Below, in pieces: positions 1-64,000 of a stretch of DNA of 64,000 nt. Source of the stretch: a virus (taxonomy: Duplodnaviria > Caudoviricetes). A program made the translations under genes and the position numbers. A model generated the notes under the pieces. It ran no database searches and was not told the DNA's origin. It saw only the letters and a program-made list of their open reading frames with translations. The stretch lies in the IMG/VR virus record IMGVR_UViG_3300003320_000853. One strand, 5' to 3'. Numbering within the stretch: position 1 is the stretch's first letter; each line of letters begins with the position of its first letter.

Positions 1-1
1 G

Positions 2-211
2 ACAGCCTCGGAAGAGCCGAACCTCACCGACTACTGGAACGACGTCGACAAGAGCGGAAAGAGCGCGCCACCGGAACCGAAGATTCTCTCGGCTGGCGAG
101 ATGCTCGACCGAATCTACCGGAGCATCTCTGCGTTCTGGGCGATCGACCCGCCATGGTCGGGGGATAAGTTGGAGCGCTACCAGAGCGTTCTCAACCTGC
201 ACACGACCTAG
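2..211 (+). CDS. Hypothetical protein, 3' part (runs off window start)
   Basis: Open frame from position 2 (TASEEPNLTDYWND...LHTT*) ending TAG 209-211, abutting the convergent gene 208-960. Confidence 0.55.
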   Translation, partial: TASEEPNLTDYWNDVDKSGKSAPPEPKILSAGEMLDRIYRSISAFWAIDPPWSGDKLERYQSVLNLHTT

Positions 212-960
212 AAGGGATCCTCATTGAGGAGACGCTCCCAGGCCGTGGGGTAGAAGATGTGTGCCTTCTTCGGGGGCGGTCCTTGCCCCTGCGCATACTT
301 CGCGAGACCGGCCAGGATCTCACGATTCTCTTGCTCCTGAATCTGCCGCGCTGCTTGAGCTGGAGAAATCCCCAGAGACGGCCGGCGGGTCCGGATGTCA
401 TCCATCCGGACCATGGGGTTCGCCTCCAGGGGGAGTTCGGGGGCGTGCACGTAAGAGGGCTCGAACTGGAGCGCCTGCTCCCCACATGGATTTCGCGGGG
501 GATTGAACCCTTCGATGGAGACCCGATCCATCTCCTGGAAGAGTTGCTCTTCTTGCTGCCGTTGGAATCTGCGGACAGCGTTCTCGTTGAAGTGCCACTG
601 CCCCGGGAGCTCCTGCATCTGCCATCCGTGCCCCTGCACGTTGGGTCCCACCTGTGCCCCCATAGAGGTCTCCGACGGGTACGAGAGGCCAATCCCCATA
701 TAGGTTTGGCGGATCATGTGCTCGGTATCTTCCTGAGCATTGAGGATGCCATCCACAACGGAACGACCGACCGTTCCGGGTCGGAGATCGAGTTCGAGGC
801 CCGCAGCCCTGGCGTGTTGCTGGAGAAGTCGGAGCGTTTCTGCGTTCGGGGAAGGGAGCGGTACGACGTCTCGCCACCAGGGGTGTTCCCTGATGGGTCG
901 ACCGTGGGGGTCGACGAGATGATCGTGGCGCGGGCCGTGAACGGTTCGGACAGGGGGCAT
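208..960 (-). CDS. Hypothetical protein with C-terminal TAW-x-x-LL tag (YPTAWERLLNEDPF*)
   Basis: 250 aa ORF; class B motif GGTGTA 15 nt upstream of ATG; carries the recurrent C-terminal tag. Confidence 0.8.
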   Translation of the reverse strand: MPPVRTVHGPRHDHLVDPHGRPIREHPWWRDVVPLPSPNAETLRLLQQHARAAGLELDLRPGTVGRSVVDGILNAQEDTEHMIRQTYMGIGLSYPSETSMGAQVGPNVQGHGWQMQELPGQWHFNENAVRRFQRQQEEQLFQEMDRVSIEGFNPPRNPCGEQALQFEPSYVHAPELPLEANPMVRMDDIRTRRPSLGISPAQAARQIQEQENREILAGLAKYAQGQGPPPKKAHIFYPTAWERLLNEDPF

Positions 961-1021
961 GGGGGGTTCTACACCATGGGCGGAGAATAGGCTTCCGCAA
1001 CCCTCAAAATTGTCCTCGCCC

Positions 1022-1038
1022 GGTGTAGATGCCGGGCC
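1022..1038 (+). promoter_or_regulatory. Class B promoter-like motif (GGTGTA-N11-ATG)
   Basis: cGGTGTAgatgccgggccATG; same motif recurs about 30 times at near-fixed distance from start codons. Confidence 0.7.
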
Positions 1039-3327
1039 ATGAACCCTTTCACGAATCCTGCGCCTCGCGATGGAGTGGCCATCGAGATGGACCCCGGGAA
1101 GTTCTACGCCCTCGTCGACATGATCGAGAAGGTCAGTACGACAGGGCGCCCCGTGGCTCTCGACGCTTTCGCCTCAAGGCTCGACGCCGCCGCGAAGGAG
1201 ATCGACGACGAGGTCGAATCTCTCGCCAAGGCCAACAGAGCCATGCTCGCGGAGATCCGGCAGACGACTCGTCGCCGCAATCCTCTGCTCCCACCCGACG
1301 AAGGTGACGACCCCTTCGAGGATCTCCGCCATACGTCTGGGGGGCAGAACTTCCTCCGCGTCATCTTCGACGTGATGCGGGGCATCCAGCACGGCTTCCG
1401 CCAGATGAAGCTCCTGACTCGGGAGTGCCGTCCTGGCGCCCTCGTTCTCATCGGCCAGAGGGTCAGGACGATCCGCTCAATGGAAGACCTCCAGGTGCTC
1501 AACACGGAGGTCTCTCTGAACAAGGCGACCGTCACACGCTTCGTGAACGGACTCCTGACGGTCGACCGCGCCCGCGAGGAGGTCGTGATGCTGGGTCGTC
1601 TGCTCGCCGAGCGGCTCGACGACTACTACCAGGTGCTGCTCAACCGGCACAGCGTGCAGGGCATCGAGATCCACAACGATCCCGTCGTGACCGACATCGC
1701 GATGTCGATCTTCGAGAACGTCGACGCTCACGGCGAGGTCGCCGAAGACGGCAAGAATCCGGACGAGCTGAGCGCATACTCGATGCGCAAGGCGAAGATC
1801 ATGGCCGAGGCCGTCCGCCACGGCATGATCGACGATTTCGTGAAGAACCCAGACAAGCTCATCTCGTACCTGACGAGGCACCTCCAGGCGATCTGGGATC
1901 TCACGGAGTTGCTCGACGATATGTACCGCGAGCAGATCAGGGATCTCCGTGCCATCCTCGGCATCACCGACGAGACCCGGGGCCTGTCGATGTCGAAGGC
2001 GTCCTTTTTCGAGGCGATCGAGATGCTTCGTGACCTCGACCCGAGAACGATCGTCTTCAAGGAGAAGACGGGTCTCCTGACGCCGGAAGAGCGCTACGAG
2101 TTGCGCTTCCGGAACGCCACGCTCGCGACCATCGTCTCCATGCTCCGGGGTGAGAACACTTCGGACGAGCTGATCCAGTTCATCCTCGACCGCAAGGCGG
2201 AGTGGCGCCGCTACCTCACCGAGGAGAACTCGTTCTACGTCTGCAAGGTCTCCGCGGGCAACCCCTTCCTCGGCGAGGCGCCGGGCGAGCTGAAGGTCGT
2301 CCCGGGGACGAGGCCCAACGTCCGCCTGGACGAGATCCTCGGTTCCGGGTTCGACCAGGTGCGGGCGCACTTCGCGACCATCGAAGCGTCCGCCACGTTC
2401 CACGATCTCTTCGTGGCGACCTCCCCTTCGAAGTCCGGGGACAAGAACCATGTGCTCCTCGTCGGACCGCAGGGGTGCGGCAAGAGCGAGGTCTTCCGCG
2501 CCGTGGGCGGAGACAAGAAATCGGCCGGCATCTTCGCCGTGGGTTCGGACTTCCTGACGTGCTGGAAGGGGGAAGCCGAGAAGAACCCGAAGAGGCTTTT
2601 CGAGGCTGCCATCAAGATCCAGCGGGAAGGTGGCAAGCACGTCCACATCATGATCGACGAGATCGACACGATCCTGAACAAGGACACGGGTCGGGACTCG
2701 TTCGGCGCGACCAACCTGACGACCGAGTTCCAGAACCTCATGGACGGCGTCGTCCACTACCCGCACATCTCCGTGTGGGGTGCGACCAACCATCCGGACC
2801 GGATGCCGATGCCCTGCATCCGGCGCTTCTCCAAGGTGCTCATCGTCGGCGAGCTGACGCAGGCCGATCGCGTGCTGCTCCTCAAGAACTTCGCCAGCCA
2901 CATGACCATGGATCCCATCGGCGATCATCTGTGGGATGCACTCGCGAAGAAGCTCGTCGGGGCGACGGGCGACGTCATCCGCAAGGTCGTCGACCACGTG
3001 TGGCGCACCAAGATGACCACCTTCACCGAAGTCAAGCCGGCCGAGGCGAAGAAGCTGATCGAGGAGCTCTCCAACGGTACGAAGTTCTCGATCGCCGAGT
3101 TCACGGCCGAGAAGCGCGCCGCCCTCCACGAGAAGCTCCGGGAGCACAAGGAGGCCGTTCTCACGGGTGAGGATCTCGCCCACTCGATCGACGAACACCT
3201 CGACAACGTCGCGATCCACAACGAGATCAAGACCGCCGTCGAGACCTACGACCGGGCTCGGGCCTTCCTCTCCGCGATCCAGGCCAAGCGCCTCCAGAAT
3301 GGGGCCTCGCTCACCGCCGAAGCGTAG
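1039..3327 (+). CDS. AAA+ ATPase with long helical N-terminal region
   Basis: Walker A GPQGCGKS, Walker B IMIDEID, sensor/SRH WGATNHP...CIRRF. Confidence 0.9.
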   Translation: MNPFTNPAPRDGVAIEMDPGKFYALVDMIEKVSTTGRPVALDAFASRLDAAAKEIDDEVESLAKANRAMLAEIRQTTRRRNPLLPPDEGDDPFEDLRHTSGGQNFLRVIFDVMRGIQHGFRQMKLLTRECRPGALVLIGQRVRTIRSMEDLQVLNTEVSLNKATVTRFVNGLLTVDRAREEVVMLGRLLAERLDDYYQVLLNRHSVQGIEIHNDPVVTDIAMSIFENVDAHGEVAEDGKNPDELSAYSMRKAKIMAEAVRHGMIDDFVKNPDKLISYLTRHLQAIWDLTELLDDMYREQIRDLRAILGITDETRGLSMSKASFFEAIEMLRDLDPRTIVFKEKTGLLTPEERYELRFRNATLATIVSMLRGENTSDELIQFILDRKAEWRRYLTEENSFYVCKVSAGNPFLGEAPGELKVVPGTRPNVRLDEILGSGFDQVRAHFATIEASATFHDLFVATSPSKSGDKNHVLLVGPQGCGKSEVFRAVGGDKKSAGIFAVGSDFLTCWKGEAEKNPKRLFEAAIKIQREGGKHVHIMIDEIDTILNKDTGRDSFGATNLTTEFQNLMDGVVHYPHISVWGATNHPDRMPMPCIRRFSKVLIVGELTQADRVLLLKNFASHMTMDPIGDHLWDALAKKLVGATGDVIRKVVDHVWRTKMTTFTEVKPAEAKKLIEELSNGTKFSIAEFTAEKRAALHEKLREHKEAVLTGEDLAHSIDEHLDNVAIHNEIKTAVETYDRARAFLSAIQAKRLQNGASLTAEA

Positions 3328-3350
3328 TCCTCTTGTCCCAAGGCGGGATC

Positions 3351-3668
3351 ATGGAAGAACTCGATCCCGCCATCCTCACCCCCGGCATCCGCAAGACCGT
3401 CCTCTGGCTCCGCGAGCACGGCTTCGACACGACCGACTCCGGTGACGGGGTCACGAATGTCGAGGCGGGCATGGAGGACGCGCTCGACATCCCCCACGTG
3501 CACATGGTGATCTCAACGCGTAGGATGGTGAGCGCAGCCAGGGACCTCTACGACCTCTTGTTGAGCCGCAAGATCGCGGTCGACCATGGAACGATCCAGT
3601 CGACATACGACCCCGTGAGCGGAGTGGCTACCCTCTCGCTCTACGGGGTCGACGATTCGATGCTCTGA
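3351..3668 (+). CDS. Hypothetical protein
   Basis: MEELDPAIL...GFDTTDSGDG; follows the AAA gene, stop abuts the convergent gene. Confidence 0.7.
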   Translation: MEELDPAILTPGIRKTVLWLREHGFDTTDSGDGVTNVEAGMEDALDIPHVHMVISTRRMVSAARDLYDLLLSRKIAVDHGTIQSTYDPVSGVATLSLYGVDDSML

Positions 3669-4898
3669 TCAGCCCTCTTTCGCGCACGCTGCCGCCATGG
3701 CGGTCAGCTCGGCGGAATCGAGCTTGATGCTCTTGGTCTCGCCGTTCTTGGCGCGGATCTCCGAGGAGGAGAGGTCGAGCCGGAAGTCGACGGGGATGAA
3801 AAGGCTCGTCCGGCCGAGCACATCGGCCATGTGGTTGCTCATCACCCGCCCGCAGACCAAGAACTCGGTCCCGACGAGGCGACCGGGCACGAGGAAACGG
3901 GTGCCGATGCTGGCGAACTCGTCGAGCATCGGCCGGATCTCGAAGCCCCACTTCGGGTCGAGCATCCGGTCCATCGCGTCGGCGCCCATCACGAAGTGAG
4001 CGCCGGGGAACTTGCGCGCCTTCTCCAAGAAGCGGGGGTCGCCCTCGGTCACGATGAAGTTGTGGCCCTTCATGAGCTTCGCCCGCTGGAGGCACTCGGC
4101 CGTCGAGAGAGCCGGTTTGTGGGGCGGGTTCACCGTCGTCGAGAAAACCAGCGTCCGGTGCTCCTTCTCGACGGCCAGCGTCTCCAACGAGGCCGCGCCG
4201 CTCTGGAAGTGCCCCTCGTGCGGCGGGTTGTACGCGCCGGGGTAGAAGAGGGTCTTCTTCGGGTCGATGGCCGTGAGCGGGCCGCGGGTGCCGTCCGCCT
4301 TGAAGAACGGATGGGCCATGAGCCGATCGTGCGCGAGGCTGTCGACGCAGCGAAGCTCGACTTTGCATCCCTCGAAGGTGGGAGCTTCGCTCTCGACGCG
4401 GGCGCTGAGGTACCAGGCGATGAGCTCGGACGCGATCTTGTCGGACAGCATGCCGTCGAGCTTGCGCTGGATCTCTCCTTCGCCCTTGGGGATCACAGTG
4501 GAGATCACCCAGCACCCTTCATCGGAGAAGATGGACGCGATCACCCGGTGATCGCCGTGCTTGTGGGCGACCTTGCTCGCGACGGAGCACGTCATCCCGA
4601 AGCCGATGGCCCGGCGGCCAGGCTTCCAGGCGCGCATGTAGGCTGTCATGGCGAGGTCGACCGCCGTGTTGACGCTCACGTACTCCGGCCGCCCGCGGGG
4701 AGAGAGGTCGGGCGTGAAGCCGAGCAGGTTGCTCGTCTCCTCCATCGCGTAGGGCATGGCTGCCCCTACGAAGAAGTTGCTCACGCCGGGGACCTCCCAG
4801 ATGAGCTTCTGGAGGCCGGCGCCGGCCCCTGTGCAGATGGCGAAGAAGAGGGGCGCGGTGTCGCCCTGGTCACGGAGATGCTCGAAAGGGTTGGTCAT
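3669..4898 (-). CDS. CinA/PncC-like domain fused to a nicotinamide/nicotinate-nucleotide adenylyltransferase-like (HxGH) domain
   Basis: N-terminal TGAGAG...VPGVSNFF...PYA...VSVNTAVDLA resembles the CinA C-terminal fold; C-terminal YPGAYNPPHEGH, MGAD and DLSSSEIR are NadD-type motifs. Confidence 0.8.
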   Translation of the reverse strand: MTNPFEHLRDQGDTAPLFFAICTGAGAGLQKLIWEVPGVSNFFVGAAMPYAMEETSNLLGFTPDLSPRGRPEYVSVNTAVDLAMTAYMRAWKPGRRAIGFGMTCSVASKVAHKHGDHRVIASIFSDEGCWVISTVIPKGEGEIQRKLDGMLSDKIASELIAWYLSARVESEAPTFEGCKVELRCVDSLAHDRLMAHPFFKADGTRGPLTAIDPKKTLFYPGAYNPPHEGHFQSGAASLETLAVEKEHRTLVFSTTVNPPHKPALSTAECLQRAKLMKGHNFIVTEGDPRFLEKARKFPGAHFVMGADAMDRMLDPKWGFEIRPMLDEFASIGTRFLVPGRLVGTEFLVCGRVMSNHMADVLGRTSLFIPVDFRLDLSSSEIRAKNGETKSIKLDSAELTAMAAACAKEG

Positions 4899-4901
4899 GT
4901 G

Positions 4902-5189
4902 TCAGTCCTTGAGGTTGATGTCGCGGGTTGTACCGTCGGGCAGCTTGAAGGTGATGACGTCCCCCTCCTGGACGTCGATCTCATCCTTGAACCACTCGAT
5001 CGCGTCCTTCACCGCCTCGTCCAGGGTCGGGTAGGGGTCCGAGTACGGGCAGAGACGGCTGGGGTCGCTGTTGTAGCTATCCGACCAGCCCTCGGGCTCG
5101 TACCGGAACTGCCCCTTCGTGGAGTCGATCTGGTCCCAGTCGTACTGGCCCTCGTCCACGAAGAAACGGATGGGGAGGATGTCGCTCAT
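4902..5189 (-). CDS. Hypothetical acidic protein
   Basis: 95 aa; class A promoter on minus strand with exact 34-nt spacing to ATG. Confidence 0.75.
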   Translation of the reverse strand: MSDILPIRFFVDEGQYDWDQIDSTKGQFRYEPEGWSDSYNSDPSRLCPYSDPYPTLDEAVKDAIEWFKDEIDVQEGDVITFKLPDGTTRDINLKD

Positions 5190-5273
5190 GGCCGGTCTAC
5201 AAGCTCGGCCCGGCCAGGATCAATACACCGACCCCCAGGTTGATCCATGTACGGCCCCCGCTGTAGGAACGGC
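5190..5273. promoter_or_regulatory. Divergent pair of class A promoter-like motifs
   Basis: Minus: TTGATC (5223-5218)-N16-TGTAGA-N6-ATG 5189; plus: TTGATC 5240-N16-TGTAGG-N6-ATG 5274. Confidence 0.8.
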
Positions 5274-5561
5274 ATGCCCTCCAAGTTCCCCTACGGCCAG
5301 CTCGTCATGACCACGAACGCGATGGAAACCTTCTCCGCTGCGGAGAGGCTTGCCTCCCTGAACCGTCACCTGTCAGGAGACTGGGGCGCGGTCGCGACGA
5401 CCCCGGATGGGGCGGCGAACGATCAGGCCCTCAAGACGGGCGATCGGATTTTCAGTGTGTACAAGTTTCCCACCGCGAAGACGAGCGTATCCCGCACCCT
5501 CTGGATCGTCACCGAGGCGGATCGCTCGGTGACGACGCTGCTCTGTCCCGAGGACTACTAG
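5274..5561 (+). CDS. Conserved phage/plasmid small protein (RH-x-x-GDWG...TEADRS-x-TT family)
   Basis: FPYGQLVMT, RHLSGDWG, ANDQAL, LWIVTEADRSVTTLLCPEDY motifs typical of this mobile-element family. Confidence 0.8.
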   Translation: MPSKFPYGQLVMTTNAMETFSAAERLASLNRHLSGDWGAVATTPDGAANDQALKTGDRIFSVYKFPTAKTSVSRTLWIVTEADRSVTTLLCPEDY

Positions 5562-6070
5562 AGCCACCGGAGCGCGGCAGCGTTGCAGACCAAATGGGCG
5601 GTGTTGTCCACGATGATCAAGAGCCACACGGTGAGCCAGAGGTCCCGTCCCTTGAAGTAGCCGGTGCCCGAGCACTCCGACCATGGGTGGTTGTGGATCT
5701 TCTGCGGCGCATGGTAGACCATCACCCCCTTCCCACAGCTCCAACAGAGAACCTCACGCTCCTTGTCTTCGGCCTTGCCACACGCGGAACAGACCCATGC
5801 CTTCGGCACGTCGATCCATCGGGGGGCGAGGAAGTTCTTCGCCCACACGAGGTAGCGAGCGAGCCGGAATCGGTCGATGAGGAAGTGCGTCCCCGCGATG
5901 AAGAGGAGCGCCTTCCAGCTCGTCGTGAGGAACAGGAAGGGGATCGTGTAGGTGAGCGCGTGAGCGAGCGCCGGGACGCTGCTCTTCGTCTTGTTGACGG
6001 CCATGTAGTCCGATTGGATCGCGTAGTCGCCCACGAGGTGACAGAGAAGAATGTCTGCGGTCAGGAACAT
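5558..6070 (-). CDS. DUF3307-like membrane protein with an inserted Zn-ribbon
   Basis: HLVGDYAIQS, HALTY, HFLIDR, DNTAH motifs; CSACG...CWSCG insertion; class B motif 16 nt upstream. Confidence 0.75.
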   Translation of the reverse strand: MFLTADILLCHLVGDYAIQSDYMAVNKTKSSVPALAHALTYTIPFLFLTTSWKALLFIAGTHFLIDRFRLARYLVWAKNFLAPRWIDVPKAWVCSACGKAEDKEREVLCWSCGKGVMVYHAPQKIHNHPWSECSGTGYFKGRDLWLTVWLLIIVDNTAHLVCNAAALRWL

Positions 6071-6288
6071 CCCGGCCCGCTACACCGGCGACCGCTGCAT
6101 GAGTACGCCTTGCAGTAGCAGCGGGGTGGGCAGGGGCAGATGTTCGGGCATTCGTTGGCGTGTTCGCAGAACAAGGGACTGCCGAACATGCCAACTTCGG
6201 GAGGATCCTCGGGAGGTTCTTGCGGGGTCTCCCTTGGAGGGTGAACCAGGTCCCAGAACTCGGTGAGGTCGTCGCCCGGGTCGCTCAT
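6061..6288 (-). CDS. Small Cys-rich hypothetical protein
   Basis: 75 aa, CEHANECPNICPCPPRCYC; class B motif 16 nt upstream. Confidence 0.65.
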   Translation of the reverse strand: MSDPGDDLTEFWDLVHPPRETPQEPPEDPPEVGMFGSPLFCEHANECPNICPCPPRCYCKAYSCSGRRCSGPGCS

Positions 6289-6308
6289 CCCCGCAGTCTA
6301 CACCCGGA

Positions 6309-6680
6309 CTAGGCGGCCGGCTTCACGTCGGACGCGGGCTTGTCGGTAGGCGTCGGAGGAGTGACCGGGGCGGGCGGGGGCGGAGCGGCAGGCGCCGGAG
6401 CCGCAGGCTGAGACGGGAGAACCTGGGAGATCCCGTGGCCGAGAAGACCCGTCGTGGCCAGGCCAGCGACGCCGGCCATGGCCGCATCCGCCCAGCTCTG
6501 CCCCGAGGCCTGAGCTGTGAGCGTTGTCCCAACGAAGGACGTCAGGGCCGCGATGATCTGCGGCCACCGGCCGGGCAGGGACATCCAGAGAGGTGTGATC
6601 GCCGGGGAGAGCACGAGATGCACGCCCACGGAGAGGATGGGGATGAGAGACGTGAGGACGTGGAGGGTGTTCTGTGTCAT
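6309..6680 (-). CDS. Membrane protein with Pro/Ala-rich tail (holin-like topology)
   Basis: Hydrophobic segments followed by PAAPAPAAPPPP; GAAGGG upstream. Confidence 0.6.
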   Translation of the reverse strand: MTQNTLHVLTSLIPILSVGVHLVLSPAITPLWMSLPGRWPQIIAALTSFVGTTLTAQASGQSWADAAMAGVAGLATTGLLGHGISQVLPSQPAAPAPAAPPPPAPVTPPTPTDKPASDVKPAA

Positions 6681-6703
6681 ATCCCTTCACGACCACAAGA
6701 AGA

Positions 6704-7678
6704 TCAGCCCCATCCCTTGGTCGAGGGACCGGGCCGGTAGGCTTCGTGGAAGAGACGCTGGTCGAGTGTGTGGAGGTAGTCTCCACGGTGTACGCCGGCC
6801 CGCCACCGTTCGGGGATGCCCTCCCGGCCGTAGAACGTGCCTGCCAGCGCCCCGGTGATGGCCGCCGTGGTGTCCGCGTCCCCAGCGCCCCGAACGGCCG
6901 CCATCACGGCCTCCTCGAAGCTCTTGGTGAAGAGGAAGCAGGCGAACGCGGCGGGCACCGTCTGGAGGACATGGCCCTTCGTGCCGATGCGCTTGAGGGT
7001 GGCCTGGAGATCGGTCGTGGGAGATTCGAGCAAGCTCTTGAGAAGATCCTTGATCTTGCTCTCCCGGAGATGATCGGCGATGGAGAGCATCATGGCGCTC
7101 GGCAACGCATCGAGGACACAGTCCTTCCCGTACGTCATCCGCATGTAGACCAGGAACGCGCTGGCACCCGCGACCGCTGCCGAGCCCTCTTCGGCTTCGA
7201 GCGAACGGTGCGTGAGAGTCGCCTCCTCCCGAGCGATGTCCATGGCCGCCTCGATGTCGCGCCAGAAGAAGACCCCGATCGGAGCACACCGCATGGCGGC
7301 TCCGTTCCCCTCAGAGCCGAGGATCCCGCAGTTTGCGGCGAGGCTGCCCTCGCCGTAGTTCGCCATCGCCTTCTTGATGGTGCCCCCCACGAGACCCTTC
7401 GGCACCGTCTCGTACCAGTTGAAGTAGTGCCGCATGACGTTGTCGGCGGTGAACGCACGCCTCTCCAGGAGGGCCCTGGAGAGGGCCACGCCCATCCCCG
7501 TGTCGTCCGTCCACTCGCCGGCCTGGAACGCGCCGTAGGCCCCGTGCGTGTCGCGGAATTCGCCCGTCCAGTCGGCAAGTCCCGGCGGGGGCTCCGTCGC
7601 CGAGCTGGGCTGCTCGAAGGGTGCCCCGAGCGCGTCTCCGATCCCCATCCCGAGCATCGTCGCAGGTTCGTAGCTCAT
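6704..7678 (-). CDS. ADP-ribosylglycohydrolase (DraG/ARH family)
   Basis: GDALG, WTDDT, GNGAAMR, THRS, GDADTTAAITGALAG motifs. Confidence 0.93.
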   Translation of the reverse strand: MSYEPATMLGMGIGDALGAPFEQPSSATEPPPGLADWTGEFRDTHGAYGAFQAGEWTDDTGMGVALSRALLERRAFTADNVMRHYFNWYETVPKGLVGGTIKKAMANYGEGSLAANCGILGSEGNGAAMRCAPIGVFFWRDIEAAMDIAREEATLTHRSLEAEEGSAAVAGASAFLVYMRMTYGKDCVLDALPSAMMLSIADHLRESKIKDLLKSLLESPTTDLQATLKRIGTKGHVLQTVPAAFACFLFTKSFEEAVMAAVRGAGDADTTAAITGALAGTFYGREGIPERWRAGVHRGDYLHTLDQRLFHEAYRPGPSTKGWG

Positions 7679-8058
7679 ATCTCATCCTCCCGAAGGATCA
7701 CATCCCATGCCGTTGGCTGGCGAAGCTTCGCGGTCTCCTTTCTCCGCCGAGCCTTCTCGTGCTTGCGGAGGTTGGCCACGCGTTCGTTGTCGAGAGCGAC
7801 CTTGAGGGCCTCCCGCTGAACCTCAAGGTTCGCGACCAGCTCTTCGGGCGCGACCTCTTGGGGATCGACGAAGACCAAGGGGCTCGGCGGCGTCCAGCCG
7901 TGCGGCTTGCGGATCACGCGGGTCAAGACCCGATAGTGCTCGGCGACCTCGATGCTCTTGCGAATCGCGTACGACTCGTGGTGCGAGACGTAGCCTGCAT
8001 GGTCGATCCAACCCCGGCGGCGATCCCAGGATTGTGGACAGTAGTACCTAGCGGCCAC
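7675..8058 (-). CDS. Hypothetical protein with C-terminal tag (QPTAWDVILREDEI*)
   Basis: GTG start 16 nt after class B motif; tag at C-terminus. Confidence 0.75.
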   Translation of the reverse strand: MAARYYCPQSWDRRRGWIDHAGYVSHHESYAIRKSIEVAEHYRVLTRVIRKPHGWTPPSPLVFVDPQEVAPEELVANLEVQREALKVALDNERVANLRKHEKARRRKETAKLRQPTAWDVILREDEI

Positions 8059-8067
8059 GCAGAACCC

Positions 8068-8241
8068 TTACACCGACCGTCGCTTCTTCTTGGGGTTGCC
8101 GGTCATCTTGACCCCCCGAGGGGCGCTGCGGAGCTTGTTGCAGCCCGCGCACAGGGGAACGGTCGTACCGTTGTTGGTGGTGACGGCTGGAGCCTGGTTA
8201 CATGCCAGGCATACTGTTCCTGGAGGGGTCGTCTGGGTCAT
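8068..8241 (-). CDS. Small Zn-finger-like basic protein
   Basis: MTQTTPPGTVCLACNQ...LCAGC...KKKRRSV*; stop lies inside the next class B motif. Confidence 0.55.
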   Translation of the reverse strand: MTQTTPPGTVCLACNQAPAVTTNNGTTVPLCAGCNKLRSAPRGVKMTGNPKKKRRSV

Positions 8242-8458
8242 ACGGCACCCTACCATGGGTCGCCCTCTTCGTGTACATCCCGAGGATGTCGCCGGGACCG
8301 AAAAGAACGAACACCCCGAAAGCAAGATCGAGTGCACCGACGAGCGCGAAGATCACGCGGAAGGCAGGGGACTCGGTCTCCAAGACAACCCAGAAAGCCG
8401 CGAACGAGCAGAGAGACGACACACAGCCGACCAGGCGGATCAGCTTGAGCAGCTTCAT
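8198..8458 (-). CDS. Small 2-TM membrane protein
   Basis: Two hydrophobic stretches; class B motif 16 nt upstream. Confidence 0.65.
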   Translation of the reverse strand: MKLLKLIRLVGCVSSLCSFAAFWVVLETESPAFRVIFALVGALDLAFGVFVLFGPGDILGMYTKRATHGRVPYDPDDPSRNSMPGM

Positions 8459-8467
8459 GAAGGCGCC

Positions 8468-9295
8468 TTACACCGCGTCGAGGTTTACCCCCGCATTGGC
8501 CGCGCACCGCTCGATGATCTCCCGAGCATCTTCAGCGTACCGGGTGTCGAAATCCCCAGCCTTGAAGGAGCGCCAAACAATTTCAATGTGAATGGTCGAG
8601 AGGCCAAGGACGCTATCGGCCCGCCAGTCCTCGACCCCGGCGTTGACGAGCGTGTTGTACTCGGGGCTGATCTCGTAGACGGGCTTGAACTCCGGGTGCG
8701 TGCGCTCGAACTCCTGGAGGCGCTCTTCGATCGTTGGGGCTGGGTCGAGCACAGCGATCTGTCCCGTGGGCGGGAGGACGAGGAGCATCTTCTTCCTCCC
8801 CTCGGGAGGACTCTCGCCCTCCCACGCGTACCAGCCGCGCTTGCCTCCCCAGCGTTTCCAGATCGCCACGGTATCCCACCGGACGAGCCATCCGTAGCGG
8901 CACTGCCGAAGGCCGCCGATGATGCGGTAGGGACCGCCACCCATCAGCTTGAGGTAGCGTTCGGCGAGCGCGTAGGCTGTGCGACCACCGAAGACGTCGA
9001 CTTCGCGCAGACTTTCGAGGTCGTAGGGCTTGCTATTCGACGTCGTCTCGCCGCGGTCTTCCTTGATGACTCGCGCGAGCATGTGCGAGAAGCACAGGGC
9101 GAAATCCTTGGCCGCCTCGAAGGTCGCGAACGGCTTGTGGACGTTCAAATCCATCATGCCGAACCCGACGTCGTAGCCGCCCGGCTCGAAGTCCGGGTGG
9201 CACCTGAAGTCGTTGCCGGAGGCGAGGTTGCCGAGGCAGCGATGGATGTGGATGTGACGGGCGGCGGATGCCTTGGGATCGAGCTGGTCGGTCAT
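8468..9295 (-). CDS. Hypothetical protein
   Basis: 275 aa in a co-oriented run; stop inside class B motif. Confidence 0.7.
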   Translation of the reverse strand: MTDQLDPKASAARHIHIHRCLGNLASGNDFRCHPDFEPGGYDVGFGMMDLNVHKPFATFEAAKDFALCFSHMLARVIKEDRGETTSNSKPYDLESLREVDVFGGRTAYALAERYLKLMGGGPYRIIGGLRQCRYGWLVRWDTVAIWKRWGGKRGWYAWEGESPPEGRKKMLLVLPPTGQIAVLDPAPTIEERLQEFERTHPEFKPVYEISPEYNTLVNAGVEDWRADSVLGLSTIHIEIVWRSFKAGDFDTRYAEDAREIIERCAANAGVNLDAV

Positions 9296-9298
9296 GGC

Positions 9299-9631
9299 TC
9301 AAGCGTACCGGAGGAAGGCCAGAAGGGCATCCGTATGCGTCCGAATCGCAGAAGCTCTTGCCCATGCGTCGGATCCTGGATTCCCGGAGGAGGAAGGGAT
9401 GCGATCCAGCATGACTTCCATGGCTCTCAACCTTTCGGGGTCGTGCTGAATCCGGAAGAGGCCCTGCCGGATTGTTTCCCTGATTCCATCTCCGGCAGGG
9501 CCGTAGACCCTCGCGATCTTGGAGAGCCAAGAGGGCAAGGAAGCCATGCTCGTCCGCTCTGCCTCGATCGTCGAGGCGTCGTAGGAGTAGCCGAGATCCC
9601 TACAGAGGCGCGGGAACGTGGTCGAGGCCAT
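9299..9631 (-). CDS. Hypothetical protein
   Basis: MASTTFPRLCRDLGY...; tightly packed between neighbours. Confidence 0.65.
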   Translation of the reverse strand: MASTTFPRLCRDLGYSYDASTIEAERTSMASLPSWLSKIARVYGPAGDGIRETIRQGLFRIQHDPERLRAMEVMLDRIPSSSGNPGSDAWARASAIRTHTDALLAFLRYA

Positions 9632-9633
9632 GA

Positions 9634-10479
9634 TCAGGCGGCGAGCGGAGCGACGCGCTGAAAGAGCGCCCTGTTGGCGTTGGGGTCGGTGGTCTTGAGG
9701 AAGGCCGACTTGGGGAACTTCCAGTCGCCGTTGTCGGCGGAGCCCGTGAACTTCGCTCCGACGACGGACTCGGCGATGAAGGGCTTCAGGGCCGGCGCCA
9801 TGTCCCGATCGCGGAAGTAGACGGTTGCTGCATTCGTCGGGGTCCCGAGGTTCGACCCCACTACCAGGCTGTGATCGACCTTCACCTGGGTACCGAGACG
9901 GGGCGGGCGGCCATCGTGGGCGTCGAGTCCGGGGAGGAAGAAGGAGAACGGGTCGTTCGGCTCGTACCACCACATCATCGGCTCCGCATCGACGGAGCCG
10001 TTCCAGCAACACAGGGCGAACTGCCAGGCGGTGCCGGGATAGAACTTCGCGTAGGCGTCGAAGATCGCCTGGTTCACCTTCGGGCGCTGCGCTGAGGGGA
10101 CGAACCGGATCGCGGACGGGATGTCCGCGGCGTTCTCCGCCAAGACGATGTGGTAGGATCCGGCGGCGAAGACCTGGATGCCGCCCCGAGCGGTATAGCT
10201 GGGGGAGTCGAGCCCCTTCGAAAGGCTGCGGGTCCGCCTCACGAGGGTCTCGGCGTAGTCCTTGAGGAGCCGCTTGGCGCTTGTCGTGTCGACGACGTTG
10301 GCGGGACCCATCGGCACCGAACTCGGGAACGGGAGCAGCATGGCGTTGGGACCGGCGAGCGACTGCGCCTTGTTCTGGTAGCCGGCGACGTGGATCAGCT
10401 TGCCGGTCTCGGGATGGTTTGTCTCGATGCACGATACGATCGTGTCGGACAACACGGCGGGTTCGAGCGAGCAGCACAT
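9634..10479 (-). CDS. Conserved hypothetical protein
   Basis: HVAGYQN...GPNAMLLPFP, GSYHIVLA, ALCCW, PGLDAHDG motifs; AAGGAG upstream. Confidence 0.75.
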   Translation of the reverse strand: MCCSLEPAVLSDTIVSCIETNHPETGKLIHVAGYQNKAQSLAGPNAMLLPFPSSVPMGPANVVDTTSAKRLLKDYAETLVRRTRSLSKGLDSPSYTARGGIQVFAAGSYHIVLAENAADIPSAIRFVPSAQRPKVNQAIFDAYAKFYPGTAWQFALCCWNGSVDAEPMMWWYEPNDPFSFFLPGLDAHDGRPPRLGTQVKVDHSLVVGSNLGTPTNAATVYFRDRDMAPALKPFIAESVVGAKFTGSADNGDWKFPKSAFLKTTDPNANRALFQRVAPLAA

Positions 10480-10506
10480 GGGTTGGGGATCTCCTTCTGG
10501 GGGTCC

Positions 10507-11457
10507 TTACACCGCCCGGTGAGCTTCCGGGAGCGCGTCCTCGGGCACTGCGGCCGGGATCTCGTCGAAATCCGCGATCCTGGTCGAGGAGTCGACGTTG
10601 GCCACGAGGAGCCGCTGCGTGACCTTCTCGCGGGTGCGCTCGATGTCCGTGCCTTCGGGGGCAAACCGGCCGTCGACGTTCCGACGAGACATCTGGAATC
10701 CGTCCGTGATGTCCCGGAGGTCGAACCGAGTCTTCGACGTGCGGCCGGAGAGCATGTTGCGCTTGGCCTGGCCCGCGAGCATCCGGTACTCGGCCGCGAT
10801 CCCGTTGAGGGCGTCGTAGTCCCTCTGGAGGCGCTCGAAGAGGTCGCTGTTCGTGATGGCGAGCGTAATGATCGCCACGGCTGCACCGATGCCAGTCGCG
10901 ACGAAGCGGAACGAGTCCGGAGCCCACCCGTAGTGGTGAAGCGTCGCCAGAAGGGGGATGATCCCCACCATCAGGATGAAGAGGGCCGGCTGGCGGATCG
11001 CCCGCAACAGGGTTCTCTGATCCCACACGGACCGCGCCTTCTGGGCGGCGATGTCCGCGTACGTGGCGCACTCGATCTCCATGTCTTGGAAGTAGGACAG
11101 GAAGTGCGCCCGATCGGTTGCAGATGGGGCCTCGGCGAGGGCAGCTTCCCGCGCCTCCTTCAGGCACGAGACCTTCAGCTCGGCGATGGTCGCCTGGCGT
11201 ACCTCTTCCTTGACCGAGGCGAGCAGGGTCGGGCGCATCTCGTTCTCGACGCTCTTGCGGAGGTCGGGGAGAAGCTCCTCGCGCACCTCCTTCTTGACCT
11301 CGGCACGGATCTGCGCCCGCTCCTGCGTCCGTGTCGCCTCCTGGATCTCCGGCTCGATCCGCTTGCGGATGATGGCCCGAAGAGTGTCATACATGGCGGG
11401 GTCGAGGCCGAAGCGCTTTGCCTCGTCAGTCAGGTCTTTCAGGGAAAATTCGGTCAT
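10507..11457 (-). CDS. Coiled-coil protein with C-terminal 2-TM (SLATT-like) domain
   Basis: E/K/R-rich helical N-terminus, two TM helices, then ALNGIAAEYRML; ATG 16 nt after class B motif. Confidence 0.65.
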   Translation of the reverse strand: MTEFSLKDLTDEAKRFGLDPAMYDTLRAIIRKRIEPEIQEATRTQERAQIRAEVKKEVREELLPDLRKSVENEMRPTLLASVKEEVRQATIAELKVSCLKEAREAALAEAPSATDRAHFLSYFQDMEIECATYADIAAQKARSVWDQRTLLRAIRQPALFILMVGIIPLLATLHHYGWAPDSFRFVATGIGAAVAIITLAITNSDLFERLQRDYDALNGIAAEYRMLAGQAKRNMLSGRTSKTRFDLRDITDGFQMSRRNVDGRFAPEGTDIERTREKVTQRLLVANVDSSTRIADFDEIPAAVPEDALPEAHRAV

Positions 11458-11475
11458 GTCCCCCAGGTACACCAA

Positions 11476-12132
11476 CTAACCCTTGAGCTTCCGTAGGTAC
11501 TCGGCGTATGGGGCGTCCTCAGCAGCCTTGTAGGCCCGCGCCTCGGCATCCTCCTTGCGAGCATGCTCCCTGGCGAGGCGCGCGGTCATCTCCTCCAACT
11601 CCGGGGCCAGGGTCTCCAACTTCTCCCACCAAGGTCCATCGCGCCAACCCTCATTCGAGCGGCATCCGTTGCCCCTCCAGATGAGGATCCGGGTGTTTGG
11701 CACAGGATCCCAACCATAGGAGATACGGCTGGTATAGTAGGTGTCGAACCCCAGGAAGGAATCCTGCCTCACAGGGAAGCCCGGGATCCCGATGTCGATC
11801 TGGGTGATGCCGTCGTATTTCCTGACCCCAAGGTGGAATTCTCCCCACTCCCAGAAAGCCTCGTCGCAGCCCTTGCGGTTCTCGACCCGGTTCATGAGCG
11901 CATGCCATCCCCGGGAGTACCACGTGTTGCGCTCATCCCCTCCCTGAATAATCAGGCGACCGACGAGCTTCTTGTATTTGTCAGGAAAAGGTACGTGTGC
12001 AGGGCGTCCACCTTCGTGCCATGCCTTCCCCATATCATGCCAGAGAGGCAGAGATCCTTCGGTCGGAGGCGGGGGTAGGCTATCGTCGAAGGGGTCGTCG
12101 GCGAGGAGGTGGTCGTAAGATGTCGGCCGCAT
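11476..12132 (-). CDS. Hypothetical protein with the tag at its N-terminus (MRPTSYDHLLADDPF)
   Basis: Start coupled to the stop of the upstream gene; tag variant followed by a Pro linker. Confidence 0.7.
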   Translation of the reverse strand: MRPTSYDHLLADDPFDDSLPPPPTEGSLPLWHDMGKAWHEGGRPAHVPFPDKYKKLVGRLIIQGGDERNTWYSRGWHALMNRVENRKGCDEAFWEWGEFHLGVRKYDGITQIDIGIPGFPVRQDSFLGFDTYYTSRISYGWDPVPNTRILIWRGNGCRSNEGWRDGPWWEKLETLAPELEEMTARLAREHARKEDAEARAYKAAEDAPYAEYLRKLKG

Positions 12133-12134
12133 GA

Positions 12135-12635
12135 TCACTCGACGTAAGGGTTGTCTTCGAGGTCGGCCAGAGCTCGTTCGAGCGTCAGGTTGCCGACCTC
12201 TTGCACGGCTTTCTTGGCTGCATCGGAGACCGCCCCGAGAGCGCAGTAATGGTCGATGGAAACGATCCCGTGTCCCCCGGCATCCGGGCTCATCCGATTG
12301 AGTCTCTTGCCGAGCGCTTGCCGGCAGAGGAGCGCCACATGATCGGCGATCTTCTGGAACTCCATGTGCTGCCGGTAGATGTTGCCGCGGGCGTCGAGGC
12401 ACATCACAGGGTTACCCCCCGCGACCTTGGTGACGATCATCGCCAGCGAAGGGCTGGCCTCGCACACGATGGTCACGATCCCATCGCCGAAGCCGAGAGC
12501 CCCGTTCGGGCTGATTCCATGACCGATAGCTGCGACGCCGATCTCGTGGCGAGCCTCCGTGCTCCCCCTGTTCTCGATGACGCGGCGGCAGTCCCAGATG
12601 AAGTCGTCGATGCGATGGTCGAGGCGGTCGGGCAT
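12135..12635 (-). CDS. Hypothetical protein
   Basis: 166 aa with GAGGA ribosome-binding site. Confidence 0.7.
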   Translation of the reverse strand: MPDRLDHRIDDFIWDCRRVIENRGSTEARHEIGVAAIGHGISPNGALGFGDGIVTIVCEASPSLAMIVTKVAGGNPVMCLDARGNIYRQHMEFQKIADHVALLCRQALGKRLNRMSPDAGGHGIVSIDHYCALGAVSDAAKKAVQEVGNLTLERALADLEDNPYVE

Positions 12636-12643
12636 GGTGTTCC

Positions 12644-12871
12644 TCAGAGGTCGATAGGGCCGATGTCCGGATCGCCCTCTCCACTGAGAATGACACCGAC
12701 TTCATGGCGCCGGAAGAGGCCGCACGACGACTCGATGCCCACGATCTTCCAGGCGCGCTTCCCCTGATGGAGAAAGGTTCCGACGAGCACCGGGGACTTC
12801 GGGAGGTCGGTGACCATGGCGATCGTTCCCCGGCCCTTCACATGAAATACAGCCGTGATTTTCATGGTCAT
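12644..12871 (-). CDS. Stand-alone EF-Tu domain II-like beta-barrel protein
   Basis: ITAVFHVKGRGTIAMV...KIVGIE...EVGVILSG parallels EF-Tu IEDVFSISGRGTVVTG...VTGVEM...NVGVLLRG. Confidence 0.6.
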   Translation of the reverse strand: MTMKITAVFHVKGRGTIAMVTDLPKSPVLVGTFLHQGKRAWKIVGIESSCGLFRRHEVGVILSGEGDPDIGPIDL

Positions 12872-13221
12872 GCCGTCCAGAAGTCGTCGGTGGCGGGAGG
12901 AGTCACGACCCGAGGGAAGTTGCCGGAGCGGAGATCGGCAACGGTGAGGTGAATGACCGCCAGATTATCCTTCTCAATCATCCGTTCCAGTCCAGACGCG
13001 TCCCCCCACCAGCATTCGCACCCCCACACGATCTCCCCGCTGTCCAGGACGATCTTGGGGTTCTTCCTGCCGAGGCGGTGCAAGAAGGGGGTCATCGAAC
13101 CCCCACCTTCATCCGGAGGGACTTCGTCCCCAACGTAGGTGCCATAGCCGAGGAGATAGATCACTCCCTGACCCTCGCAGGCCACTGCCCCTACCCTCAA
13201 CCCAACCTCCGGCTTGCCCAT
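12868..13221 (-). CDS. Hypothetical phage protein
   Basis: LGYGTYVGD...NPKIVLDSGEIVWGCECWW; class B motif 17 nt upstream. Confidence 0.7.
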   Translation of the reverse strand: MGKPEVGLRVGAVACEGQGVIYLLGYGTYVGDEVPPDEGGGSMTPFLHRLGRKNPKIVLDSGEIVWGCECWWGDASGLERMIEKDNLAVIHLTVADLRSGNFPRVVTPPATDDFWTA

Positions 13222-13231
13222 GGTGTTTCCC

Positions 13232-13537
13232 CTACACCGGATCGTCGTCGAGGACAACGTCGTGCCACGTGCGCTCGTTGATTGGCCTTGCAGGGGGATT
13301 GCATGTGGGATGCCACGTCGCGATTGTCTCGAAAGTCTCCCGGCGGGCGGGGGCCTCTTCGAGGAGCTGGAGGTCGAAGAGGTCGAAGAGAGGCTGGACG
13401 AGCACCAGGCGGCGCCCGACGTGGATCGCGGTCACCATGTAGGTGACGCCGGAGTTGCGCAGGCAGAGGCCCTTGGACAGGACGACGATCCTATCCTCCG
13501 ACCAGGGCCAAGCGGGAAGGCCATGCCGTTCCATCAC
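13232..13537 (-). CDS. Hypothetical protein with C-terminal tag variant (ERTWHDVVLDDDPV*)
   Basis: Coupled to the upstream gene; stop inside class B motif. Confidence 0.65.
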   Translation of the reverse strand: MMERHGLPAWPWSEDRIVVLSKGLCLRNSGVTYMVTAIHVGRRLVLVQPLFDLFDLQLLEEAPARRETFETIATWHPTCNPPARPINERTWHDVVLDDDPV

Positions 13538-13878
13538 GTTGCTGGATACCCGAGGGCAACACGTTCGGCCGGGTCGAGTTTGCAGAGCGCGAGCCGTCGG
13601 ATCTCGTCGATGTTGGTGACCCGGGGAAGGATAACAATCGGATCCCCGAGCGTTATGACGTTCCCTGAGCGACCATCCTCGGTCAGGATCTTGATCTCGC
13701 GGACGAATCCAGCCTTGCCGGCCGGTCCCGGTTGTGCCGCGAGGTCACGCGCAACCCGTTCGTCCTCGCACGCGCAGACGAGCTGCGTGTTGTCCTTGTC
13801 CCGGTACGTGAAGACGGCGAACGCGTCGAGGAGACGGTAGAGCGTTGGTGCCGGAGGGAGAATTGTCTCGTTGCTCAT
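13534..13878 (-). CDS. Hypothetical protein
   Basis: 114 aa; class B motif 16 nt upstream. Confidence 0.7.
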   Translation of the reverse strand: MSNETILPPAPTLYRLLDAFAVFTYRDKDNTQLVCACEDERVARDLAAQPGPAGKAGFVREIKILTEDGRSGNVITLGDPIVILPRVTNIDEIRRLALCKLDPAERVALGYPAT

Positions 13879-13924
13879 GTTCTACCCATACACCCCCGGG
13901 TCCCCATTGGTGTATGAAAGACGG

Positions 13925-14656
13925 ATGGACAACTCATTCAATTTGGGGTACGACGCGGGGTTGAGTCGCGAGACGGTCTACCTGCGTAGGGTCTACGCTT
14001 GGTTGACGGTCGGCCTCGGCATCACCCTCGCCACATCGTGGGCATCTCTGACGCAGTTCGGCACCCGGGAAGTGAGCCTCAAGGGCTCGATCCTCCACGT
14101 GCCGAACCTCGTGGCCGACATGATGGAGCACCCGATCCTGTCGGCCGTGCTCTTCTTCGCGCTCGGGCTCGGCTCGCGGTTCCTGAGCCAGGCGCGGGGG
14201 GCAGGCGGTCTCTTCCTCCTCTTCTCCGCCTTCAACGGGGTCTTCCTCGGTCCGGCGCTTTTCGTGGCACAGTACAAGGCGAGCGCTGGGGCCACGCTCT
14301 CACCAAACCCGATCCTCCACGCGCTCATCCTGACGATCTGCGCCATGGTCGGGCTCACGACCTACGTGCTCACCACGAGGAGGGACTTCACCGCGTTGGG
14401 GGGTTTCCTGAGCAGTGGCCTGCTCGTCCTCATTGGCGCGAGTGTCCTCGGAATCTGGATCCACGCCGAGTCGTTCCACCTGGCGGTCGCGAGCGTGGGC
14501 GTGCTGGTCTTCATGGGGTTCATCCTGTTCGACACCTCGCGCATGCTCCACAAGTCGAGCTACGACGACGCGATCGGAGACGCGTGGGAGCTGTACATGG
14601 ACTTCGTGAACCTCTTCCTGGAGTTGCTGCGCATCCTCGCGTCCAAGAAGGACTAG
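13925..14656 (+). CDS. Bax inhibitor-1/YccA family membrane protein
   Basis: YLRRVYAWL, TRRDFTALG, FILFDTSRM, LYMDFVNLFLELLRIL; about 7 TM helices. Confidence 0.92.
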   Translation: MDNSFNLGYDAGLSRETVYLRRVYAWLTVGLGITLATSWASLTQFGTREVSLKGSILHVPNLVADMMEHPILSAVLFFALGLGSRFLSQARGAGGLFLLFSAFNGVFLGPALFVAQYKASAGATLSPNPILHALILTICAMVGLTTYVLTTRRDFTALGGFLSSGLLVLIGASVLGIWIHAESFHLAVASVGVLVFMGFILFDTSRMLHKSSYDDAIGDAWELYMDFVNLFLELLRILASKKD

Positions 14657-14672
14657 AGCCCGGGGTCGCACC

Positions 14673-15167
14673 ATGGAAGAGGACGAGTTCCGGGGCGTCG
14701 GCAATGTCGTTAGAACCCCTGACGAGGATCTCTTCTCCGATGCCTGGGAGACTCTTCTAGGGCTCCCGGAGGCCGTATACGTCGTCTACCCTGGCTACTC
14801 TTGCGATGACATGGAGTTGTGGAAGCTCCGTGTCATCGGCCAAAAACGTGTCAGAGGCGAAGACCATTGGGTCTTCAAGCATGACCGGCCTCTCTGGCAG
14901 GGACCGGCTGCGTCGAGCCGGCGCGAAATCGGCAAGACCTACATCACTACGAAGCGGCGCTCCTTCCTCACCCTGGCCGGAGCCAAGGCGCAGTTCGAGA
15001 TCGAGTGGAAGAAGCACGTCGAACGGTACCGCTCCGAAGTTGTGCGCCTCACCGAATCCATTTCGACCTATCAGCGGGATCGGGATATTTACCTCGGTCG
15101 GATCCAGGCGACCGAATCCGGCCCGATCGATGTCCTCACCCTTATCGAGGCCGAGGACTCGAAGTAG
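14673..15167 (+). CDS. Hypothetical protein (N-terminal SDAWETLLG tag-like segment)
   Basis: 164 aa ORF after the BI-1 gene. Confidence 0.65.
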   Translation: MEEDEFRGVGNVVRTPDEDLFSDAWETLLGLPEAVYVVYPGYSCDDMELWKLRVIGQKRVRGEDHWVFKHDRPLWQGPAASSRREIGKTYITTKRRSFLTLAGAKAQFEIEWKKHVERYRSEVVRLTESISTYQRDRDIYLGRIQATESGPIDVLTLIEAEDSK

Positions 15168-15296
15168 AAAAATACCCTCAATTCGAGGGCTTGGCGAAAT
15201 ATTCGTCCCTGACAAATCCTCAATTTCACCACAGACTGCCCACAGGATCAGGATGATCTTCTGTTGCGGGGTCGAGCGGTGTAGGGTGACAGAGGC

Positions 15297-15875
15297 ATGT
15301 CATACAGAGCAATCAGAACTGTCACACGCGGCCTCCTGCGCGAAGTTGAAGGTGAATACAAGGATCGCATCCTTGTCGATGAGCACCCTTGGGGTGCGGA
15401 GGACATGTTCACTGTTTCGGTCCTCAAGGAGGGTCAGGTCGCCGCCGCGCTCATCCTCCGTGCTGTTCTGTTCTCTGCGGAGGAAGCCGCAGGGCTCGAC
15501 ATCGAATCTATCAACATGTCAAGCCTGGCCCGTCGGATCCTTCGCCGCTTTGGCGCTGCAACGACGCAGGGGGCATTCGTGGGCATCCAGGAGTCCGAAG
15601 TCAGCCGCTTCCTCTTCGAGAGGCTGGGGTCCCATCTGGGTCCCACAGCGACCGAGAGGGCTCGCCAACGGGAAGCGTCGGATCTCGTGGCTCGGACGCG
15701 GGCGACCCGGCCGAGGGTAATACCCCAGGTGATCCCGGCGGAGAGCGGATTCGATCTCGTACTGCATGGGCTCACCGCGAACGACGTGCTGAGGGCCGTC
15801 GAAGCGCTGCCCGAGGCGAAGCCGCCCAGCTCGTCGCGAACGGCATACGAGCATCTCCTCGCCGACGAGCTGTAA
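15297..15875 (+). CDS. Hypothetical protein with C-terminal tag (SRTAYEHLLADEL*)
   Basis: Class B motif upstream; tag at C-terminus. Confidence 0.75.
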   Translation: MSYRAIRTVTRGLLREVEGEYKDRILVDEHPWGAEDMFTVSVLKEGQVAAALILRAVLFSAEEAAGLDIESINMSSLARRILRRFGAATTQGAFVGIQESEVSRFLFERLGSHLGPTATERARQREASDLVARTRATRPRVIPQVIPAESGFDLVLHGLTANDVLRAVEALPEAKPPSSSRTAYEHLLADEL

Positions 15876-16490
15876 TCAATCGTAATCCTTCGGGGGCTTC
15901 ATCCGTATCGTCGCCTCCCATCCAAGATGGATCGCGATCACGAGAATGTTGAGCCCGAGCAGGCACGACCACGCGTACCGCCAGTTGGGGAAGTAGTCCC
16001 CCAGGATGATGGTCGTGTAGGCGGCCAGATAGGCTCCCAGGGTCATCTCGGTGACCCCCAGCCAGCACTTCCCACGCCAGAAGGCGCGGCCGAAGAAGTA
16101 CCACCCACCCCCGACGCACAGGGCTTGCACGACGGCGTAGACCCAGTAGGCGGCCGAGCGGGGGTAGAAGATCGTGATGGCCGTGGCGCCGATGATCGCT
16201 GCCCGGGGGACGACCTTGCTTGGACAACGATCCGTGATCCAGATCGTCGTCCAGAGGAGGGCAACGGGCTCCGAGAGAAAAGACAGCTCGTCGATCGTGA
16301 AGAGCGATCGGTGGTGCGGCCGAGTGATTTCGAGGAAATGTCGCGCGAAGTCCACGACCGCGACCCACAACGTATAGTGGGCCATCGGCCAGTGGAAGGT
16401 AGACTTGCGGGCGTGGTTCCGTGCGAGTGCTGCAACAACGCCCTGGAGGCCGTAGCCTACCCAGGCTAGCCACCAGGGCGGTGTGTGCAT
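15876..16490 (-). CDS. Multi-pass membrane protein
   Basis: About 6-7 hydrophobic segments. Confidence 0.7.
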   Translation of the reverse strand: MHTPPWWLAWVGYGLQGVVAALARNHARKSTFHWPMAHYTLWVAVVDFARHFLEITRPHHRSLFTIDELSFLSEPVALLWTTIWITDRCPSKVVPRAAIIGATAITIFYPRSAAYWVYAVVQALCVGGGWYFFGRAFWRGKCWLGVTEMTLGAYLAAYTTIILGDYFPNWRYAWSCLLGLNILVIAIHLGWEATIRMKPPKDYD

Positions 16491-16495
16491 CTACG

Positions 16496-16741
16496 TCACG
16501 TGGTGGCCGGCGGCGTGGTCGGCGGGGGCGTGGCCGGCGGCGTGGGGGTCGGAGGCATGAGATCGGGGTGGATCATGCTGATCGCGACGACCGCAAGCGT
16601 CCTCCAGTGGAGCTGCTCATCGGCGGGGATCGTGCTGAACGCGGTGAGGTCGGGGGTCTGGCCGGTCTTCAGCGTGACGCTGAGCTGCCAAAGAATCGAG
16701 GCGACGCGGTCGGGCGGCGGCGGCGGTGATGTGAAACCCAT
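16496..16741 (-). CDS. Small Pro/Thr-rich protein
   Basis: MGFTSPPPPP...PTTPPATT*; GGAGG ribosome-binding site. Confidence 0.6.
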   Translation of the reverse strand: MGFTSPPPPPDRVASILWQLSVTLKTGQTPDLTAFSTIPADEQLHWRTLAVVAISMIHPDLMPPTPTPPATPPPTTPPATT

Positions 16742-16914
16742 GGGTCGATTACCTCCTGATCGACTATGGCACCCGATAAGGCGATCGTGGCGGGCCCCAT
16801 TTGTCAGACAACTGAACACCGCCCCCGCTACCCTACCTACACCAGGGGGATCACCGCCCTCGAAAATCTCACTAGGGCGGTTGATCGGGAGTGGGGGTCC
16901 GCTGTAGAGGGCAG

Positions 16915-16979
16915 CACAAGGGATGCGGAAGACGGGCCCGAAAGGGCGTTGACCGAAACCTCGAAAAGAGAGACATCCC
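16915..16979 (+). ncRNA. Structured 5' leader (cis-regulatory RNA candidate)
   Basis: Starts at the class A +1 position with no ATG; closing stem GGGATG/CATCCC enclosing GCCC-GAAA-GGGC and CTC-GAAAA-GAG hairpins. Confidence 0.5.
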
Positions 16980-17075
16980 ATGTACGACATCTTCTACAGC
17001 ATCACGTACCGCATCATGTTCCGCGTCTTGACGATTTTCGTGATCGTCCGCCGCTACATCATGAAGGGCTTCTGA
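16980..17075 (+). CDS. 31-aa hydrophobic/basic peptide (MYDIFYSITYRIMFRVLTIFVIVRRYIMKGF)
   Basis: Translated by hand; lies between the structured leader and a strong hairpin. Confidence 0.6.
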   Translation: MYDIFYSITYRIMFRVLTIFVIVRRYIMKGF

Positions 17076-17080
17076 GCCCT

Positions 17081-17115
17081 GAACGAAGGGGGCCTCCGGG
17101 CCCCCTTCGTCGTTC
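17081..17115 (+). terminator. Stem-loop, probable terminator
   Basis: GAACGAAGGGGGCC...GGCCCCCTTCGTCGTTC imperfect inverted repeat. Confidence 0.6.
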
Positions 17116-17137
17116 CATGCGGTGTACTCCGACGAGC

Positions 17138-17362
17138 ATGGGTTCCAACTACTACATCGTGAAGGTGCGCCTCCAGAAGGGCCGTCAGTGGCGCTCCGTG
17201 GGGCTGAAGTACGGTCCGGGAGAGGACGTCCCCCAGATGGTCGGGCACTTCGAGACGCTGCTGTCTGCCAAGCGGACAGCCAGGACGGTAGGGAGAGAGC
17301 GCCCTGACATCCACAGCATCGCCGTCTTCCTGAAAGGTAGGATTGTGGTCCGAATCCGTTGA
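17138..17362 (+). CDS. Hypothetical basic protein
   Basis: MGSNYYIVKVRL; class B upstream; stop inside the next class A -35 box. Confidence 0.7.
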   Translation: MGSNYYIVKVRLQKGRQWRSVGLKYGPGEDVPQMVGHFETLLSAKRTARTVGRERPDIHSIAVFLKGRIVVRIR

Positions 17363-17392
17363 TCGGCGGATGTGCCCCCTTGTAGGTGGGGC

Positions 17393-17575
17393 ATGGAAAT
17401 CATCTTCGGCCGGGGGTTCGGGAAAGTCTCGTTCAAGGGGTCGCTAGTCACCTACTGGAGTGACTTGAGTCTCAAGCGCGTCACGCGGCCGGCGGACGAG
17501 ATCCCGGAGGAAGAGCTACCGCTCTTCGACAAGGTTGTCTTGGACCAGATCCGGTGGCTCCGGCAGATGAACTAG
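17393..17575 (+). CDS. Hypothetical protein
   Basis: ATG exactly 34 nt from TTGATC 17359. Confidence 0.7.
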   Translation: MEIIFGRGFGKVSFKGSLVTYWSDLSLKRVTRPADEIPEEELPLFDKVVLDQIRWLRQMN

Positions 17576-18039
17576 GGCTCGCGCCGGAAGAATGGCCGGG
17601 GACCCAGACGCTCCCCAAGCGTTGCCCCGAGCGTGCTCCGAGACGAGGCCCTGAGCGGCTTGGTCTTCTCCCGCCTCGGGTCGTAGCCGGGCATGAGCTT
17701 GGCCCGCTCCTGGCGGAGCAGAGCGAGGAGCTTCATGCGCACGTACTCCTCCGAGTCTTCCGGGTGGATCACGAGGACGGGGATGTCTGGGTGATCGCGC
17801 TGGAAGACCTTCGCCCGCTTCCAGCCGGACTTCACCTGAATTTTGACGGTATCGTAATACCCGTCAGGATCCCCTGCGTCCACTTCGACGACGAGATCCA
17901 CACCCTGATGATCTTCATCGTGGGTCGCACGGCGGATCGACTTCACCCAAGGGGGCACCCTGTACGGGCACACCTCGAAGCAGAGCGAAGCCAGGAGCTC
18001 CGCGGTCGCGCCCATGACTTGCGCCTCACGTCCTCTCAT
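17572..18039 (-). CDS. PD-(D/E)XK-like nuclease
   Basis: GATAE...EDHQGVDLVV...IQVKSG matches the E...D...(Q/E)xK catalytic pattern. Confidence 0.65.
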   Translation of the reverse strand: MRGREAQVMGATAELLASLCFEVCPYRVPPWVKSIRRATHDEDHQGVDLVVEVDAGDPDGYYDTVKIQVKSGWKRAKVFQRDHPDIPVLVIHPEDSEEYVRMKLLALLRQERAKLMPGYDPRREKTKPLRASSRSTLGATLGERLGPRPFFRREP

Positions 18040-18099
18040 CGTCCTCAGTCCTCGGTGTACACCGATTGATTGAGACTCTTTTCGCCCGGTAGAAGTAGC

Positions 18100-18744
18100 A
18101 TGCCTCCCGACTATACGCTTGACGAGTGGATGCGAGGCGTTCCGCCGCCTTCGTCGGCCCCTCCTGGCACGAAGGGGTACGTCTATGGGGTGGGTCTCAG
18201 CATTCGGAACAAGCTCATCCCCTACATGGCCCGGACAGGTGCAACCCCGCCCTTCGAAGTCGTGCATGTTCTGGAGGAGCACGAGGTCTTCGCGAAGGAC
18301 TTCTCGGAAGTGAGCCGCCTCCGGAACGAGCTGTTCAAGAAGCACGAGGCAGCTCGTGCAAAGGCCGCTGCCCGTGCCGCCGAGAAGGCCAGGAAGGCCG
18401 CAGAGGAGGCTGAACAACGTGCTCGGGCGGAGGAGCTTCGTCGGGCAGAGACGGGGAGGGTCGCAGCCCATTCGGATGGGCTGGCGATTCACTGGGCCAT
18501 CGTGCTCGACCCCGGGCCAGAGACTTTCGCCCTCTTCCTCACGACGCGTCCCGGCTGGGCTCGCTTCTACCGCCCCATCACCCGTGATGAGGAAGCGCTC
18601 GTTGGGATCCGACGGAATGAGAAGGGGACCTTCCTCGCTCCCGTCGTGCGCCCTCGGACCGAGTTCTCGTTCACCCCTCGGCAGTTCCCGGAGATCCGGG
18701 TCGCCGAGCTCCTCCTGGAGTTCCCTCGGGCATACGCTTCTTGA
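18100..18744 (+). CDS. Hypothetical protein
   Basis: ATG 34 nt from TTGATT 18066 (class A variant). Confidence 0.7.
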   Translation: MPPDYTLDEWMRGVPPPSSAPPGTKGYVYGVGLSIRNKLIPYMARTGATPPFEVVHVLEEHEVFAKDFSEVSRLRNELFKKHEAARAKAAARAAEKARKAAEEAEQRARAEELRRAETGRVAAHSDGLAIHWAIVLDPGPETFALFLTTRPGWARFYRPITRDEEALVGIRRNEKGTFLAPVVRPRTEFSFTPRQFPEIRVAELLLEFPRAYAS

Positions 18745-18760
18745 GGGGGTATAGATCGCC

Positions 18761-19030
18761 ATGACGCGCGAAGAAGCGATCGATCTCCTCCGGAACGCGA
18801 AGCACGCCCTTGCGGACATGGGGGCAATCGTCCAGGCGGGTCAGGCGGAGGATGCCGAGATCAACCTCGAAGCGTTCGACATGAGCCGGGAGGACGCCTT
18901 GAAGCTCTCCTACATGCTCCTCCCAAACGGCCGGCGGGGGCACGTCCGGCTTGTCCTTCTTCCTCCACGGTGTGCCCGGGGGCTCGCCTTCATCGTGGGG
19001 GTGCTCCGGGCCTTCGCGAACGACGAGTAG
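18761..19030 (+). CDS. Hypothetical protein
   Basis: 89 aa ORF; GGGTATAG upstream. Confidence 0.6.
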   Translation: MTREEAIDLLRNAKHALADMGAIVQAGQAEDAEINLEAFDMSREDALKLSYMLLPNGRRGHVRLVLLPPRCARGLAFIVGVLRAFANDE

Positions 19031-19306
19031 CTACGTCTTCAGACGTGCCTCCAGCGCCTCGATCTTCTTCTCGGCCTCGGCCAGCTTCCTCTGAGCTTCC
19101 GGAAGCTGATGGAGGGCGCGCAGCATGGGGAGGTACGTTCTGTCGTCCTCCTCGATCATCTTGCCATGGTTCGGCACGGAGATGGATCTGGAGTCGGCGG
19201 ACCCCTTGTAGAAGCACCGAGGGGTGTGTTGCTCCAACGGGCGACCGTAGAGACCGTTGCGAGCGCCGCAAAAGGGGCACTTCGACCAGTCTTCCTGATA
19301 GTTCAC
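19031..19306 (-). CDS. Zn-finger/coiled-coil hypothetical protein
   Basis: CPFCG...HTPRC; C-terminal heptads. Confidence 0.65.
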   Translation of the reverse strand: MNYQEDWSKCPFCGARNGLYGRPLEQHTPRCFYKGSADSRSISVPNHGKMIEEDDRTYLPMLRALHQLPEAQRKLAEAEKKIEALEARLKT

Positions 19307-19746
19307 GCCGACCCCCGGACGCCATCCGCATCCATATCGTTGAGGCTGCGGAGAGCCTCCCTGGCGCGCAGGCGTTCTTCTGGTGAGAGGCTATCGTCCG
19401 TAGCCCTCTGAACGAAGGCCCTCCGAAGGAGATGCCGGCCCTTGCGGGTCGCAAGGATCTCGTAGATGACTCTCAGGATCTTGTCTTCGCGGCCGATCAT
19501 GTCGCACTCTTGGGCAGTCTTGGGCGGGCCAGGACACCCCGTCGGAGGAGGCACAATGGGCTTCCATTCGGGCGGCCGAAGAATGCCCTGGACAGCCACG
19601 CCGCGCTGACGGCAGACGAAGCAGCGGTACGCTTGCCATTCCTGACCGAAACGGTTGACTCCCTCGCGCAGGAGCTCCCACACATGTCCTGCCTGGAAGA
19701 GATAGCGGTAGTCCTCTTCGAGATCGAGCGGTTCAGACGATGCCAT
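19303..19746 (-). CDS. Hypothetical protein
   Basis: MASSEPLDLEED...; overlaps both neighbours by a few bases. Confidence 0.6.
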   Translation of the reverse strand: MASSEPLDLEEDYRYLFQAGHVWELLREGVNRFGQEWQAYRCFVCRQRGVAVQGILRPPEWKPIVPPPTGCPGPPKTAQECDMIGREDKILRVIYEILATRKGRHLLRRAFVQRATDDSLSPEERLRAREALRSLNDMDADGVRGSA

Positions 19747-20278
19747 CGGGAGAGGGCACCTTGTAGAGGGGGGGATCCTTGGGATCCTTGCGACGGACGA
19801 AGCGTGTCCGGTATACGCTGTCCGGCCAGAGGACAATCTCGTTCCACGAGGTGACGTGCCGAGCATGGGTCGTGCCGTGGAGCAACGACGTGTAGACGAC
19901 GACCTCTCCGCCCTCGTCGCCCGTCCAGCTCGCGAGGAAGTGTACCTTGTAGACGCCGCCCTTGAAGTGATCCCAGACGCCTTCCTGGATGGGCATGGGG
20001 ATCGACCAGCCCTCCCGGAGGCAATTCAAGATCCGACGGATCTCGTCCTTGTTGATGAAGTCGCTCGACATCCGGGGACGGTCCCCCCACATGCCGAAGA
20101 GCGGCTCCACGAGATCCTCGTGGCTTCGCCCATGGAGGAAGACGACATCGGAGGCGATCTCGATGAGGGTGTTGAGCAGCTTTTGATCCCCGGGCAGGAT
20201 CAGCTCGTCCGTGAAGTCATCGGGACGGAGCCAGTTCTTCGCGAGATGCTTCCAGATGTCGATCGCAGGGGTCGTCAT
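19733..20278 (-). CDS. Protein with C-terminal DUF1653-like domain
   Basis: WDHFKGGVYKV...VVYTSL...HARHVTSWNE...RF. Confidence 0.75.
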   Translation of the reverse strand: MTTPAIDIWKHLAKNWLRPDDFTDELILPGDQKLLNTLIEIASDVVFLHGRSHEDLVEPLFGMWGDRPRMSSDFINKDEIRRILNCLREGWSIPMPIQEGVWDHFKGGVYKVHFLASWTGDEGGEVVVYTSLLHGTTHARHVTSWNEIVLWPDSVYRTRFVRRKDPKDPPLYKVPSPDGIV

Positions 20279-20475
20279 AGGGTTCCTTTACACCGAGAGT
20301 TTCCTCGATCTTCCCACTGTACGACCCCCAGGCGAGAGCCCGAATGTCCCCCGTCCTCTGTGTGATCGGCCCATTGTCCGAGATGCCCGTTTCCATGCAG
20401 GCAATCTCGCGCCGTGTGAGACGCCCCACAACCTGAACGGCGGGTCAGAGGTGAGATGGAGGGGCACATACCCCC

Positions 20476-20739
20476 TCAATATCGGGCCAGATCCCACTTC
20501 GATACGTCGACACCCAGCAGATTGACGAGCTTCTCGAAGTCCTCCTTGGGGAGGCGGATGGAGGCGCCTCGGGAGCACACGGACTGGAGCACGTGCTCCT
20601 TGACGCCCATCCCTTGAGCGGCCTTCTCTCGGGAGGGGTAGTGGACCATGAGAGGGTCGAGCTTGTCCGCAAGGATGCGCGTCTGCGTCCTCGAAAGGGT
20701 GAGCGCCTCAGTTCGTCGGCCTGTCGTTCGTCTGCCCAT
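20476..20739 (-). CDS. Putative helix-turn-helix DNA-binding protein
   Basis: SREKAAQGMGVKEHVLQSVCS resembles an XRE-type HTH. Confidence 0.55.
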   Translation of the reverse strand: MGRRTTGRRTEALTLSRTQTRILADKLDPLMVHYPSREKAAQGMGVKEHVLQSVCSRGASIRLPKEDFEKLVNLLGVDVSKWDLARY

Positions 20740-20792
20740 GCTGGATCGTACCTACACCGGGGCCTTCGGGGCCTTTGGTGTATGCTTCATCT

Positions 20793-21350
20793 GTGAAAAC
20801 CGTGAAGGCGATCTGTGCCGAAGCCGAGTCCCATTTCGACCCCCAGAAGTCGTGGGCGGAGAACCTCGTGGGCATCGAGTTCCGCCACCGGGCTGCGGTA
20901 GCGCTCTGGCACTTCGTCCAGGACATGGACGAAGGTGGCTTCGCCCTGTGGTTCGAACGCGGCCATGGGGGGCACGGCCGGCGGACGCTCGGACCCTACG
21001 TGGCTCGGATGAACTGTCGGGTCACGCAACGGATCATCCAGATGATCAAGATCGTCTTTGCCAGGCGGGACATGGCGAAGATGATCGCCGGCCCGGTCGA
21101 ATACGCCGACCTCGATGCCGAGTGGCCCTCACTCCGGGAAGAATTCGTGGCGGCGGCCGAGCGCTTCGTCAACAAGTGCCCGGGCTGCGACTCGAAGAGC
21201 ATCGACGGAGGGCACCGCTTTAGCTGCTCCTACGTGAGAGGGACGGGACAGATCACCCTCCCCGTGGTCTTGGTCGGGGACAAGTTCGTGATCGACCGGG
21301 GGAATCCGCTTGCTTCGGCGGCCCTCGAAGCCATCAAGCGCCAGGGTTGA
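20793..21350 (+). CDS. DMP19/DUF4375-like protein
   Basis: FVQDMDEGGFALWFERG resembles the EVxNGGFxQ(Y/F)FxN signature; GTG 16 nt after class B motif. Confidence 0.55.
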   Translation: MKTVKAICAEAESHFDPQKSWAENLVGIEFRHRAAVALWHFVQDMDEGGFALWFERGHGGHGRRTLGPYVARMNCRVTQRIIQMIKIVFARRDMAKMIAGPVEYADLDAEWPSLREEFVAAAERFVNKCPGCDSKSIDGGHRFSCSYVRGTGQITLPVVLVGDKFVIDRGNPLASAALEAIKRQG

Positions 21351-21380
21351 TCGGCGTCGCTCGGGAGCGGTATAGACCCC

Positions 21381-21815
21381 ATGGCGGCGAGACGCGGACG
21401 AGTTCCCGAGTGGGAGGAACGCTTCTGCTACGTGGTCGAGTTTGACCAGATGCACGGGACGTTCGAATCCTGGTACGGATCCCCATGCCCGAAATGCACG
21501 GAGTACGTGGATCCGTCCTGGTCCCGCGATCCTCGGGACGACTCGTACCGTCGCCGTTTGGTTGAGGCTGGGTACAGCTTTCATCCGGCGGTCGACGACT
21601 GGAACCCGTGCTTCTACGGGGGTCTCGTCGGAGTCAGGATCGTCGAGAACACCGACGGTACCGCGAGGATCCGCATCACGGGCGCAGACGACACCGCCAT
21701 GTCCCTCGGTTGTCCCTCGGTTGCGGATGCACAGGAAGCGCTCAAGCGGCTCCTGGCCATGTCCTTCATCCCCATGAAGGGCGACCTCTTCATGATGGGG
21801 TACTACTGGGACTAG
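21381..21815 (+). CDS. Hypothetical protein
   Basis: ATG 34 nt from TTGATC 21347. Confidence 0.75.
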   Translation: MAARRGRVPEWEERFCYVVEFDQMHGTFESWYGSPCPKCTEYVDPSWSRDPRDDSYRRRLVEAGYSFHPAVDDWNPCFYGGLVGVRIVENTDGTARIRITGADDTAMSLGCPSVADAQEALKRLLAMSFIPMKGDLFMMGYYWD

Positions 21816-22186
21816 AGGCGGAGCCAGCGGATGACGTGGCCTTTCTGCCAGGGTTCGAGAGGCTTCCCCGCATCGAGCCAGCCCTGAGCACGGCCCGCTT
21901 CCCACTGGCTCATCCCACCATTCCGGATGGCCTTGGCGAGCTTGGTGAGGTCGATGCTGGCCAAGAGCTCCCGATCGGCCGCCATCTGCCGAGATGCCTC
22001 TTCGCAGTCATCGGAGAGGGGAATGATGCCCCGACCATCTCCCGGAATGGTCGGAGCGCCAGGCAGCTCCTGAAGGGGCCAACGGATGCCTCCAGAGGCA
22101 CCGCAGCGTCGGCACCGCCAGTAAGAGTTGACTCCGAGCATCCCGTCGTCGGACTCGTAGCTCTCCCAATCGTGCGAGATCGGCAT
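21812..22186 (-). CDS. Hypothetical protein (CxxC)
   Basis: MPISHDWES...CRRCG; class B upstream. Confidence 0.65.
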   Translation of the reverse strand: MPISHDWESYESDDGMLGVNSYWRCRRCGASGGIRWPLQELPGAPTIPGDGRGIIPLSDDCEEASRQMAADRELLASIDLTKLAKAIRNGGMSQWEAGRAQGWLDAGKPLEPWQKGHVIRWLRL

Positions 22187-22222
22187 GGGGATCTGTACAC
22201 CGGCGTGGTGTAGGGCGCCCGA

Positions 22223-23494
22223 ATGCGTGAATACTGGGATCGAGCCAAGCCTATTCTTCGGCGCGGCCTCAACAAGGCCCTCCCCATCCTCAAGCTTGGA
22301 ACAAAATTCGTCCCTCTGATCCCGACCGGCGAGGATACCTGGCCGCAGCGGGTCGCCAAGTGCATCGCGCTCCTCGACGCCACGAAGGAAGTTCTCGACG
22401 GCCAAGCGATGACCAAGCTCCGAGCCATCAAGGAGAAGTACAGCCTCGTGGAGACGGAGTCGGAGACCTTCGTCCGCTTGTTCTTCTCGACGACGCTCCG
22501 AGACATGTTCACGCTGCACCGGGAAGCTCTAGACGAGTACGAGGATCTCATCGAGGCGGTTGGAACAGACGGAGAGCGTCTGTTCTTCCGCGAGAGCAAC
22601 AACTTTGGGCTCAAGGAAGGATTCTACGCAACGCCTGAGACCGACTTCGAGAGGATCGTCGACCGTCTCTGGACGGACTATCCCGACGGCATCTTCCTGA
22701 GCATCACCCAAGCCCAAGGCTGGAAGAAGGAGACGACGCTCTGCGAAGTCCCTCCGGTTCCGATCGAGCGCCTCTGCCGGGTCGCCAAGGAGAGGCTCAA
22801 GAGGGCCGTGGAGGTTCATCGTGGCTTCATGCTCGACGGGACGCATCGTTGCTACCTGGCCTATGGTCCGCCTGGCACGGGGAAGTCTTCCTTCGCCGTG
22901 CTCTTCGCCCGAGAGTTCGGTGGGAGAGCCCTCAAGATCGACGCGACGTCCCTCCCGATCGTCAACGTCAAGGAGTTCGGATTCCTGATCGATACGCTCC
23001 GCCCGAGCTTTCTCATCCTCGACGACATCGATCGTGCGGATGTCGCCCAAGTGGAGGCTCGGATCCTCTTCCTCCTGGAGAGGCTCAAGACCCACTACCC
23101 GAAGATGACCGTGATCCTCACGGCGAACGAGCCGAGCAAGCTCGGCTCCGCCCTTCTCCGGTGCGGCCGGATCGACGTCCCGTGGAAGTTCACGGCGCCC
23201 GAGCCGGACGAGATGGACATGATGCTTCTCGGCCTGATGCAGGCTCACAGCGTGCCGGCGGGGCGGGCGACGGCCGAGGCCCGGACGAAGATCCGGGAGA
23301 TCGGCAGCGAGCTCACACACGCCTACCTGGACGATCTCTGCCGGCGGCTCCGCCACGAAGAGATCGACGACGTGCTGGAGAGCGTCCTGCTCCTCAAGAG
23401 CCTGGCCGATTCTGCGGGCTCTGGGGGTCCGAGCACCCCCAACGGGACCAAGGCCAACGGACCCCCTGTCGGGTCGCTACCAACCAAGGGATGA
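22223..23494 (+). CDS. AAA+ ATPase (BCS1-like single domain)
   Basis: YGPPGTGKS, LILDDID, TANEPSKLGSALLRCGRID. Confidence 0.9.
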   Translation: MREYWDRAKPILRRGLNKALPILKLGTKFVPLIPTGEDTWPQRVAKCIALLDATKEVLDGQAMTKLRAIKEKYSLVETESETFVRLFFSTTLRDMFTLHREALDEYEDLIEAVGTDGERLFFRESNNFGLKEGFYATPETDFERIVDRLWTDYPDGIFLSITQAQGWKKETTLCEVPPVPIERLCRVAKERLKRAVEVHRGFMLDGTHRCYLAYGPPGTGKSSFAVLFAREFGGRALKIDATSLPIVNVKEFGFLIDTLRPSFLILDDIDRADVAQVEARILFLLERLKTHYPKMTVILTANEPSKLGSALLRCGRIDVPWKFTAPEPDEMDMMLLGLMQAHSVPAGRATAEARTKIREIGSELTHAYLDDLCRRLRHEEIDDVLESVLLLKSLADSAGSGGPSTPNGTKANGPPVGSLPTKG

Positions 23495-23520
23495 CCCCCA
23501 GGTTGGTGTAGGATCTGGGG

Positions 23521-23904
23521 GTGAGCACATACATCACCGACGTCGACCCCATCACCCTGGACGCACGGATGCGGGCCAGGGACATCATCACGCTCGACTA
23601 TTTCGAGGCTCTCCCCGAGTGCTGCTTCATCCGCGAGCACCTGGACGCCGCGATGAAGGCTCTGGCCGCGGGAGAACCCGACAAGCACATCCAGCTCTTG
23701 AGCTTCGAGTGGACGCAGACGGGTTCCGCGATGCACTACGAGAGCCTCTTGATCAAGAAGATCGGGCCGAAGATCATGGGCAAGGTCGAGGCCATCTTCA
23801 CCTGGGAGGAGGGGGAGTGGCAGACCGGCCTCATCATCGAGGACGGCAAGGTGACCGAGTGCGAGGTCGAGCGGAAACTCCTCCGGCCCAAGAAGCGCCG
23901 TTGA
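23521..23904 (+). CDS. Hypothetical protein
   Basis: GTG 16 nt after class B motif; stop inside next class A box. Confidence 0.75.
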   Translation: MSTYITDVDPITLDARMRARDIITLDYFEALPECCFIREHLDAAMKALAAGEPDKHIQLLSFEWTQTGSAMHYESLLIKKIGPKIMGKVEAIFTWEEGEWQTGLIIEDGKVTECEVERKLLRPKKRR

Positions 23905-23944
23905 TCGGCAAACCTGGGCGCCTGTAGAAAAGATCGGAGGAAGC

Positions 23945-26155
23945 ATGTTCAAGCCGGGTGAAATCGCCGTAGTACGGGGGTCTGAGCGTCGGGTCACCAT
24001 CGTGGCCGGTCCTCTTGCCAGGGCAGGCCACGAATGGCCCGTCGCGACCAACGAGGGGGTCTTCGACGAGACCGAGCTGTTCCCGGCTCATCCCTCGGTG
24101 CTCGCCACTGCCGAAGGGCGGGATCTGGGCGCGGAAGCCTTCCACGCGGACATGGAGGCCCGCCAGGTCGTCGAGGACGCCGCCGAGGATACGGGCGCGA
24201 TCTTGACCTACAACTTGCGGGAGAAGGTCGGGAAGGCGCTGTCGAAGGCCACGGTCGATCTCAACGGCCACTGGAGGAACGGCGAGAACATCCACCCGGA
24301 ATTCAAGATCCTGGATCATGTGATGCTCAGCCGCACGGCCATGAGCAAGGCCGAGGCCGAGGCTATCCTCCGCGCTGTCAAGAACAAGACGCCCCTGGAG
24401 TGGTGGATCCCCGTCGATCTCTATCTGTCGTCACTCAGGAAGTGCCCTCTCTGCGGCGAGGAGGACTTCGGGACGGAGACGAACGGGCTCGTGGTGCGCC
24501 TCTCCGGCGATCGGTGCAAGTACGAGAATGGCCTCCCGCTGACCGAGTGGGAACTGAACGTTCCGTCGGGCAAGATCGTGGTCGCCAACGACCTTCGCGA
24601 GTTGTTCCCTCTTCCCGAGGCCGAGGACTTCGACATCAACACCACCCTGGGGTGCGCCCAGACGGCCTTGGCCTACGCCGCCGCCGGCATGTCGCACGCC
24701 TTCGTGGGAAACACCTGCCCCGGCGTCTACAAGTGCAGCGACGGCTCGTTCAAGATCGCGAACGAGCCACAGGAAGAGGAGTGGAACGGCGAGAAGTACG
24801 TGCCCATCGATCCCCCGCCCGTGTTCGACGGAGAGCACATGGCTGGGATCTGCACCGATCTCTGGTGGTACAGCATCGCCGACAACGACGAGTTCGAGCG
24901 CCGGGTCAAGCACTTCAAGATCAAGCGCAAGAATTTCAACATCAAGGTCATCGCCGTTCGGCCGGGCGTCTACCGCTTCCGGCACGACGAGGAAGCCCGT
25001 GGGCACGAGGGACCGGGGGAGACTGTCTACACGCGGTTCGAATGGGTGCGCGAGCCCGATCCGGTCAAGGACTTCCTCGGCACCTACGAATCCGTGGACG
25101 TCAACCCGCATGCCTTCGTTCAGGCACAGGTGAAGCGTTGGCCGACCCTCTACGGAAAGCGGGTCGAGCTGCGCGGTGGGAAAGAAGCGACCGTGCCCTG
25201 GTCGGACATGGCGGAAGAGGATCGGATCTCCTCCTGGCAGCGGGTCGCCGACCACATTTTCTGCACGATCGGCGGGGGAACCTCCTGGCACGAGAAGGGC
25301 TTCCCGCGGGCCAAGGTCGACCCGACCGTGCCCGATGTGGAACCGCCCTCCTTTAGGGAGCAGCATCACTGGTACCCGTTCTCGAAACCCTACGGCGGCA
25401 TGTTCGAACCCCATGCGCTGGCTCCCGGCTTCGCGAAGCTCCTCTTCCGCGTCCTGGAGTCGGTCATCTCCTTCGGGATGCACGTGCGGGACGACAACAA
25501 GGGGCGCGAGATCCACAGCACACGGAAGCGGATGCTGGAAGCCGTGAAGAGGTACCGGGAGCTGGCCCTGCGGTATCCGGATCAGGCCGATCCCGAGTAC
25601 GTCGCGTGGCTGGGCCAGAAGGGCCGCGCCGAGGCGTGGGTCAAGAACTTCGACCTCGGCCCCGAGGTCATGGAGAAGCACCGGGAGCACGTCCGCAAGC
25701 AGCGGTGGGTGCCCGAGAACGCCTACGCGATCGAGTTCGACGCCCGCAAGTTGAAGAGCGGCCACTTCGCATGGCACCCCAAGGAGCCGAGTGTGGGTGG
25801 GTGCTGGGCCCGCAAGGAGAACGCGCAGCGGTACGCCATCCTCGCGTTCGAGGACAACGGCCAGCCCGCCGAGCACAACTGCTTCTGGACGTGTCACGCC
25901 ACGAACACGTCGGTACCCCTCTACTCCGTGGCCCGGGTGGTGAAGGTGGGGGAGGTCTCGCACATGGGGGAGACCCTGGTCGAGCTCGCCTTCGACTACG
26001 GCACCCCGTGGATGCAGGACGTGACGAAGCGGAAGGCGGTGGTCGAGTCGGGGGAAAAGGCAGCGATCAAGATCCTGTCGCGGGAGGAGTACGAGAACCT
26101 GCTCCCGAAGGCGAAAGAGTTCTTCGAGATGGCCGAGGCCGCGATGGCGAAGTAG
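23945..26155 (+). CDS. Large hypothetical protein (736 aa)
   Basis: Long ORF, GGAGG site, class A promoter; VPSGKIVVANDLR, FVGNTCP, ICTDLWWYS motifs. Confidence 0.85.
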   Translation: MFKPGEIAVVRGSERRVTIVAGPLARAGHEWPVATNEGVFDETELFPAHPSVLATAEGRDLGAEAFHADMEARQVVEDAAEDTGAILTYNLREKVGKALSKATVDLNGHWRNGENIHPEFKILDHVMLSRTAMSKAEAEAILRAVKNKTPLEWWIPVDLYLSSLRKCPLCGEEDFGTETNGLVVRLSGDRCKYENGLPLTEWELNVPSGKIVVANDLRELFPLPEAEDFDINTTLGCAQTALAYAAAGMSHAFVGNTCPGVYKCSDGSFKIANEPQEEEWNGEKYVPIDPPPVFDGEHMAGICTDLWWYSIADNDEFERRVKHFKIKRKNFNIKVIAVRPGVYRFRHDEEARGHEGPGETVYTRFEWVREPDPVKDFLGTYESVDVNPHAFVQAQVKRWPTLYGKRVELRGGKEATVPWSDMAEEDRISSWQRVADHIFCTIGGGTSWHEKGFPRAKVDPTVPDVEPPSFREQHHWYPFSKPYGGMFEPHALAPGFAKLLFRVLESVISFGMHVRDDNKGREIHSTRKRMLEAVKRYRELALRYPDQADPEYVAWLGQKGRAEAWVKNFDLGPEVMEKHREHVRKQRWVPENAYAIEFDARKLKSGHFAWHPKEPSVGGCWARKENAQRYAILAFEDNGQPAEHNCFWTCHATNTSVPLYSVARVVKVGEVSHMGETLVELAFDYGTPWMQDVTKRKAVVESGEKAAIKILSREEYENLLPKAKEFFEMAEAAMAK

Positions 26156-26345
26156 GGGTTGCGCTCGGTGGGCTGTCGTGATAGCACAGGCCCACCATGA
26201 GCCACTGATCGCGCCGCTGCTTCTCCACCCCGTGTTCGAGACCGGGATGGCGATGTTCTGCGTCGAGGTCGGAGCCTGAACGAGTAGCCCTGCATGGGCG
26301 CGTGCTCCCTTCGCAGCGCCATCCCCATGCCAGAGGAGCTACGTC

Positions 26346-26495
26346 ATGAAATCGTTCCAGAAGCCGAATCGAACCCCGCCGCCGAAGACTCCGAGGATTG
26401 GGCAGACGCCCGGCCAGGCCCCGCCTTGGAGCCAGGACTTCATCCCCAACAACCGCAAGGGTCGGCGGGCCCGAGCCAAGCAGCGTCGCCGGTAG
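26346..26495 (+). CDS. Small basic peptide (MKSFQKPNR...RRARAKQRRR)
   Basis: GAGGAG site upstream; followed by an 18-bp hairpin; competing overlapping frame 26326-26569. Confidence 0.45.
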   Translation: MKSFQKPNRTPPPKTPRIGQTPGQAPPWSQDFIPNNRKGRRARAKQRRR

Positions 26496-26501
26496 TCCAG
26501 C

Positions 26502-26549
26502 CGTCGTTACATGGCTCGGACGAATTTTCATCCGAGCCATGTAACGACC
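26502..26549. repeat. Perfect inverted repeat, 18-bp arms
   Basis: GTCGTTACATGGCTCGGA-N10-TCCGAGCCATGTAACGAC. Confidence 0.85.
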
Positions 26550-26574
26550 ACCCCCTCTGGGGGACATAATAGGT

Positions 26575-26865
26575 ATGGACTGCAAGCACGAATGGGAGCC
26601 TCGTCCCGAGGCCAACACGAACGGTGCCACCCGGTATCAGTGCGCCCTCTGCAAGGGTTGGGGATACCGCAACTGGACGACCCCTCACAACACGGCCATC
26701 CAGGTATACAAGGAGGCTGGTAAGCTCCGGATGAAGCCGAAACCCGAATGGTTTCGGGAGCTTATTGGCCAGAAGCACGACGAGCCTCGGCGTCCCGTGA
26801 TCCGCGATGTGGGGATCGTCGAGAGCCTCACCCCCTCCAACTGGAAGTGGCACAACCCGAAATAG
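26575..26865 (+). CDS. Hypothetical Zn-binding protein
   Basis: CKHEW...CALCKG. Confidence 0.65.
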   Translation: MDCKHEWEPRPEANTNGATRYQCALCKGWGYRNWTTPHNTAIQVYKEAGKLRMKPKPEWFRELIGQKHDEPRRPVIRDVGIVESLTPSNWKWHNPK

Positions 26866-26925
26866 TGTGATTTCCCTCTCGGGGAGTCCCTGACGGTGTC
26901 AGACAGAGGCCGGAGGTCTTGACAC

Positions 26926-27645
26926 ATGAGGCATCTCACCATTTCGGCCATCAGCACCGTGGGTATCCTGACGCTTCTCGCTCCGGCGTGCGCCTCGAAG
27001 CCAGGTATCACGGGCGACTATTCGTGCAGCTACTCGTTCTGGAAGCAGACGACGTGTGGCGGCCCCTGGAAGCGGGACGCATCGAGCGCCGTGGTGCATG
27101 CCATCGGCCAGGTCGACGCCTGTCTCCAGACAGCGGACTACGTGCACGACAACCGGCGTTGGCAGGAGCCGATCCTTTGCTACCCGGAGAACTGCAAGCT
27201 CCTGGAGCCCGACGCGAAGCCGCTGGGCATCGGAGGGAACGGGGTCGGCGGTGGAGAAGCGGGCACGGGGGGAGACGGCACGGGTGGGGCTCTCAACTGC
27301 CCGACGCCTGGCAACGCCTGCGGCGGTGACCCGGACGACATGAACAACGACTGCCCCTCCTGCGCGGCGTTCAATTGCTGCGACCAGAAGCAGGCATGCG
27401 ATTCGGACGCGAACTGCCAGTGCTTCGTCAACTGTGAGCTGACGGGTCAGACGCTCGACCAGTGCGAGGAGGATCCCGCGGACAACCCCGACGCCTGCGG
27501 ACCCCGGGGGCCGGTGGCGGGCGCCTACGATGGGTGTCTCCTGACGAGCTGCCTCGCTCTCTGCGGTGAGAACGGCGCGCATCGGGGCCCGGGCCATGGC
27601 CTCAACCCGGACGACGTGTCGTTCCTCGGCCGGGCCTCGCGGTAG
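26926..27645 (+). CDS. Cys-rich lipoprotein
   Basis: Signal peptide with LLAPAC lipobox, Gly linker, CAAFNCCDQKQAC...CFVNC module. Confidence 0.8.
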   Translation: MRHLTISAISTVGILTLLAPACASKPGITGDYSCSYSFWKQTTCGGPWKRDASSAVVHAIGQVDACLQTADYVHDNRRWQEPILCYPENCKLLEPDAKPLGIGGNGVGGGEAGTGGDGTGGALNCPTPGNACGGDPDDMNNDCPSCAAFNCCDQKQACDSDANCQCFVNCELTGQTLDQCEEDPADNPDACGPRGPVAGAYDGCLLTSCLALCGENGAHRGPGHGLNPDDVSFLGRASR

Positions 27646-27682
27646 GATTGATCCGTGCCCACGACCGGCTGTATGAGCCGGC

Positions 27683-27901
27683 ATGGGAACGATCAAGCGG
27701 TCGAAAGAGGAGAAGCGCCTCCGTCGCAAGAGGCTCAAGCAGCTCGAAAAGGCAGTCGGTCGCTTCATCGGCACGCTGGGGCTGACCGGCAAGCTGGACG
27801 AGATCGCTCGGCTCAGCCCAGAGTTGCGGCGCATGATCCGGGCGCACGACCAGTGCCACTGGAACAACATCCTCGAAGACCTCGACGACGAGACGCTGTA
27901 A
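27683..27901 (+). CDS. Hypothetical protein (weak tag-like C-terminus CHWNNILEDLDDETL*)
   Basis: Class A promoter at 27648. Confidence 0.7.
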   Translation: MGTIKRSKEEKRLRRKRLKQLEKAVGRFIGTLGLTGKLDEIARLSPELRRMIRAHDQCHWNNILEDLDDETL

Positions 27902-27902
27902 C

Positions 27903-28202
27903 ATGGCTACCCTGAAAAAGCGTCTGGAGACCACCTGGAGCGATCTCGCTCGGTTGGCTGGAGAGCTGGACTCCCCGCATTTCGAACGCGCCTTGGGCAA
28001 TCTGTGCCCGATCGGCGCAGATGGCTGGGGGGAGCAGTACCTCAACGCCCTCCTCGTGGCGGACGAGACCCTCGAAGATCGCTTGCGCAAGATCACCAAG
28101 AAGGCTCCCGAGGAGTACGTTCGGCTCAGGAAGGCCAAGATGATCCTCTTCCGTGAGCTGGTCATCGTCCTGGGTGCTTGCATGCAGACTCCCAAGGAGT
28201 GA
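27903..28202 (+). CDS. Hypothetical protein
   Basis: Coupled to the upstream gene. Confidence 0.65.
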   Translation: MATLKKRLETTWSDLARLAGELDSPHFERALGNLCPIGADGWGEQYLNALLVADETLEDRLRKITKKAPEEYVRLRKAKMILFRELVIVLGACMQTPKE

Positions 28203-28277
28203 CGCCATGCCCTCGCGCTCCTCGGGGATGACGACCCGTTCGATTGATCGCTGGCGGCGCTCGCCTGTAGGACTGCC

Positions 28278-28508
28278 ATGGACATCATCCTCGGCGTCGA
28301 CCAAGGCAAGATCACCGTTCACCTTCCAGGCGAAGTGCTCACCTTCGACCTCGACAACGATCTGGAGGTCGCGGACTGCCTGTTGCAGCATCCCCATGCG
28401 ATCATCCTCTGCTCGTCGTCTTGCGACCATCCCCAGGATCACGGCGCTCCCGCCGGCTGGAAATGGGATGAGTTTTGGGCGAACGTCTGTGCCTACGGGG
28501 ACTTCTGA
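28278..28508 (+). CDS. Hypothetical protein
   Basis: ATG 34 nt from TTGATC 28244. Confidence 0.75.
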   Translation: MDIILGVDQGKITVHLPGEVLTFDLDNDLEVADCLLQHPHAIILCSSSCDHPQDHGAPAGWKWDEFWANVCAYGDF

Positions 28509-28510
28509 TC

Positions 28511-28852
28511 ATGAGCAGCGTGATCCTTCTCGAAGACGCGTCTGGCATCCCCCTGGTGGAGCCCAACCGGGATGGGGACATCCTCAACATCCACCGTTCG
28601 ATCGCCGACGTGATCGAAGTCGACAACCCGCCCCGGCCCGGCGACGTCCTCATGTTCACCTCGGGCCCCGCCTACCGCCACTGGTTGGGCATCTGGAGCG
28701 GTAGGATGGAAGTCCTGGAAGTGCTCGGCCGGAGCAGCCGGTCCGAGGGGTGGGAGGTCACCGTCGTCAGCCTGGAAGCAACTGCTCCCATCGCCCATGG
28801 GCGGAGAGTCGAAGACGGCGACTGGATCCGCGTCGCCTGTGCCCGCCCATGA
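28511..28852 (+). CDS. Hypothetical protein
   Basis: Operonic with neighbours. Confidence 0.65.
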   Translation: MSSVILLEDASGIPLVEPNRDGDILNIHRSIADVIEVDNPPRPGDVLMFTSGPAYRHWLGIWSGRMEVLEVLGRSSRSEGWEVTVVSLEATAPIAHGRRVEDGDWIRVACARP

Positions 28853-29241
28853 GGACTTCTGACATGGATCATCAGTGGGAAGAGTTCGGGGACGAGCACG
28901 AGTGCTCCTACGTCGACTGCTACTGCGATCACCCGACTTGTCTCAAGTGCGGCGTGGAGCAGGACTCCGAGGAAGCAAACTTCCCCTGCGTGGGATGGAA
29001 GCGGTGCGAGCGCACGAAGGCCCTGATCCTGGAGTGCTGGGAGCACGCGCAAACCCTCGAAGGGCCCGAGAAGGGGGACTTCTTCTTCCTCCTGTCGAAG
29101 CTTGGCTCCGGTGCCCCTTGCTTCGAGAACAGGGGGTGCGAGCCCATCCTCAACCGTTACCGTGACCCCCACAAGAGATGCTTCCTGCCCGGGAAGTGCC
29201 GCTGTCGCTGCATCACTTGCACACAGGGCGAGCTGGTGTAG
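28849..29241 (+). CDS. Cys-rich hypothetical protein
   Basis: Multiple CxxC; stop inside class B motif. Confidence 0.65.
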   Translation: MRTSDMDHQWEEFGDEHECSYVDCYCDHPTCLKCGVEQDSEEANFPCVGWKRCERTKALILECWEHAQTLEGPEKGDFFFLLSKLGSGAPCFENRGCEPILNRYRDPHKRCFLPGKCRCRCITCTQGELV

Positions 29242-29250
29242 CTCCGCCGC

Positions 29251-29586
29251 GTGAGCACCCACGCCCTGCCTCTCGATCCTCCTCCGGAGTTCCCGGCAAA
29301 GCCCGACCCTCCGGTCACGTTTCCCCTGCGCTTCAACCTTTCCAGGGAAGCGATGTCGCGGGCGATCCGATCGGCGACGGGTCTCGATGTGCCTCCGGAG
29401 ACCTTGAACGTCGACCCTGGTCGCGAGATGCCGGAGGGCCAGGGCGTTTCCATCGAGATCCCCGTCTCGTGGGTGGACGGTAACGAGGTCGACCGGACGA
29501 ACCGCATCCGCTTCCTCATCGGGAAAGAGAACGGCCTTCTCTTCCTTCAGATCGAAGGCGTGGCCGGCAACTTCCCCCGAGGCTAG
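29251..29586 (+). CDS. Hypothetical protein
   Basis: GTG 16 nt after class B motif. Confidence 0.7.
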   Translation: MSTHALPLDPPPEFPAKPDPPVTFPLRFNLSREAMSRAIRSATGLDVPPETLNVDPGREMPEGQGVSIEIPVSWVDGNEVDRTNRIRFLIGKENGLLFLQIEGVAGNFPRG

Positions 29587-29588
29587 CC

Positions 29589-29981
29589 GTGGCTGTAGGG
29601 GAAGGTGTTCTCCATTACAGCCTCGACGCGGGCGTGTACCGGCTCGTCGTGGACATCGACCCGGGAATCACGGACTTCTACCGCGCCCTCGTCCCGAAGA
29701 CCGTCCGGCTCAACCGGCAGAAGTTCGCGCCCCACATCACCGTCGTCAGGGAGACTTCGCTCCCTTCCCCGGCCCGCTGGGGCGCCCATGAAGGGGAGCG
29801 CATACTTTTCGAGTACAACCCCGAGATTCAGGAGGGCCACGTATACTACTGGCTCGAAGTCTATTCGGAGCGCATGGGAGACATTCGCGTCGAGCTGGGT
29901 CTCCCACGAAGCGGACCGAATACCCGACCGCCTGATGGCGCCGAGTGCTTTCACACAACGCTCGACAATTTGAAGGGGTGA
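29589..29981 (+). CDS. 2H phosphoesterase-like protein
   Basis: Two HxT motifs (APHITV, CFHTTL) about 65 aa apart in a 130-aa protein. Confidence 0.7.
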   Translation: MAVGEGVLHYSLDAGVYRLVVDIDPGITDFYRALVPKTVRLNRQKFAPHITVVRETSLPSPARWGAHEGERILFEYNPEIQEGHVYYWLEVYSERMGDIRVELGLPRSGPNTRPPDGAECFHTTLDNLKG

Positions 29982-29986
29982 ACGAA

Positions 29987-30610
29987 ATGCTCAAAGAGCT
30001 TCAAGACAAGATCATCGCTGCCTGCCCGAACGTCGTCTTCTCCCTGCCCCAATGGTGGGGGTTCGAGTGCGGGAACGGCTGGTTCGATCTGGTCCACGAT
30101 CTCTTCGCGGAGCTGAACGACCTCCCCTACATCGGCGATGTTCGATTCACCTGTGTGAAGACGAAGTTCGCCGAGTTGCGGGTCTACTTCTACTTCACCG
30201 AGGGATCCCGCTGTGAAGGGGTGTCCGAGCTCATCCAGAAGGCGACGGATCGGGCACGGAATACATGCGAGGCGTGCGGCAAGCCAGGCTGTGCCGTGGT
30301 GGACAGTCGCGGCTGGCTTCGGGTGACGTGCCTGATCCATCGCAAGCCCGACGATCGCAATCGCTATGAGGGCGACATGGGGGTCTCCACCCTGTGGTTC
30401 GGTCCATCGTGGGGAGCACCGATCTGTCTTCCGGCCAACGAGTGCGAGACCCCGAACCGTCCCTGCTACCTGTGCAGCAAGGAGTTCGTGTCGGAGGATC
30501 GGGGTCTCGTGATGCCCTTCCACGGGGGACCTGGAGATCCCGCATCGCTCCCTGCCCATTTGGAGTGTCTGAGCGTCGCGCTCGGCTTTCCAATCCCCAA
30601 GACGGTGTAA
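29987..30610 (+). CDS. Conserved phage protein (ECGxGW...K-x-KF...CExCG family)
   Basis: FECGNGWFDL, VKTKFAELRVY, TCEACGKPG, GWLRVTC. Confidence 0.75.
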   Translation: MLKELQDKIIAACPNVVFSLPQWWGFECGNGWFDLVHDLFAELNDLPYIGDVRFTCVKTKFAELRVYFYFTEGSRCEGVSELIQKATDRARNTCEACGKPGCAVVDSRGWLRVTCLIHRKPDDRNRYEGDMGVSTLWFGPSWGAPICLPANECETPNRPCYLCSKEFVSEDRGLVMPFHGGPGDPASLPAHLECLSVALGFPIPKTV

Positions 30611-30619
30611 AGATAGGGC

Positions 30620-31214
30620 ATGCGCTACAGCCCGTATCTGACCCGTTCTGCCGCAGAAAGAATCGACGCCAAGATCGGTCTCCATCCGGACTTCCCCAAG
30701 CCCGGGATCCTGTTCCGCGACGTCTCCCCGCTCCTCGCCGACCCGGATGCGTTCGCGGCGACGATCGCGACCATGTGCGCGCCCTACCCGACGAACAGGG
30801 GACGCACCCACGGCTTCCCCTTCAATCCGCTCGGCGAGTGCCCGACATACATCGCGGGCATCGAGTCGCGGGGGTTCATCTTCGGTGCGGCCATGGCGTC
30901 GACCCTCGGCGCGAGCTTCGTCCCGATCCGGAAGAAGGGCGCCAAGCTCCCCGGCGTCCTCCACGAGGAGAGCTACGCCCTGGAGTATGGCGAGGCAACG
31001 CTCGTCCTCCAGGAAGGGGCGATTCCTCCCCATGCGAAGGTCGTCATCGTCGAACGACCTCATCGCCACTGGGGGCTCGGCGGGGGCTGCCTCCAAGCTC
31101 GTTCGCCGTCAGGGGGCCCAGGTGCTCGGCTTCTCCTTCGTGATCGAGCTGGCGGGCCTCAAGGGTGCGGACAAGCTCGACGCCCTGACCCACTCCGTGC
31201 TTCTCTTCGACTGA
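30620..31214 (+). pseudogene. apt: Adenine phosphoribosyltransferase with a one-base frameshift (real, or an assembly error)
   Basis: PDFPKPGILFRD, GIESRGF, RKKGAKLPG, YALEYG; the PRPP motif VVIV-DD-LIATGGS is broken by an extra A at about 31053 (GTCGAACGACCTC) and continues in the other frame to SVLLFD*. Confidence 0.85.
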
Positions 31215-31217
31215 CCT

Positions 31218-31583
31218 GTGGCGAAGACCTTCAACTCCCGGCGCGAGGTGCTCCGGTACGCGAAGAAGCACCCCGAGAAAGTCGAGGGTATGCTTCGCGC
31301 TGCGGTCAAGAGGGCCTTCTGGTTCGACGCGGCCGTAGATCGGTTCCTCAATTCGACTCCGGAGACTCAACAACGATTTCTGGGCGAGTATGCCCGGGCC
31401 GAGTACAGGATCATCACAGAGAGCCAGATCGACATGATCCACTGGTGGCTCGCAGCCCAAGCGGCGGCGCCCACCGTGGCCGCGAACCGTGCGCGGAGGG
31501 CTCAGGAAAAGGCCCTTGATGAACATTCGAGAATGCCCACAGCCTGGGCGCATCTACTCCGGAGAGACCCGTGGAGCTCTTGA
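31218..31583 (+). CDS. Hypothetical protein with C-terminal tag (MPTAWAHLLRRDPWSS*)
   Basis: Tag near C-terminus. Confidence 0.7.
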   Translation: MAKTFNSRREVLRYAKKHPEKVEGMLRAAVKRAFWFDAAVDRFLNSTPETQQRFLGEYARAEYRIITESQIDMIHWWLAAQAAAPTVAANRARRAQEKALDEHSRMPTAWAHLLRRDPWSS

Positions 31584-31861
31584 CCGACATCCCGAAGAAC
31601 GAGGCTGACACGCAGAGGGGCTGGGGTCCCACGCGTCGCGACTGGTACTCCATCTGCTCGACGCACAGGCACTTCGAGCCGAAGTGCTCCCGGTGCCAGC
31701 GTGGGCAGTGGCTCAACTACTGGCGCTGGTGCGCGAACAGTGCCGTGTTCACGGTGGCTCCCGGCGTCTGGCGCTGGTGGGCGAACCTCCCGTGGAAAAA
31801 GCGGGCGTTCGTGCGGAAAATGCAGAGCTGGGGGTTCGAGAACTTCGGGAAGAAGCCATGA
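31571..31861 (+). CDS. Trp-rich hypothetical protein
   Basis: Operonic overlap with neighbours. Confidence 0.6.
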   Translation: MELLTDIPKNEADTQRGWGPTRRDWYSICSTHRHFEPKCSRCQRGQWLNYWRWCANSAVFTVAPGVWRWWANLPWKKRAFVRKMQSWGFENFGKKP

Positions 31862-32226
31862 CTGACGAGGAATGGGCTGCCGCCTACGAGGAGAAGAAGG
31901 CCCGGGCGCGGGGCTTCGAGTGGTGCCAGAGGTTCGCCGAGGCGCTCGGAAAGAAGGGTCTCAAGGCGTTCGCCGGCCAGCAGTGGGACGGCTACTGCGA
32001 CCACCGCGACGCCCACAACTTCTGGTACTTTCACCCTCGCAACGGCGGCGTGAGCGCCTACGTGCAGTACGACTACGACCCTGAGACGCGGGCGAGCACG
32101 TACGACGCGGGGTTCCTCGACCCGGAGAAGATCGAAGCGTCCTTGGAGCGCGTCAACGCTTTGGAGCCCTTCCCGCCCCGCAAATGGGTGTGGAGAGCCC
32201 TCGGGGAGGCCATGGAGGCGGAATGA
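31858..32226 (+). CDS. Hypothetical protein
   Basis: ATGA overlaps at both ends. Confidence 0.7.
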   Translation: MTDEEWAAAYEEKKARARGFEWCQRFAEALGKKGLKAFAGQQWDGYCDHRDAHNFWYFHPRNGGVSAYVQYDYDPETRASTYDAGFLDPEKIEASLERVNALEPFPPRKWVWRALGEAMEAE

Positions 32227-32876
32227 ACGTCACGATCTTCCGGCACGGCCAGAGCACAGCGAATGCCGGCGAACCAAGCGACGACCCCGCGAGCATCGAG
32301 CTCACCCCGCTCGGATGGGAACAGGCGCGGATGATCGCCGAAGCACCTACGGGCGCCCCGGGTCTCATCGTGACCTCGCCGTTTCTTCGTACGAAGCAGA
32401 CGGCCAGGCCTACGGTAGAGCGCTTCCCAAGCGTGGCCCAGGAAGAGTGGCCCATCCAGGAGTTCACCTATCTTCCGGCCGAGCCGTTCAAGGGCACCAC
32501 GCGAGCCGACCGGGTCGAGTTCGCGGCGGCCTTCTGGGATCGCTCCGATCCGTTCTACCGGGAGGGCCCGGGGGCCGAGTCGCTCAATGACCTTTTCGTC
32601 CGGGTGTACGACATGTTCGATCGGCTCGACAGGATCGGCAGCGCCACGAACGAAATCGCGATCTTCGGCCACGGGATGTTCATGAGGGCGATCCTCTGGG
32701 GCGTGCTCACGAACATCTGGACGATGACCCCGGACACGATGCAAGGCTTCCGTTCGTTCTGCCTCTCCTTCCCCATCCCGAACGCCGTATCGCTTCCTCT
32801 CTCCGGGCAGGATGGGCGCTGGCACGTCGGAACGCTTGGGATCAACCACATCCCAGAGGGTATGGTCACGACGTGA
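32223..32876 (+). CDS. Histidine phosphatase (phosphoglycerate mutase-like)
   Basis: IFRHGQS, LTPLGWEQA, SPFLRTKQTA, GAES, IFGHG, IPNA. Confidence 0.92.
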   Translation: MNVTIFRHGQSTANAGEPSDDPASIELTPLGWEQARMIAEAPTGAPGLIVTSPFLRTKQTARPTVERFPSVAQEEWPIQEFTYLPAEPFKGTTRADRVEFAAAFWDRSDPFYREGPGAESLNDLFVRVYDMFDRLDRIGSATNEIAIFGHGMFMRAILWGVLTNIWTMTPDTMQGFRSFCLSFPIPNAVSLPLSGQDGRWHVGTLGINHIPEGMVTT

Positions 32877-33097
32877 GTCAGCCCATCACGGAGGCCGACA
32901 TCCTGGCCTTGGTCCGTGGCGCGGTGAGGTTCCCCTACCCGCAAGTCTGCAAGCACCTGGTCGCGCTCGACTTGCTGAACATGCTCGGCGAGAAGGGCTA
33001 CAACGTCCGGGAGGATCTCGCCGCCGCCATCGTGGAGGCCCGAGACGAAGACGCCCTGGCGATCCTGGGGTTGATCGCTCCAGAGGTGCCGCTGTAG
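32873..33097 (+). CDS. Hypothetical protein
   Basis: GTGA overlap; 3' end contains a full class A promoter. Confidence 0.6.
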   Translation: MSQPITEADILALVRGAVRFPYPQVCKHLVALDLLNMLGEKGYNVREDLAAAIVEARDEDALAILGLIAPEVPL

Positions 33098-33115
33098 GAG
33101 CGCGGGAGGATTTCC

Positions 33116-33412
33116 ATGGAAAAAGATTACGCGATCGTTCTCTTTTACGTCATTCTCATCTCGGCCACTCTCACCGCCCTGGTCGCCGAGTCCTACTTCA
33201 AAGACTTGACCCCCAGCTTCAAGCTGAAGCTCCGGCGGATCTACATGCTCACGGTGACGGCCACGTGCGGCGCCAGCTTCGACGATGCCCTGACGCAGCA
33301 TCGGCCGATCCAGGCGACCCTGTGTGCCTTCTTCATCGGAGTCATCGTCCTGAGCGCATTCGCTTCGCTCTTCGACAAGGAGAAGCCGAAGAACAAGGGC
33401 GACGAGGCGTGA
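33116..33412 (+). CDS. Small membrane protein
   Basis: GGAGG site; hydrophobic segments. Confidence 0.65.
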   Translation: MEKDYAIVLFYVILISATLTALVAESYFKDLTPSFKLKLRRIYMLTVTATCGASFDDALTQHRPIQATLCAFFIGVIVLSAFASLFDKEKPKNKGDEA

Positions 33413-33756
33413 AGACCTGGCATTTCGAGAGCGCGATCGTGGCCTCCCTTCTGCTCGCCGTGTGGTGGACGACGGGCCACACGGCGGCCGAGCTGCTCGG
33501 GAGTGCGGCCGTGTTCTGCGGCTTCTGTTGCGCTTCCATCACCGACCGGCTCACCGAGCAGGAGGCGGTCCGGGTCAAGCCCGCCGTCTCCTGCTACCGG
33601 CTCTTCTGGTACTTCTTCGTAGGCAAGGAGGCGTTCTGGGCCGTCTACTTCACCTGGAAGGGAGCCTGGTCGGCGCTCGTCGGGGTCGCGATCTTCATGG
33701 CGTACCCTTTGTGGCGCAAGGTATGGCGCCACATCCATCCGATGCGGAACGGTTAG
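33409..33756 (+). CDS. Membrane protein
   Basis: GTGA overlap; YFFVGKEAFW, ALVGVAIFMAYPLWRK. Confidence 0.7.
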   Translation: MKTWHFESAIVASLLLAVWWTTGHTAAELLGSAAVFCGFCCASITDRLTEQEAVRVKPAVSCYRLFWYFFVGKEAFWAVYFTWKGAWSALVGVAIFMAYPLWRKVWRHIHPMRNG

Positions 33757-33759
33757 GGG

Positions 33760-34551
33760 CTAGTTGCAGACGCCCGTCTGCATGTTGCACTGGAGACCGC
33801 TGCAACACAGATCGTCGAGAGTGCAATCGGCGCCGGGGCCCTGGCAGCACGAACCGCTCTCGCACTGGAGATGGATGCTGGTGCAGCAATCGCTGTCGGA
33901 CTGGCACTCATAGCCCATCACGGTGCTGTACTCGTCCATGCAACACTCGCCGACGACGGGGTCGATGGCGTAGTTGGCCGGGCAACGGAGACCCTCGCAA
34001 CAGATGTTGGTGGGGTCGTCCGTGTAGAAGGAATTGTCACAGGGCCCGCCGATCTCGGAGCACCCGTTGATGGGTCCGGCGTCGGCGCCGACATCGTTGG
34101 CTGGCTGGACGCAGCCGCCGGGAATCTCCCAGGCGGGCGGGGGCTGGAAGTTGATGACGTCCTGCGGGAAGGAGCCAACGAGGACGCACCGTAGGCCCTC
34201 GTTGGCGGCCGTGACCTCGTCCTTGCCGAGCAGGTTGTCAGTGATCTGCGTGGCGCGATCGAGATCCTTGGCGCAGAAGACGAACCCGCACGGGTAGTGT
34301 GGGATGAGCATGGCGTAGGCGTTGAAGAGACCGGGCGGCGTGATGACGGGGTCGGCGTTGCAGGCCCAGACATTGCCGCCGTAGTCCCCGACGCCGTTGA
34401 GGAAGGCCTTGGTAACACAAATGGCCGCCCCCATCTTGGGGGCCGAGCTGCTACATCCTCCGCCATCTGCGGCCATGGCGAAGAGAGAGAACGTGGCCAG
34501 CGCCAAGACGGCGCCGATCCTACCGGGAGTCCTGGAAATGTATCGCTTCAT
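33760..34551 (-). CDS. Secreted/lipoprotein with Cys-rich C-terminal repeats
   Basis: MKRYISR signal peptide, AADGGGC, repeated C-x5-6-CC-x3-4-C modules. Confidence 0.8.
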   Translation of the reverse strand: MKRYISRTPGRIGAVLALATFSLFAMAADGGGCSSSAPKMGAAICVTKAFLNGVGDYGGNVWACNADPVITPPGLFNAYAMLIPHYPCGFVFCAKDLDRATQITDNLLGKDEVTAANEGLRCVLVGSFPQDVINFQPPPAWEIPGGCVQPANDVGADAGPINGCSEIGGPCDNSFYTDDPTNICCEGLRCPANYAIDPVVGECCMDEYSTVMGYECQSDSDCCTSIHLQCESGSCCQGPGADCTLDDLCCSGLQCNMQTGVCN

Positions 34552-34626
34552 AGAGCGCGTCCCTACACCAAAATCCGGTTGCTGTCGAGGTTGATCGGCT
34601 GGCTCCGTCCCGTGTAGAGAGGGGTC

Positions 34627-34899
34627 ATGAGCGACCCGAATAAGCCTGTGGATCCCAAGAATCCCTTCAGCGGCCTCAGCGACCACGAGTGGAACGTCGC
34701 GAAGGACATGTGGGGAAAGGGGCTCGACAAGTGGCTGGCCCCGACGGCAGCCCCGTCCGGCGCCCTCCCTCAATGGAGGGTGAAGATCCCTGGTGTATCT
34801 TTCCCTCAGTACACCCGCCGCTCGGGCGCCTACAAGGCCGTGACTGGCCCGATCCTGGAGGAGACCCGTCGCCGGCTGGGGCTCAAGGACGAAGGTTGA
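34627..34899 (+). CDS. Hypothetical protein
   Basis: Class A promoter at 34591. Confidence 0.7.
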   Translation: MSDPNKPVDPKNPFSGLSDHEWNVAKDMWGKGLDKWLAPTAAPSGALPQWRVKIPGVSFPQYTRRSGAYKAVTGPILEETRRRLGLKDEG

Positions 34900-35178
34900 T
34901 CAGCGCCGGAGCGTAGCTTCGCCCTCGGGGTCGGAACCATTCATCCGGCCCGCGATCTGAGGGATGTCCTTGCGGGAGAAGGTCAGGGTCTTTTCATCCC
35001 CGAGAGATGCGTCGTCGCTCAAGTCCGGCAGCTTCAGCACCTTCGGAGCCCATGCTGGCTTCGGCTGCGCCAAGAGGCGCTTCAGCTCCCCCATCTGCCG
35101 GCTCAGGCTGGAGACCCGGTGATTCAGGAGGCCGAGGATCGCGAGGATGAGGAGCAATTCGATCACAACAGGGGTCAT
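34900..35178 (-). CDS. Single-TM hypothetical protein
   Basis: N-terminal hydrophobic helix; class B upstream. Confidence 0.65.
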   Translation of the reverse strand: MTPVVIELLLILAILGLLNHRVSSLSRQMGELKRLLAQPKPAWAPKVLKLPDLSDDASLGDEKTLTFSRKDIPQIAGRMNGSDPEGEATLRR

Positions 35179-35199
35179 AGGATCCCTGTTACACCGAGG

Positions 35200-35433
35200 C
35201 TAGGAGTTCTGGGTATTGAGCTTCGCGAGCTGCGTCGTGAGCTCATCGTACTCGTTGACGGCCGCGTTCGTCTTGCCTTCAGCGAAACATTTGCCACAGC
35301 GACGCCCGTAGGACTCCCGCGACGTCTTGACTCCGAAGGGGTTCCTACAGACCCAACAGCGGCCCGGCGGATGAGCCTTCCAGAGCTGGCTGAGACGCTT
35401 CTGGACTCTCTGCTTCTCCTTCGCCGTGCTCAC
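35200..35433 (-). CDS. Small Zn-finger protein
   Basis: CWVC...CGKC. Confidence 0.6.
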   Translation of the reverse strand: MSTAKEKQRVQKRLSQLWKAHPPGRCWVCRNPFGVKTSRESYGRRCGKCFAEGKTNAAVNEYDELTTQLAKLNTQNS

Positions 35434-35684
35434 AGGCTTTCCTCCTCATCGAGGCGCTCCCAGGCCGTCGGAGCCGTCGAGGGAGGGGGCGGGAACGTGA
35501 GACGCCACATGGACAGGTCGGTCTCCAGGAAGATTCGCGTACTCTTCCGGATGCACACCTCGGGATCCCCATCGTAGAAGCTCGGGAAGCCCGTATGTTC
35601 CCACAGGATGTGCTCGGCGAAGTCCTTCGGAAGGGCAATGAAGAGCTGACGGGCTTCGTCCTGGACGATCTCGACGCCCGTCAC
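35430..35684 (-). CDS. Hypothetical protein with C-terminal tag (APTAWERLDEEESL*)
   Basis: GTGA overlap with the CYTH gene; ILWEHTGFPSF; tag after a Pro linker. Confidence 0.7.
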   Translation of the reverse strand: MTGVEIVQDEARQLFIALPKDFAEHILWEHTGFPSFYDGDPEVCIRKSTRIFLETDLSMWRLTFPPPPSTAPTAWERLDEEESL

Positions 35685-36244
35685 CGGAGGTGCCCGCAGT
35701 CCGGGCACGCCACGATCTGGTCAGGGATGCTCTCCGGACCATCATCGTCGTCGCCCTCGATGAAGATCATCCCCTTGCCACCACAGCGGCAGGGGAACTT
35801 CGGGATCTCGCGGGAGCGGGCCAGGTTGACGTTTTGGAAGCGCGGGTCGAGGGATACCTCCTCGCCGACCCACTCGGGCTTGCCGTACTCCTGATCCTCC
35901 GAATCCAGCTCGATCTCGGCGAGCCAGAAGCCCTGGAGGTGCCCGTGGAACTCGTCGACCTCCCACGGCGAGTTTAGAAGGCGGTGCCGCGTCTTCTCCA
36001 GCCGGAGAGGGCACATCGCGAGCATCTTCTGTGCGATCTCACGGCTCAGGGGGAAGCTCCATTCCTCGCGTGAGATGAGGCCCTTGCCCTTGATCGTGAG
36101 CTCGTTCCCGACGACGACGCTCGACGAGAGCCGGACGCGCACCAGAGGGTTGAGGCTCAGGTACCCCTGGACGATACGGGCCGAGAAGAGACGTTCCGTA
36201 GGGAGCTTCTCGACGTTGACCAGGAACTTGCGCTCGATCTCCAT
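35681..36244 (-). CDS. CYTH domain (triphosphate tunnel metalloenzyme) with C-terminal Zn-ribbon
   Basis: MEIERKFLV, RVR, TIKG, LEKTR, WEVDEF, LAEIEL; CRCGGKG...CPDCG. Confidence 0.9.
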   Translation of the reverse strand: MEIERKFLVNVEKLPTERLFSARIVQGYLSLNPLVRVRLSSSVVVGNELTIKGKGLISREEWSFPLSREIAQKMLAMCPLRLEKTRHRLLNSPWEVDEFHGHLQGFWLAEIELDSEDQEYGKPEWVGEEVSLDPRFQNVNLARSREIPKFPCRCGGKGMIFIEGDDDDGPESIPDQIVACPDCGHLR

Positions 36245-36247
36245 CCT

Positions 36248-36451
36248 TCACCTCTCGGGTCCGTACACCAGACGGCTCATGAACACGTGGGCAGCGCCGC
36301 TCTGGCAGTATCCCTTACGGTGAGGCCATGGGACGGCGCCGCAGAAGCATACGCAGCGGGACGCTCGAACCTTGCGCATCACCCGGCAGAGAGGTCGGCC
36401 GGGCCGGCATCCTTTGATGTGCCGATCCTTCCAGCACCGCTTGCGGGGCAT
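36248..36451 (-). CDS. Small basic Cys-rich protein
   Basis: Class B motif 16 nt upstream. Confidence 0.55.
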   Translation of the reverse strand: MPRKRCWKDRHIKGCRPGRPLCRVMRKVRASRCVCFCGAVPWPHRKGYCQSGAAHVFMSRLVYGPER

Positions 36452-36606
36452 CGCCCGGGGCTACACCGTGGGCTCGTGGGCTCGTGCTCCTGGCTGAACC
36501 GAGCACCGACCGTCGTGAGGTGGCGTGCGGCTTCATCGAAATCCATGCCCTACCCTTACACCAACCCCCAGGTTGATCGAGATGGTGTAGAGGCTGTACA
36601 ACCTAC

Positions 36607-37191
36607 ATGAAACTCGCTCGGCACTATCAGACCGTTACGGAAAAGGCCCTCGATGCGAAGAAGGCCAGAGACAAGGAAGCCGCCATGGCTCAGCTCAGAG
36701 AGCTGGAGCCCCAGGTCGAGGGAGCTGCAAACGACGGCAAGTTCACCTTCTCCACCACCGAGCGTCTGCTCCCCTTGACCGTCGCCATGCTCATCGAGCT
36801 GGGATACGCAACCAAGGAGCGCCAGGACAACGGCAACTTCCCGGACGCCTCCCGCCCGATCTGGGACATCTCTTGGGGCGAGTTCGCTCGCCCTGTCTCC
36901 ACGGAGCGCAGGGACAGGGTCTTCGTGGTCATCGGCAAGACGGGCCAGTACGAGGACACCACCGAATGGTACGTCTGCGCCTTTGGGACGCACGAGGACG
37001 CCCTGGATCTCAGCAATCGGCTCAATGCGTGGTGCCGGGATCACGGGTGCGATGCACGCCCCTACGTCGGCGTGCCGACCGACCATCCCCCCGAGGACCC
37101 CGCCTTCCGTTGCATTGACACGGGCGTCCAGTACCACATCCACGAGATCCCCCTCTATCTCTCAGGAAAAGGTATGTCCATCCCGACATGA
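36607..37191 (+). CDS. Two-domain hypothetical protein; C-terminal domain paralogous to 53746-54021
   Basis: Class A promoter at 36573; visible alignment to the paralogue. Confidence 0.75.
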   Translation: MKLARHYQTVTEKALDAKKARDKEAAMAQLRELEPQVEGAANDGKFTFSTTERLLPLTVAMLIELGYATKERQDNGNFPDASRPIWDISWGEFARPVSTERRDRVFVVIGKTGQYEDTTEWYVCAFGTHEDALDLSNRLNAWCRDHGCDARPYVGVPTDHPPEDPAFRCIDTGVQYHIHEIPLYLSGKGMSIPT

Positions 37192-37583
37192 CCCTTCGCT
37201 TCGTGAACCTGCTCGCTTGGTGGCGGCGCAAGGTGGCCGTCGAGAGCTTTTCCACGCCCAAGCTCTCGGACGGAACCCTGATCACGATCGACGAAGGGGA
37301 CGGCACGGAGCCCCAAATGCTCGCTCTCACCCGGAACAACCTGTGCTCCATGGCGTGGGTCATCCGCGAGGCCGATCGGCGGGGCTTGAAAAACGTCTCG
37401 CTCACCCTCGAAGTGCCCGAGGGGCCCGACGTCTGGTCTCAGACGCTCACGGTACCCAACTGGGCCAAGAGGAAGCTCTTCCGCGAGGTCATCGCACGGG
37501 CCCTCGCGCTCGGCTGGAAGGGCGAAGTCTACCACCCTTCTCCCACGGCATGGGATCAGCTTTTGAGGGATGAGGGTCTCTAG
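37188..37583 (+). CDS. Hypothetical protein with C-terminal tag (SPTAWDQLLRDEGL*)
   Basis: ATGA overlap; tag. Confidence 0.75.
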   Translation: MTLRFVNLLAWWRRKVAVESFSTPKLSDGTLITIDEGDGTEPQMLALTRNNLCSMAWVIREADRRGLKNVSLTLEVPEGPDVWSQTLTVPNWAKRKLFREVIARALALGWKGEVYHPSPTAWDQLLRDEGL

Positions 37584-37618
37584 GTTGATCGGCGCGCCCC
37601 TGGCCTTGTAGTAGGGGC

Positions 37619-37870
37619 ATGGCACGCAAGAGCACCAAAGCCCTCAACGAGTTCCTCGCCACCCTTGGCGAGCCTCCCTGCGGCAGCTTCGAGACCTACG
37701 GCCGCGACACCAAGGCCTACGTCTTCGTCCCCAAGACGATGACCCGGGCGCAGTTCGAAGCCAAGCTGACCGAGGCGGGGTTCACCTGTCATCCGGAGTG
37801 GAACCGCACCATCCCCACGGGGACGGAGGTGGATGTCACCTTCCGCAAGGTGAAGGGCTGGGACGAGTGA
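37619..37870 (+). CDS. Hypothetical protein
   Basis: ATG 34 nt from TTGATC 37585. Confidence 0.75.
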   Translation: MARKSTKALNEFLATLGEPPCGSFETYGRDTKAYVFVPKTMTRAQFEAKLTEAGFTCHPEWNRTIPTGTEVDVTFRKVKGWDE

Positions 37871-38079
37871 TGGCCGCCACGAAGCTGACCAAGCGTCAAG
37901 CCGAGACCCTCGACCTCCTCAAGAAAGCCGGGGGCGTGACGCTCACGGGTGCCACGGCTTCCTGCCTCTGGCGCAACTATCGCGCCCTCGTCGAGAAGGG
38001 CTGCGCCACCGAGACGGAGATCAAGCCGGGGATCAGCCGCTTCGAGCCGCGGGGCGGGAAAGGCGCCGACGAGGGGTGA
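37870..38079 (+). CDS. Small winged-helix-like protein
   Basis: KLTKRQAETLDLL...YRALVEKG. Confidence 0.55.
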   Translation: MAATKLTKRQAETLDLLKKAGGVTLTGATASCLWRNYRALVEKGCATETEIKPGISRFEPRGGKGADEG

Positions 38080-38083
38080 TGCC

Positions 38084-38392
38084 ATGCTGGATCCGCAGTG
38101 GCATGCAGAGCTCTGGTACCGGGGCGAACCGCTCGCTCCGGCCTTCATCCTGGAGTGCGAGCTTCAGGATCCGCAGGCTGCCGCATGTGCGATCTGCAAC
38201 TGGGCCTGGGGGCACTGGGAGAAGTACGCCGGGAACCCGGACTACCAGATCATCGTCCGCAACATGGACGCCGCCTTCCGAGCGGAGCGGATCGCCATGA
38301 TCCGCGCCAAGCAGGCTGAGCGCGAGCGGCACTGGAAAGAGAACCGCTGGACGAAGAACGGGAAGGCCAGGCTCTCGCTCGTCCGGGATTGA
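38084..38392 (+). CDS. Hypothetical protein
   Basis: Stop inside next class A box. Confidence 0.65.
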   Translation: MLDPQWHAELWYRGEPLAPAFILECELQDPQAAACAICNWAWGHWEKYAGNPDYQIIVRNMDAAFRAERIAMIRAKQAERERHWKENRWTKNGKARLSLVRD

Positions 38393-38423
38393 TCACGGGG
38401 GTCTCACGCTTGTAGAGACCCCC

Positions 38424-38954
38424 ATGACGACCGAGAAGAAGCCCCGCTTCAAGCCCGAGACCACCACCTTCCAGATGTCCCATGCTCGCGTGAAGGATGT
38501 CACCCTCACGCTCACCCACAACCGGAAGGGCTACATCATCCGCCAGAAGGAAGGCGCCTCGACCCACGAGTCCCTCCCCTTCGAGACCATCGAGCAGGCA
38601 CGTCGGGCGTGGCCCGAGTGGTTCATCCCGCTCGCCATCGAGGCCGCCAAGGCCGGCTTCCCCCTGGAGGCTGAGCGCGTCAAGACGGGCCGCAAGATCC
38701 CCTGCCCTGGGGCGGCCCATTCGAACCCCTTCATCGACCACTGCATGTGCTGCCTCGGCGGCACGTGGGGCGAGGTCGACGAGCTGGCGCCGATCGACCT
38801 CGACTTCGCCCGCACGGCCCGCCTGGACGTGCCGTGCCCCTCCCTCACCCGGGAGCAGTCGGCCGCCATGCACCAGCTCGAAAAAGACGGTGTGGTCGAG
38901 CTGGTCTCCCTCCGCAGCCGGAGCAGCTTCTACAGCGGCTACCGCTGGAAGTGA
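38424..38954 (+). CDS. Hypothetical protein (CPGAAHSNPFIDHCMCC motif)
   Basis: Class A promoter at 38389. Confidence 0.75.
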   Translation: MTTEKKPRFKPETTTFQMSHARVKDVTLTLTHNRKGYIIRQKEGASTHESLPFETIEQARRAWPEWFIPLAIEAAKAGFPLEAERVKTGRKIPCPGAAHSNPFIDHCMCCLGGTWGEVDELAPIDLDFARTARLDVPCPSLTREQSAAMHQLEKDGVVELVSLRSRSSFYSGYRWK

Positions 38955-38998
38955 GCGCCCCAGGTTGATCGTGGTGCCCCTCCGGCTGTAGGAGGGGC

Positions 38999-39211
38999 AT
39001 GAACAACACCATGCCCAAGATCATCCAGTTGAGCAACGAATCCGACGGGGAGTGCCCCTGCGGCTGCGGCGAGGACGCCTACATGTTCACCGTCGAGGGC
39101 GTCGAGAGCGGCTACGTGGATGCCGCGCCCAAGTGCGCCAGGACTTTCCTGGTCGATGCCGGGCTCCTCCCGGACGAGGACGAGTTGATCGACTACGACG
39201 TGACCCTGTAG
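38999..39211 (+). CDS. Hypothetical acidic protein
   Basis: Class A promoter at 38965. Confidence 0.7.
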   Translation: MNNTMPKIIQLSNESDGECPCGCGEDAYMFTVEGVESGYVDAAPKCARTFLVDAGLLPDEDELIDYDVTL

Positions 39212-39218
39212 AAGGCCC

Positions 39219-39464
39219 ATGAGCAACCTCAAGAACGCCGCCACTCTCCGGACCTGGCTCGATGCCTACACGCACGGCGCGCCTCGCACGTGGAGCGAGC
39301 TGATGAGCGCCCTCGTGGGCCCGAACTTCGACCGGGACGACCTCGAACTCACCTCCGAGGAGTGGGCCGCCGTGCGGTACTACCAGCCGCTCCTCAAGGA
39401 TCTCTGCACCGTCACCCACGCGAGCGACCCCCGCCACGACCTCTACTGCCCGAAGGATGCCTGA
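39219..39464 (+). CDS. Hypothetical protein
   Basis: Class A promoter at 39185 embedded in the upstream gene. Confidence 0.7.
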   Translation: MSNLKNAATLRTWLDAYTHGAPRTWSELMSALVGPNFDRDDLELTSEEWAAVRYYQPLLKDLCTVTHASDPRHDLYCPKDA

Positions 39465-39741
39465 CATGACGACCGAGAGGACCCTTCCCACGTACACGGA
39501 TGCCAAAGGCAAAGTCTGGACGCTCGAACCCTGGAACTCCCGCTCGGACATCCGGACATGGCGGACTCCCAAGGGTATCGGCACCCCGGGAGGCATCATC
39601 GTCAAGACGACGGAAGGCTTCGAGTGGGAGGCCCGCTTGCCGGATGAGACCGGCAGTTCATGGACCAAGGCCCCGACCCTCCAGGCAGCCCAGGCCGCCT
39701 GCGACGCGGAGATCGTGGCGAAGCTCTCCAATCTTCGTTGA
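39457..39741 (+). CDS. Hypothetical protein
   Basis: Stop inside next class A box. Confidence 0.65.
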   Translation: MPDMTTERTLPTYTDAKGKVWTLEPWNSRSDIRTWRTPKGIGTPGGIIVKTTEGFEWEARLPDETGSSWTKAPTLQAAQAACDAEIVAKLSNLR

Positions 39742-39771
39742 TCGCCAGCCGCTCGCCCCTGTAGAACCCCC

Positions 39772-40137
39772 ATGGCTACCAAGGTCACCTACACGGATCG
39801 CAGCGGCAAGAAGTGCTCCCTCACCCTCGGCTCGCGAGAGGCTGCCGAGAAGTACGCGAAGACCGTCAAGGGCGCCGTCCTCGAAGACGTCGCCACGGTC
39901 GCCCCCAACGTCACCGCCACCGTCTGTCCCGCCGGCACGGCCGAGGCCCAGAAGGCCGCCACCAACGCCTACTACGCGCCCATCAAGGCGGCCCGCCACG
40001 GCGTGGTCGTCTCCGAGGGCCTGAGCGCGGAGCAGCGGGCCGAGCTGGAGATGGAGCACTTCTCTCAGGCGAGGCTCGCCGGCCAGTCGATGGAAGACGC
40101 CATTGCCGACTGGAATTACAGCCAGGGTCGGGGATGA
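39772..40137 (+). CDS. Hypothetical protein
   Basis: Class A promoter at 39738. Confidence 0.75.
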   Translation: MATKVTYTDRSGKKCSLTLGSREAAEKYAKTVKGAVLEDVATVAPNVTATVCPAGTAEAQKAATNAYYAPIKAARHGVVVSEGLSAEQRAELEMEHFSQARLAGQSMEDAIADWNYSQGRG

Positions 40138-40385
40138 GCTCTCCGAAGCTCAAGCGGACCATCTCGCCCGCAGCAGAGACCGAGCGCGAGATGGTCCGGA
40201 GAGACGGGGGCCAGTTCGGCTATAACCTCGATGCCATGTGCGTTTGCGGGCATACGAAGGGCGAGCATGTCTTCCCCTCGGGTCGCCAGTGCTTAGCCGA
40301 GATTGAGGGCAGCGATGACGGCTGCCCCTGCCCAGGGTTCAGAAAGAGTCGAAAGAAAGCTCCGAAGAGCCGTCCCCCAAGTTGA
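40134..40385 (+). CDS. Small Zn-binding protein
   Basis: CVCGHTKGEH...C...CPCPGF. Confidence 0.7.
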   Translation: MSSPKLKRTISPAAETEREMVRRDGGQFGYNLDAMCVCGHTKGEHVFPSGRQCLAEIEGSDDGCPCPGFRKSRKKAPKSRPPS

Positions 40386-40415
40386 TCGCCGTGCTCGACG
40401 TCCTGTAGGAGAGGC

Positions 40416-40655
40416 ATGACGACTTCGACCGGCCCCGACGACATCATCCGCTCTCTCGCCACCGATCTCGCGGACATCTTCCGCGGGAACGAAGCAACAA
40501 CGGCGCTCGACATCAAGGCCTTGGAGAACCGCGGTTACGGGTTCTTCCGCATGCAGCTCCACGCGGCCCTCGTGACGGCTCGTATCTACCGCGAGCCGAC
40601 CTTCGCGGAGGTCGAGGAGCTGATGGGTTGGACCAAGATCGGCCTCCGTGACTGA
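40416..40655 (+). CDS. Hypothetical protein
   Basis: Class A promoter at 40382. Confidence 0.7.
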   Translation: MTTSTGPDDIIRSLATDLADIFRGNEATTALDIKALENRGYGFFRMQLHAALVTARIYREPTFAEVEELMGWTKIGLRD

Positions 40656-40687
40656 TTAACCCCCAATCTCACCCTGTTGAGCAAACC

Positions 40688-40978
40688 ATGAGCCTTTCCC
40701 TCGCCATGCAGTTCCTCACGGCCCGCACCAAACACCGTGCCGTGAGCTTCCTCAAGCGGGTCGACTACAGTTGGCCCAGCTCCGCGGATCCTATCGTCTT
40801 CGCCGACGGATCCCAGGTCTACCTGTCCGGGATGGACCGGCACCTCACCGACAAGGAGGTCACGAAGGCCGTCGCCCGCTACTGCCGGCACGAGGGCCAC
40901 TACGCGTCCTTCGTCCGCACCAACACCCTGGCGATGTCCTGTGCCCTCCGTGAGTGGCGCCTCGACTATCAGGGTTGA
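40688..40978 (+). CDS. Hypothetical protein
   Basis: Stop inside next class A box. Confidence 0.65.
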   Translation: MSLSLAMQFLTARTKHRAVSFLKRVDYSWPSSADPIVFADGSQVYLSGMDRHLTDKEVTKAVARYCRHEGHYASFVRTNTLAMSCALREWRLDYQG

Positions 40979-41008
40979 TCGGCGAGCGGGTTCCCTTGTA
41001 GGAGCGGC

Positions 41009-41284
41009 ATGAACACCACCTTCAATCCCATCGTCCCGCTCTTCAAGCGGAGCTACGAGAATCCGGCCCTCGACAACATCCTCCTCCGGAGCGCAACGAC
41101 CCTCGGCGAGCGCTTCCTCGCTTACGGCTCGAACCGGGCGGCCGTAGCCGTCGCCCTGAACACGATCCGCAACGCTTCCCCCGGAGGCCGCTTCCACGGC
41201 AAGCCCGGCGCCGCCGAGATGGCCGAGTCCGCCAAGGTGTGGCTGCTGAGCCACGGGCTCAACGAGCAGGGCAAGGCGAACTGA
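41009..41284 (+). CDS. Hypothetical protein
   Basis: Class A promoter at 40975. Confidence 0.7.
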   Translation: MNTTFNPIVPLFKRSYENPALDNILLRSATTLGERFLAYGSNRAAVAVALNTIRNASPGGRFHGKPGAAEMAESAKVWLLSHGLNEQGKAN

Positions 41285-41286
41285 TC

Positions 41287-41505
41287 ATGGCGAAGAAACT
41301 CTACAGAGTCGCTCGCGACGAGGGCCGCCAGATCGGCCTCGATCTATTGACCGTCAACCGGGCGGGGATGTTCTTCACTCACCCGAGCTTCAAGAAACCG
41401 GGGGAGTTCATCTTTCACGGGGACAAGGCCATGTGCCGCGCCCTCGTGGACGCCATTCCCAACTGCTTCATCGTCGACACGAACGGCAAGAGGGTCGAGA
41501 AATGA
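41287..41505 (+). CDS. Hypothetical protein
   Basis: Operonic. Confidence 0.65.
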   Translation: MAKKLYRVARDEGRQIGLDLLTVNRAGMFFTHPSFKKPGEFIFHGDKAMCRALVDAIPNCFIVDTNGKRVEK

Positions 41506-41873
41506 GCACGCACGCATTCATCGGCTTGGAGAAGCGGGACGGATCGGTCTCCTTCATCTACGTCCACTACGACGGATTCCCAAGGAACATGGCGCCCATG
41601 CTCACCCAGAACTGGGCCGAGCTGGCACGGGTCAAGAAGCTGCTCTCCAAGGGCGACCTCCTGGGCGTCAAGGCGACCCTCCGCCAGTGCCATCGGATCG
41701 GCACTCCGCCCTTCAAGGACAAGCCCCAGCATGCGGACACAGTCGAAGACTTCACCACCATCGCCAGGGGTCTGGGAGGCAGCTACGCCTACCTCTTCCG
41801 CGCCTCCGGCTGGGAGATGTTCGACGCCGACACCAAGATGTGGGTGCCCGCATCTGCACGTTTGCAGGGATAG
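41502..41873 (+). CDS. Conserved phage protein (IYxHxDG(Y/F)P family)
   Basis: MSTHAFIG...IYVHYDGFP...YAYLF...W. Confidence 0.75.
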   Translation: MSTHAFIGLEKRDGSVSFIYVHYDGFPRNMAPMLTQNWAELARVKKLLSKGDLLGVKATLRQCHRIGTPPFKDKPQHADTVEDFTTIARGLGGSYAYLFRASGWEMFDADTKMWVPASARLQG

Positions 41874-41905
41874 GCGGAAGAGGAGTACGCGCATTCTGGG
41901 GGATC

Positions 41906-42259
41906 ATGCTGACCGTCGACGAAATACACGCTCTGCGCGACCGCCTGTGGACTCGCTTCAAGGTCGGGCAGGACAGAGACGAAGACCTCTACGTCTTCCA
42001 GCACGGAAGGTTTGTCACAATCGGTTTCCATGGGATCTATCGGATGCCCACGGCCCGGGCGGCCAAGGTCGCGGGCGAGCTCATCGCGAGGTTTGCCATG
42101 GGGTACTGTCCAAGGCTCCACTTCTGCCGTGACGAGATCCACTCCAAAGGCGGGGATGTCCTCCTGGAGTTCACCGTCGATCCGACCCCAGAACCGAGAC
42201 GGAACGAAGGCTTGCTCGGAAGCCCGCCCGATCTCACCGACGACGATCGCCTCTGCTAG
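41906..42259 (+). CDS. Hypothetical protein
   Basis: Co-oriented ORF with G-rich ribosome-binding site. Confidence 0.6.
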   Translation: MLTVDEIHALRDRLWTRFKVGQDRDEDLYVFQHGRFVTIGFHGIYRMPTARAAKVAGELIARFAMGYCPRLHFCRDEIHSKGGDVLLEFTVDPTPEPRRNEGLLGSPPDLTDDDRLC

Positions 42260-42307
42260 TCCCCCAGAACTGGTGTATGAGGGCCATTACCAGAGAAAGG
42301 ACCCTCA

Positions 42308-42903
42308 TGATCGGCACGACCACAAGCGGGGCGCCTCTCCAGACGCGCCCCTTCTCCAGCAAGCCCACCCTGATCCCCCAGCTCGGCGACGACGGCCGTT
42401 GGAACGGCAAGATCGTCAAGGTCGAGATGGTGCTGCTCCGCAGCCTCGAAGGCGGCGCACGCCAGCACCTCTGGCTCATCCCCGACCCCCGGCCCCACAA
42501 CCATCCGTGGAAGTGGATCGACTGCAAGGTGCTCCGCGGCAGCTACATGGCCATGGAGTACATCCCGGACGGGAAGGGCGGCTTCAACGAGCGGGGCATC
42601 GTCCTCGACGCGGGCGACCCCGAGCACCGCCTCCTCCACGACGAGCATCACCAGATCGTCCAGGTCGTCCCCGGCACCATCTCGGTCATGAGCTTCGGCC
42701 CCGTCGTCGGCGACGGCAAGCAGTGGGGCCACCTCGTGAAAAACGGAGACGCCTACACCTACGAGCCCACGAAGCCCATGAGCGGCTTCGTGGACGCTCT
42801 CTGGCACTGCAACCCGCACCTCCGCAAGGAGGGATGGGTCGACCCCTACGCCGAGCAGCCGGTGCCCGATCTCGACGCCCTCATGGCGAGCGTCGGCGTC
42901 TGA
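42308..42903 (+). CDS. Cupin-like protein
   Basis: HLW...PHNHPW...VLRGSY...HHQI pattern of metal-binding cupins. Confidence 0.6.
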
Positions 42904-42947
42904 GCCGTCCCTGTTGATCGGCTGCGGGCCCTTCCTGTAGAACCCGC

Positions 42948-43181
42948 ATGCACTGCAAGATCCAGTGGATCGACTGTTCCGGCAACCCCACGCCCGACAC
43001 GAACGAGGCCGTTGGCTTCGCCGTCTTCAAGGACGGCCGCCGCTTCCCCATCTGCGCGTCCCACCTGGAGACCCTTCGGGATCGCCGCTGCCACCATGAG
43101 CCCGAGAAGGGCTGCTCCCACCGCAGCTCCGATCCCCACGCCTCCTGGCACTTCGAGCCCCTCCCCGTCGAGACCACGTGA
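42948..43181 (+). CDS. Cys/His-rich hypothetical protein
   Basis: Class A promoter at 42914. Confidence 0.7.
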   Translation: MHCKIQWIDCSGNPTPDTNEAVGFAVFKDGRRFPICASHLETLRDRRCHHEPEKGCSHRSSDPHASWHFEPLPVETT

Positions 43182-43447
43182 ACCGCACCAAGATCACGCA
43201 CGTCGCCATCCGATTCCAGGGGGTCGTCTACTCCCTGCCACCGCCCAACCGGCACCACCACGTCATCCGCCTCATCGTCGAGCAGACGGGCGTGGACAGC
43301 GTGGACAACGACGAGCAGGGCTTCCTCGACGAATCCGGACGCTTCCTCAGCCGCCGCCAAGCGCTGGTGTCGGCCCGCCTCTTCGGCCAGATCAAGGACG
43401 AGAGTCAAATCCGCGCCGGTCGCCTCTTCTCCGAAGACCTCTGGTAG
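43178..43447 (+). CDS. Conserved phage protein (RH...QGF...FxxRxxA...L(F/Y)SEDLW family)
   Basis: RHHHVI, EQGFLDESGRFLSRRQA, LFSEDLW. Confidence 0.75.
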   Translation: MNRTKITHVAIRFQGVVYSLPPPNRHHHVIRLIVEQTGVDSVDNDEQGFLDESGRFLSRRQALVSARLFGQIKDESQIRAGRLFSEDLW

Positions 43448-43488
43448 CACAAGGTTGATCGCAGCCTGCCGCGGGTTGTAAGAACGGC

Positions 43489-43977
43489 ATGAAGATCGAG
43501 ATCCGTAACCTCAAGTTCTCGGCGTTCGCGTCTCAGGATTCGAACTGCTTCCAGGGCACCATCTACATCGACGGAAAGAAGGAAGGGGATGTCCGGAACG
43601 ACGGGCATGGGGGATCCCCCATCTTCAACCCCCCTTCGCTCACGAGGAAGCTGGCCGAGCACGCCGCAACCCTCCCACACATCTGTGTGCTCGATCGCCT
43701 GATCCCGGTGACGGCCTCCTACCTCATCGAGGACATGGTCGAGAAGATGCTCCGGGAGCGCGACCTCAAGAAGCGGCTCACGAAGCACGTCATGTTTACG
43801 ATCGCCGGGAAGGCCGGCGTCTTCCAGTTGCGCGCCATGAAGGCCGACGTGCTCCGGACGACCCTGGAGAACAAGGCGCTCCTCGCCAAGCTCGGTGCCG
43901 ACAAGATCCTGAACCTCTTGCCTCTCGAAGAGGCCCTGGTCGTGTTCAAGGCGGCCAACGTGTCCAGCGCGGTGTAA
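43489..43977 (+). CDS. Conserved phage protein (NDGHGG motif)
   Basis: Class A promoter at 43455; SQDSNCFQG...VRNDGHGG. Confidence 0.75.
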   Translation: MKIEIRNLKFSAFASQDSNCFQGTIYIDGKKEGDVRNDGHGGSPIFNPPSLTRKLAEHAATLPHICVLDRLIPVTASYLIEDMVEKMLRERDLKKRLTKHVMFTIAGKAGVFQLRAMKADVLRTTLENKALLAKLGADKILNLLPLEEALVVFKAANVSSAV

Positions 43978-43987
43978 GGATCACACC

Positions 43988-44539
43988 ATGGGTGGCGAAG
44001 TTTTCGTGGGGGTCAAGGACATGGAAGGCCGGGAACACCTGAGCCTTCGGTGGACGAACGGCATGCCAAGCTGGCTCGGGTCGGCCGACTTCTACCTCTC
44101 TCCTGGCACGCTCCTCGACTTCCTCAGCGGAGCCAAGCCCGACAACAAGTGGCCCAAAGCCGTCCTCGTGGATCACATCGAGCCGAGCGAGTACGGGGTC
44201 ATCTTCGTCGACTTTCCGACGAAGAGCATCCTGTCACGCCAGGACTACCATCACCCGTGGGAGGTCAACGGGCGGTGCCTCCAGCCCAGGGAGATCCAGG
44301 AACTCTGGCACTCCGGGTGGATCATCGGCGCCCACGACTGCGACGACAAGCCCGTCATGCTCGACGAGAACGAGCTTCGGGCTGGCCGTGTGCCCCGTCG
44401 CTCATGGCTCAACATCCAGCCCAAGGGTTGGACGCTCGATTACGAGATCGAGCGCGCCCATCACCGCTGGCCCGAGGTCACCGCCTGGCTCAAGGATCAC
44501 GGGTGGACGTCACCCATTCGCCCTGGAGAACCCTCATGA
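43988..44539 (+). CDS. Hypothetical protein
   Basis: Class B motif at 43971. Confidence 0.75.
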   Translation: MGGEVFVGVKDMEGREHLSLRWTNGMPSWLGSADFYLSPGTLLDFLSGAKPDNKWPKAVLVDHIEPSEYGVIFVDFPTKSILSRQDYHHPWEVNGRCLQPREIQELWHSGWIIGAHDCDDKPVMLDENELRAGRVPRRSWLNIQPKGWTLDYEIERAHHRWPEVTAWLKDHGWTSPIRPGEPS

Positions 44540-44973
44540 TCCCCATGAACCATCTGCCTCCCCGCTGCGTCATCGAAACCCGCATCCGCGAGATCGACGA
44601 GGAACTCGGGCGTCAGGATGTGGTGCCCCTCGCCCCGAGCTACATCGCCGAGCTGAACGAGCGGCGGGCCCGCTTCCAGGAGAAGCTCGACGTCGTCATC
44701 GCCTACTACAGGGACAACCCCGGGACGCCTGCCTTCATGGCGACGCTCTCCGCCACGACGGGCCGCTTCGAGGTTCGCGCTGTCTCCCGCATCCGCCTGT
44801 TCCCGGATGGAACGGTGCTCGTCCGCTTTGCAGAGTCCGGCTTGGAGCTCGCCGCCCGGCCCGAGGACGTCTTCGAGACCGAAGCCGGAGCGCAAGCCCA
44901 CGCCCCCGTCCTCGAACGGGAGCTGAACGCGTACCTCGCCTCCGTCGACACAGATGCCGCGGGCCACTCGTGA
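44536..44973 (+). CDS. Hypothetical protein
   Basis: ATGA overlap. Confidence 0.7.
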   Translation: MIPMNHLPPRCVIETRIREIDEELGRQDVVPLAPSYIAELNERRARFQEKLDVVIAYYRDNPGTPAFMATLSATTGRFEVRAVSRIRLFPDGTVLVRFAESGLELAARPEDVFETEAGAQAHAPVLERELNAYLASVDTDAAGHS

Positions 44974-45045
44974 AGCGTCAGGCCCACGCCTGGTTCGTTA
45001 GGCAGCGCCTCCTGACCTTCTTCCAGGAGCACAGGGAAAGGGTGC

Positions 45046-45273
45046 TCAGAGGAGAAAGTCCTCCAGGGGGCTGGTGAGGTCCGACTCTCCGAGAAGTTCC
45101 ACAAGCGCCTTCCGAGCCCGGACGATCCCCTCCCTGTGCTCCTGGATCTTCTCCCGCAGGTAGGCCGCCTCTTCCTCGATGTGCCAGACGCACCGCTGGG
45201 CCCTCACGACAGGCTTTCCACAGGCGGTCATGTCCCCGTTGTCCCACACCCGGGCCTCACATAGATCGCTCAT
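45046..45273 (-). CDS. Hypothetical protein
   Basis: MSDLCEARVW; class B 17 nt upstream. Confidence 0.6.
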   Translation of the reverse strand: MSDLCEARVWDNGDMTACGKPVVRAQRCVWHIEEEAAYLREKIQEHREGIVRARKALVELLGESDLTSPLEDFLL

Positions 45274-45302
45274 GTTCCAGGCTCTACACCGATAAATTGA
45301 CC

Positions 45303-45776
45303 ATGAAGAACCGTCCCGAATCCTCCGGCTGCATCGTGACCACGCCGGGAGCTGCCAGGCTCCAGTCCCTTCTGGGGAGCGCCCCACGCCAGGGCTCCGT
45401 GGCACCCACCCACGATGAGTACCGCGCTCTCCAGCGGCTCTACGGCTACGTCCCCGAGAAGTCTCATCCCCGCCCGCCCGAGCCGTCGCATCCGGGTCCG
45501 GATGCGACGTGGGACGAGAAGGAGAAGTACAAGCGCGCCAAGGCCACGTGGGACGCCTGGTCCGACCCCAAGGGGTTCCTCCAGGCCGGAGCCGACGTCA
45601 ACCTCTACCGGCACGCGGAAGTCGACGGCCTCCGCCTCGTGGCATGGATCGCCCGCTTCATCGCGCCCGGGGCAGATCCGCTCAAGGCTCTCATCCTCCT
45701 CGCGTCCGAGGCTGGCTGGAACGTCGACCTTGAGGACATCGAGTACGCCCAGGAAGAGGAAGAGCCCGCAGGTTGA
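45303..45776 (+). CDS. Hypothetical protein
   Basis: Stop inside next class A box. Confidence 0.65.
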   Translation: MKNRPESSGCIVTTPGAARLQSLLGSAPRQGSVAPTHDEYRALQRLYGYVPEKSHPRPPEPSHPGPDATWDEKEKYKRAKATWDAWSDPKGFLQAGADVNLYRHAEVDGLRLVAWIARFIAPGADPLKALILLASEAGWNVDLEDIEYAQEEEEPAG

Positions 45777-45806
45777 TCACCGAGCCCTCCCGTCTGTAGG
45801 AGGAGC

Positions 45807-46124
45807 ATGAGCACCGAGATCGCCAACGAGATCGCCCGCCAACTCGGCGGAACCCGCCGCCTCGCCGCCATGACCGGCGCCAGCAAGTTCACCGCGGATG
45901 GCCCGGCCCTCGTGTTCGCCCTCCCCAGCGGCAAGGCCAAGGACGGCATCAACAACGTCCGGATCACCCTCGACCAGGGGACCGACACCTACACCGTGCG
46001 CTTCATCCGCATCGGACGCGCCCCGAGCTTCAAGGTCACCCCCGTCCAGGAGACCTCCCTCGTCTACGCCGACCAGCTCAAGACGCTCTTCGAGCAGACC
46101 ACGGGCCTCTACCTCTCCCTGTGA
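45807..46124 (+). CDS. Conserved phage protein (QLGG...MTGA...DTY...VYADQL...TGL family)
   Basis: Class A promoter at 45773; family motifs. Confidence 0.8.
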   Translation: MSTEIANEIARQLGGTRRLAAMTGASKFTADGPALVFALPSGKAKDGINNVRITLDQGTDTYTVRFIRIGRAPSFKVTPVQETSLVYADQLKTLFEQTTGLYLSL

Positions 46125-46127
46125 GCC

Positions 46128-46673
46128 CTAGCCCGGCGTCTCCACATGACCGGCCCGACGCTTCCACTCGGAGAGCTCTGCCTCGGGAAGACCCATCACC
46201 CGCCACACATCGGTCAGCCTCGCCCACGCCGTGTAGCGGGCTCCCCCAAGCGTCGGCGCCACCGCGTTGAGCCGCAACCCGCCCACCAAAGCGCGGAACG
46301 CCTCCAGCCCGTGCCCCGTGTGATCCCCCGCCCGGAAGAGATCGACCAGCCGGTCCTGCATCCCACGAAGCTCATCCTGAAGCTCCAACGCACGCTCCTG
46401 CTCCGGCCCATGCTCCGAAGACGTCACGTCGAGCGCCTCCTGCATCAACGCCCTCAAGAACGGCTCCCGGGCCAGCACGAGGAGAAGACGCCGAAGAGAC
46501 ACGCTCCCCGCATCCTCGCCCAAGCTTGAGCCCACCGTAAGCGTGATCTCCCCGTTCTCCCTGACCTCCACCGACGAAGGCTGCTCCTCGGGCAACGGGC
46601 CCACGGGCGTCTCAACCCAGCCCATCCTCGGAGCCAGATCCAACGGGACTGGAATGTTGAACGCGCGTGCCAT
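46128..46673 (-). CDS. Hypothetical protein
   Basis: Class B 16 nt upstream. Confidence 0.7.
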   Translation of the reverse strand: MARAFNIPVPLDLAPRMGWVETPVGPLPEEQPSSVEVRENGEITLTVGSSLGEDAGSVSLRRLLLVLAREPFLRALMQEALDVTSSEHGPEQERALELQDELRGMQDRLVDLFRAGDHTGHGLEAFRALVGGLRLNAVAPTLGGARYTAWARLTDVWRVMGLPEAELSEWKRRAGHVETPG

Positions 46674-46700
46674 GCCTCAACCCTACACCTCGGCCCGTAT

Positions 46701-47036
46701 TCACGTCCACCGATGAAGCCCGAGCGGAACACATGCCGTCCCCTCGACGAGCCGCGCCTGGAACCCGTCCGGCAAGAGCGCCATGTGCCCAGGCACGACC
46801 AGCTCCGACGAGAAGACCATCGCCCCGAAGAAGAAGCCCACGAGAGGCGCCCCCACCGTCTCCAGATGAGCGTCCCTGACCCGCGTGTCGCTCACCGGGT
46901 CGAAATGCTCGCGGTCGCCCATCAAGACTTCGACCTCCCCCGGGTGCAACCACACTTGGCCCACCCGGAGCCCGGCGGTCTCCATCCACCCAAACCACTC
47001 CACCAGGCTCTTCCGGAGCCCTTCGACCTTCGTCAT
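46701..47036 (-). CDS. Hypothetical protein
   Basis: Class B 16 nt upstream. Confidence 0.7.
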   Translation of the reverse strand: MTKVEGLRKSLVEWFGWMETAGLRVGQVWLHPGEVEVLMGDREHFDPVSDTRVRDAHLETVGAPLVGFFFGAMVFSSELVVPGHMALLPDGFQARLVEGTACVPLGLHRWT

Positions 47037-47062
47037 GCCCCGGCCCTACACCGAAGCCCAGG

Positions 47063-47096
47063 TTGATCGCCAGCACCCCAGCCCTGTAGGAGAGGC
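47063..47096 (+). promoter_or_regulatory. Class A promoter-like motif (representative copy)
   Basis: TTGATC-gccagcaccccagccc-TGTAGG-agaggc-ATG. Confidence 0.85.
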
Positions 47097-47363
47097 ATGG
47101 GACGCTCAACGACTCCGACCTTCCGCTGTGAGATGAACATCAGCCGGGGCTCCATGACCCCCCTGGCCTGGGACACCAAGCACGCCGGCCGCCCCAGCGA
47201 CGCCACCCTCAAGGCTTTCGTCGAGCACTTCGAGGCGTCCACCCGCCAGGGCGGCGTCAACGCTCACCTCGGCCCCACCGTCGTCTGGTCGGCCAAAGTC
47301 ATCCGCCAGAGCACGGGCGATACCGTCGCCTCCTACCAGGGCCCGCTCTTCGCCGTCGTCTGA
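47097..47363 (+). CDS. Hypothetical protein
   Basis: Class A promoter at 47063. Confidence 0.75.
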   Translation: MGRSTTPTFRCEMNISRGSMTPLAWDTKHAGRPSDATLKAFVEHFEASTRQGGVNAHLGPTVVWSAKVIRQSTGDTVASYQGPLFAVV

Positions 47364-47372
47364 GGCACAGCC

Positions 47373-47612
47373 ATGCCCCGCTACAGCCAGACGTTCGAGC
47401 GCGTCAACTTCGGCACCCGGCCCGTCCAGGTCGAAGCCGTCACCATCGAGTTCGAGACGGACGTGCCCTTCGAGGATGACGCCTTCGAGGATGACGCCTT
47501 CGAGAAGGCCCTCTGGAACGCCCTCTGGGACCAGAGCGGCTGGCGTGACCGCCCCTGGCCCGAAGGCTTCTCGTCAGCCCTGACCAAGGGCCCCTGCCGC
47601 AAGCTCCCCTGA
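47373..47612 (+). CDS. Hypothetical protein with 15-bp internal duplication (FEDDAFEDDAFE)
   Basis: Co-oriented ORF. Confidence 0.6.
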   Translation: MPRYSQTFERVNFGTRPVQVEAVTIEFETDVPFEDDAFEDDAFEKALWNALWDQSGWRDRPWPEGFSSALTKGPCRKLP

Positions 47613-47631
47613 GCGTCACCGGCCCAGGCGC

Positions 47632-47676
47632 ATCCCAGACCTCTCCCGAGCCCTATCCCAGACCTCTCCCGAGCCC
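47632..47676 (+). repeat. Tandem direct repeat, 22 bp x2
   Basis: ATCCCAGACCTCTCCCGAGCCC at 47632 and 47655. Confidence 0.85.
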
Positions 47677-47858
47677 CCGGAGCCCCGGTCTCGACCCCCG
47701 GAGGGTCAAGCACTCGCTCGGGTCCGATGACGCTCGTCCATTCTCTACGGAAATGCCGCTGTAAGTCTACGCGACCCCTGGATCCCTCGGCCCATGTTGG
47801 CACGAGTTTTTCCGATCCCGAGGGTTGATCCCGATCCTCCCGGCCCTGTACTTGGGGC

Positions 47859-48044
47859 ATGACGCTCAACGAGTTGCTGAAGCTGGTGCCGGAATCCGAT
47901 CGTGACCTGCCGGTGTGCCTGTACACGGGCTGGGAAGGCGATGAGCGCCTTCCGGCAACGTCCGTGAAGGTCGTCGAGGGCGAGTACCTCGACGCCCAGT
48001 GGGGCCCGCAGACGGGCCGCCACATCCTCATCTCCCCGCGTTGA
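47859..48044 (+). CDS. Small hypothetical protein
   Basis: Class A promoter at 47825. Confidence 0.75.
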   Translation: MTLNELLKLVPESDRDLPVCLYTGWEGDERLPATSVKVVEGEYLDAQWGPQTGRHILISPR

Positions 48045-48074
48045 CCTCCCAGCCCGTCCTGGAGTAGACTTCCC

Positions 48075-48258
48075 CTCGCTCCTGCAACAGGCCCGAGAGC
48101 CGGGCCGAGGACAGTGCTCGGGCCCGCAGACCCTACGTGGTCTCACCAGTGGCCCACCCAGCCAAGCTCCTCATCCCCCGGCCCTCCGACCTCGGCCCAG
48201 GAAAAAGGCTACACCGCTCACCCCGGGCCCCTTGTGGGGGTCAGGGGGTTTTTGCATT
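48075..48258 (+). ncRNA. Candidate structured non-coding RNA
   Basis: TTGACC-N16-AGTAGA promoter with no ATG at +1; stems 48090-97/48117-24 and 48102-10/48190-98; ends in a hairpin plus T-tract. Confidence 0.4.
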
Positions 48259-48299
48259 TTCATGGTTGATCGTGGTGCCCTTGGGCCTGTAGGAGGAGC

Positions 48300-48572
48300 A
48301 TGAACACGCCCTTCCAAATCCTCGCCCCCATCTACGTGAACATTGCCCAGGCGGCGGACGACCTCATCGCGAGTCTCTGCGCCCTCCGAAACCGGAACAG
48401 CTACATCGAGCGCTTGATCCTCCGCGCCATGGTCGACGAGATCACCGCCGACCGTGACGCCCTCTTGGGCGCCCTGCTGGCCCACCACGGGTGGACGGCC
48501 CAGGCCTTCGCGGATGTTGCCTGGTCGGACGAGGGCGACGCTTTCGAGGCCCTGCACGCGTACGTCGTCTGA
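48300..48572 (+). CDS. Hypothetical protein
   Basis: Class A promoter at 48266. Confidence 0.75.
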   Translation: MNTPFQILAPIYVNIAQAADDLIASLCALRNRNSYIERLILRAMVDEITADRDALLGALLAHHGWTAQAFADVAWSDEGDAFEALHAYVV

Positions 48573-48587
48573 CCTTGAGCCCCACAA

Positions 48588-48838
48588 GAGCGGTTCTGGA
48601 CGGAAGCCAGAACCGCTCGACTATCATTTCCGCCCCCGCCCGATCGCCGAAAGGTGCGTATCCAATGGATGCACACACCTCGCGCGGCGAGTTACAGGGA
48701 CGCGGTAATCCCTGATTTTTGCCTTGGCCGCCGCCCCTGCGCGGCGAGTTACAGTGGGGTGGTACGGCCCCCGATTTTTGGCCCGGCGGCTTTCTGCGTC
48801 GGACGCGATTTTTGGCCCGGCGGGATTTTTTGGCCCGG
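48588..48838. repeat. Hairpins plus iteron-like direct repeats (candidate replication origin)
   Basis: 12-bp hairpin 48588-48618; GCGCGGCGAGTTACAG x2 (48682, 48739); GATTTTT(T)GGCCCGG x3 (48773, 48807, 48824). Confidence 0.7.
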
Positions 48839-48896
48839 TGGTCTATTTCGGGAGCAACGGGATTGATTGTGATCCGTCTTGGTCTGTAGGAGAGGC

Positions 48897-49211
48897 ATGA
48901 AGACCCCGAAGACTATGAAGAAGATGGGCCCTTACAACGCGAGCTTTTGGCAGACGGACGAGAACGGCGTGGCCTTTTCGGTGTGTGTCGTTCAGCTCGT
49001 GGACGGGAAGATCGTGCGGAGCAACGCGGCGCAGTGCACCGGCTTCGAGGGGACGGTCAACTACCATCTGTACTTCATGGCCCGGAACTCGCGGTTTGGG
49101 GGCAGGCCGGTCAAGACCTTCGTCTCGCAGGGGACGGACGGTTTCATCGCCGCTTGCGGTGGGGGCATCGCCAAGGTCTTCAGGAGCTCGATCGTCAGCC
49201 CGATCGAGTGA
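48897..49211 (+). CDS. Hypothetical protein
   Basis: ATG 34 nt from TTGATT 48863. Confidence 0.75.
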   Translation: MKTPKTMKKMGPYNASFWQTDENGVAFSVCVVQLVDGKIVRSNAAQCTGFEGTVNYHLYFMARNSRFGGRPVKTFVSQGTDGFIAACGGGIAKVFRSSIVSPIE

Positions 49212-49259
49212 TTTGTCGGCGGAGGTTGATCGCCATGCTCCTCGGACTGTAGGAGGGGC

Positions 49260-49514
49260 ATGAGCACGACGACCTACGCGGTTCTTCCTCTCCACGGTGA
49301 AGCCTACGTCTCCCTGAAGAACGGGTGCCTGACGCACCTCGTCGAGATGGGGAACTTCGTGCCCCAGTGCCGGGTTAAGGCGGAGCACGTGCTGGACGAC
49401 ACGACTCAGGCGAGCCACGACGCGCCGACGTGCAAGGTGTGCGCGAAGAAGCTGGCTCGGCTGGGTCTCGTGGCGGTCGAGAAGAACGGAACCAAGTTGT
49501 GGGAGAAGGTATGA
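49260..49514 (+). CDS. Zn-binding hypothetical protein
   Basis: Class A promoter at 49226; H...C...PTCKVC. Confidence 0.7.
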   Translation: MSTTTYAVLPLHGEAYVSLKNGCLTHLVEMGNFVPQCRVKAEHVLDDTTQASHDAPTCKVCAKKLARLGLVAVEKNGTKLWEKV

Positions 49515-49765
49515 ACACGAACTGGGTGAGTTTCGGGAAGGTGGCCCGGGACCTCTGTGGGATGCAGTCGCAGTATTGCAGCCGTTACATCGACGGGCGT
49601 CTGGGAAGCCCTGGCCTGGGGGAAGGGTTGCGGTTTCGGCGGAAGGGTGGGGAGGGGTCGCTCGACGTTGCGGACTACCACTTCATCGAGATCCACCGGG
49701 ATGACGTCGAGGCGTTCGTCCGTCGGGTCACCGAGTACCGGCGTTCCATCGGGGCCATCGTCTGA
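49511..49765 (+). CDS. Hypothetical protein
   Basis: ATGA overlap. Confidence 0.7.
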   Translation: MNTNWVSFGKVARDLCGMQSQYCSRYIDGRLGSPGLGEGLRFRRKGGEGSLDVADYHFIEIHRDDVEAFVRRVTEYRRSIGAIV

Positions 49766-50100
49766 TGGCTGGGGAGAGTGAGATGGCCACGGCATTGTGC
49801 CCCGGGATGGTTCTCTGTCGGACGCGTCCGGGCTCGTACGAGGTCTGCATCATCCGTAGCCCTGCGCAGTACCCTTTGGAGGGGGCCTGGACGGCGGTCC
49901 TTGGGGAGATCGATGCGCCCCCGCTTTGCGGTCTCTTCGAGCTTTGGCCGGAGAGTGTGCCTCGCGTTTGGCGGCGGGCGACGGCGGAGGAAGCGGCCAA
50001 GGTGCGGGCTCTCTACCTCGACCACGCGAAGACGTGTGGCCGGAGATGTGCGGGGTGGATCGCGAAGACGATCCCGCCCGACGAAAATGTGGGTCGTTGA
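49765..50100 (+). CDS. Hypothetical protein
   Basis: TGATG overlap. Confidence 0.6.
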   Translation: MAGESEMATALCPGMVLCRTRPGSYEVCIIRSPAQYPLEGAWTAVLGEIDAPPLCGLFELWPESVPRVWRRATAEEAAKVRALYLDHAKTCGRRCAGWIAKTIPPDENVGR

Positions 50101-50134
50101 TTGATCGGGAGAGGCTTCGGTCTGTAGGAGGGGT

Positions 50135-50320
50135 ATGAGCACCGAGACCAAGAAGACGACGCGAGACGATGTGATGGCCCTGATCAAGAGGGCGGAGCAG
50201 GAGAAGGCCCGGACGAAGTACATCAGCCAGTCGACGCTCCGCCGGATCTCCAGCGCGGGCTTCGAGTCCGGGATGGACCACGCGGAGTACCTCAAGCTGA
50301 CCGCGCATCTGTACAAGTGA
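50135..50320 (+). CDS. Small hypothetical protein
   Basis: Class A promoter at 50101. Confidence 0.7.
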   Translation: MSTETKKTTRDDVMALIKRAEQEKARTKYISQSTLRRISSAGFESGMDHAEYLKLTAHLYK

Positions 50321-50355
50321 TTGATCGGCGAACCCCCAACCTTGTAGGAGACACC

Positions 50356-50718
50356 ATGAACCCCGAGCGTGAAGCGATGGATGCCGAGTTCGGCGCTTTC
50401 GAGAACGAGTTCCAGGCGGCGTTTGCCCTCTCCCAGATGGAGGCGCCCGCGGACGACCGTGCGGAGATCGAGCGGGCGGTGAAGGCGGGCCGCTTCGTGG
50501 TGGTGGCTTCGACGCCCCGCTACTGCGCCCTGACGGACGCCCTCATGGGCGAGTTTCTCACCCTTCTCTCGGAGCACTCGACGTTCGAGGAGGCCGAGGC
50601 GGCCATGGTCAACGCCCTGGACGAGGGGGACGTGTGGTACACGGTGCGCGGGCCGAAGGCGGCGCCGGCCACCGTGGTGCCGTCGGGCGACGAGGACGAG
50701 GACAACATCCCGTTTTGA
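50356..50718 (+). CDS. Acidic protein ending in an SSB-tail-like motif (DEDEDNIPF*)
   Basis: Class A promoter at 50321; C-terminus resembles SSB DFDDDIPF. Confidence 0.75.
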   Translation: MNPEREAMDAEFGAFENEFQAAFALSQMEAPADDRAEIERAVKAGRFVVVASTPRYCALTDALMGEFLTLLSEHSTFEEAEAAMVNALDEGDVWYTVRGPKAAPATVVPSGDEDEDNIPF

Positions 50719-51233
50719 TGGGCCTGGCGATGAAGGTCATCACGTACATCTCCCCGGGCGATTTCACCGCCGAGGACACGCTCGTCTGGGACGTCGTTCG
50801 TCGGGAAGCTCGTCGCCTTGGGCTTCCTGACGAGCTCTACATCGTCAACACGGGCCGCCGGAACCCGGCGGCTCTCAACCGTATCTGCGCCGTGCTGGAG
50901 GTGACTGTCGGAGTGCACGGGTTCCAGGTTGTCGGGCCACGACACCCATTGTTCCAGGCACTCCACTTCGACAGGCAGCTCCGGATCGGGCGGATGACCG
51001 TCCGGGATGATGGGATCGTCCAGGTGCGGCCCCGTGTCTGGTCGAGCATCAACGCCGATTTCCGGGACGATCAGGACAACCTCGACGACGAAGCCATGTT
51101 CCCTGGGATCAAAGAGTTCAAGCTCACGGCGCGGCAGATGTCCGACCTCGGGATGGACGAGGTCGAGGAGGAGCCGGCGCCATCGGTGCGGCCCACGGCG
51201 TGGTCGCGTCTCTTGGAAGACGATGCGTTGTGA
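50718..51233 (+). CDS. Hypothetical protein with C-terminal tag (RPTAWSRLLEDDAL*)
   Basis: TGATG overlap; tag. Confidence 0.75.
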   Translation: MGLAMKVITYISPGDFTAEDTLVWDVVRREARRLGLPDELYIVNTGRRNPAALNRICAVLEVTVGVHGFQVVGPRHPLFQALHFDRQLRIGRMTVRDDGIVQVRPRVWSSINADFRDDQDNLDDEAMFPGIKEFKLTARQMSDLGMDEVEEEPAPSVRPTAWSRLLEDDAL

Positions 51234-51562
51234 CCGATCGGGAGCCGACCTACACTGTAGTTTTCTTACCGCATGATGGTCGGCAGCCCTGGCGTCGGGA
51301 CAACCTGACGTTGGAGCGGGCGGCCTACTTCTGCGGGCGGGATGCGGTAGAGGCGCTCTTGGTCGTGCGGAACCAGGAGCCGACGGACGGCCGCGAGTGG
51401 CCTTGGTGGCCGCTCTTGAGGCGTCTCGGTTTGATCCCGCTGGCGATCCACCCGCGCATCGTGGGGCACGTCTCTCTTCGTGGTGTCGTGGTGATCGGGT
51501 ACATTCCGCCATTGCTGGCTCCTACCTCGTGGGAGCATTTGCTGGGGGAGTCACAGCTATGA
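51230..51562 (+). CDS. Hypothetical protein with C-terminal tag (APTSWEHLLGESQL*)
   Basis: GTGA overlap; tag. Confidence 0.7.
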   Translation: MTDREPTYTVVFLPHDGRQPWRRDNLTLERAAYFCGRDAVEALLVVRNQEPTDGREWPWWPLLRRLGLIPLAIHPRIVGHVSLRGVVVIGYIPPLLAPTSWEHLLGESQL

Positions 51563-51789
51563 ACTACACGGCAATTTTTCACGGGACCCGAAGGGTATCT
51601 CGGGTCGAGGTGGCGTCGATCCCTGACGTCCAGACGAAGCTCATGCGGCTGAACGAGGCGGCCAAGGCGCCGTTCTACGCTGAGCTGTACTCGGGAGACA
51701 AGCTCGTGGCGCGGGTCTATCCGAAGAGTGTTGCGTGGGTCGAGCGACCGGACGCGTGGGCGCATCTTTTGGCCGACGACGGGCTCTAG
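51559..51789 (+). CDS. Hypothetical protein with C-terminal tag (RPDAWAHLLADDGL*)
   Basis: ATGA overlap; tag. Confidence 0.75.
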   Translation: MNYTAIFHGTRRVSRVEVASIPDVQTKLMRLNEAAKAPFYAELYSGDKLVARVYPKSVAWVERPDAWAHLLADDGL

Positions 51790-51824
51790 GTTGATCGGGG
51801 AGGGATCCGGACTGTAGGAGAGGC

Positions 51825-52103
51825 ATGAACACGCCGCGCATCATCGACGCCAAGGTCACCAACGAGAACGGCCGCTACGTGGTCACGCCCGTGTGGAGCG
51901 GGGTGGATCGTCCCGAGACGGGGAGCATCAGCACGGGGAAGACCAGCACGCTCGCTTTCCGGCTGGCCCAGGCGATGAAGTCGGGCCAGGCCTACGAGCG
52001 CGTCGAGGTCGTGACGGACGTGAACGGCAAGACGTTCGTTTCGGCCCTGCCTCGCTTCCGCGGGCGGTGTCTGAACGCCGATCTTCTGCGTCTTGGGTTC
52101 TAG
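51825..52103 (+). CDS. Hypothetical protein
   Basis: Class A promoter at 51791. Confidence 0.75.
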   Translation: MNTPRIIDAKVTNENGRYVVTPVWSGVDRPETGSISTGKTSTLAFRLAQAMKSGQAYERVEVVTDVNGKTFVSALPRFRGRCLNADLLRLGF

Positions 52104-52106
52104 GCC

Positions 52107-52427
52107 ATGCTTGGCAGGCCTCTCGCGGAGATCCGATACATCGTGGTCTTCGTCCCGGTCGAGGCCGGCGAGCAGGTTCCTGCGGGTACATGGTTTGATG
52201 AAGGGCTCTCGATCTCCGAGATCGACCGCATCTGCAAGTCTACGCCGGCCCGGGCTTCGCTCTTCCAGATGGAGGACGTCGCTCGGGTCAAGCGTCTCGC
52301 CATCATCCCCCATGGGGGGATCGGACCAGGCGAGGTCTACCAGCTTCAGTGGGCGGAACAGGAGCGATTCAAGCGGGAGAGTAGGGACACAGGGTGGGCC
52401 CAACTTCTTCGAGACGAATTTGGGTGA
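52107..52427 (+). CDS. Hypothetical protein with C-terminal tag (RDTGWAQLLRDEFG*)
   Basis: Operonic; tag variant. Confidence 0.7.
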   Translation: MLGRPLAEIRYIVVFVPVEAGEQVPAGTWFDEGLSISEIDRICKSTPARASLFQMEDVARVKRLAIIPHGGIGPGEVYQLQWAEQERFKRESRDTGWAQLLRDEFG

Positions 52428-52450
52428 CGTCCTAGGTGTAGAACCCGCAG

Positions 52451-52747
52451 ATGGATGTTGACGCCGTTCTGGCTCCGCTCCGAGATGCCGGACTCATCTA
52501 CGCGTATGACGAGTTTCGGGGAAATATCCACGTTCATGGGGGGCGTCACGAGTGGAACGTCACCGCAGGGCCCTTCAAAGCCCGGGTTCAGGGGTGGGAA
52601 GACCCTTTCATGATCTACGGCAAGCCCGACAAGCTCATGGTCGTGGTCGCGGCCGTGCAGACGCACCCTTGGGACGAAGAGCAGGAGTGCTCGTCCCTGG
52701 AGGAAGCCGTTCGATTCGTCCTCCAGGTGTATGCGGGCCGGGTTTAG
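52451..52747 (+). CDS. Hypothetical protein
   Basis: Class B 16 nt upstream. Confidence 0.7.
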   Translation: MDVDAVLAPLRDAGLIYAYDEFRGNIHVHGGRHEWNVTAGPFKARVQGWEDPFMIYGKPDKLMVVVAAVQTHPWDEEQECSSLEEAVRFVLQVYAGRV

Positions 52748-52793
52748 TCGTCGTTTGTGTTGATCGTCGTCGGCGGCGTCTTGTAGAGGGGAC

Positions 52794-53129
52794 ATGGACA
52801 CCAAGAAGCGCGACGAGATCATCCAGAAGCTGGCGACCTACATCCTCCACTACTGCCCGATGGGGGCGTTGCAGCGGGGGGAGGTATGTGACGTGGCCCT
52901 CTGCTATCCCCGGAAATCCGGGTTCAACGGAACGATCACGGCGCAAGAGGTCAAGCGCCTGGCAGACGGGAGCCTGCTCGACCTCTCCCTCAAGGACATC
53001 AAGGCGGTCGCGACGAGCAGGAAGCTCGCTCGTCTCGTCGGGGTGTACCGGACGAGCTTCATCAAGGCGACCAGCTCGAAGGACAAGGGGTCGATCCGGC
53101 TCAGCCAGCGCGGGCCTGGGGGTTCCTGA
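52794..53129 (+). CDS. Hypothetical protein
   Basis: Class A promoter at 52760. Confidence 0.75.
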   Translation: MDTKKRDEIIQKLATYILHYCPMGALQRGEVCDVALCYPRKSGFNGTITAQEVKRLADGSLLDLSLKDIKAVATSRKLARLVGVYRTSFIKATSSKDKGSIRLSQRGPGGS

Positions 53130-53148
53130 TGCGGTGTACCCAAGAACC

Positions 53149-53712
53149 ATGAGGATCTACATCGGAACGAAGCCGGGGAACGTGAAGGACTACGCGATGC
53201 GGGACGCCAAGTGGCGGTTCGCCGCCCCGAGCAGCATCACGTGCAAGCCGGTCGGGTCGATCGTGCCCGAGCAGCCGTGGGGGCTGGAGGAGACGACCAT
53301 CGGCGCCGAGTATCGCGCCTCAGAGACCGAGCTCGCCGTCTGCAACGGTCGCTCGCTGGAGCCCGACGAGGTCTGCATCGGGTGCGAGAACGGCATCTGG
53401 ACGCTCGTCCAGAGCGCGGATCCCGAGAAGTGCGTCTACATCGACCCGGCCGTCATCGTGGCTCGCACCGCCAAGGGCGTCTTCCACACGGTGAGCATGG
53501 GGATCCAGGTGCCGACCAAGTACGTCCTGGAGGCCAAGGAGATCCTGGCAAGCGGCGACAAGGACATCACGGTCGGCAAGGTCATTGCCAAGCACCTCGG
53601 GTGCGATCACACCGACTGGCACCACGCGATCACGCACGGGCGCTACAGCCGCCGGACGATTCTCGGCGAGGCGTTCTACTCCCTGCTCTCGCAGATCCCC
53701 GATCTCGGTTGA
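53149..53712 (+). CDS. Inosine/xanthosine triphosphatase (YjjX-like)
   Basis: IYIGT...VK, SIVPEQPWGLEETTIGAEYRA, IGCENGI, ITHGRYSR. Confidence 0.8.
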   Translation: MRIYIGTKPGNVKDYAMRDAKWRFAAPSSITCKPVGSIVPEQPWGLEETTIGAEYRASETELAVCNGRSLEPDEVCIGCENGIWTLVQSADPEKCVYIDPAVIVARTAKGVFHTVSMGIQVPTKYVLEAKEILASGDKDITVGKVIAKHLGCDHTDWHHAITHGRYSRRTILGEAFYSLLSQIPDLG

Positions 53713-53745
53713 TCGTGCGGTCTCGGCTCCTGTAGGAGTAGAATC

Positions 53746-54021
53746 ATGAACATCACGTCCCCGAAATCCATCTTCGTCGTCGTGGGCCACACGGGCAAGT
53801 ACGACGACGCGACCTCTTGGAACGTCGGTGCGTCCCGGAACGTCCACAGGGCGAACGCGCTCCGCGACCGACTGAACGAGTGGTGCAAGGCGAACGGCTT
53901 CGACCCGTCGCGCAACGGCATCGTGTACACCTCGGAGAAGCCCGAGGAAGACCCTCAGTTCATCTGCCTCGACGGCACGTCCTACACGGTCGACGAGATC
54001 CCGGATCTCGACGTCGATTGA
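53746..54021 (+). CDS. Hypothetical protein, paralogue of the C-terminal domain of 36607-37191
   Basis: Class A promoter at 53709. Confidence 0.75.
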   Translation: MNITSPKSIFVVVGHTGKYDDATSWNVGASRNVHRANALRDRLNEWCKANGFDPSRNGIVYTSEKPEEDPQFICLDGTSYTVDEIPDLDVD

Positions 54022-54051
54022 TCCGCTGACCCCTTTCTCTGTAGAGGGGTC

Positions 54052-54201
54052 ATGCTCGTCATCCTTCCCTCGGTCAAGCGCATGAGCGACGCTCAACTCG
54101 TGGCGGAGCTTCTCTCCTATCAGGGGATCGTCCTCTCGAAAGAGGCGCGCCGCCGCCGGAACCGGGTGGCCCAAGAGATCGATCGGAGGATCCATGTGTG
54201 A
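54052..54201 (+). CDS. 49-aa protein, paralogue of 54909-55160
   Basis: ATG 34 nt from TTGATC 54018; MSDAQLVAELLSY...RRNRVAQEIDRRI. Confidence 0.7.
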   Translation: MLVILPSVKRMSDAQLVAELLSYQGIVLSKEARRRRNRVAQEIDRRIHV

Positions 54202-54574
54202 CTTGCGCGTAGGCTATTACGTCGGAGAATATTTCACAGCGTACGACTGGGATGCCAAGAAGGTGAGGCGCTGGATCTGCGTCGCCTACGATCCCAACGT
54301 CGACTACTTCTGCACGACGGTCGACGACCTCGGTCCGCAGCGGCTGACGGACATCAGCATCCGGGCCATCGGCCGCACGTGGCACGAAACGTTCGAAGCA
54401 GACTTCCACGACCCCGCGCTTCTCGTCTTCGTGGTGCAGTCTGCGCAGAAGGGGAACGCGGATTTCGGGAACGACCCCCGGATCGCGGCGCTTTCCGAGA
54501 GTGATCGGCAGCTTCTGTCCAGGGTGTATGAAGGATCGTACGCTTCCTTCAAGAAGTGGGGACGGTTGGGTTGA
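54194..54574 (+). CDS. Hypothetical protein
   Basis: Stop inside next class A box. Confidence 0.7.
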   Translation: MCDLRVGYYVGEYFTAYDWDAKKVRRWICVAYDPNVDYFCTTVDDLGPQRLTDISIRAIGRTWHETFEADFHDPALLVFVVQSAQKGNADFGNDPRIAALSESDRQLLSRVYEGSYASFKKWGRLG

Positions 54575-54604
54575 TAGAAAACACCCTCCCTCTGTAGAAC
54601 ACCC

Positions 54605-54895
54605 ATGATGACGATCATCCCCTCCGACACCCACACCACGGTCACCTTCTCCGGGAACCTCATGGTGGACGGGCAGGGCCTCATGGGCGAGGCCGAGGCG
54701 TTCATCAAGAACGTCGAGGGTGATGTCGTGATCGACATCACGGCGGTCACCGAGCTGGGCATCCAGGGTGCATGGCTCGTCGCTTCGATGTGGAAGTCGG
54801 CGCCGCGGTGGACGATGATCACCATCCGCGCGACTCCGCGCTATGCGCCCCTCTTCAAGCTCATCCGCATCCGGGCGGATGTCCTGGCGGTGTAA
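54605..54895 (+). CDS. STAS-like (anti-anti-sigma-like) protein
   Basis: VTFSGNL...VVIDITAVTELGIQGAWL...PLFKLI follows the STAS pattern. Confidence 0.55.
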   Translation: MMTIIPSDTHTTVTFSGNLMVDGQGLMGEAEAFIKNVEGDVVIDITAVTELGIQGAWLVASMWKSAPRWTMITIRATPRYAPLFKLIRIRADVLAV

Positions 54896-54908
54896 CCTGG
54901 GGGTCGCC

Positions 54909-55160
54909 ATGAGCGACCCCTTCGTTCTTGCTGAGACGGCCTTCCTCGACGCACAGCGCGCCCATGAGGAAGTCCCCTCGATCCCCGTCAGGATGATGCC
55001 TACGTCGGCGCTGATCGCCGAGCTGGTATCCTATCTCATGGAAGTCAGGGAACGAGATGGCATCGTCGAGCTCGGATGGGGGGACAGGCCACTGATCGCC
55101 GAGATCAAGGCGCGCCGGAACGCCGTGTGTGCCGAGATCGACGCGAGGATCCCGAGGTAG
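54909..55160 (+). CDS. Hypothetical protein
   Basis: Class B upstream; ALIAELVSY...RRNAVCAEIDARI. Confidence 0.7.
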   Translation: MSDPFVLAETAFLDAQRAHEEVPSIPVRMMPTSALIAELVSYLMEVRERDGIVELGWGDRPLIAEIKARRNAVCAEIDARIPR

Positions 55161-55163
55161 GTC

Positions 55164-56345
55164 ATGAACGCAGGACAGAAGCTCTACGAGGCGCACGGCA
55201 TCCTTCGGGAGTGCTTCGGCGACAATGGGGTATGGGCCGATCCGAGCCGGTACCGCCGGCAGTGCTGGACGCGGGACTTCGGGCTCGCCATACAGCCCCT
55301 CCTCCTCACGTTCGCGGAACGCGACTCGATGCACAGAAGAGCAGGGAACTGCGATTCGGCGGAGCAGACGATCGCCGAGCGGCACCTTTGTAGTCTCGAA
55401 GCCAGGCAGCGGCCGGACGGCCAGATCCCGATCGTCTTCCTCGACGGATGGCGCGGGCATGCCCGCTTCCTCTCCGACAAGATCGCGAGGAGCCTCCGGG
55501 ACAGGAAGCTCTCCTTCATGCTCGGGCGCTACCTCCAGGGGCAGCTCGGACAGCTCACCCCTGGGACGCGGGACAGCGAGCTCCTCTACATCGTCGCGGC
55601 TCTCGAACATGCGGAAAGAACCGGCCTGTTCCCGGTCTCCATGGATTCGATCAAGCTGGCGATGCGGTACATCAAGAGGAACCTGCTCGACTCGCGGGGC
55701 CTGCTCCTCGGCGCCGATTGGCGGGACACGATGCACCTCCAGCTCCGGGAGAAGCCGCTCCTCACGAACAATGCGCTCCTCTTTCACGCCTACGATCTCT
55801 TGTCGCGGCACGGCGACAACAAGTCGTTCTGGGAGACGCAGGCGCATCTCCAGCGCGATCTCATCAACAAGGTCTTCTGGGATGGCAGCCTCCTCCAGGA
55901 CTGGCCGAGGAACAACAACTCGAAGCAGCGGTTCGACCCCCTCGGGGCGAGTCTCGCCGTGCTCTTCGACGTCATCCCGCCCGAGCGGTACGCTGATGTG
56001 TGGAAGGGGTTCGATTCCGTGGACTCGCCCTACGGGGTGACGATCAGGTGCCGTCACAACCCGGTTCGTCCCGAGGAGGGGGCGATCATCGAGCGGACGG
56101 ATGGCCAGGTCATCTGGCCATTCGTGGTCGGCTTCGCCGCGATGGCGATGGACAAGATGGCCAAGAAGACGGGCTTGAACCCCTTCGAGGCGAGTCGGCA
56201 GCTCTACAAGCTCTACAACCTCGAAGGCTTCCGCGAATGGTACGACCCGGCGACGGGGAAGGGCTATGGGGCCCAGCGCCAGCTCTGGTCGGCGACCCTC
56301 TTCACGCGGGCCTACCTCGCGATCAATCCTGACTCCATCGGTTGA
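55164..56345 (+). CDS. Six-hairpin glycoside hydrolase (amylo-alpha-1,6-glucosidase / GH100-like)
   Basis: CWTRD, QRPDGQIP, DSELLY, DWRD, IWPFV, FREWYD...G-x-G...QLWSA. Confidence 0.8.
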   Translation: MNAGQKLYEAHGILRECFGDNGVWADPSRYRRQCWTRDFGLAIQPLLLTFAERDSMHRRAGNCDSAEQTIAERHLCSLEARQRPDGQIPIVFLDGWRGHARFLSDKIARSLRDRKLSFMLGRYLQGQLGQLTPGTRDSELLYIVAALEHAERTGLFPVSMDSIKLAMRYIKRNLLDSRGLLLGADWRDTMHLQLREKPLLTNNALLFHAYDLLSRHGDNKSFWETQAHLQRDLINKVFWDGSLLQDWPRNNNSKQRFDPLGASLAVLFDVIPPERYADVWKGFDSVDSPYGVTIRCRHNPVRPEEGAIIERTDGQVIWPFVVGFAAMAMDKMAKKTGLNPFEASRQLYKLYNLEGFREWYDPATGKGYGAQRQLWSATLFTRAYLAINPDSIG

Positions 56346-56375
56346 CTGGTCCGGCCGTTCGATTGTAGAACGGCC

Positions 56376-56651
56376 ATGGACACCAAGATCATCGTCCGTG
56401 GCAGCGGCCCCCTGGCTGGATTCGAAGCGCGGGTCATCGCGGCAGAGCTGGATTGCGAGTCCGACGACGGGCTGCTCCTGACACTCGACCGCGCCTACGA
56501 GCTCGGCGGGCAGTCCCACACGACTGCCGTCATCCTCCACACGAACGGTCTGCTCCTCACGGTCGTGGGCGCCTTCGACCTTCTCCACGTCCCGACGGAG
56601 CAAATGTTGCTGCTCCAGAAGCTCAACGACGAACTTCTTGGAAGGGGTTGA
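56376..56651 (+). CDS. Hypothetical protein
   Basis: ATG 34 nt from TTGACT 56342. Confidence 0.7.
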   Translation: MDTKIIVRGSGPLAGFEARVIAAELDCESDDGLLLTLDRAYELGGQSHTTAVILHTNGLLLTVVGAFDLLHVPTEQMLLLQKLNDELLGRG

Positions 56652-56681
56652 TCAGGAACGGCCTGGACCTGTAGTAGGGGC

Positions 56682-56954
56682 ATGAACACCACGAACATCA
56701 CCGCGGCTGACACTCTCTCGATTCAGGATTTCGCGACCCGCACGGCCGCCGTCGAGATCGTCGCCATGCGCGACAACCTCTCGATCTTCGAGGTGACCTT
56801 CCAGTCCCTCGATCTCAATGATGCCGGTTCGCGGGACAAGTTCACCCGCGAGGTTCCGGCCAAGAGTGAGGCGGAGGCCCGTGCCCTCGCCGAGGCGTGG
56901 GCAGACGGCGCCGAGGTCGTCGAGATCGAAGAGACCTCGGCTCTCAGCGCGTAA
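56682..56954 (+). CDS. Hypothetical acidic protein
   Basis: Class A promoter at 56648. Confidence 0.75.
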   Translation: MNTTNITAADTLSIQDFATRTAAVEIVAMRDNLSIFEVTFQSLDLNDAGSRDKFTREVPAKSEAEARALAEAWADGAEVVEIEETSALSA

Positions 56955-57018
56955 CCCCAACGACCGGAAAAATGGCCCGCTGAGTTGATCGGCGGGCCCT
57001 TTGATCTGTAGAGGGGAC

Positions 57019-57333
57019 ATGAACATGACCTTCAACCCTGTGATCCTGGCCTACGTGAAGTCTGAGACCCGTGAGGGGGTCGTCCACACGATCCGCATGG
57101 GCAGGGATGGAAACGTCTACTGCTCGTGCGAGGCGTGGAAGTACCAGAGCAAGCCGGTCACGGAGCGTACCTGCAAGCACCTCCAGGCTTTCGCTCTTCA
57201 GGCGAACCTCCCCAACGTGGCGCTACTTCGCCAGATGGCAGCCATGATGGCCCCTCCGGCTCCGAAGCCGGCCCCGGTCCGCAGGGCGACGGCCACGAAG
57301 CCGAACCCCTGGACGACTCCCCTCCCCCACTGA
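57019..57333 (+). CDS. SWIM zinc-finger protein
   Basis: YCSCEAWKY...TCKHL (CxC...CxH). Confidence 0.8.
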   Translation: MNMTFNPVILAYVKSETREGVVHTIRMGRDGNVYCSCEAWKYQSKPVTERTCKHLQAFALQANLPNVALLRQMAAMMAPPAPKPAPVRRATATKPNPWTTPLPH

Positions 57334-57399
57334 AAAGAAAACCCCGGGGTCTTCACCCTACCGATTTCTCGGGAAGGGGAGAGGACTACCCGGGGACAG
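57334..57399 (-). ncRNA. Candidate small RNA or bidirectional terminator
   Basis: Minus-strand class B motif at 57415-57410 with no ORF; CCCCGGG...CCCCGGGG stem then TTTTCTTTT. Confidence 0.35.
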
Positions 57400-57467
57400 T
57401 GGCGACTTCTACACCTGTCAACCAGGACGAATTTCCCCTCGCGACCGTCCAGGACGGTGTATATGAA

Positions 57468-57537
57468 GGGGGAAGGGACGATCCCGGCTGGCCGACACCC
57501 CCCATCGGTCTCCCGTGAGGGTTGTCCCTTCCCTTTT
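57468..57537 (+). ncRNA. Candidate small RNA (about 70 nt)
   Basis: Class B motif at 57456; GGGAAGGGACGATCCC/GGGTTGTCCCTTCCC stem, inner C-rich loop, TTTT end. Confidence 0.45.
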
Positions 57538-57614
57538 CCATCCTTGGTATCCTTCGGACATGCACCGATCGATCCTCGATTGATCCCCAGCCAGGGGCCC
57601 TTGTAGACCAGAGC

Positions 57615-58136
57615 ATGGTCGAAGGAACCCCCGAGTCCGCGGTCCTCGCGGCACGGCTGCTCGTCTTCATCGTGTTGTTGCCCTTCAGGGGCCTCTATCT
57701 GCTCGGCGTGCTCGGTGCTCACGGATACCGCCGGCTCTTCGTGCGGCGTCCGCCTGTCCGGCAGCTCGTCGACTACAAGCTCCGCCAGCTCCCGGACAGC
57801 TTCCGGTCGGGCATCCAGTGGTCGATCACGATCGACGGCCGGGCGTACCGGATCGCGTCGGTAGACGACCTCCCCGAGGAACACCGGGAAACGATGCGCG
57901 CCAGGCTGGCGAGCCAGGCAGAGGCCATTCACCAGATTCTCGGCGTGCCCGCTCTTCCGCCCGCTCCCGCAGTCCCGGAACCGCCGAAGGACGATGGAGA
58001 CCGGCCACAGGACATCGCCGATGAGCTGAGCGCGTTGAATCCCGTGCGGGGATGGGATGATCATGTCTCGATCCCGGCCCCAAGCGATAGCTGGGGCTCA
58101 GAAGGCAGCGGCGGGGGATCTTCGGGCAATTGGTGA
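57615..58136 (+). CDS. Membrane-anchored hypothetical protein
   Basis: Class A promoter at 57580; N-terminal TM; GGGSSGNW end. Confidence 0.7.
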   Translation: MVEGTPESAVLAARLLVFIVLLPFRGLYLLGVLGAHGYRRLFVRRPPVRQLVDYKLRQLPDSFRSGIQWSITIDGRAYRIASVDDLPEEHRETMRARLASQAEAIHQILGVPALPPAPAVPEPPKDDGDRPQDIADELSALNPVRGWDDHVSIPAPSDSWGSEGSGGGSSGNW

Positions 58137-58207
58137 TACCCAAGACGGTGTAGGATCATCCATGGCGTTGATTGGGCGCCAGCCTTCGCTGTAGAACCGG
58201 CAGATCC

Positions 58208-58606
58208 ATGAAGAAACACGTCACAGCCGCCGCAGCGCTCATCTGGGGTGTCGCCCCGGAAACCAGGGGCCGCATCTTGAGCGTCTCCCGGAAGAACGAC
58301 CCCGCCGACCTCGGTCTCCCTGGGGGAAAGGTCGAGCCTGGCGAGACCCCCTACGAGGCCATGGTCCGGGAGGTCTTCGAGGAGACGGGCATCCGCGTTC
58401 GCGCAGCCAAGCTCGTCTTCGAGAGACCCGACGGCCCGCATATCGTCCAGACGTTCTTCGTCACCGAGTGGGAAGGCACGCCCGGTAACACGAAGGAGAC
58501 GGGACGCGTCAAGTGGGTCGAACTGGGAGACATGCTCGCCGAGGAGTGCCGCTCCTTCCGGGAGTACAACGCCGCTCTCTTCTGCCACCTTGGCTTGGAG
58601 GTATGA
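58208..58606 (+). CDS. Nudix hydrolase
   Basis: Nudix box GGKVEPGETPYEAMVREVFEETG. Confidence 0.93.
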   Translation: MKKHVTAAAALIWGVAPETRGRILSVSRKNDPADLGLPGGKVEPGETPYEAMVREVFEETGIRVRAAKLVFERPDGPHIVQTFFVTEWEGTPGNTKETGRVKWVELGDMLAEECRSFREYNAALFCHLGLEV

Positions 58607-58607
58607 G

Positions 58608-59138
58608 ATGGACAGCACGCTGTTCAACGAGTTCGCCGAGAAGCCTCCTGTGGTCTTCAAGATCGAAAAGGTCCCCTCCAATTGGGAGCCACGTCCGTTG
58701 CACCAGATGATGGAGAAGCCCGATCGCCGTGGCCCCCATGGCGTGTGCAACTGCTGTGGGACGAAGATCCCGCAGCTCTCTTTCGAGGAAGCCTTCGAGA
58801 AAGCCAAGGCCGAGAGGGACGACAAGGGCGCCATGAAGCATATGAACGCCATGGCGCACGGCTACGAGGAGTGCGACCTCTGCGCTGGTGACCATCCGGG
58901 AACCCCTGGTGTCCCGGAGCCGAAGCTCGGCGAGGAGTGGGAGAGCGGATCGGGTGAACGCGTCCGCGTGATCCAGGAGTACGGCGGTAGGTACAAATCC
59001 GGCCCATACGGCGGATGGGCGATGGGCATCACCTCGGATGGGCGCCAGCTCGGGATTCGCCGTGGGAATGTCGAGAATGGTCGCTGGCGGCCCTTCTCGG
59101 GCCCGGCGTCGACGGTCAACGCAGTTCTTGGCCTGTAG
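58608..59138 (+). CDS. Hypothetical protein (CxCC / CxxC)
   Basis: GGAGG site; operonic. Confidence 0.7.
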   Translation: MDSTLFNEFAEKPPVVFKIEKVPSNWEPRPLHQMMEKPDRRGPHGVCNCCGTKIPQLSFEEAFEKAKAERDDKGAMKHMNAMAHGYEECDLCAGDHPGTPGVPEPKLGEEWESGSGERVRVIQEYGGRYKSGPYGGWAMGITSDGRQLGIRRGNVENGRWRPFSGPASTVNAVLGL

Positions 59139-59147
59139 GTGAGGACG

Positions 59148-60113
59148 ATGATGCAGCTCTCGATTTTCAGTGGCACGGCGAATAGGCCGCTTGCCGAGCG
59201 GGTGTGTGAGGCGCTCGACGGGGTTCCCCTTGGAAGGGCCCTCGTGTCTCGGTTCTCCAATGGGGAACCCCGTGTTCAGATCGAGGAGAGCGTCCGCGAA
59301 CGGGACGTGTACATCATCCAGCCGACTTGCGCCGGCTTGGACGGATCCTCGGTGAACGACAACTTCATGCAGCTCCTTGTCATGGTCGACGCTCTCGACC
59401 GGGCTGGCGCCGGTCGCATCACGGCGGTCGTCCCCTCCTTCGGCTATGCCAGGCAGGACAGGCGCGCCGAAACGAGGACGCCGATCACGGCCAAGCTCGC
59501 CGCCGACGCCATGGCCATGGCCGGCGTGAAGCGGGTCGTGACGATCGATCTCCACGCGGAGCAGATCGAAGGCATGTTCCCCCGCGGCGTCCACGTCGAG
59601 AACATCTACGCCAGCCACGCGATGGAGGGGTACCTCCGGCGCGAGTACGAAGGCGTCATGTGTGTCTCTCCGGACGCCGGGGGCGCCAAGCGGAATCGGG
59701 CCTACGCCAAGCTCCTCAACTCGCGGACGGCGATGATCGACAAGCGCCGTGATGAGCCCGGCAAGGTCGGCGGTGCAGAGGTCGTCGGCGACGTCGACAG
59801 CAAGCGGTGCCTCATCACCGACGACATGATCGACTCGGCCGGCACCCTCGTGGCCGCGGGCCACTCCCTCATGAAGGCTGGCGCCGTGAGTGTCGACGCC
59901 GTCGCCACTCACCCGGTCTTCTCGGGGAACGCCGTAGAGAACATCGCCACCTCGCCGTTCGGCCGCATCATCGTGGCCGACACGATCCCCATCTCCGACG
60001 CGATGATGGCGACGGGCAAGATCCACATCGTGAGCGTCGGCGGCATCCTTGCCGATGCCATCCGTCGGCTTCATAACGGGGACACCCTCCACCCCTACCT
60101 CCGCCGGTCATGA
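59148..60113 (+). CDS. prs: Ribose-phosphate pyrophosphokinase (PRPP synthetase)
   Basis: FSNGE, ESVR, YARQDR, DLHAEQI, SPDAGG, IDKRR, DDMIDSAGT, THPVFSG. Confidence 0.95.
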   Translation: MMQLSIFSGTANRPLAERVCEALDGVPLGRALVSRFSNGEPRVQIEESVRERDVYIIQPTCAGLDGSSVNDNFMQLLVMVDALDRAGAGRITAVVPSFGYARQDRRAETRTPITAKLAADAMAMAGVKRVVTIDLHAEQIEGMFPRGVHVENIYASHAMEGYLRREYEGVMCVSPDAGGAKRNRAYAKLLNSRTAMIDKRRDEPGKVGGAEVVGDVDSKRCLITDDMIDSAGTLVAAGHSLMKAGAVSVDAVATHPVFSGNAVENIATSPFGRIIVADTIPISDAMMATGKIHIVSVGGILADAIRRLHNGDTLHPYLRRS

Positions 60114-60319
60114 TCCAGAGACCCGTGAAAGGTCGCGCCGACACGGACGAGAAGAAGCGCGTCGTGATTGACCGCATCCTCACCGTCTGGAAGCGGAACC
60201 CCCACCTCCGGCTCGGCCAGCTCCTCGTCAACCTGACGTTGCCCAACATCGACGCCATCGACCGCCTCTTCTACATCGAGGATGAGGAGCTGGTGGCTAT
60301 CCTGGAGAAGTCTGCGTGA
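60110..60319 (+). CDS. Conserved small phage protein (W...PxLRLGQL...FYxED family)
   Basis: VWKRNPHLRLGQLL, LFYIEDEEL. Confidence 0.7.
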   Translation: MIQRPVKGRADTDEKKRVVIDRILTVWKRNPHLRLGQLLVNLTLPNIDAIDRLFYIEDEELVAILEKSA

Positions 60320-60705
60320 GCGATCCCGAGACGAACGACCTCCCCGAGTATTGGGATAACCTCCTGCCTGGGATCGACATCCCCCGTCTGTCGGAGGACA
60401 AGCTCCGGGAGTTCGTGCTCGGCGTCCTCGATGGGCGGATCTACATCGACCGCCAGGTGGGCAACCCCGAGGACGTCGGGCATGTATTCTTCCCGCTCCT
60501 CTTCGGCGCGTTCTCGGGCTACAACGAGGACAGCCTGAAGAGCTACGTCGGCTGCATCTACGAGTACATGGACCAGGCGCTCCCCCGCAGCATCAACGGG
60601 AGGCCGTGCTTCGCGTCGATGCGGATCCTCCACACGGAGGACTGGAAGCGGGCCCATGCCGCCATCGTCGCCGAGCAAGAGCGTCGCAAGAACATCCCGA
60701 TCTAG
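60316..60705 (+). CDS. Hypothetical protein
   Basis: GTGA overlap; IYEY...PRSINGRPCF. Confidence 0.7.
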   Translation: MSDPETNDLPEYWDNLLPGIDIPRLSEDKLREFVLGVLDGRIYIDRQVGNPEDVGHVFFPLLFGAFSGYNEDSLKSYVGCIYEYMDQALPRSINGRPCFASMRILHTEDWKRAHAAIVAEQERRKNIPI

Positions 60706-62177
60706 AGCTCATCGTCCATCAGGTGCTCGAACGCGGTGCGCCGGACGACCTTCCTCCAGATCCCCGAGGCGAAGTCTCTGAGCGGGATGGAGCGTCGCCG
60801 CTTCACCTTCCGATCCACGACGTGGACGATCTCCCTCGCGACGTCGACGGTGACGACTTCGATTTCGGTCTTGTCGGTCAGGTGCTCCCATTCATCCCCG
60901 GACACGGGCAAGACTTCCGGGACAGAAGGCGCGTCACCTTCCACGATCGACCATGCGCGATGGAGATTCATGAAATCCGCGTAGAGCATCGTGTTCCGCT
61001 GTTCGGGAATGCCATCGTCCGTGGCCGACGCCCGACGGAAGGTGACCGCTTCGCCCCCGTAGGACGTCGACGGACGGCCCGTGACCTCGACGAGATCCCC
61101 CGTCGCCCGGTTCACCCAGAGCGAGCGGGCCGTGGGGATGCCCAACGCTTCCCCGTCGACCTCGGGCGGCTCCGGCACCGGCACGGAGGGCGCCACAGGA
61201 GGGTTCCGGGGGAAGCTCGGCGGGTTCGAGGTGTACACGACGCCTGAGCGAACCGGGAGGATGTCTCCGTTGAGGTTGCGCCGTCCAAGCTCGACCTCTT
61301 CGCGGAGAGCCTCCTGCGGACCCCGGACGAGTTCGAGGAGAGCGTTGTGCGTCGAGGGTGCTGGACGGCCCGGGGCGCCCCCCAGACGGGAGACAGGGGA
61401 AGTCGAGACGCGGCCCACATCGCGAGATTGGATCGCGATCGAGTGAAGACTTTCGGGGCCTGTCACCACGTGAATCGGGACGCCTTGAAAGGCGCGAGCT
61501 CCGAGAGGCCCGCCGATGACCTCTCGCTCGTGGGTGCGATAGAAATGACCCCAGACCTGTGGGGTGACGTCGATCCTACGGATGGGGATCAGGTTCGCCT
61601 CCATGTAGGTGCGCAGCTCGATCATGGTGTCCCAGAACCATTCGTCCGTGTGGGTTCCGGGGGGCTCGGCCACCGTTCCCCACTGGTAGCTGCACTTCGA
61701 GCAGCTCCACACGTGGAACGTTCCGTTCCGGGTCACGTTCGACGTTGCTCGGTCGTCGCATGCGGGGCAGCCGTCGTTGACGATGGGCTGCGGAACCTCG
61801 GCCGCCCCCGGGTGCTCGCTCATGTCGAGCGTCGCCGAGGTCCCGATGGGCATGTGGCGGGGGCAAACCCATTCCGGGGTCGCGTCGCGATCCATCCGGA
61901 AGACTCCCGCCAGCCGGCAGCCTCGACGAGAACACCCCATTCCGTGGGTCGGCGCGGCTTGAACAAACCTCCACAAATCAATGCGGTTCGCGGGAACACG
62001 GGTTCGGTTGCCCGTCATGCTGACGAGGGTGATGACGTTGGGCGCAAGCTCGGCGACGACAGCCCGAGCGGTACGCCCGGTGAAAGGGTCGGTCGTTTCC
62101 CACAGCTCGCAGACTTGCGGATCTCCGCTAGGCACCGTGAACCTCCACCATGATCCCCCGAACAGAGTTTCCTCCAT
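60702..62177 (-). CDS. Multidomain protein (Zn-ribbons, repeated small beta domains) with C-terminal tag (RRTAFEHLMDDEL*)
   Basis: Long ORF; the true start may be 62214 if indels are present. Confidence 0.75.
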   Translation of the reverse strand: MEETLFGGSWWRFTVPSGDPQVCELWETTDPFTGRTARAVVAELAPNVITLVSMTGNRTRVPANRIDLWRFVQAAPTHGMGCSRRGCRLAGVFRMDRDATPEWVCPRHMPIGTSATLDMSEHPGAAEVPQPIVNDGCPACDDRATSNVTRNGTFHVWSCSKCSYQWGTVAEPPGTHTDEWFWDTMIELRTYMEANLIPIRRIDVTPQVWGHFYRTHEREVIGGPLGARAFQGVPIHVVTGPESLHSIAIQSRDVGRVSTSPVSRLGGAPGRPAPSTHNALLELVRGPQEALREEVELGRRNLNGDILPVRSGVVYTSNPPSFPRNPPVAPSVPVPEPPEVDGEALGIPTARSLWVNRATGDLVEVTGRPSTSYGGEAVTFRRASATDDGIPEQRNTMLYADFMNLHRAWSIVEGDAPSVPEVLPVSGDEWEHLTDKTEIEVVTVDVAREIVHVVDRKVKRRRSIPLRDFASGIWRKVVRRTAFEHLMDDEL

Positions 62178-62252
62178 CCACGTGCGCCTTGCACGATCGC
62201 GGGGTGGTGACCATGCTCGACGACTACACCGGGCCGGTGTACCAGGATCGGG

Positions 62253-62570
62253 ATGAGCAACGACATGAAGGACAACCCGTGCGACGGGAAGGACGTGGTC
62301 ACGCTGGGGCCCGAGATCACACCGGGGGTGCATCCCTGCGTTCGCCACAATGCGAACCACGAGATCACCGTAGGGGTGCTCCACGTCGTGAAGGACGGCG
62401 ATCCCGTGCCGGAGAACGCCCTCATCCTTCAAAAGGGAGAGGGCACGACGTACCACGTCGTGGGCGAGGCGAAAGCCACCTCGCATGGCCCGGCCCAGGT
62501 GGCCACCGACACGTACCGCCGGAACTGGGAGTCCATCTTCGGGGCCCGTCAGGTCGTCGGCCAGGCTTGA
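62253..62570 (+). CDS. Hypothetical protein
   Basis: Class B at 62236; GPAQVATDTYRRNWESIFG; stop inside next class A box. Confidence 0.75.
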   Translation: MSNDMKDNPCDGKDVVTLGPEITPGVHPCVRHNANHEITVGVLHVVKDGDPVPENALILQKGEGTTYHVVGEAKATSHGPAQVATDTYRRNWESIFGARQVVGQA

Positions 62571-62600
62571 TCCGAGGGTCTCCTCTCCTGTAGGAGGACC

Positions 62601-62966
62601 GTGCCGCGACGCCTTCCCCTCATCTGCCCCTCGAATTCGAGGGGCGTCGCCGACTTCCACACGAAGCCTTGCAACGGCAAGGCGTGCTCATGGTGGAAGA
62701 AAGGCGAGAACCTCTGTGGCGCCATCGCCACGCTCGACGACTACGCTCGGTGGGAGAAGCCAGAGACTCCGCTACCTCACTGCCCCATCACGGCTTCCTG
62801 CACGTGGGACGTCCAGGAGATCGCTCAGGGCCGGCGCGGATGCGTCCCGCGCCGGCTGGGCCTCGTCTGTGAGCATCAGGCGGGAGAGCCCGGCGTGGAC
62901 CTCGACACCGCCATTTGGAACACCTTCGAGATGGCGGACCCGGACGATGCCGAAGCCTGGGGATAG
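62601..62966 (+). CDS. Cys-rich hypothetical protein
   Basis: GTG 34 nt from TTGATC 62567. Confidence 0.7.
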   Translation: MPRRLPLICPSNSRGVADFHTKPCNGKACSWWKKGENLCGAIATLDDYARWEKPETPLPHCPITASCTWDVQEIAQGRRGCVPRRLGLVCEHQAGEPGVDLDTAIWNTFEMADPDDAEAWG

Positions 62967-63201
62967 CTGGTTCATCTTCAAGAAGCTCGTCTTGCTCCAC
63001 ATCGAGGAACACCCGGGCGTGCGATCCGGTGATCTGATCGAGGCGTTCAACGCCGACGACAACTTGATCATGGAGTGTCTGGACGTTCTGCTCTCTCAGG
63101 GATCGATCAACTGGATCGAGGAACCGCGGATGACCTGGCGGTACTACGCCAGCCGGAGGCCGACCGCTTGGGAGGTTCTTCTCCAGGATGACGTGGTGTA
63201 G
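62947..63201 (+). CDS. Winged-helix-like protein with C-terminal tag (RPTAWEVLLQDDVV*)
   Basis: HPGVRSGDLIEAF...CLDVLLSQGSI; tag. Confidence 0.7.
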   Translation: MPKPGDSWFIFKKLVLLHIEEHPGVRSGDLIEAFNADDNLIMECLDVLLSQGSINWIEEPRMTWRYYASRRPTAWEVLLQDDVV

Positions 63202-63213
63202 GCTCCCGAGACG

Positions 63214-63483
63214 ATGCCGAAAAGGGTGACCATCCGAGATGCTGTGCTTCGCTACGTGAGATTCAACTCGGGACGCACTGCGACGGAGATCGCCAAGGAT
63301 ATCGGGAGGAACGTCGGTTCCGTCTCTTCGGTACTCAACCATCTCCGGGAGGAAGGCGAGGTCGAGTACGCACCGAAACGCGGACCCCGGGGCGGCTACA
63401 CCTACCGCATCCCGGCGGCCAAGCTCGCCCCGACATCCAACAAGACCTCGTGGGCTCATCTTCTCGACGAGGACGACCTCTGA
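63214..63483 (+). CDS. Winged-helix HTH protein with C-terminal tag (KTSWAHLLDEDDL*)
   Basis: TATEIAKDIGRNVGSVSSVLNHLREEGEV; tag. Confidence 0.8.
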   Translation: MPKRVTIRDAVLRYVRFNSGRTATEIAKDIGRNVGSVSSVLNHLREEGEVEYAPKRGPRGGYTYRIPAAKLAPTSNKTSWAHLLDEDDL

Positions 63484-63794
63484 TGCCTCCTCCCATCTAC
63501 AAGCCGACCATGCAGATCGTGGACTACGCCTACCTCCTCAGCCCGAGGAGGCGTTCGGTGGACGAGGCCGAGCTGGCCCGTCTCCGAGACGTCGTCCTAC
63601 GTCTTCGGATGGCGAAGAACGCGGGTGGCGAGCGGTACGACACTGCGCTCAAGAACCGCGATGCGCCCGCCCCGCTCGTCAAGATTCTGCCCGAGGGCCG
63701 CAAGCACTACATTTCCTGCCTTACCGATGAGGCTGTGCAGCGCTTGTTGCGGCCCACGGCGTGGGAGCACCTCCTCCAGGATGAGGGCCTCTGA
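63483..63794 (+). CDS. Hypothetical protein with C-terminal tag (RPTAWEHLLQDEGL*)
   Basis: TGATG overlap; tag. Confidence 0.75.
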   Translation: MPPPIYKPTMQIVDYAYLLSPRRRSVDEAELARLRDVVLRLRMAKNAGGERYDTALKNRDAPAPLVKILPEGRKHYISCLTDEAVQRLLRPTAWEHLLQDEGL

Positions 63795-64000
63795 TGCCCG
63801 GCGAACGGCAGAACGCGAAGATCGTGAATTTCGGCCAGGTTTGGTCGAGACCCTTTGGGCAACACATCCCTGAAGCCGCTGTCCATCGGCTTCACGAACT
63901 TTCCGACGACTTTCACGCCCACATCCAGGACATCCGCAACGTGTTCGAGAATCCGACCCCTGGAGGGAAGGCTCTCCAGTACGAGACGTCTCATCGAATT
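63794..64000 (+). CDS. Hypothetical protein, 5' part (runs off window end)
   Basis: TGATG overlap; frame open to the window end. Confidence 0.5.
   Translation, partial: MPGERQNAKIVNFGQVWSRPFGQHIPEAAVHRLHELSDDFHAHIQDIRNVFENPTPGGKALQYETSHRI

Follow-up and report, generated by a model that had tools for sequence, protein, structure and literature searches.

Sixteen unrelated small proteins encoded in a 64,000-nucleotide stretch of an uncultured huge phage (the whole stretch analysed, hereafter the window) carry the same short acidic helix at a terminus. This tag is shared by a whole clade of 310-530 kb phages, it travels with a gene module encoding a phage ClpX unfoldase, and, by inference, it probably addresses these proteins to one common reader.

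The tag, its carriers and its conservation

The initial annotation proposed that at least 15 unrelated proteins end in a common peptide, PTAWExLLxDDxL, conserved at the peptide level. This observation was confirmed and extended, given that all 15 C-terminal copies are real and a sixteenth, N-terminal copy was found. Two points were corrected: the likely start of the first gene is 756 rather than 960, and one carrier is a winged-helix DNA-binding protein. The carriers are as follows.

208..756 (-): carrier 1; tag PTAWERLLNEDPF (211-249); the orthologue in relatives G002 and G003 keeps the tag (8 of 11 positions) while the body is 35% identical
7675..8058 (-): carrier 2; tag PTAWDVILREDEI (7678-7716); no Pfam family
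11476..12132 (-): carrier 3; N-terminal copy MRPTSYDHLLADDPF (about 12088-12132; 28.5 bits) followed by a Pro-rich linker; the ATG lies 2 nt after the upstream stop; absent from the initial annotation
13232..13537 (-): carrier 4; tag RTWHDVVLDDDPV (W-shifted dialect)
15297..15875 (+): carrier 5; tag RTAYEHLLADEL; also has an internal RRILRRF
31218..31583 (+): carrier 6; tag PTAWAHLLRRDPWSS
35430..35684 (-): carrier 7; tag PTAWERLDEEESL
37188..37583 (+): carrier 8; tag PTAWDQLLRDEGL
50718..51233 (+): carrier 9; tag PTAWSRLLEDDAL
51230..51562 (+): carrier 10; tag PTSWEHLLGESQL; coding-type GC pattern
51559..51789 (+): carrier 11; tag PDAWAHLLADDGL (Asp replaces Thr at the helix N-cap position)
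52107..52427 (+): carrier 12; tag DTGWAQLLRDEFG
60702..62177 (-): carrier 13 (Cys-rich, about 400-490 aa); tag RTAFEHLMDDEL; the orthologue in relative G001 is 29% identical and ends RRTAFEALEDDDFG
62947..63201 (+): carrier 14; tag PTAWEVLLQDDVV
63214..63483 (+): carrier 15, a winged-helix DNA-binding protein (HrcA_DNA-bdg, 4e-5; MarR-like PHROG); tag KTSWAHLLDEDDL
63483..63794 (+): carrier 16; tag PTAWEHLLQDEGL (best match, 36 bits)

Each of the 15 C-terminal motifs ends 12-15 residues before a stop. An 11-column matrix built from them yielded 16 hits of 21.9 bits or more among 106,197 six-frame positions, and nothing between 10 and 21.9 bits. Given this matrix is circular within the window, it was applied to untrained DNA: three related IMG/VR contigs (638 kb) presented 38 hits of 12 bits or more, against 2.7 expected from residue shuffles. 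All 38 lie 11-19 residues from a stop, where only about 16% of positions lie.

Conservation is at the peptide level. Pairwise identity is 0.72 and 0.69 at codon positions 1 and 2 and 0.34 at position 3, and identical residues use different codons in 366 of 592 comparisons. With the tag removed, the 16 carriers show no significant similarity (best E of 0.04), and all have a coding-type GC1>GC2<GC3 pattern. Pfam and PHROGs returned nothing for most carriers, the ESM Atlas was uninformative, and a blastn search of the window against cultured phages found no match. Literature searches found no description of the motif.

The tag is gained and lost between orthologues: for example, window gene 58608-59138 is untagged while its G001 orthologue, 42897-43313, is tagged. 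Across the clade the tag occurs in lineage-specific dialects (PTAW, PTWQ, TAYDRLL, PTPLDRIL), which suggests co-evolution with a reader.

The ancestral carrier and the ClpX module

The ancestral carrier is a 172-aa core protein represented by 203 cluster representatives, which nearly always end in the tag. A Pro/Lys/Arg-rich linker precedes the tag, usually with a basic residue just before it. In this family the last residue is D or E in 89 of 139 sequences, and the tail after the motif varies from 6 to 21 residues. Pfam and PHROGs gave nothing for this protein, and a tblastn search against cultured phages found no match. Its N-terminal barrel may be Tudor/SH3-like: the best fold matches are CarD, PcrA and UvrD Tudor domains at Z of 6.9-7.2 over about 50 residues, although this is a level common for the method, and Foldseek found nothing at E of 0.001 or better.

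The ancestral carrier gene lies 3.7-9 kb downstream of clpX in five lineages, and a Cys-rich PF03692 (CxxCxxCC, FliB-like) gene overlaps its stop in every lineage examined. The PF03692 match scores 27.6-37.6 bits in four lineages, against a gathering cut-off of 23, with eight invariant Cys. The phage ClpX of the relatives, encoded for example at 43245-44495 in G002, presents zf-C4_ClpX, AAA_2 and ClpB_D2-small domains and scores 364 bits to E. coli ClpX. The GYVG pore loop and the ClpP-docking [LMVI]GF loop are conserved in six sequences, yet the RKH substrate-recognition loop is replaced by variable sequences lacking RKH in all lineages. No phage ClpP was found.

The sister phage LR745208.1 shares 71 of 131 core genes and keeps the actin, sigma-like, clamp-loader, polymerase and virion genes, but it lacks ClpX, the ancestral carrier, its PF03692 partner and a 508-aa AAA+, and it has no tag. 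The same holds for the cultured phage Tunturi_5. However, the module is lost as a block, hence this profile cannot separate ClpX from about 60 other core proteins absent from the sister phage, and the linkage of clpX to the carrier lies inside a generally syntenic block.

Interpretation of the tag

The interpretation in the initial annotation, namely a short amphipathic helix with an acidic end that binds one common receptor, is partly supported. Its core, a common address label, is supported by position, peptide-level selection, modular gain and loss between orthologues, and clade-wide conservation with dialects. Of its candidates, a capsid-packaging signal is disfavoured, and both AAA+ ATPases of the window are poor receptors: the 750-aa Cdc48/Vps4-like one has no homologue in tag-bearing relatives, and the 423-aa one is not core. 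An unfoldase link remains the best lead, but through a phage ClpX encoded outside the window.

Our best reading, held tentatively (probability of roughly 0.35), is a short linear address tag: an N-capped amphipathic helix ([TSDN]-x-aromatic-[DE]-x-L-[LM]) followed by an acidic run, displayed on a flexible Pro/Lys/Arg linker at a protein terminus. In this view, dozens of unrelated accessory proteins would be recognised by one phage-encoded reader belonging to the module that is gained and lost together with the tag, most likely its ClpX. With host ClpP, this ClpX would unfold or degrade tagged proteins, so that the tag would act as a private tethering or degron signal controlling the lifetime of early and accessory proteins. 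The analysis establishes the tag, its terminal position, its selection, its clade distribution and its co-occurrence with the module, whereas binding to a single reader, the identity of that reader as ClpX, and instability or proteolysis of tagged proteins as the outcome are inferred. ClpX reads short motifs at both C- and N-termini, and its N-domain binds the C-terminal peptide of the adaptor SspB, which fits 15 C-terminal copies plus one N-terminal copy. On the other hand, acidic tails are poor pore substrates, and loss of the RKH loop removes positive charge. As a test of charge complementarity, the net charge of the ClpX zinc-binding domain gave a mixed result, being +1 to +3 in four lineages but -3 in relative G006.

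The alternatives are less likely. The reader may be another protein of the module: either the beta-domain body of the ancestral carrier, reading tags in competition with its own tail, or the translationally coupled PF03692 protein, which would use the tag as a docking site to modify a nearby Lys or Arg, making a writer-reader system rather than proteolysis. The AF2 model of the carrier (pLDDT 94.5) gives its own linker and tag pLDDT of 88 and 78, which suggests, from these confidence values alone, that the tail docks on the body. The Tudor/SH3-like barrel would belong to a peptide-binding fold class, although the matches are at noise level. FliB, which has a similar Cys motif, is a [4Fe-4S] protein-lysine methyltransferase (PMC8598068), the basic residue before the tag would suit such a modification, and both genes are absent from the tag-less sister phage; yet no SAM-binding evidence was obtained, and a modifying role rests on analogy with FliB. 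A complex prediction of the tail-less carrier body with the tagged C-terminus of an unrelated protein from the same genome, run without controls, scored 0.00, which is not evidence either way. Docking on a host hub, such as RNA polymerase or sigma, the replisome or SSB-interaction network, or a host protease, with dialects following different hosts, is considered about equally unlikely. Carriers lie in regions typical of early host-takeover genes, the chemistry combines an acidic run with a hydrophobic anchor, some copies end in DPF like SSB tips, and the barrel resembles RNAP-binding CarD and UvrD Tudor domains at Z of about 7. However, the complete absence of the tag from the sister phage fits a phage-encoded reader better, and a partial back-translated pattern scan of 185,579 bacterial and archaeal genomes returned only unrelated sites and no host protein family ending in the tag.

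A sorting signal for the capsid or a phage-built compartment is more doubtful still. Terminal peptides act in this way in T4 and in encapsulins, and the clade has an actin-like protein and a second, basic N-terminal tag. Nevertheless, no tag lies in the structural gene block of the relatives, tags being confined to the region of small mixed-strand genes; no tubulin was found; the actin is retained by the tag-less sister phage; and the window's SSB-like protein is untagged. A ParM/ParR-like pairing of the actin-like (Volactin) gene with a tagged downstream ORF was seen only in relative G003 and is not conserved, and a 93-95% identical protein considered as a possible hub turned out to be the major capsid protein. 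The nearest cultured relative of the capsid, a distant one, infects an acidobacterium. Least likely is an action of the nascent peptide in ribosome arrest or termination control. Although the position relative to the stop codon is fairly fixed, all three stop codons are used, the distance from the aromatic residue to the stop varies from 8 to 16 residues, the downstream sequence is not conserved, one copy is N-terminal, and tail length varies in the ancestral family.

A bolder reading, possible yet rather unlikely, is that this clade runs its own protein-addressing code. The acidic tag sits on roughly 5% of the called genes of a complete relative, and on a larger share in this window, and the basic N-terminal tag may belong to the same code. 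A module of RKH-less ClpX, a Tudor-like protein and a FliB-like Fe-S enzyme would then redirect host ClpP, or mark tagged proteins, so that the virus controls the lifetime or activity of its accessory proteome after translation. Shared terminal peptides read by one machine are how cells organise proteolysis, replication-hub traffic and cargo loading. A virus-private version, carried on dozens of otherwise uncharacterised proteins, would give the first functional handle on a large part of the dark proteome of huge phages, would show how a phage-encoded ClpX is re-specified, and could provide an orthogonal tag-and-reader pair for synthetic biology. The tag marks which hypothetical proteins belong to one regulatory class across at least 200 sequence clusters of uncultured phages.

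Comparison with known terminal-peptide systems

The MIM helices of ESCRT-III proteins, read by the MIT domain of the Vps4 AAA+ ATPase, are likewise C-terminal amphipathic helices on several substrates read by the N-domain of an AAA+ unfoldase. That system is eukaryotic and archaeal, however, no MIT domain was found here, and the window's Vps4/Cdc48-like AAA+ is not conserved in tag-bearing relatives. The T4 capsid targeting sequence and encapsulin cargo-loading peptides also address unrelated cargo through a short terminal peptide, yet they mark virion or compartment cargo encoded with structural genes, and the T4 sequence is N-terminal on virion internal proteins, whereas 15 of 16 copies here are C-terminal and the tag avoids the structural block.

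Clamp-binding peptides (bacterial QL[SD]LF; the terminal tails of T4 gp43, gp33 and gp55 that bind gp45; the PIP box) are terminal short motifs shared by many clients of one hub, including N-terminal cases such as Hda. Here there is no Gln-based consensus (QL[SD]LF or QxxLxF), no clamp gene (PF00712, PF02768) was found in the relatives, although a divergent clamp is not excluded, the clamp loader is retained by the tag-less sister phage, and most carriers are not replication proteins. The SSB C-terminal acidic tip (DDDIPF) is also an acidic run with a hydrophobic anchor at a free terminus after a flexible linker, and some copies of the tag end in DPF or DLF. An upstream amphipathic helix is nevertheless essential here, the window's SSB-like protein has its own separate DEDEDNIPF tail, and one SSB protein carries a tip that many partners read, a relation that is reversed here.

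ClpX degrons (ssrA LAA-type, MuA-type, N-motifs) are short motifs at either terminus, shared by unrelated proteins and read by one AAA+ machine. The present tag does not have the non-polar last three residues and fixed free carboxylate of ssrA-like degrons, since its last residues and distance to the free carboxylate are not conserved and its tail is strongly acidic, nor does it resemble the basic MuA-type, and the phage ClpX lacks the RKH loop that helps read ssrA. The E. coli SspB adaptor, whose C-terminal XB peptide docks on the ClpX zinc-binding N-domain, has the same layout as the ancestral carrier: a folded body of about 140 aa, a flexible linker and a short terminal peptide, which in the carrier, encoded near clpX, would tether proteins to an unfoldase. 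The carrier body shows no detected similarity to SspB, and XB is basic and hydrophobic (LRVVK) whereas this tag is acidic and helical. Moreover, dozens of proteins carry the peptide here, rather than one adaptor.

The terminal motif in the window and in independent DNA

The window has 62-66% G+C and presents no nucleotide match among cultured phages. A six-frame regular-expression scan recovered all 15 C-terminal motifs listed in the initial annotation, each 12-15 residues before a stop, and that observation therefore holds. A codon-usage gene caller placed 14 of them at the ends of called genes, and the other two ORFs also have coding-type GC1>GC2<GC3. An 11-column matrix built from the 15 tags yielded 16 hits of 21.9 bits or more among 106,197 six-frame positions, with nothing between 10 and 21.9 bits. 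The additional hit is an N-terminal copy, MRPTSYDHLLADDPF, which starts gene 11476-12132 (minus strand) 2 nt after the upstream stop and is followed by a Pro-rich linker, thus mirroring the C-terminal layout. The ORF at 27683-27901 (+) ends in HWNNILEDLDDETL, which may be a degenerate tag without the Thr N-cap and scores below the matrix threshold.

Given the window matrix is circular, it was applied to DNA on which it had not been trained. A back-translated pattern scan of IMG/VR found the tag at C-termini on three jumbo contigs (G001, G002 and G003), which were analyzed in full. The matrix yielded 38 hits of 12 bits or more, against 2.7 expected from shuffles, and all 38 lie 11-19 residues from a stop, where only about 16% of positions lie.

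Tag codons are 0.72 and 0.69 identical at positions 1 and 2, but 0.34 at position 3, and identical residues use different codons in 366 of 592 comparisons. The feature is therefore a peptide, not a DNA repeat. With the tag removed, the 16 carriers are unrelated (best E 0.04), and only one has a clear family, the winged-helix protein at 63214-63483.

G002 and G001 are contiguous at both ends and form a relative of about 362 kb. In that relative and in G003, tags occur only in the roughly 190 kb of small mixed-strand genes, and none occurs in the block of large co-directional structural and replication genes. Orthologues can differ in having the tag: window 58608-59138 is untagged, and G001 42897-43313 is tagged. 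Where both orthologues have it, the tag is far better conserved than the body (8 of 11 matrix positions against 35% overall for 208-756). Tagged genes use all three stop codons, the distance from the aromatic residue to the stop varies, and the downstream sequence is unrelated, which argues against a termination-level mechanism. At G003:243864-243949 and G002:126131-126213, two convergent tagged genes end on a shared CTAG, and their last ten or so codons form a near-perfect inverted repeat, which could be a bidirectional terminator hairpin or a trace of tag-mediated recombination.

A recurrent intergenic promoter-like element, (G)TTGATCGG-N13-14-TGTAGGA, is present in 13 copies, all on the + strand of the window, at 16880, 17358, 23900, 34590, 37584, 40974, 42913, 50101, 50321, 51790, 56342, 56984 and 58168. 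Several copies directly flank tagged genes and the SSB-like gene, which suggests one temporal class driven by a phage-specific sigma factor. Other genes observed in the window are as follows.

50356-50718 (+): small protein ending in DEDEDNIPF, a classic SSB-type acidic tip, directly upstream of three consecutive tagged genes; Pfam finds no SSB domain in it
1075-3327 (+): 750-aa protein with one Cdc48 D2/Vps4-like AAA+ domain (92 bits to Cdc48) and a 440-aa N-terminal region of no identified family, inserted in this phage only (the syntenic slot in G002 is 760 bp)
3669-4898 (-): cytidylyltransferase-like protein
6704-7678 (-): ADP-ribosylglycohydrolase (2e-61)
59244-60113 (+): ribose-phosphate pyrophosphokinase

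Together, the last three look like an NAD/ADP-ribose salvage set, possibly for counter-defence.

Lineage dialects and the ancestral carrier

Using the relatives' ClpX as a probe, five more huge-phage contigs (84-529 kb) were found. They carry the tag in lineage dialects, still enriched at C-termini; three of these contigs present the following forms.

G004: PT[PI]L[DE]RILxxD
G005: [TD]A[FY]DxLMDEDLF
G006: PTAW, PTLW and PSAW forms

Among 131 proteins shared by the three most complete tag-bearing genomes, one 172-aa protein carries the tag in every lineage, each time in that lineage's dialect. An exhaustive profile search found 203 representatives of this protein at 50% clustering. Of 139 full-length members, 121 end in [TSND]-x-[YFW]-[DS]-[RH]-[LI]-[LM]-x-[DE]-[DE] plus an acidic run, after a basic/Pro linker. 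Tail length after the motif varies from 6 to 21 residues, the free carboxylate is not at a fixed distance, and the last residue is usually D or E. The ancestral form is thus TxYDRLLxDD, PTAW being one dialect. Thr can be replaced by Asp, Ser or Asn, which fits a helix N-cap.

An AF2 model of this carrier, obtained with 135 sequences, presents a pLDDT of 94.5, with a predicted N-terminal Tudor/SH3-like barrel, a second beta domain and a helix. The tag itself is modelled as a helix, with pLDDT values of 88 and 78 for linker and tag, which suggests the tail docks on its own body. The best structural hits are the RNAP-binding Tudor domains of CarD, PcrA and UvrD, although at Z about 7, which is background level.

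A second, basic N-terminal tag, M...RV[AV]xR[FY]..A, is clade-wide on unrelated proteins, in G001-G006 and in the further contig G008 (for example G002:46335, 60980, 64596; G004:195762; G006:53206), and window 15297-15875 has an internal RRILRRF. Several of its carriers sit next to clpX, and its charge is complementary to that of the acidic tag.

The clpX module and its phylogenetic profile

The gene of the ancestral carrier lies 3.7-9 kb downstream of a phage clpX in five lineages. This ClpX has the C4 zinc finger, the GYVG loop and the [LMVI]GF ClpP-docking loop, yet its RKH loop is replaced by variable sequence in every lineage. No phage ClpP was found. A 202-213-aa gene starts at or across the stop codon of the carrier gene in every lineage examined, and encodes a PF03692 protein with eight invariant Cys. 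FliB, which its authors liken to PF03692, is a [4Fe-4S] protein-lysine methyltransferase (PMC8598068).

The capsid protein links the clade to the uncultured 485-kb phage LR745208.1 (82% identity) and, more distantly, to Tunturiibacter phage Tunturi_5 (48%) and Bacillus phage G (39%). The major capsid protein (G001:159130-160011 and orthologues) is 93-95% identical across genomes whose other core proteins are about 50% identical. LR745208.1 shares 71 of the 131 core proteins, including capsid, portal, actin-like protein, sigma-region-4 protein, clamp loader and PolA. The core actin-like protein belongs to the Volactin family (PF25216, 1.7e-75; G001:180326-181363 and orthologues, including that of LR745208.1), and no tubulin was found. 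In contrast, LR745208.1 lacks ClpX, the carrier, the PF03692 partner and the 508-aa AAA+. It has no tag at all, and neither does Tunturi_5. The basic N-terminal tag is also depleted in the tag-less sister phage LR745208.1 (0.4 against 1.3-3.9 per 100 kb). Hence, the tag tracks the module, and the actin, sigma-like, clamp-loader and polymerase proteins become unlikely readers, although sixty core proteins remain formally possible.

Candidate readers of the tag

The interpretation offered by the initial annotation, in which a short helix with an acidic end binds one common receptor, is partly supported. Terminal position on a linker, modular gain and loss, dialects and co-inheritance with one module point to a docking tag with a phage-encoded reader. 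The tag itself, its position, its selection at the peptide level, its distribution in the clade and its co-occurrence with the module are established by the sequence analysis, whereas binding to a single reader, the identity of that reader as ClpX and any resulting unfolding or degradation are inferred. Neither the motif nor this module was found described in the searchable literature.

ClpX-mediated unfolding or degradation is the preferred reading, yet a tentative one, with a probability of about 0.35. The profile cannot separate ClpX from its neighbours, and another reader from the same module, either the Tudor-like body of the carrier or the PF03692 enzyme, is possible though less likely. 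Docking on a host hub is considered about as doubtful as the latter, and readings based on sorting or on translation are less likely still.

In comparison with known systems, the tag's acidity does not match any known ClpX signal. However, ClpX is the only module protein whose family is known to read short motifs at both termini and to dock terminal peptides on its N-domain, and a ClpX that keeps ClpP docking but has changed its specificity loop invites a private substrate code.

Follow-up and report, generated by a model that had tools for sequence, protein, structure and literature searches.

Promoters read by phage-encoded sigma factors have been described for gp36 of phiEco32 (tAATGTAtA) and gp47 of phage 7-11 (GTAAtg-N16-aCTA)(PMC8948821). 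Each consensus is phage-specific and unlike that of the host, differs between these related phages, whose sigma factors have diverged, and places the start site 6–9 bp past the downstream box; the promoters of 7-11 are bipartite, with a 16-nt spacer (PMC8948821). They number 6–8, serve middle or late genes of ~77-kb coliphages, and give leadered mRNAs (PMC8948821). The promoters of bacterial ECF11 sigma factors (RpoE-ChrR) have the consensus TGATCC-N16-CGTA, with a rigid spacer, and one of them precedes the sigma gene itself (PMC5507510). In Deinococcus-Thermus and Actinobacteria, an ORF-adjacent −10 motif, TANNNT, lies shortly before the start codon and belongs to housekeeping-sigma promoters whose −35 element is weak or absent (PMC12340547, PMC4633059).

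The window analysed here is a stretch of 64,000 nt from an uncultured huge phage of ~377 kb. It carries a two-box motif, TTGATC-N16-TGTAGR (class A), and a single-box motif, GGTGTA-N10-ATG (class B). Class A shares with the phiEco32 and 7-11 promoters the unhostlike, lineage-dependent consensus and the predicted start-site distance, with phage 7-11 the bipartite form and 16-nt spacer, and with phiEco32 the TGTA core. Unlike them, it occurs in tens of copies per genome, before accessory genes and abutting the start codon, and is predicted here from sequence; the candidate sigma factor also differs from theirs, having a large insertion in sigma-2. With ECF11 promoters it has in common the TGATC(C) box, the rigid spacer of ~16 nt, the short downstream box ending in GTA, and the sigma gene behind the promoter, but an alignment on TGATCS and YGTA shows its spacer to be shorter by one base, its downstream box is TGTAG rather than CGTA, and no ChrR-like anti-sigma was seen. 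Like the Deinococcus-Thermus and Actinobacteria promoters, class A has its −10-like box at a short, constant spacing from ATG, without a Shine-Dalgarno sequence (SD), before many genes; unlike them, it has an obligatory −35-like box and lacks the A-11/T-7 pattern. The early promoters of T4 likewise come in dozens of near-consensus copies before small, fast-evolving accessory genes in the genome arms, but they are of the canonical sigma-70 type and have leaders and SDs.

Class A sites and their geometry

The window contains 28 exact matches to TTGATC-N16-TGTAGR (27 on the + strand), compared with 0.00 expected from 100 dinucleotide-preserving shuffles, and 30 copies when the final R is dropped. 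Once one or two mismatches are allowed, about 40 copies are credible, 39 of them on the + strand: 30 exact, seven with one mismatch, and three with two (18066, 21347, and 56342). All 40 have an in-register start codon or an SD-led start downstream. An earlier note on this sequence had listed 41 coordinates for such a promoter motif, all of which exist; the doubtful one, 48041 (TTGACC...GAGTAG), has no start codon near. Two extra one-mismatch matches, 24753(−) and 56326(−), are without a gene and look like chance. The sites, as predicted promoters, are as follows (d, nt from TGTAG to the start codon).

5187–5223, −: class A promoter, exact, d=7; divergent partner of 5240
5240–5276, +: class A promoter, exact, d=7; G002 orthologue keeps boxes, spacer different
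16881–16908, +: class A promoter, exact; ~65-nt leader, then 31-aa hydrophobic ORF (16981–17076)
17359–17395, +: class A promoter, exact, d=7
18066–18102, +: weak class A variant, TTGATT...GGTAG, 2 mismatches, d=7
21347–21383, +: weak class A variant, GGTAT for TGTAG, d=7; G002 orthologue exact class A
23901–23947, +: class A promoter, exact, d=17, GGAGG SD; 736-aa gene
27648–27685, +: class A promoter, 1 mismatch (TGTAT), d=8
28244–28280, +: class A promoter, exact, d=7; kept in G002 and JACCDG011865052.1 orthologues
33071–33118, +: class A promoter, exact, d=18, GGAGG SD
34591–34629, +: class A promoter, exact, d=9
36573–36609, +: class A promoter, 1 mismatch (TGTAC), d=7; spacer contains GGTGTA box
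37585–37621, +: class A promoter, TGTAGT, d=7
38389–38426, +: class A promoter, exact, d=8; kept at JACCDG011865052.1 orthologue
38965–39001, +: class A promoter, exact, d=7
39185–39221, +: class A promoter, exact, d=7
39738–39774, +: class A promoter, exact, d=7, no SD (TGTAGAACCCCCATG); kept at JACCDG011865052.1 orthologue, spacer diverged
40382–40418, +: class A promoter, exact, d=7
40975–41011, +: class A promoter, exact, d=7; upstream gene's stop is the TGA within TTGATC
42914–42950, +: class A promoter, exact, d=7
43455–43491, +: class A promoter, 1 mismatch (TGTAA), d=7
45773–45809, +: class A promoter, exact, d=7
47063–47099, +: class A promoter, exact, d=7
47825–47861, +: class A promoter, 1 mismatch (TGTAC), d=7
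48266–48302, +: class A promoter, exact, d=7
48863–48899, +: class A promoter, 1 mismatch (TTGATT), d=7
49226–49262, +: class A promoter, exact, d=7
50101–50137, +: class A promoter, exact, d=7
50321–50358, +: class A promoter, exact, d=8; kept at JACCDG011865052.1 orthologue
51791–51827, +: class A promoter, exact, d=7
52760–52796, +: class A promoter, exact, d=7; G002 orthologue likewise class A
53709–53748, +: class A promoter, exact, d=10
54018–54054, +: class A promoter, exact, d=7
54571–54607, +: class A promoter, 1 mismatch (TTGATA), d=7
56342–56378, +: weak class A variant, TTGACT, d=7
56648–56684, +: class A promoter, TGTAGT, d=7
56985–57021, +: class A promoter, exact, d=7
57580–57617, +: class A promoter, exact, d=8
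58168–58210, +: class A promoter, 1 mismatch (TTGATT), d=13; NUDIX gene
62567–62603, +: class A promoter, exact, d=7, GTG start

The spacing is rigid. TTGATC-Nx-TGTAG does not occur in the window at x=10–15 or 17–23, and the 16-nt spacer accounts for 30/30 copies in the window, 72/75 in the related contig G002, and 27/31 in another, G004. The start codon lies 7 nt from TGTAG in 30 of the 40 copies and 8 nt in four, with distances of 9, 10, 13, 17, and 18 nt found once each. The logo reads R-TTGATC-G/C, free spacer, Y-TGTAG-R-A, nnnn-C-ATG, with no T at the final position of either possible −10 hexamer. The earlier note's description thus holds for the constant spacer of free sequence, the −10 box without its conserved final T, and the dense region at 36.5–58 kb (29/40 copies fall within 36.5–58.2 kb). 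We assume that TGTAGR occupies −12 to −7; with the conserved TA placed at −12/−11, as in class B, ATG would be 2 nt too close, a point against the proposed start site.

Gene context

Class A copies in the window point at the downstream gene and fill gaps of 26–45 nt between small co-directional genes. Specifically, 31 of the 36 class A genes called by script lie behind a co-directional gene, with gaps of 26–45 nt (20 genes), 6–25 nt (two), or >45 nt (nine), while five are divergent; copies 5223(−) and 5240(+) stand back to back between divergent genes. In G002, TTGATC-N14-GGTGTA lies ahead of a tRNA(UCA) gene. The two boxes, the rigid free-sequence spacer, the constant orientation, and the divergent pair support the earlier note's view of the motif as a promoter; it does not behave as a repeat or translation signal. 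It is not tied to translation, because SD-bearing leaders occur at 17–18-nt gaps and the same geometry precedes the G002 tRNA.

Class A genes encode short proteins (median 91 aa in G002). They lie in the arms of the genome, with few in the virion and replication core; their products include an ArdC-like protein and a NUDIX protein. Their short, accessory nature is consistent with the suggestion that they are early host-takeover genes, of which we only infer the early timing.

The statement that the sites often lack an SD is true of many but not universal, since about half read TGTAGGAG, i.e. GGAG(G) 3–4 nt before ATG, and a G002 subset has GGAG(G) 6–7 nt before ATG (d=10). Where the ATG is distant an SD does appear, with GGAGG 5–7 nt before ATG at long-leader copies 23901 and 33071. 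Among the 132 genes of the window, 36 are class A and 25 class B. Motif-less genes mostly abut or overlap the upstream gene (29/47 with no signal, 15/24 with an SD); most are translationally coupled, which, with the fixed ATG register, fits the leaderless reading. Given the GGAG(G) sequences, however, some translation of class A genes may proceed from read-through transcripts. In the window, neither canonical sigma-70 promoters (2 vs 1.8 expected) nor intrinsic terminators (13 vs 10.6 expected) are enriched.

Conservation in related phages

Three lineages of related huge phages, represented by contigs from IMG/VR and GenBank, have the class A motif in common, with 72, 49, 27, and 24 copies in four IMG/VR contigs and 0 for the reversed-pattern control. 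When 23 G002 sites are aligned to G004, conditioned on G002 only, substitutions amount to 2.9% in TTGATC, 2.6% in TGTAG, and 1.4% in ATG, compared with 20.9% in the spacer and 11–13% in flanking coding DNA, which supports purifying selection on the boxes and drift of the spacer. Consistently, orthologues in G002 and JACCDG011865052.1 (30–62% amino-acid identity) keep the boxes and have unrelated spacers. At the JACCDG011865052.1 orthologue of the gene at 23901, GGTGTA-N10-ATG stands in place of class A.

A fourth lineage, G007, has 34 copies of TTGATC-N13-GGCATA. The TGTAG form did not turn up in G007, nor the GGCATA form in G002 or G004. Both variants have TA-N8-ATG, so that the position of the start codon follows the −10 box rather than the −35 box. 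TTGATC-type sites are absent from 155 kb of G008, although it has a sigma relative. The scan of bacterial genomes proposed earlier, run on the 185,579 species genomes of GTDB, gave 28 single matches to the strict motif and no genome with at least two copies. The earlier note supposed that adenine methylation might gate the promoter through the GATC of the −35 box. GATC is not depleted. Relatives encode a Dam-family methylase.

Class B is found in all lineages examined, with 29–51 copies vs 0–2 for the control, and is placed before ClpX, ligase, helicase, and methylase genes, tRNAs, and virion operons. It shares with class A the genomes, the leaderless layout, and the TGTA core, but has no upstream box, is constant across lineages, and places TA 10 nt rather than 8 nt before ATG. 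Six hybrids, TTGATC-N14-GGTGTA, occur in G002.

A candidate phage sigma factor

The search for sigma genes that the earlier note had called for yielded an ECF-like candidate encoded by the phages, in which an insertion interrupts the sigma-2 domain and a sigma-4-like helix-turn-helix lies at the C-terminus. The family carries the JGI name sigma-24 and a weak Pfam Sigma70_r2 match (E 0.035). The best structural neighbours of the model are ECF sigma-2 domains, namely AlgU (Z 6.6), sigmaE region 2 (Z 6.0), and SigW (Z 5.8), a middling match with Z below 8 and a model pLDDT of 64. Foldseek and PDB sequence searches gave nothing significant, and no ECF group in particular could be linked to the protein by sequence. 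AAC, present in typical ECF −35 boxes, is missing from the class A box.

In two relatives the gene lies behind its lineage's own motif, an exact class A promoter in G002 (which also has a GGTGTA box 14 nt upstream) and a GGCATG variant in G007. This placement fits early transcription by the host enzyme as well as autoregulation. Sigma orthologues of two lineages with an identical −35 box are 28% identical and differ in putative recognition-helix residues.

Discussion

We propose, with a probability of about 0.6, that class A sites form a phage-specific class of promoters from which accessory, probably early, genes are transcribed as leaderless mRNAs, and that a phage sigma factor is probably its reader. 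The non-canonical −10, the rigid spacer, the lineage-specific −10, the lack of repeated bacterial copies, and the sigma gene behind the motif favour the alternative or phage sigma factor suggested earlier, but a host sigma factor may also be the reader. On this circumstantial evidence, we lean towards a phage-encoded ECF-like sigma factor, most likely not the host housekeeping one. Points against this assignment are the −35 box shared by lineages with diverged sigma orthologues, the G008 sigma relative without TTGATC-type sites, and the missing AAC.

A less probable alternative is that a host sigma factor (housekeeping with unusual −10 preferences, alternative, or ECF11-like) reads class A sites as early promoters, and that the phage sigma-like products afterwards redirect transcription to class B and late genes, as in T4, SPO1, and phiEco32. 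The first genes of an infection need an enzyme already in the cell, and class A precedes small accessory genes, among them that of the ArdC-like anti-restriction protein, and the sigma-like genes themselves. In addition, the universal −35 begins with the same four bases, TTGA, host ECF11 promoters are similar to the motif, and single-box class B looks like the promoters of region-4-less phage sigmas such as phiEco32 gp36. However, neither A at −11 nor T at −7 is present in any register, the spacer is invariant, unlike that of housekeeping promoters, and the −10 box varies between phage lineages while class B is constant. Repeated strict copies in 0/185,579 species genomes point the same way, although the host may be missing from the sampled genomes and its promoters may match the motif less well.

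Two other explanations are less probable still. A phage activator bound at TTGATC could take over from −35 recognition, in the manner of MotA/AsiA sigma appropriation, with sigma reading the TGTAG box only. Such an arrangement would account for a TTGATC that is constant across lineages differing in −10 boxes and sigma orthologues, for its position at −34 to −29, one base nearer than the canonical −35, and for the G002 hybrids; it is unlikely, as the data call for no additional factor, given the rigid 16-nt spacing and a two-domain sigma-like protein. Very unlikely is action of the motif in the RNA of long polycistronic transcripts, either as a structured signal for translation or as a processing site that generates leaderless 5' ends. 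In the window, bases just before ATG show a tendency to pair with the 3' part of the spacer (z 3.6, p about 0.001), and there are no terminators between cassettes, but the pairing is missing in G002 (z 1.0) and G004 (z −2.0), two sequence-specific boxes around a fixed-length free spacer are typical of protein–DNA recognition, back-to-back divergent copies cannot share one transcript, and copies also stand ahead of a tRNA gene and of genes whose leaders carry an SD.

Under the preferred reading, a phage-specific promoter class with a phage sigma as probable reader, a bacterial-type RNA polymerase holoenzyme would bind R-TTGATC-S (−35-like) and Y-TGTAG-R-A (−10-like) exactly 16 bp apart and start RNA ~7 nt past TGTAG, on the A of ATG or no more than one or two bases from it. 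The mRNA, having neither leader nor ribosome-binding site, would be translated by 5'-end-dependent (leaderless) initiation. In relatives, the phage sigma gene would be served by its lineage's own motif version, as are autoregulated ECF sigma genes, and class B would serve replication, tRNA, and virion genes across the clade. An SD-less start codon would have to stand at a 5' end to be read, so that a separate promoter would be required for every accessory gene or short run of overlapping, coupled genes; this would explain the one promoter per 26–45-nt gap and the roughly 70–100 copies per genome.

Geometry of the class A motif

Across the 64 kb of the window, the class A motif, TTGATC-N16-TGTAG(R) ahead of ATG, matches exactly 28 times in the form TTGATC-N16-TGTAGR (27 on the + strand), compared with 0 in 100 dinucleotide-preserving shuffles. 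The earlier note claimed about 40 copies; with at most two mismatches allowed and a start codon in register, 40 of its 41 coordinates were recovered. The remaining site, 48041, has poor boxes and no start codon, and is doubtful. The claim of a constant 16-nt spacer of free sequence holds equally well. Specifically, TTGATC-Nx-TGTAG occurs 30 times with x = 16 and never with x = 10–15 or 17–23, and over three genomes the spacer is exactly 16 nt in 129 of 136 copies, the fixed spacing of an ECF-type promoter. In the logo of the window copies (R-TTGATC-G/C, Y-TGTAG-R-A, and C directly before ATG), both boxes are near-invariant, while the 14 central spacer positions carry near-zero information. Two gene-oriented boxes in the ~16–18 bp spacing class, separated by a free spacer, correspond to the bipartite layout of sigma-70-family promoters.

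With the A of ATG taken as +1, TGTAGR spans −12 to −7 and TTGATC −34 to −29. The housekeeping-type −10 hexamer is TANNNT. No register of the class A logo contains a hexamer of this type, in which position 2 is A and position 6 is T, or the A-11/T-7 housekeeping pair. Logo position 30 is G, C or A and never T, consistent with the earlier observation that the −10 box lacks the final T of TANNNT, and position 2 is G if TGTAGR is taken as the hexamer. Most ECF groups recognize a −35 box with an AAC core, which is absent from the class A −35 box, TTGATC.

The distance from TGTAG to the start codon is 7 nt in 30 window copies and 8 nt in 4, so that leaderless geometry fits 34 of 40. The register of the ATG is compatible with the leaderless regulon proposed earlier, with the qualification that half of the copies read TGTAGGAG, which places an SD-like GGAG(G) 3–4 nt before ATG. 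This is too near for a good SD; the statement that an SD is often missing is right but does not hold for every copy. In the few copies with gaps of 17 and 18 nt, GGAGG lies at the usual SD distance, as had been claimed for sites where the ATG is further away.

One window copy has no ATG in register:
16881–17110, class A copy, then a ~65-nt leader that contains a GGGCCC-GAAA-GGGC hairpin
16981–17076, 3' of that leader, very hydrophobic 31-aa ORF, followed by a G+C-rich terminator-like hairpin
The 31-aa ORF may encode a small membrane peptide resembling a holin or toxin.

Related phages carrying the motif

The window has a G+C content of 64%. Megablast of 8 kb against 50,697 GenBank phages gave no close relative, protein-based locus searches with two genes of the dense region found none, a 42-mer taken from the window had no exact match in IMG/VR, and the window contains no Rfam families and no tRNA genes. 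Relatives were found by scanning IMG/VR with the class A motif itself.

Exact TTGATC-N16-TGTAG copies in IMG/VR contigs of related phages (the reversed pattern gave 0 in each)
G002, 350 kb, 72 copies
G003, 234 kb, 49 copies, same phage as G002
G005, 128 kb, 24 copies, same phage as G002
G004, 275 kb, 27 copies

The window is syntenic with G002 and G004 at ~46% amino-acid identity. The GenBank metagenome contig JACCDG011865052.1 (144 kb) represents a third lineage, with 13 copies within one 13.7-kb stretch. The registers TGTAG+7 and GGTGTA+10, the latter belonging to the single-box class B motif (GGTGTA-N10-ATG), are common to all these lineages. The only phage reached by a search with a 736-aa gene of the window was the distant G001 (53% GC), which has neither motif and uses SDs instead.

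In a further huge phage, G007 (312 kb), TTGATC-N13-GGCATA occurs 34 times, in most cases 8 nt before ATG. Neither G002 nor G004 has this form, and the TGTAG form did not turn up in G007. TA-N8-ATG is constant in both variants and the one-base shift falls on the −35 box, as expected of a start site set by the −10 box. Class B is kept in G002, G004, G007 (29 copies) and the more distant relative G008 (L205, IMGVR_UViG_3300001398_000002; 155 kb), in which no TTGATC-type promoters were found. The TA of class B lies at −12/−11, two bases further from ATG, so the two classes are probably read differently.

Conservation of the boxes

All 72 exact G002 sites were aligned to G004 with no condition on G004, and 23 were alignable.

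Substitutions at the 23 alignable G002–G004 sites
TTGATC, 2.9%
TGTAG, 2.6%
ATG, 1.4%
Spacer, 20.9%
Flanking coding DNA, 11–13%

Promoter class is kept between G002 and G004 orthologues, with A–A in 22 of 29. Orthologues that the window shares with G002 or the JACCDG contig, only 30–62% identical, keep both boxes, with unrelated spacers. A repeated mobile element was rejected on account of the unrelated spacers. Promoters also turn over: the 736-aa gene has class A with an SD leader in the window, and its JACCDG counterpart has class B.

GATC in the −35 box, which the earlier note proposed as a target of adenine methylation, is frequent, at 9.8 per kb (O/E 1.06 against Markov expectation). Since O/E is 0.94–1.06, avoidance or excess of GATC is uninformative as a sign of methylation pressure. 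A D12/Dam-family methylase is encoded in G002 and G004 behind a class B-like box, and an N6_N4 methylase lies beside the sigma genes of G002. With methylases encoded by the phages themselves, methylation of the −35 box is possible.

Genomic layout and genes of each class

Codon-bias-based calling gave 132 genes in the window, of which 36 are preceded by class A and a further 25 by class B. The class B signal is GGTGTA exactly 10–11 nt before the start codon with no upstream box, and most remaining genes abut or overlap the upstream gene.

Class B examples in the window (GGTGTA-N10-ATG, C at −1, both strands)
1022
6086 (−)
13894 (−)/13909 (+)
22207
46689 (−)
53133

The usual gap between co-directional class A genes and the upstream gene is 26–45 nt, so that the class A promoter is the entire intergenic region; the TGA within TTGATC is often the stop codon of the upstream gene. 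In the dense region, canonical sigma-70 promoters and intrinsic terminators between cassettes occur at chance level only, and separation of cassettes by either was rejected. This layout is as expected if most cistrons are translated solely from a 5'-terminal AUG, in which case each gene or short coupled run needs its own promoter.

Accessory genes of the window at 6704–7678 (−), 13871–14656 (+) and 3669–4898 (−) encode an ADP-ribosylglycohydrolase (E 2e-61), a Bax1-inhibitor/YccA-like membrane protein (E 3e-42) and a cytidylyltransferase-like protein.

The median gene length in G002 is 91 aa for class A versus 169 for class B. Class A genes concentrate in the two arms of the contig; very few lie at 100–260 kb, a region with genes for baseplate, terminase, DNA polymerase and helicase. 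Recognizable class A products are an ArdC-like/M78 protein, DUF1848, a cytidylyltransferase-like protein and, in the window, a NUDIX hydrolase. Class B precedes genes for ClpX, NAD-ligase, SNF2 helicase, transglycosylase, AAA proteins and two DNA methylases, as well as the head of a virion operon. The short, arm-located gene content defines class A as an accessory-gene regulon, and from this content it is reasonable to suppose that class A genes would be expressed early in infection.

A transcription signal

Three features indicate that class A is a signal for transcription rather than translation: motif boxes preceding tRNA genes in G002, a back-to-back divergent pair in the window (5223−/5240+), and the SD-bearing leaders. 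Specifically, in G002, TTGATC-N14-GGTGTAC lies ahead of the tRNA(UCA) gene and stops 11 nt short of it, and many tRNAs of the array have GGGTAC or GGTGTA ~9–10 nt upstream. Class A is well supported as a promoter regulon.

Features of the tRNA region of G002:
242.6–265.7 kb (L152–L153), 39 tRNA genes and a tmRNA with the tag ANDNALVPMQMAA
302161, separate tRNA with anticodon UCA (UGA-reading)
By its resemblance to the tags of proteobacteria and myxobacteria, the ANDN-type tmRNA tag hints weakly at the host.

At 28 class A sites of the window (e.g. 38389, 38965, 54018 and 56342), the bases immediately ahead of ATG tend to be complementary to the 3' part of the spacer, leaving TGTAG in the loop (z 3.6 versus permuted pairs). 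Because this pairing is significant in the window only and was not reproduced in G002 or G004, a spacer–discriminator hairpin was dropped as a core feature.

The candidate sigma factor

These phages encode a sigma-like protein of ~300 aa, named sigma-24 family by JGI. It contains the segments DLLQHIW and NHFxNWVRTKKRR, typical of regions 2.2 and 2.4 and lying >100 residues apart, and a C-terminal helix-turn-helix. The copy encoded by a 376,986-bp contig has, inside the insertion between these segments, a CxxCxGxG zinc-finger pair, which is present in some members only. The Pfam match to Sigma70_r2 is weak (E 0.035), the AlphaFold model is of middling quality (pLDDT 64), and Foldseek, PDB sequence and profile searches returned nothing significant. 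In VIA-align, which is independent of Foldseek, the best-ranking structures were ECF sigma-2 domains (AlgU Z 6.6, sigmaE Z 6.0, SigW Z 5.8; Z 5–6.6 to many).

Sigma-related genes:
L172:6163–7071 (−) (G002) and L204:2980–3738 + 3765–4592 (G007), tandem sigma-like pairs; the first gene encodes an ECF-like sigma with a >100-aa insertion within sigma-2, the second a ~265–275-aa protein with sigma-like motifs and no Pfam match
L150:12424–13209 (−) (G002), 261-aa protein with sigma region 4 mid-protein (Pfam E 3e-13), nearest to SigF/FliA, no region 2; adjoins an exonuclease gene, near terminase
G008, 511-aa ORF that resembles a fusion of two N-terminal sigma-like protein modules; the sigma relative is duplicated in this phage
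The 261-aa protein may be a late-gene regulator.

We favour the phage ECF-like sigma as the reader of class A, with a probability of about 0.55. Reading by a housekeeping sigma is argued against by the invariant spacer, the lineage-specific downstream box and the lack of repeated copies in the species genomes searched. The scan of host genomes called for in the earlier note gave 28 single matches to the strict motif among 185,579 GTDB species genomes, about chance level, and no genome with repeated copies; the search for a host by this route thus yielded chance-level singletons only. The search for sigma and RNAP genes, also called for, gave the sigma-like gene and detected no RNAP beta/beta' Pfam domains in G002 or G004, contigs that are 58–73% complete and in which divergent phage RNAPs could escape detection.

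The promoter of the sigma-like gene itself is ambiguous. In G002 the gene lies behind an exact class A site, to which a rare GGTGTA box is added 14 nt further upstream; in G007 it has a GGCATG variant with an SD leader, and a second sigma-like gene lies behind it. The two orthologues are 28% identical. The motif in G002 and its lineage variant in G007 would also be expected of a mere early gene, so that an early, host-read promoter fits equally well as autoregulation. The −35 box, moreover, is identical in lineages with differing putative recognition helices, which counts against a simple co-evolution picture. The earlier proposal of an alternative or phage-encoded sigma gains from the invariant spacer, the lineage-specific −10 box and the ECF-like gene. 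We consider it rather unlikely that the clade has a fully private regime, in which an insertion-bearing ECF-like sigma would co-evolve with the lineage −10 box (TGTAG versus GGCATA), 70–100 one-gene leaderless units per genome would be free of host sigma and RBS, and the phage's own Dam-family methylase would time or silence the regulon through the −35 GATC.

Relation to known systems and significance

Leaderless promoters adjoining ORFs are known from Deinococcus-Thermus and Actinobacteria (PMC12340547, PMC4633059). Class A resembles the ECF11 (RpoE-ChrR) promoter, TGATCC-N16-CGTA (PMC5507510), the only ECF type to which its −35 box is similar. Phage sigmas with private promoters include phiEco32 gp36 (tAATGTAtA) and 7-11 gp47 (GTAAtg-N16-aCTA), for which starts lie 6–9 bp downstream (PMC8948821). 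What is seen for class A, from sequence, is the fixed 7-nt distance to ATG. The main survey of huge phages names sigma genes and not promoters (PMC7162821), and we found no description of the class A motif in the literature. Class A is a well-supported promoter regulon; leaderless and phage-sigma promoters as such are already known.

The class A rule, checked in four phage lineages, marks gene starts and transcription units in uncultured 300–400-kb phages, whose genes are mostly unannotatable, and the motif allows their start codons to be assigned exactly. About half of the accessory-arm genes would bypass ribosome-binding sites. The candidate sigma–promoter pair, with its natural variants TGTAG and GGCATA, is testable in vitro without phage cultivation. 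If the sigma link is true, it would provide compact orthogonal promoter and sigma parts, and would exemplify promoter–sigma co-evolution in huge phages.
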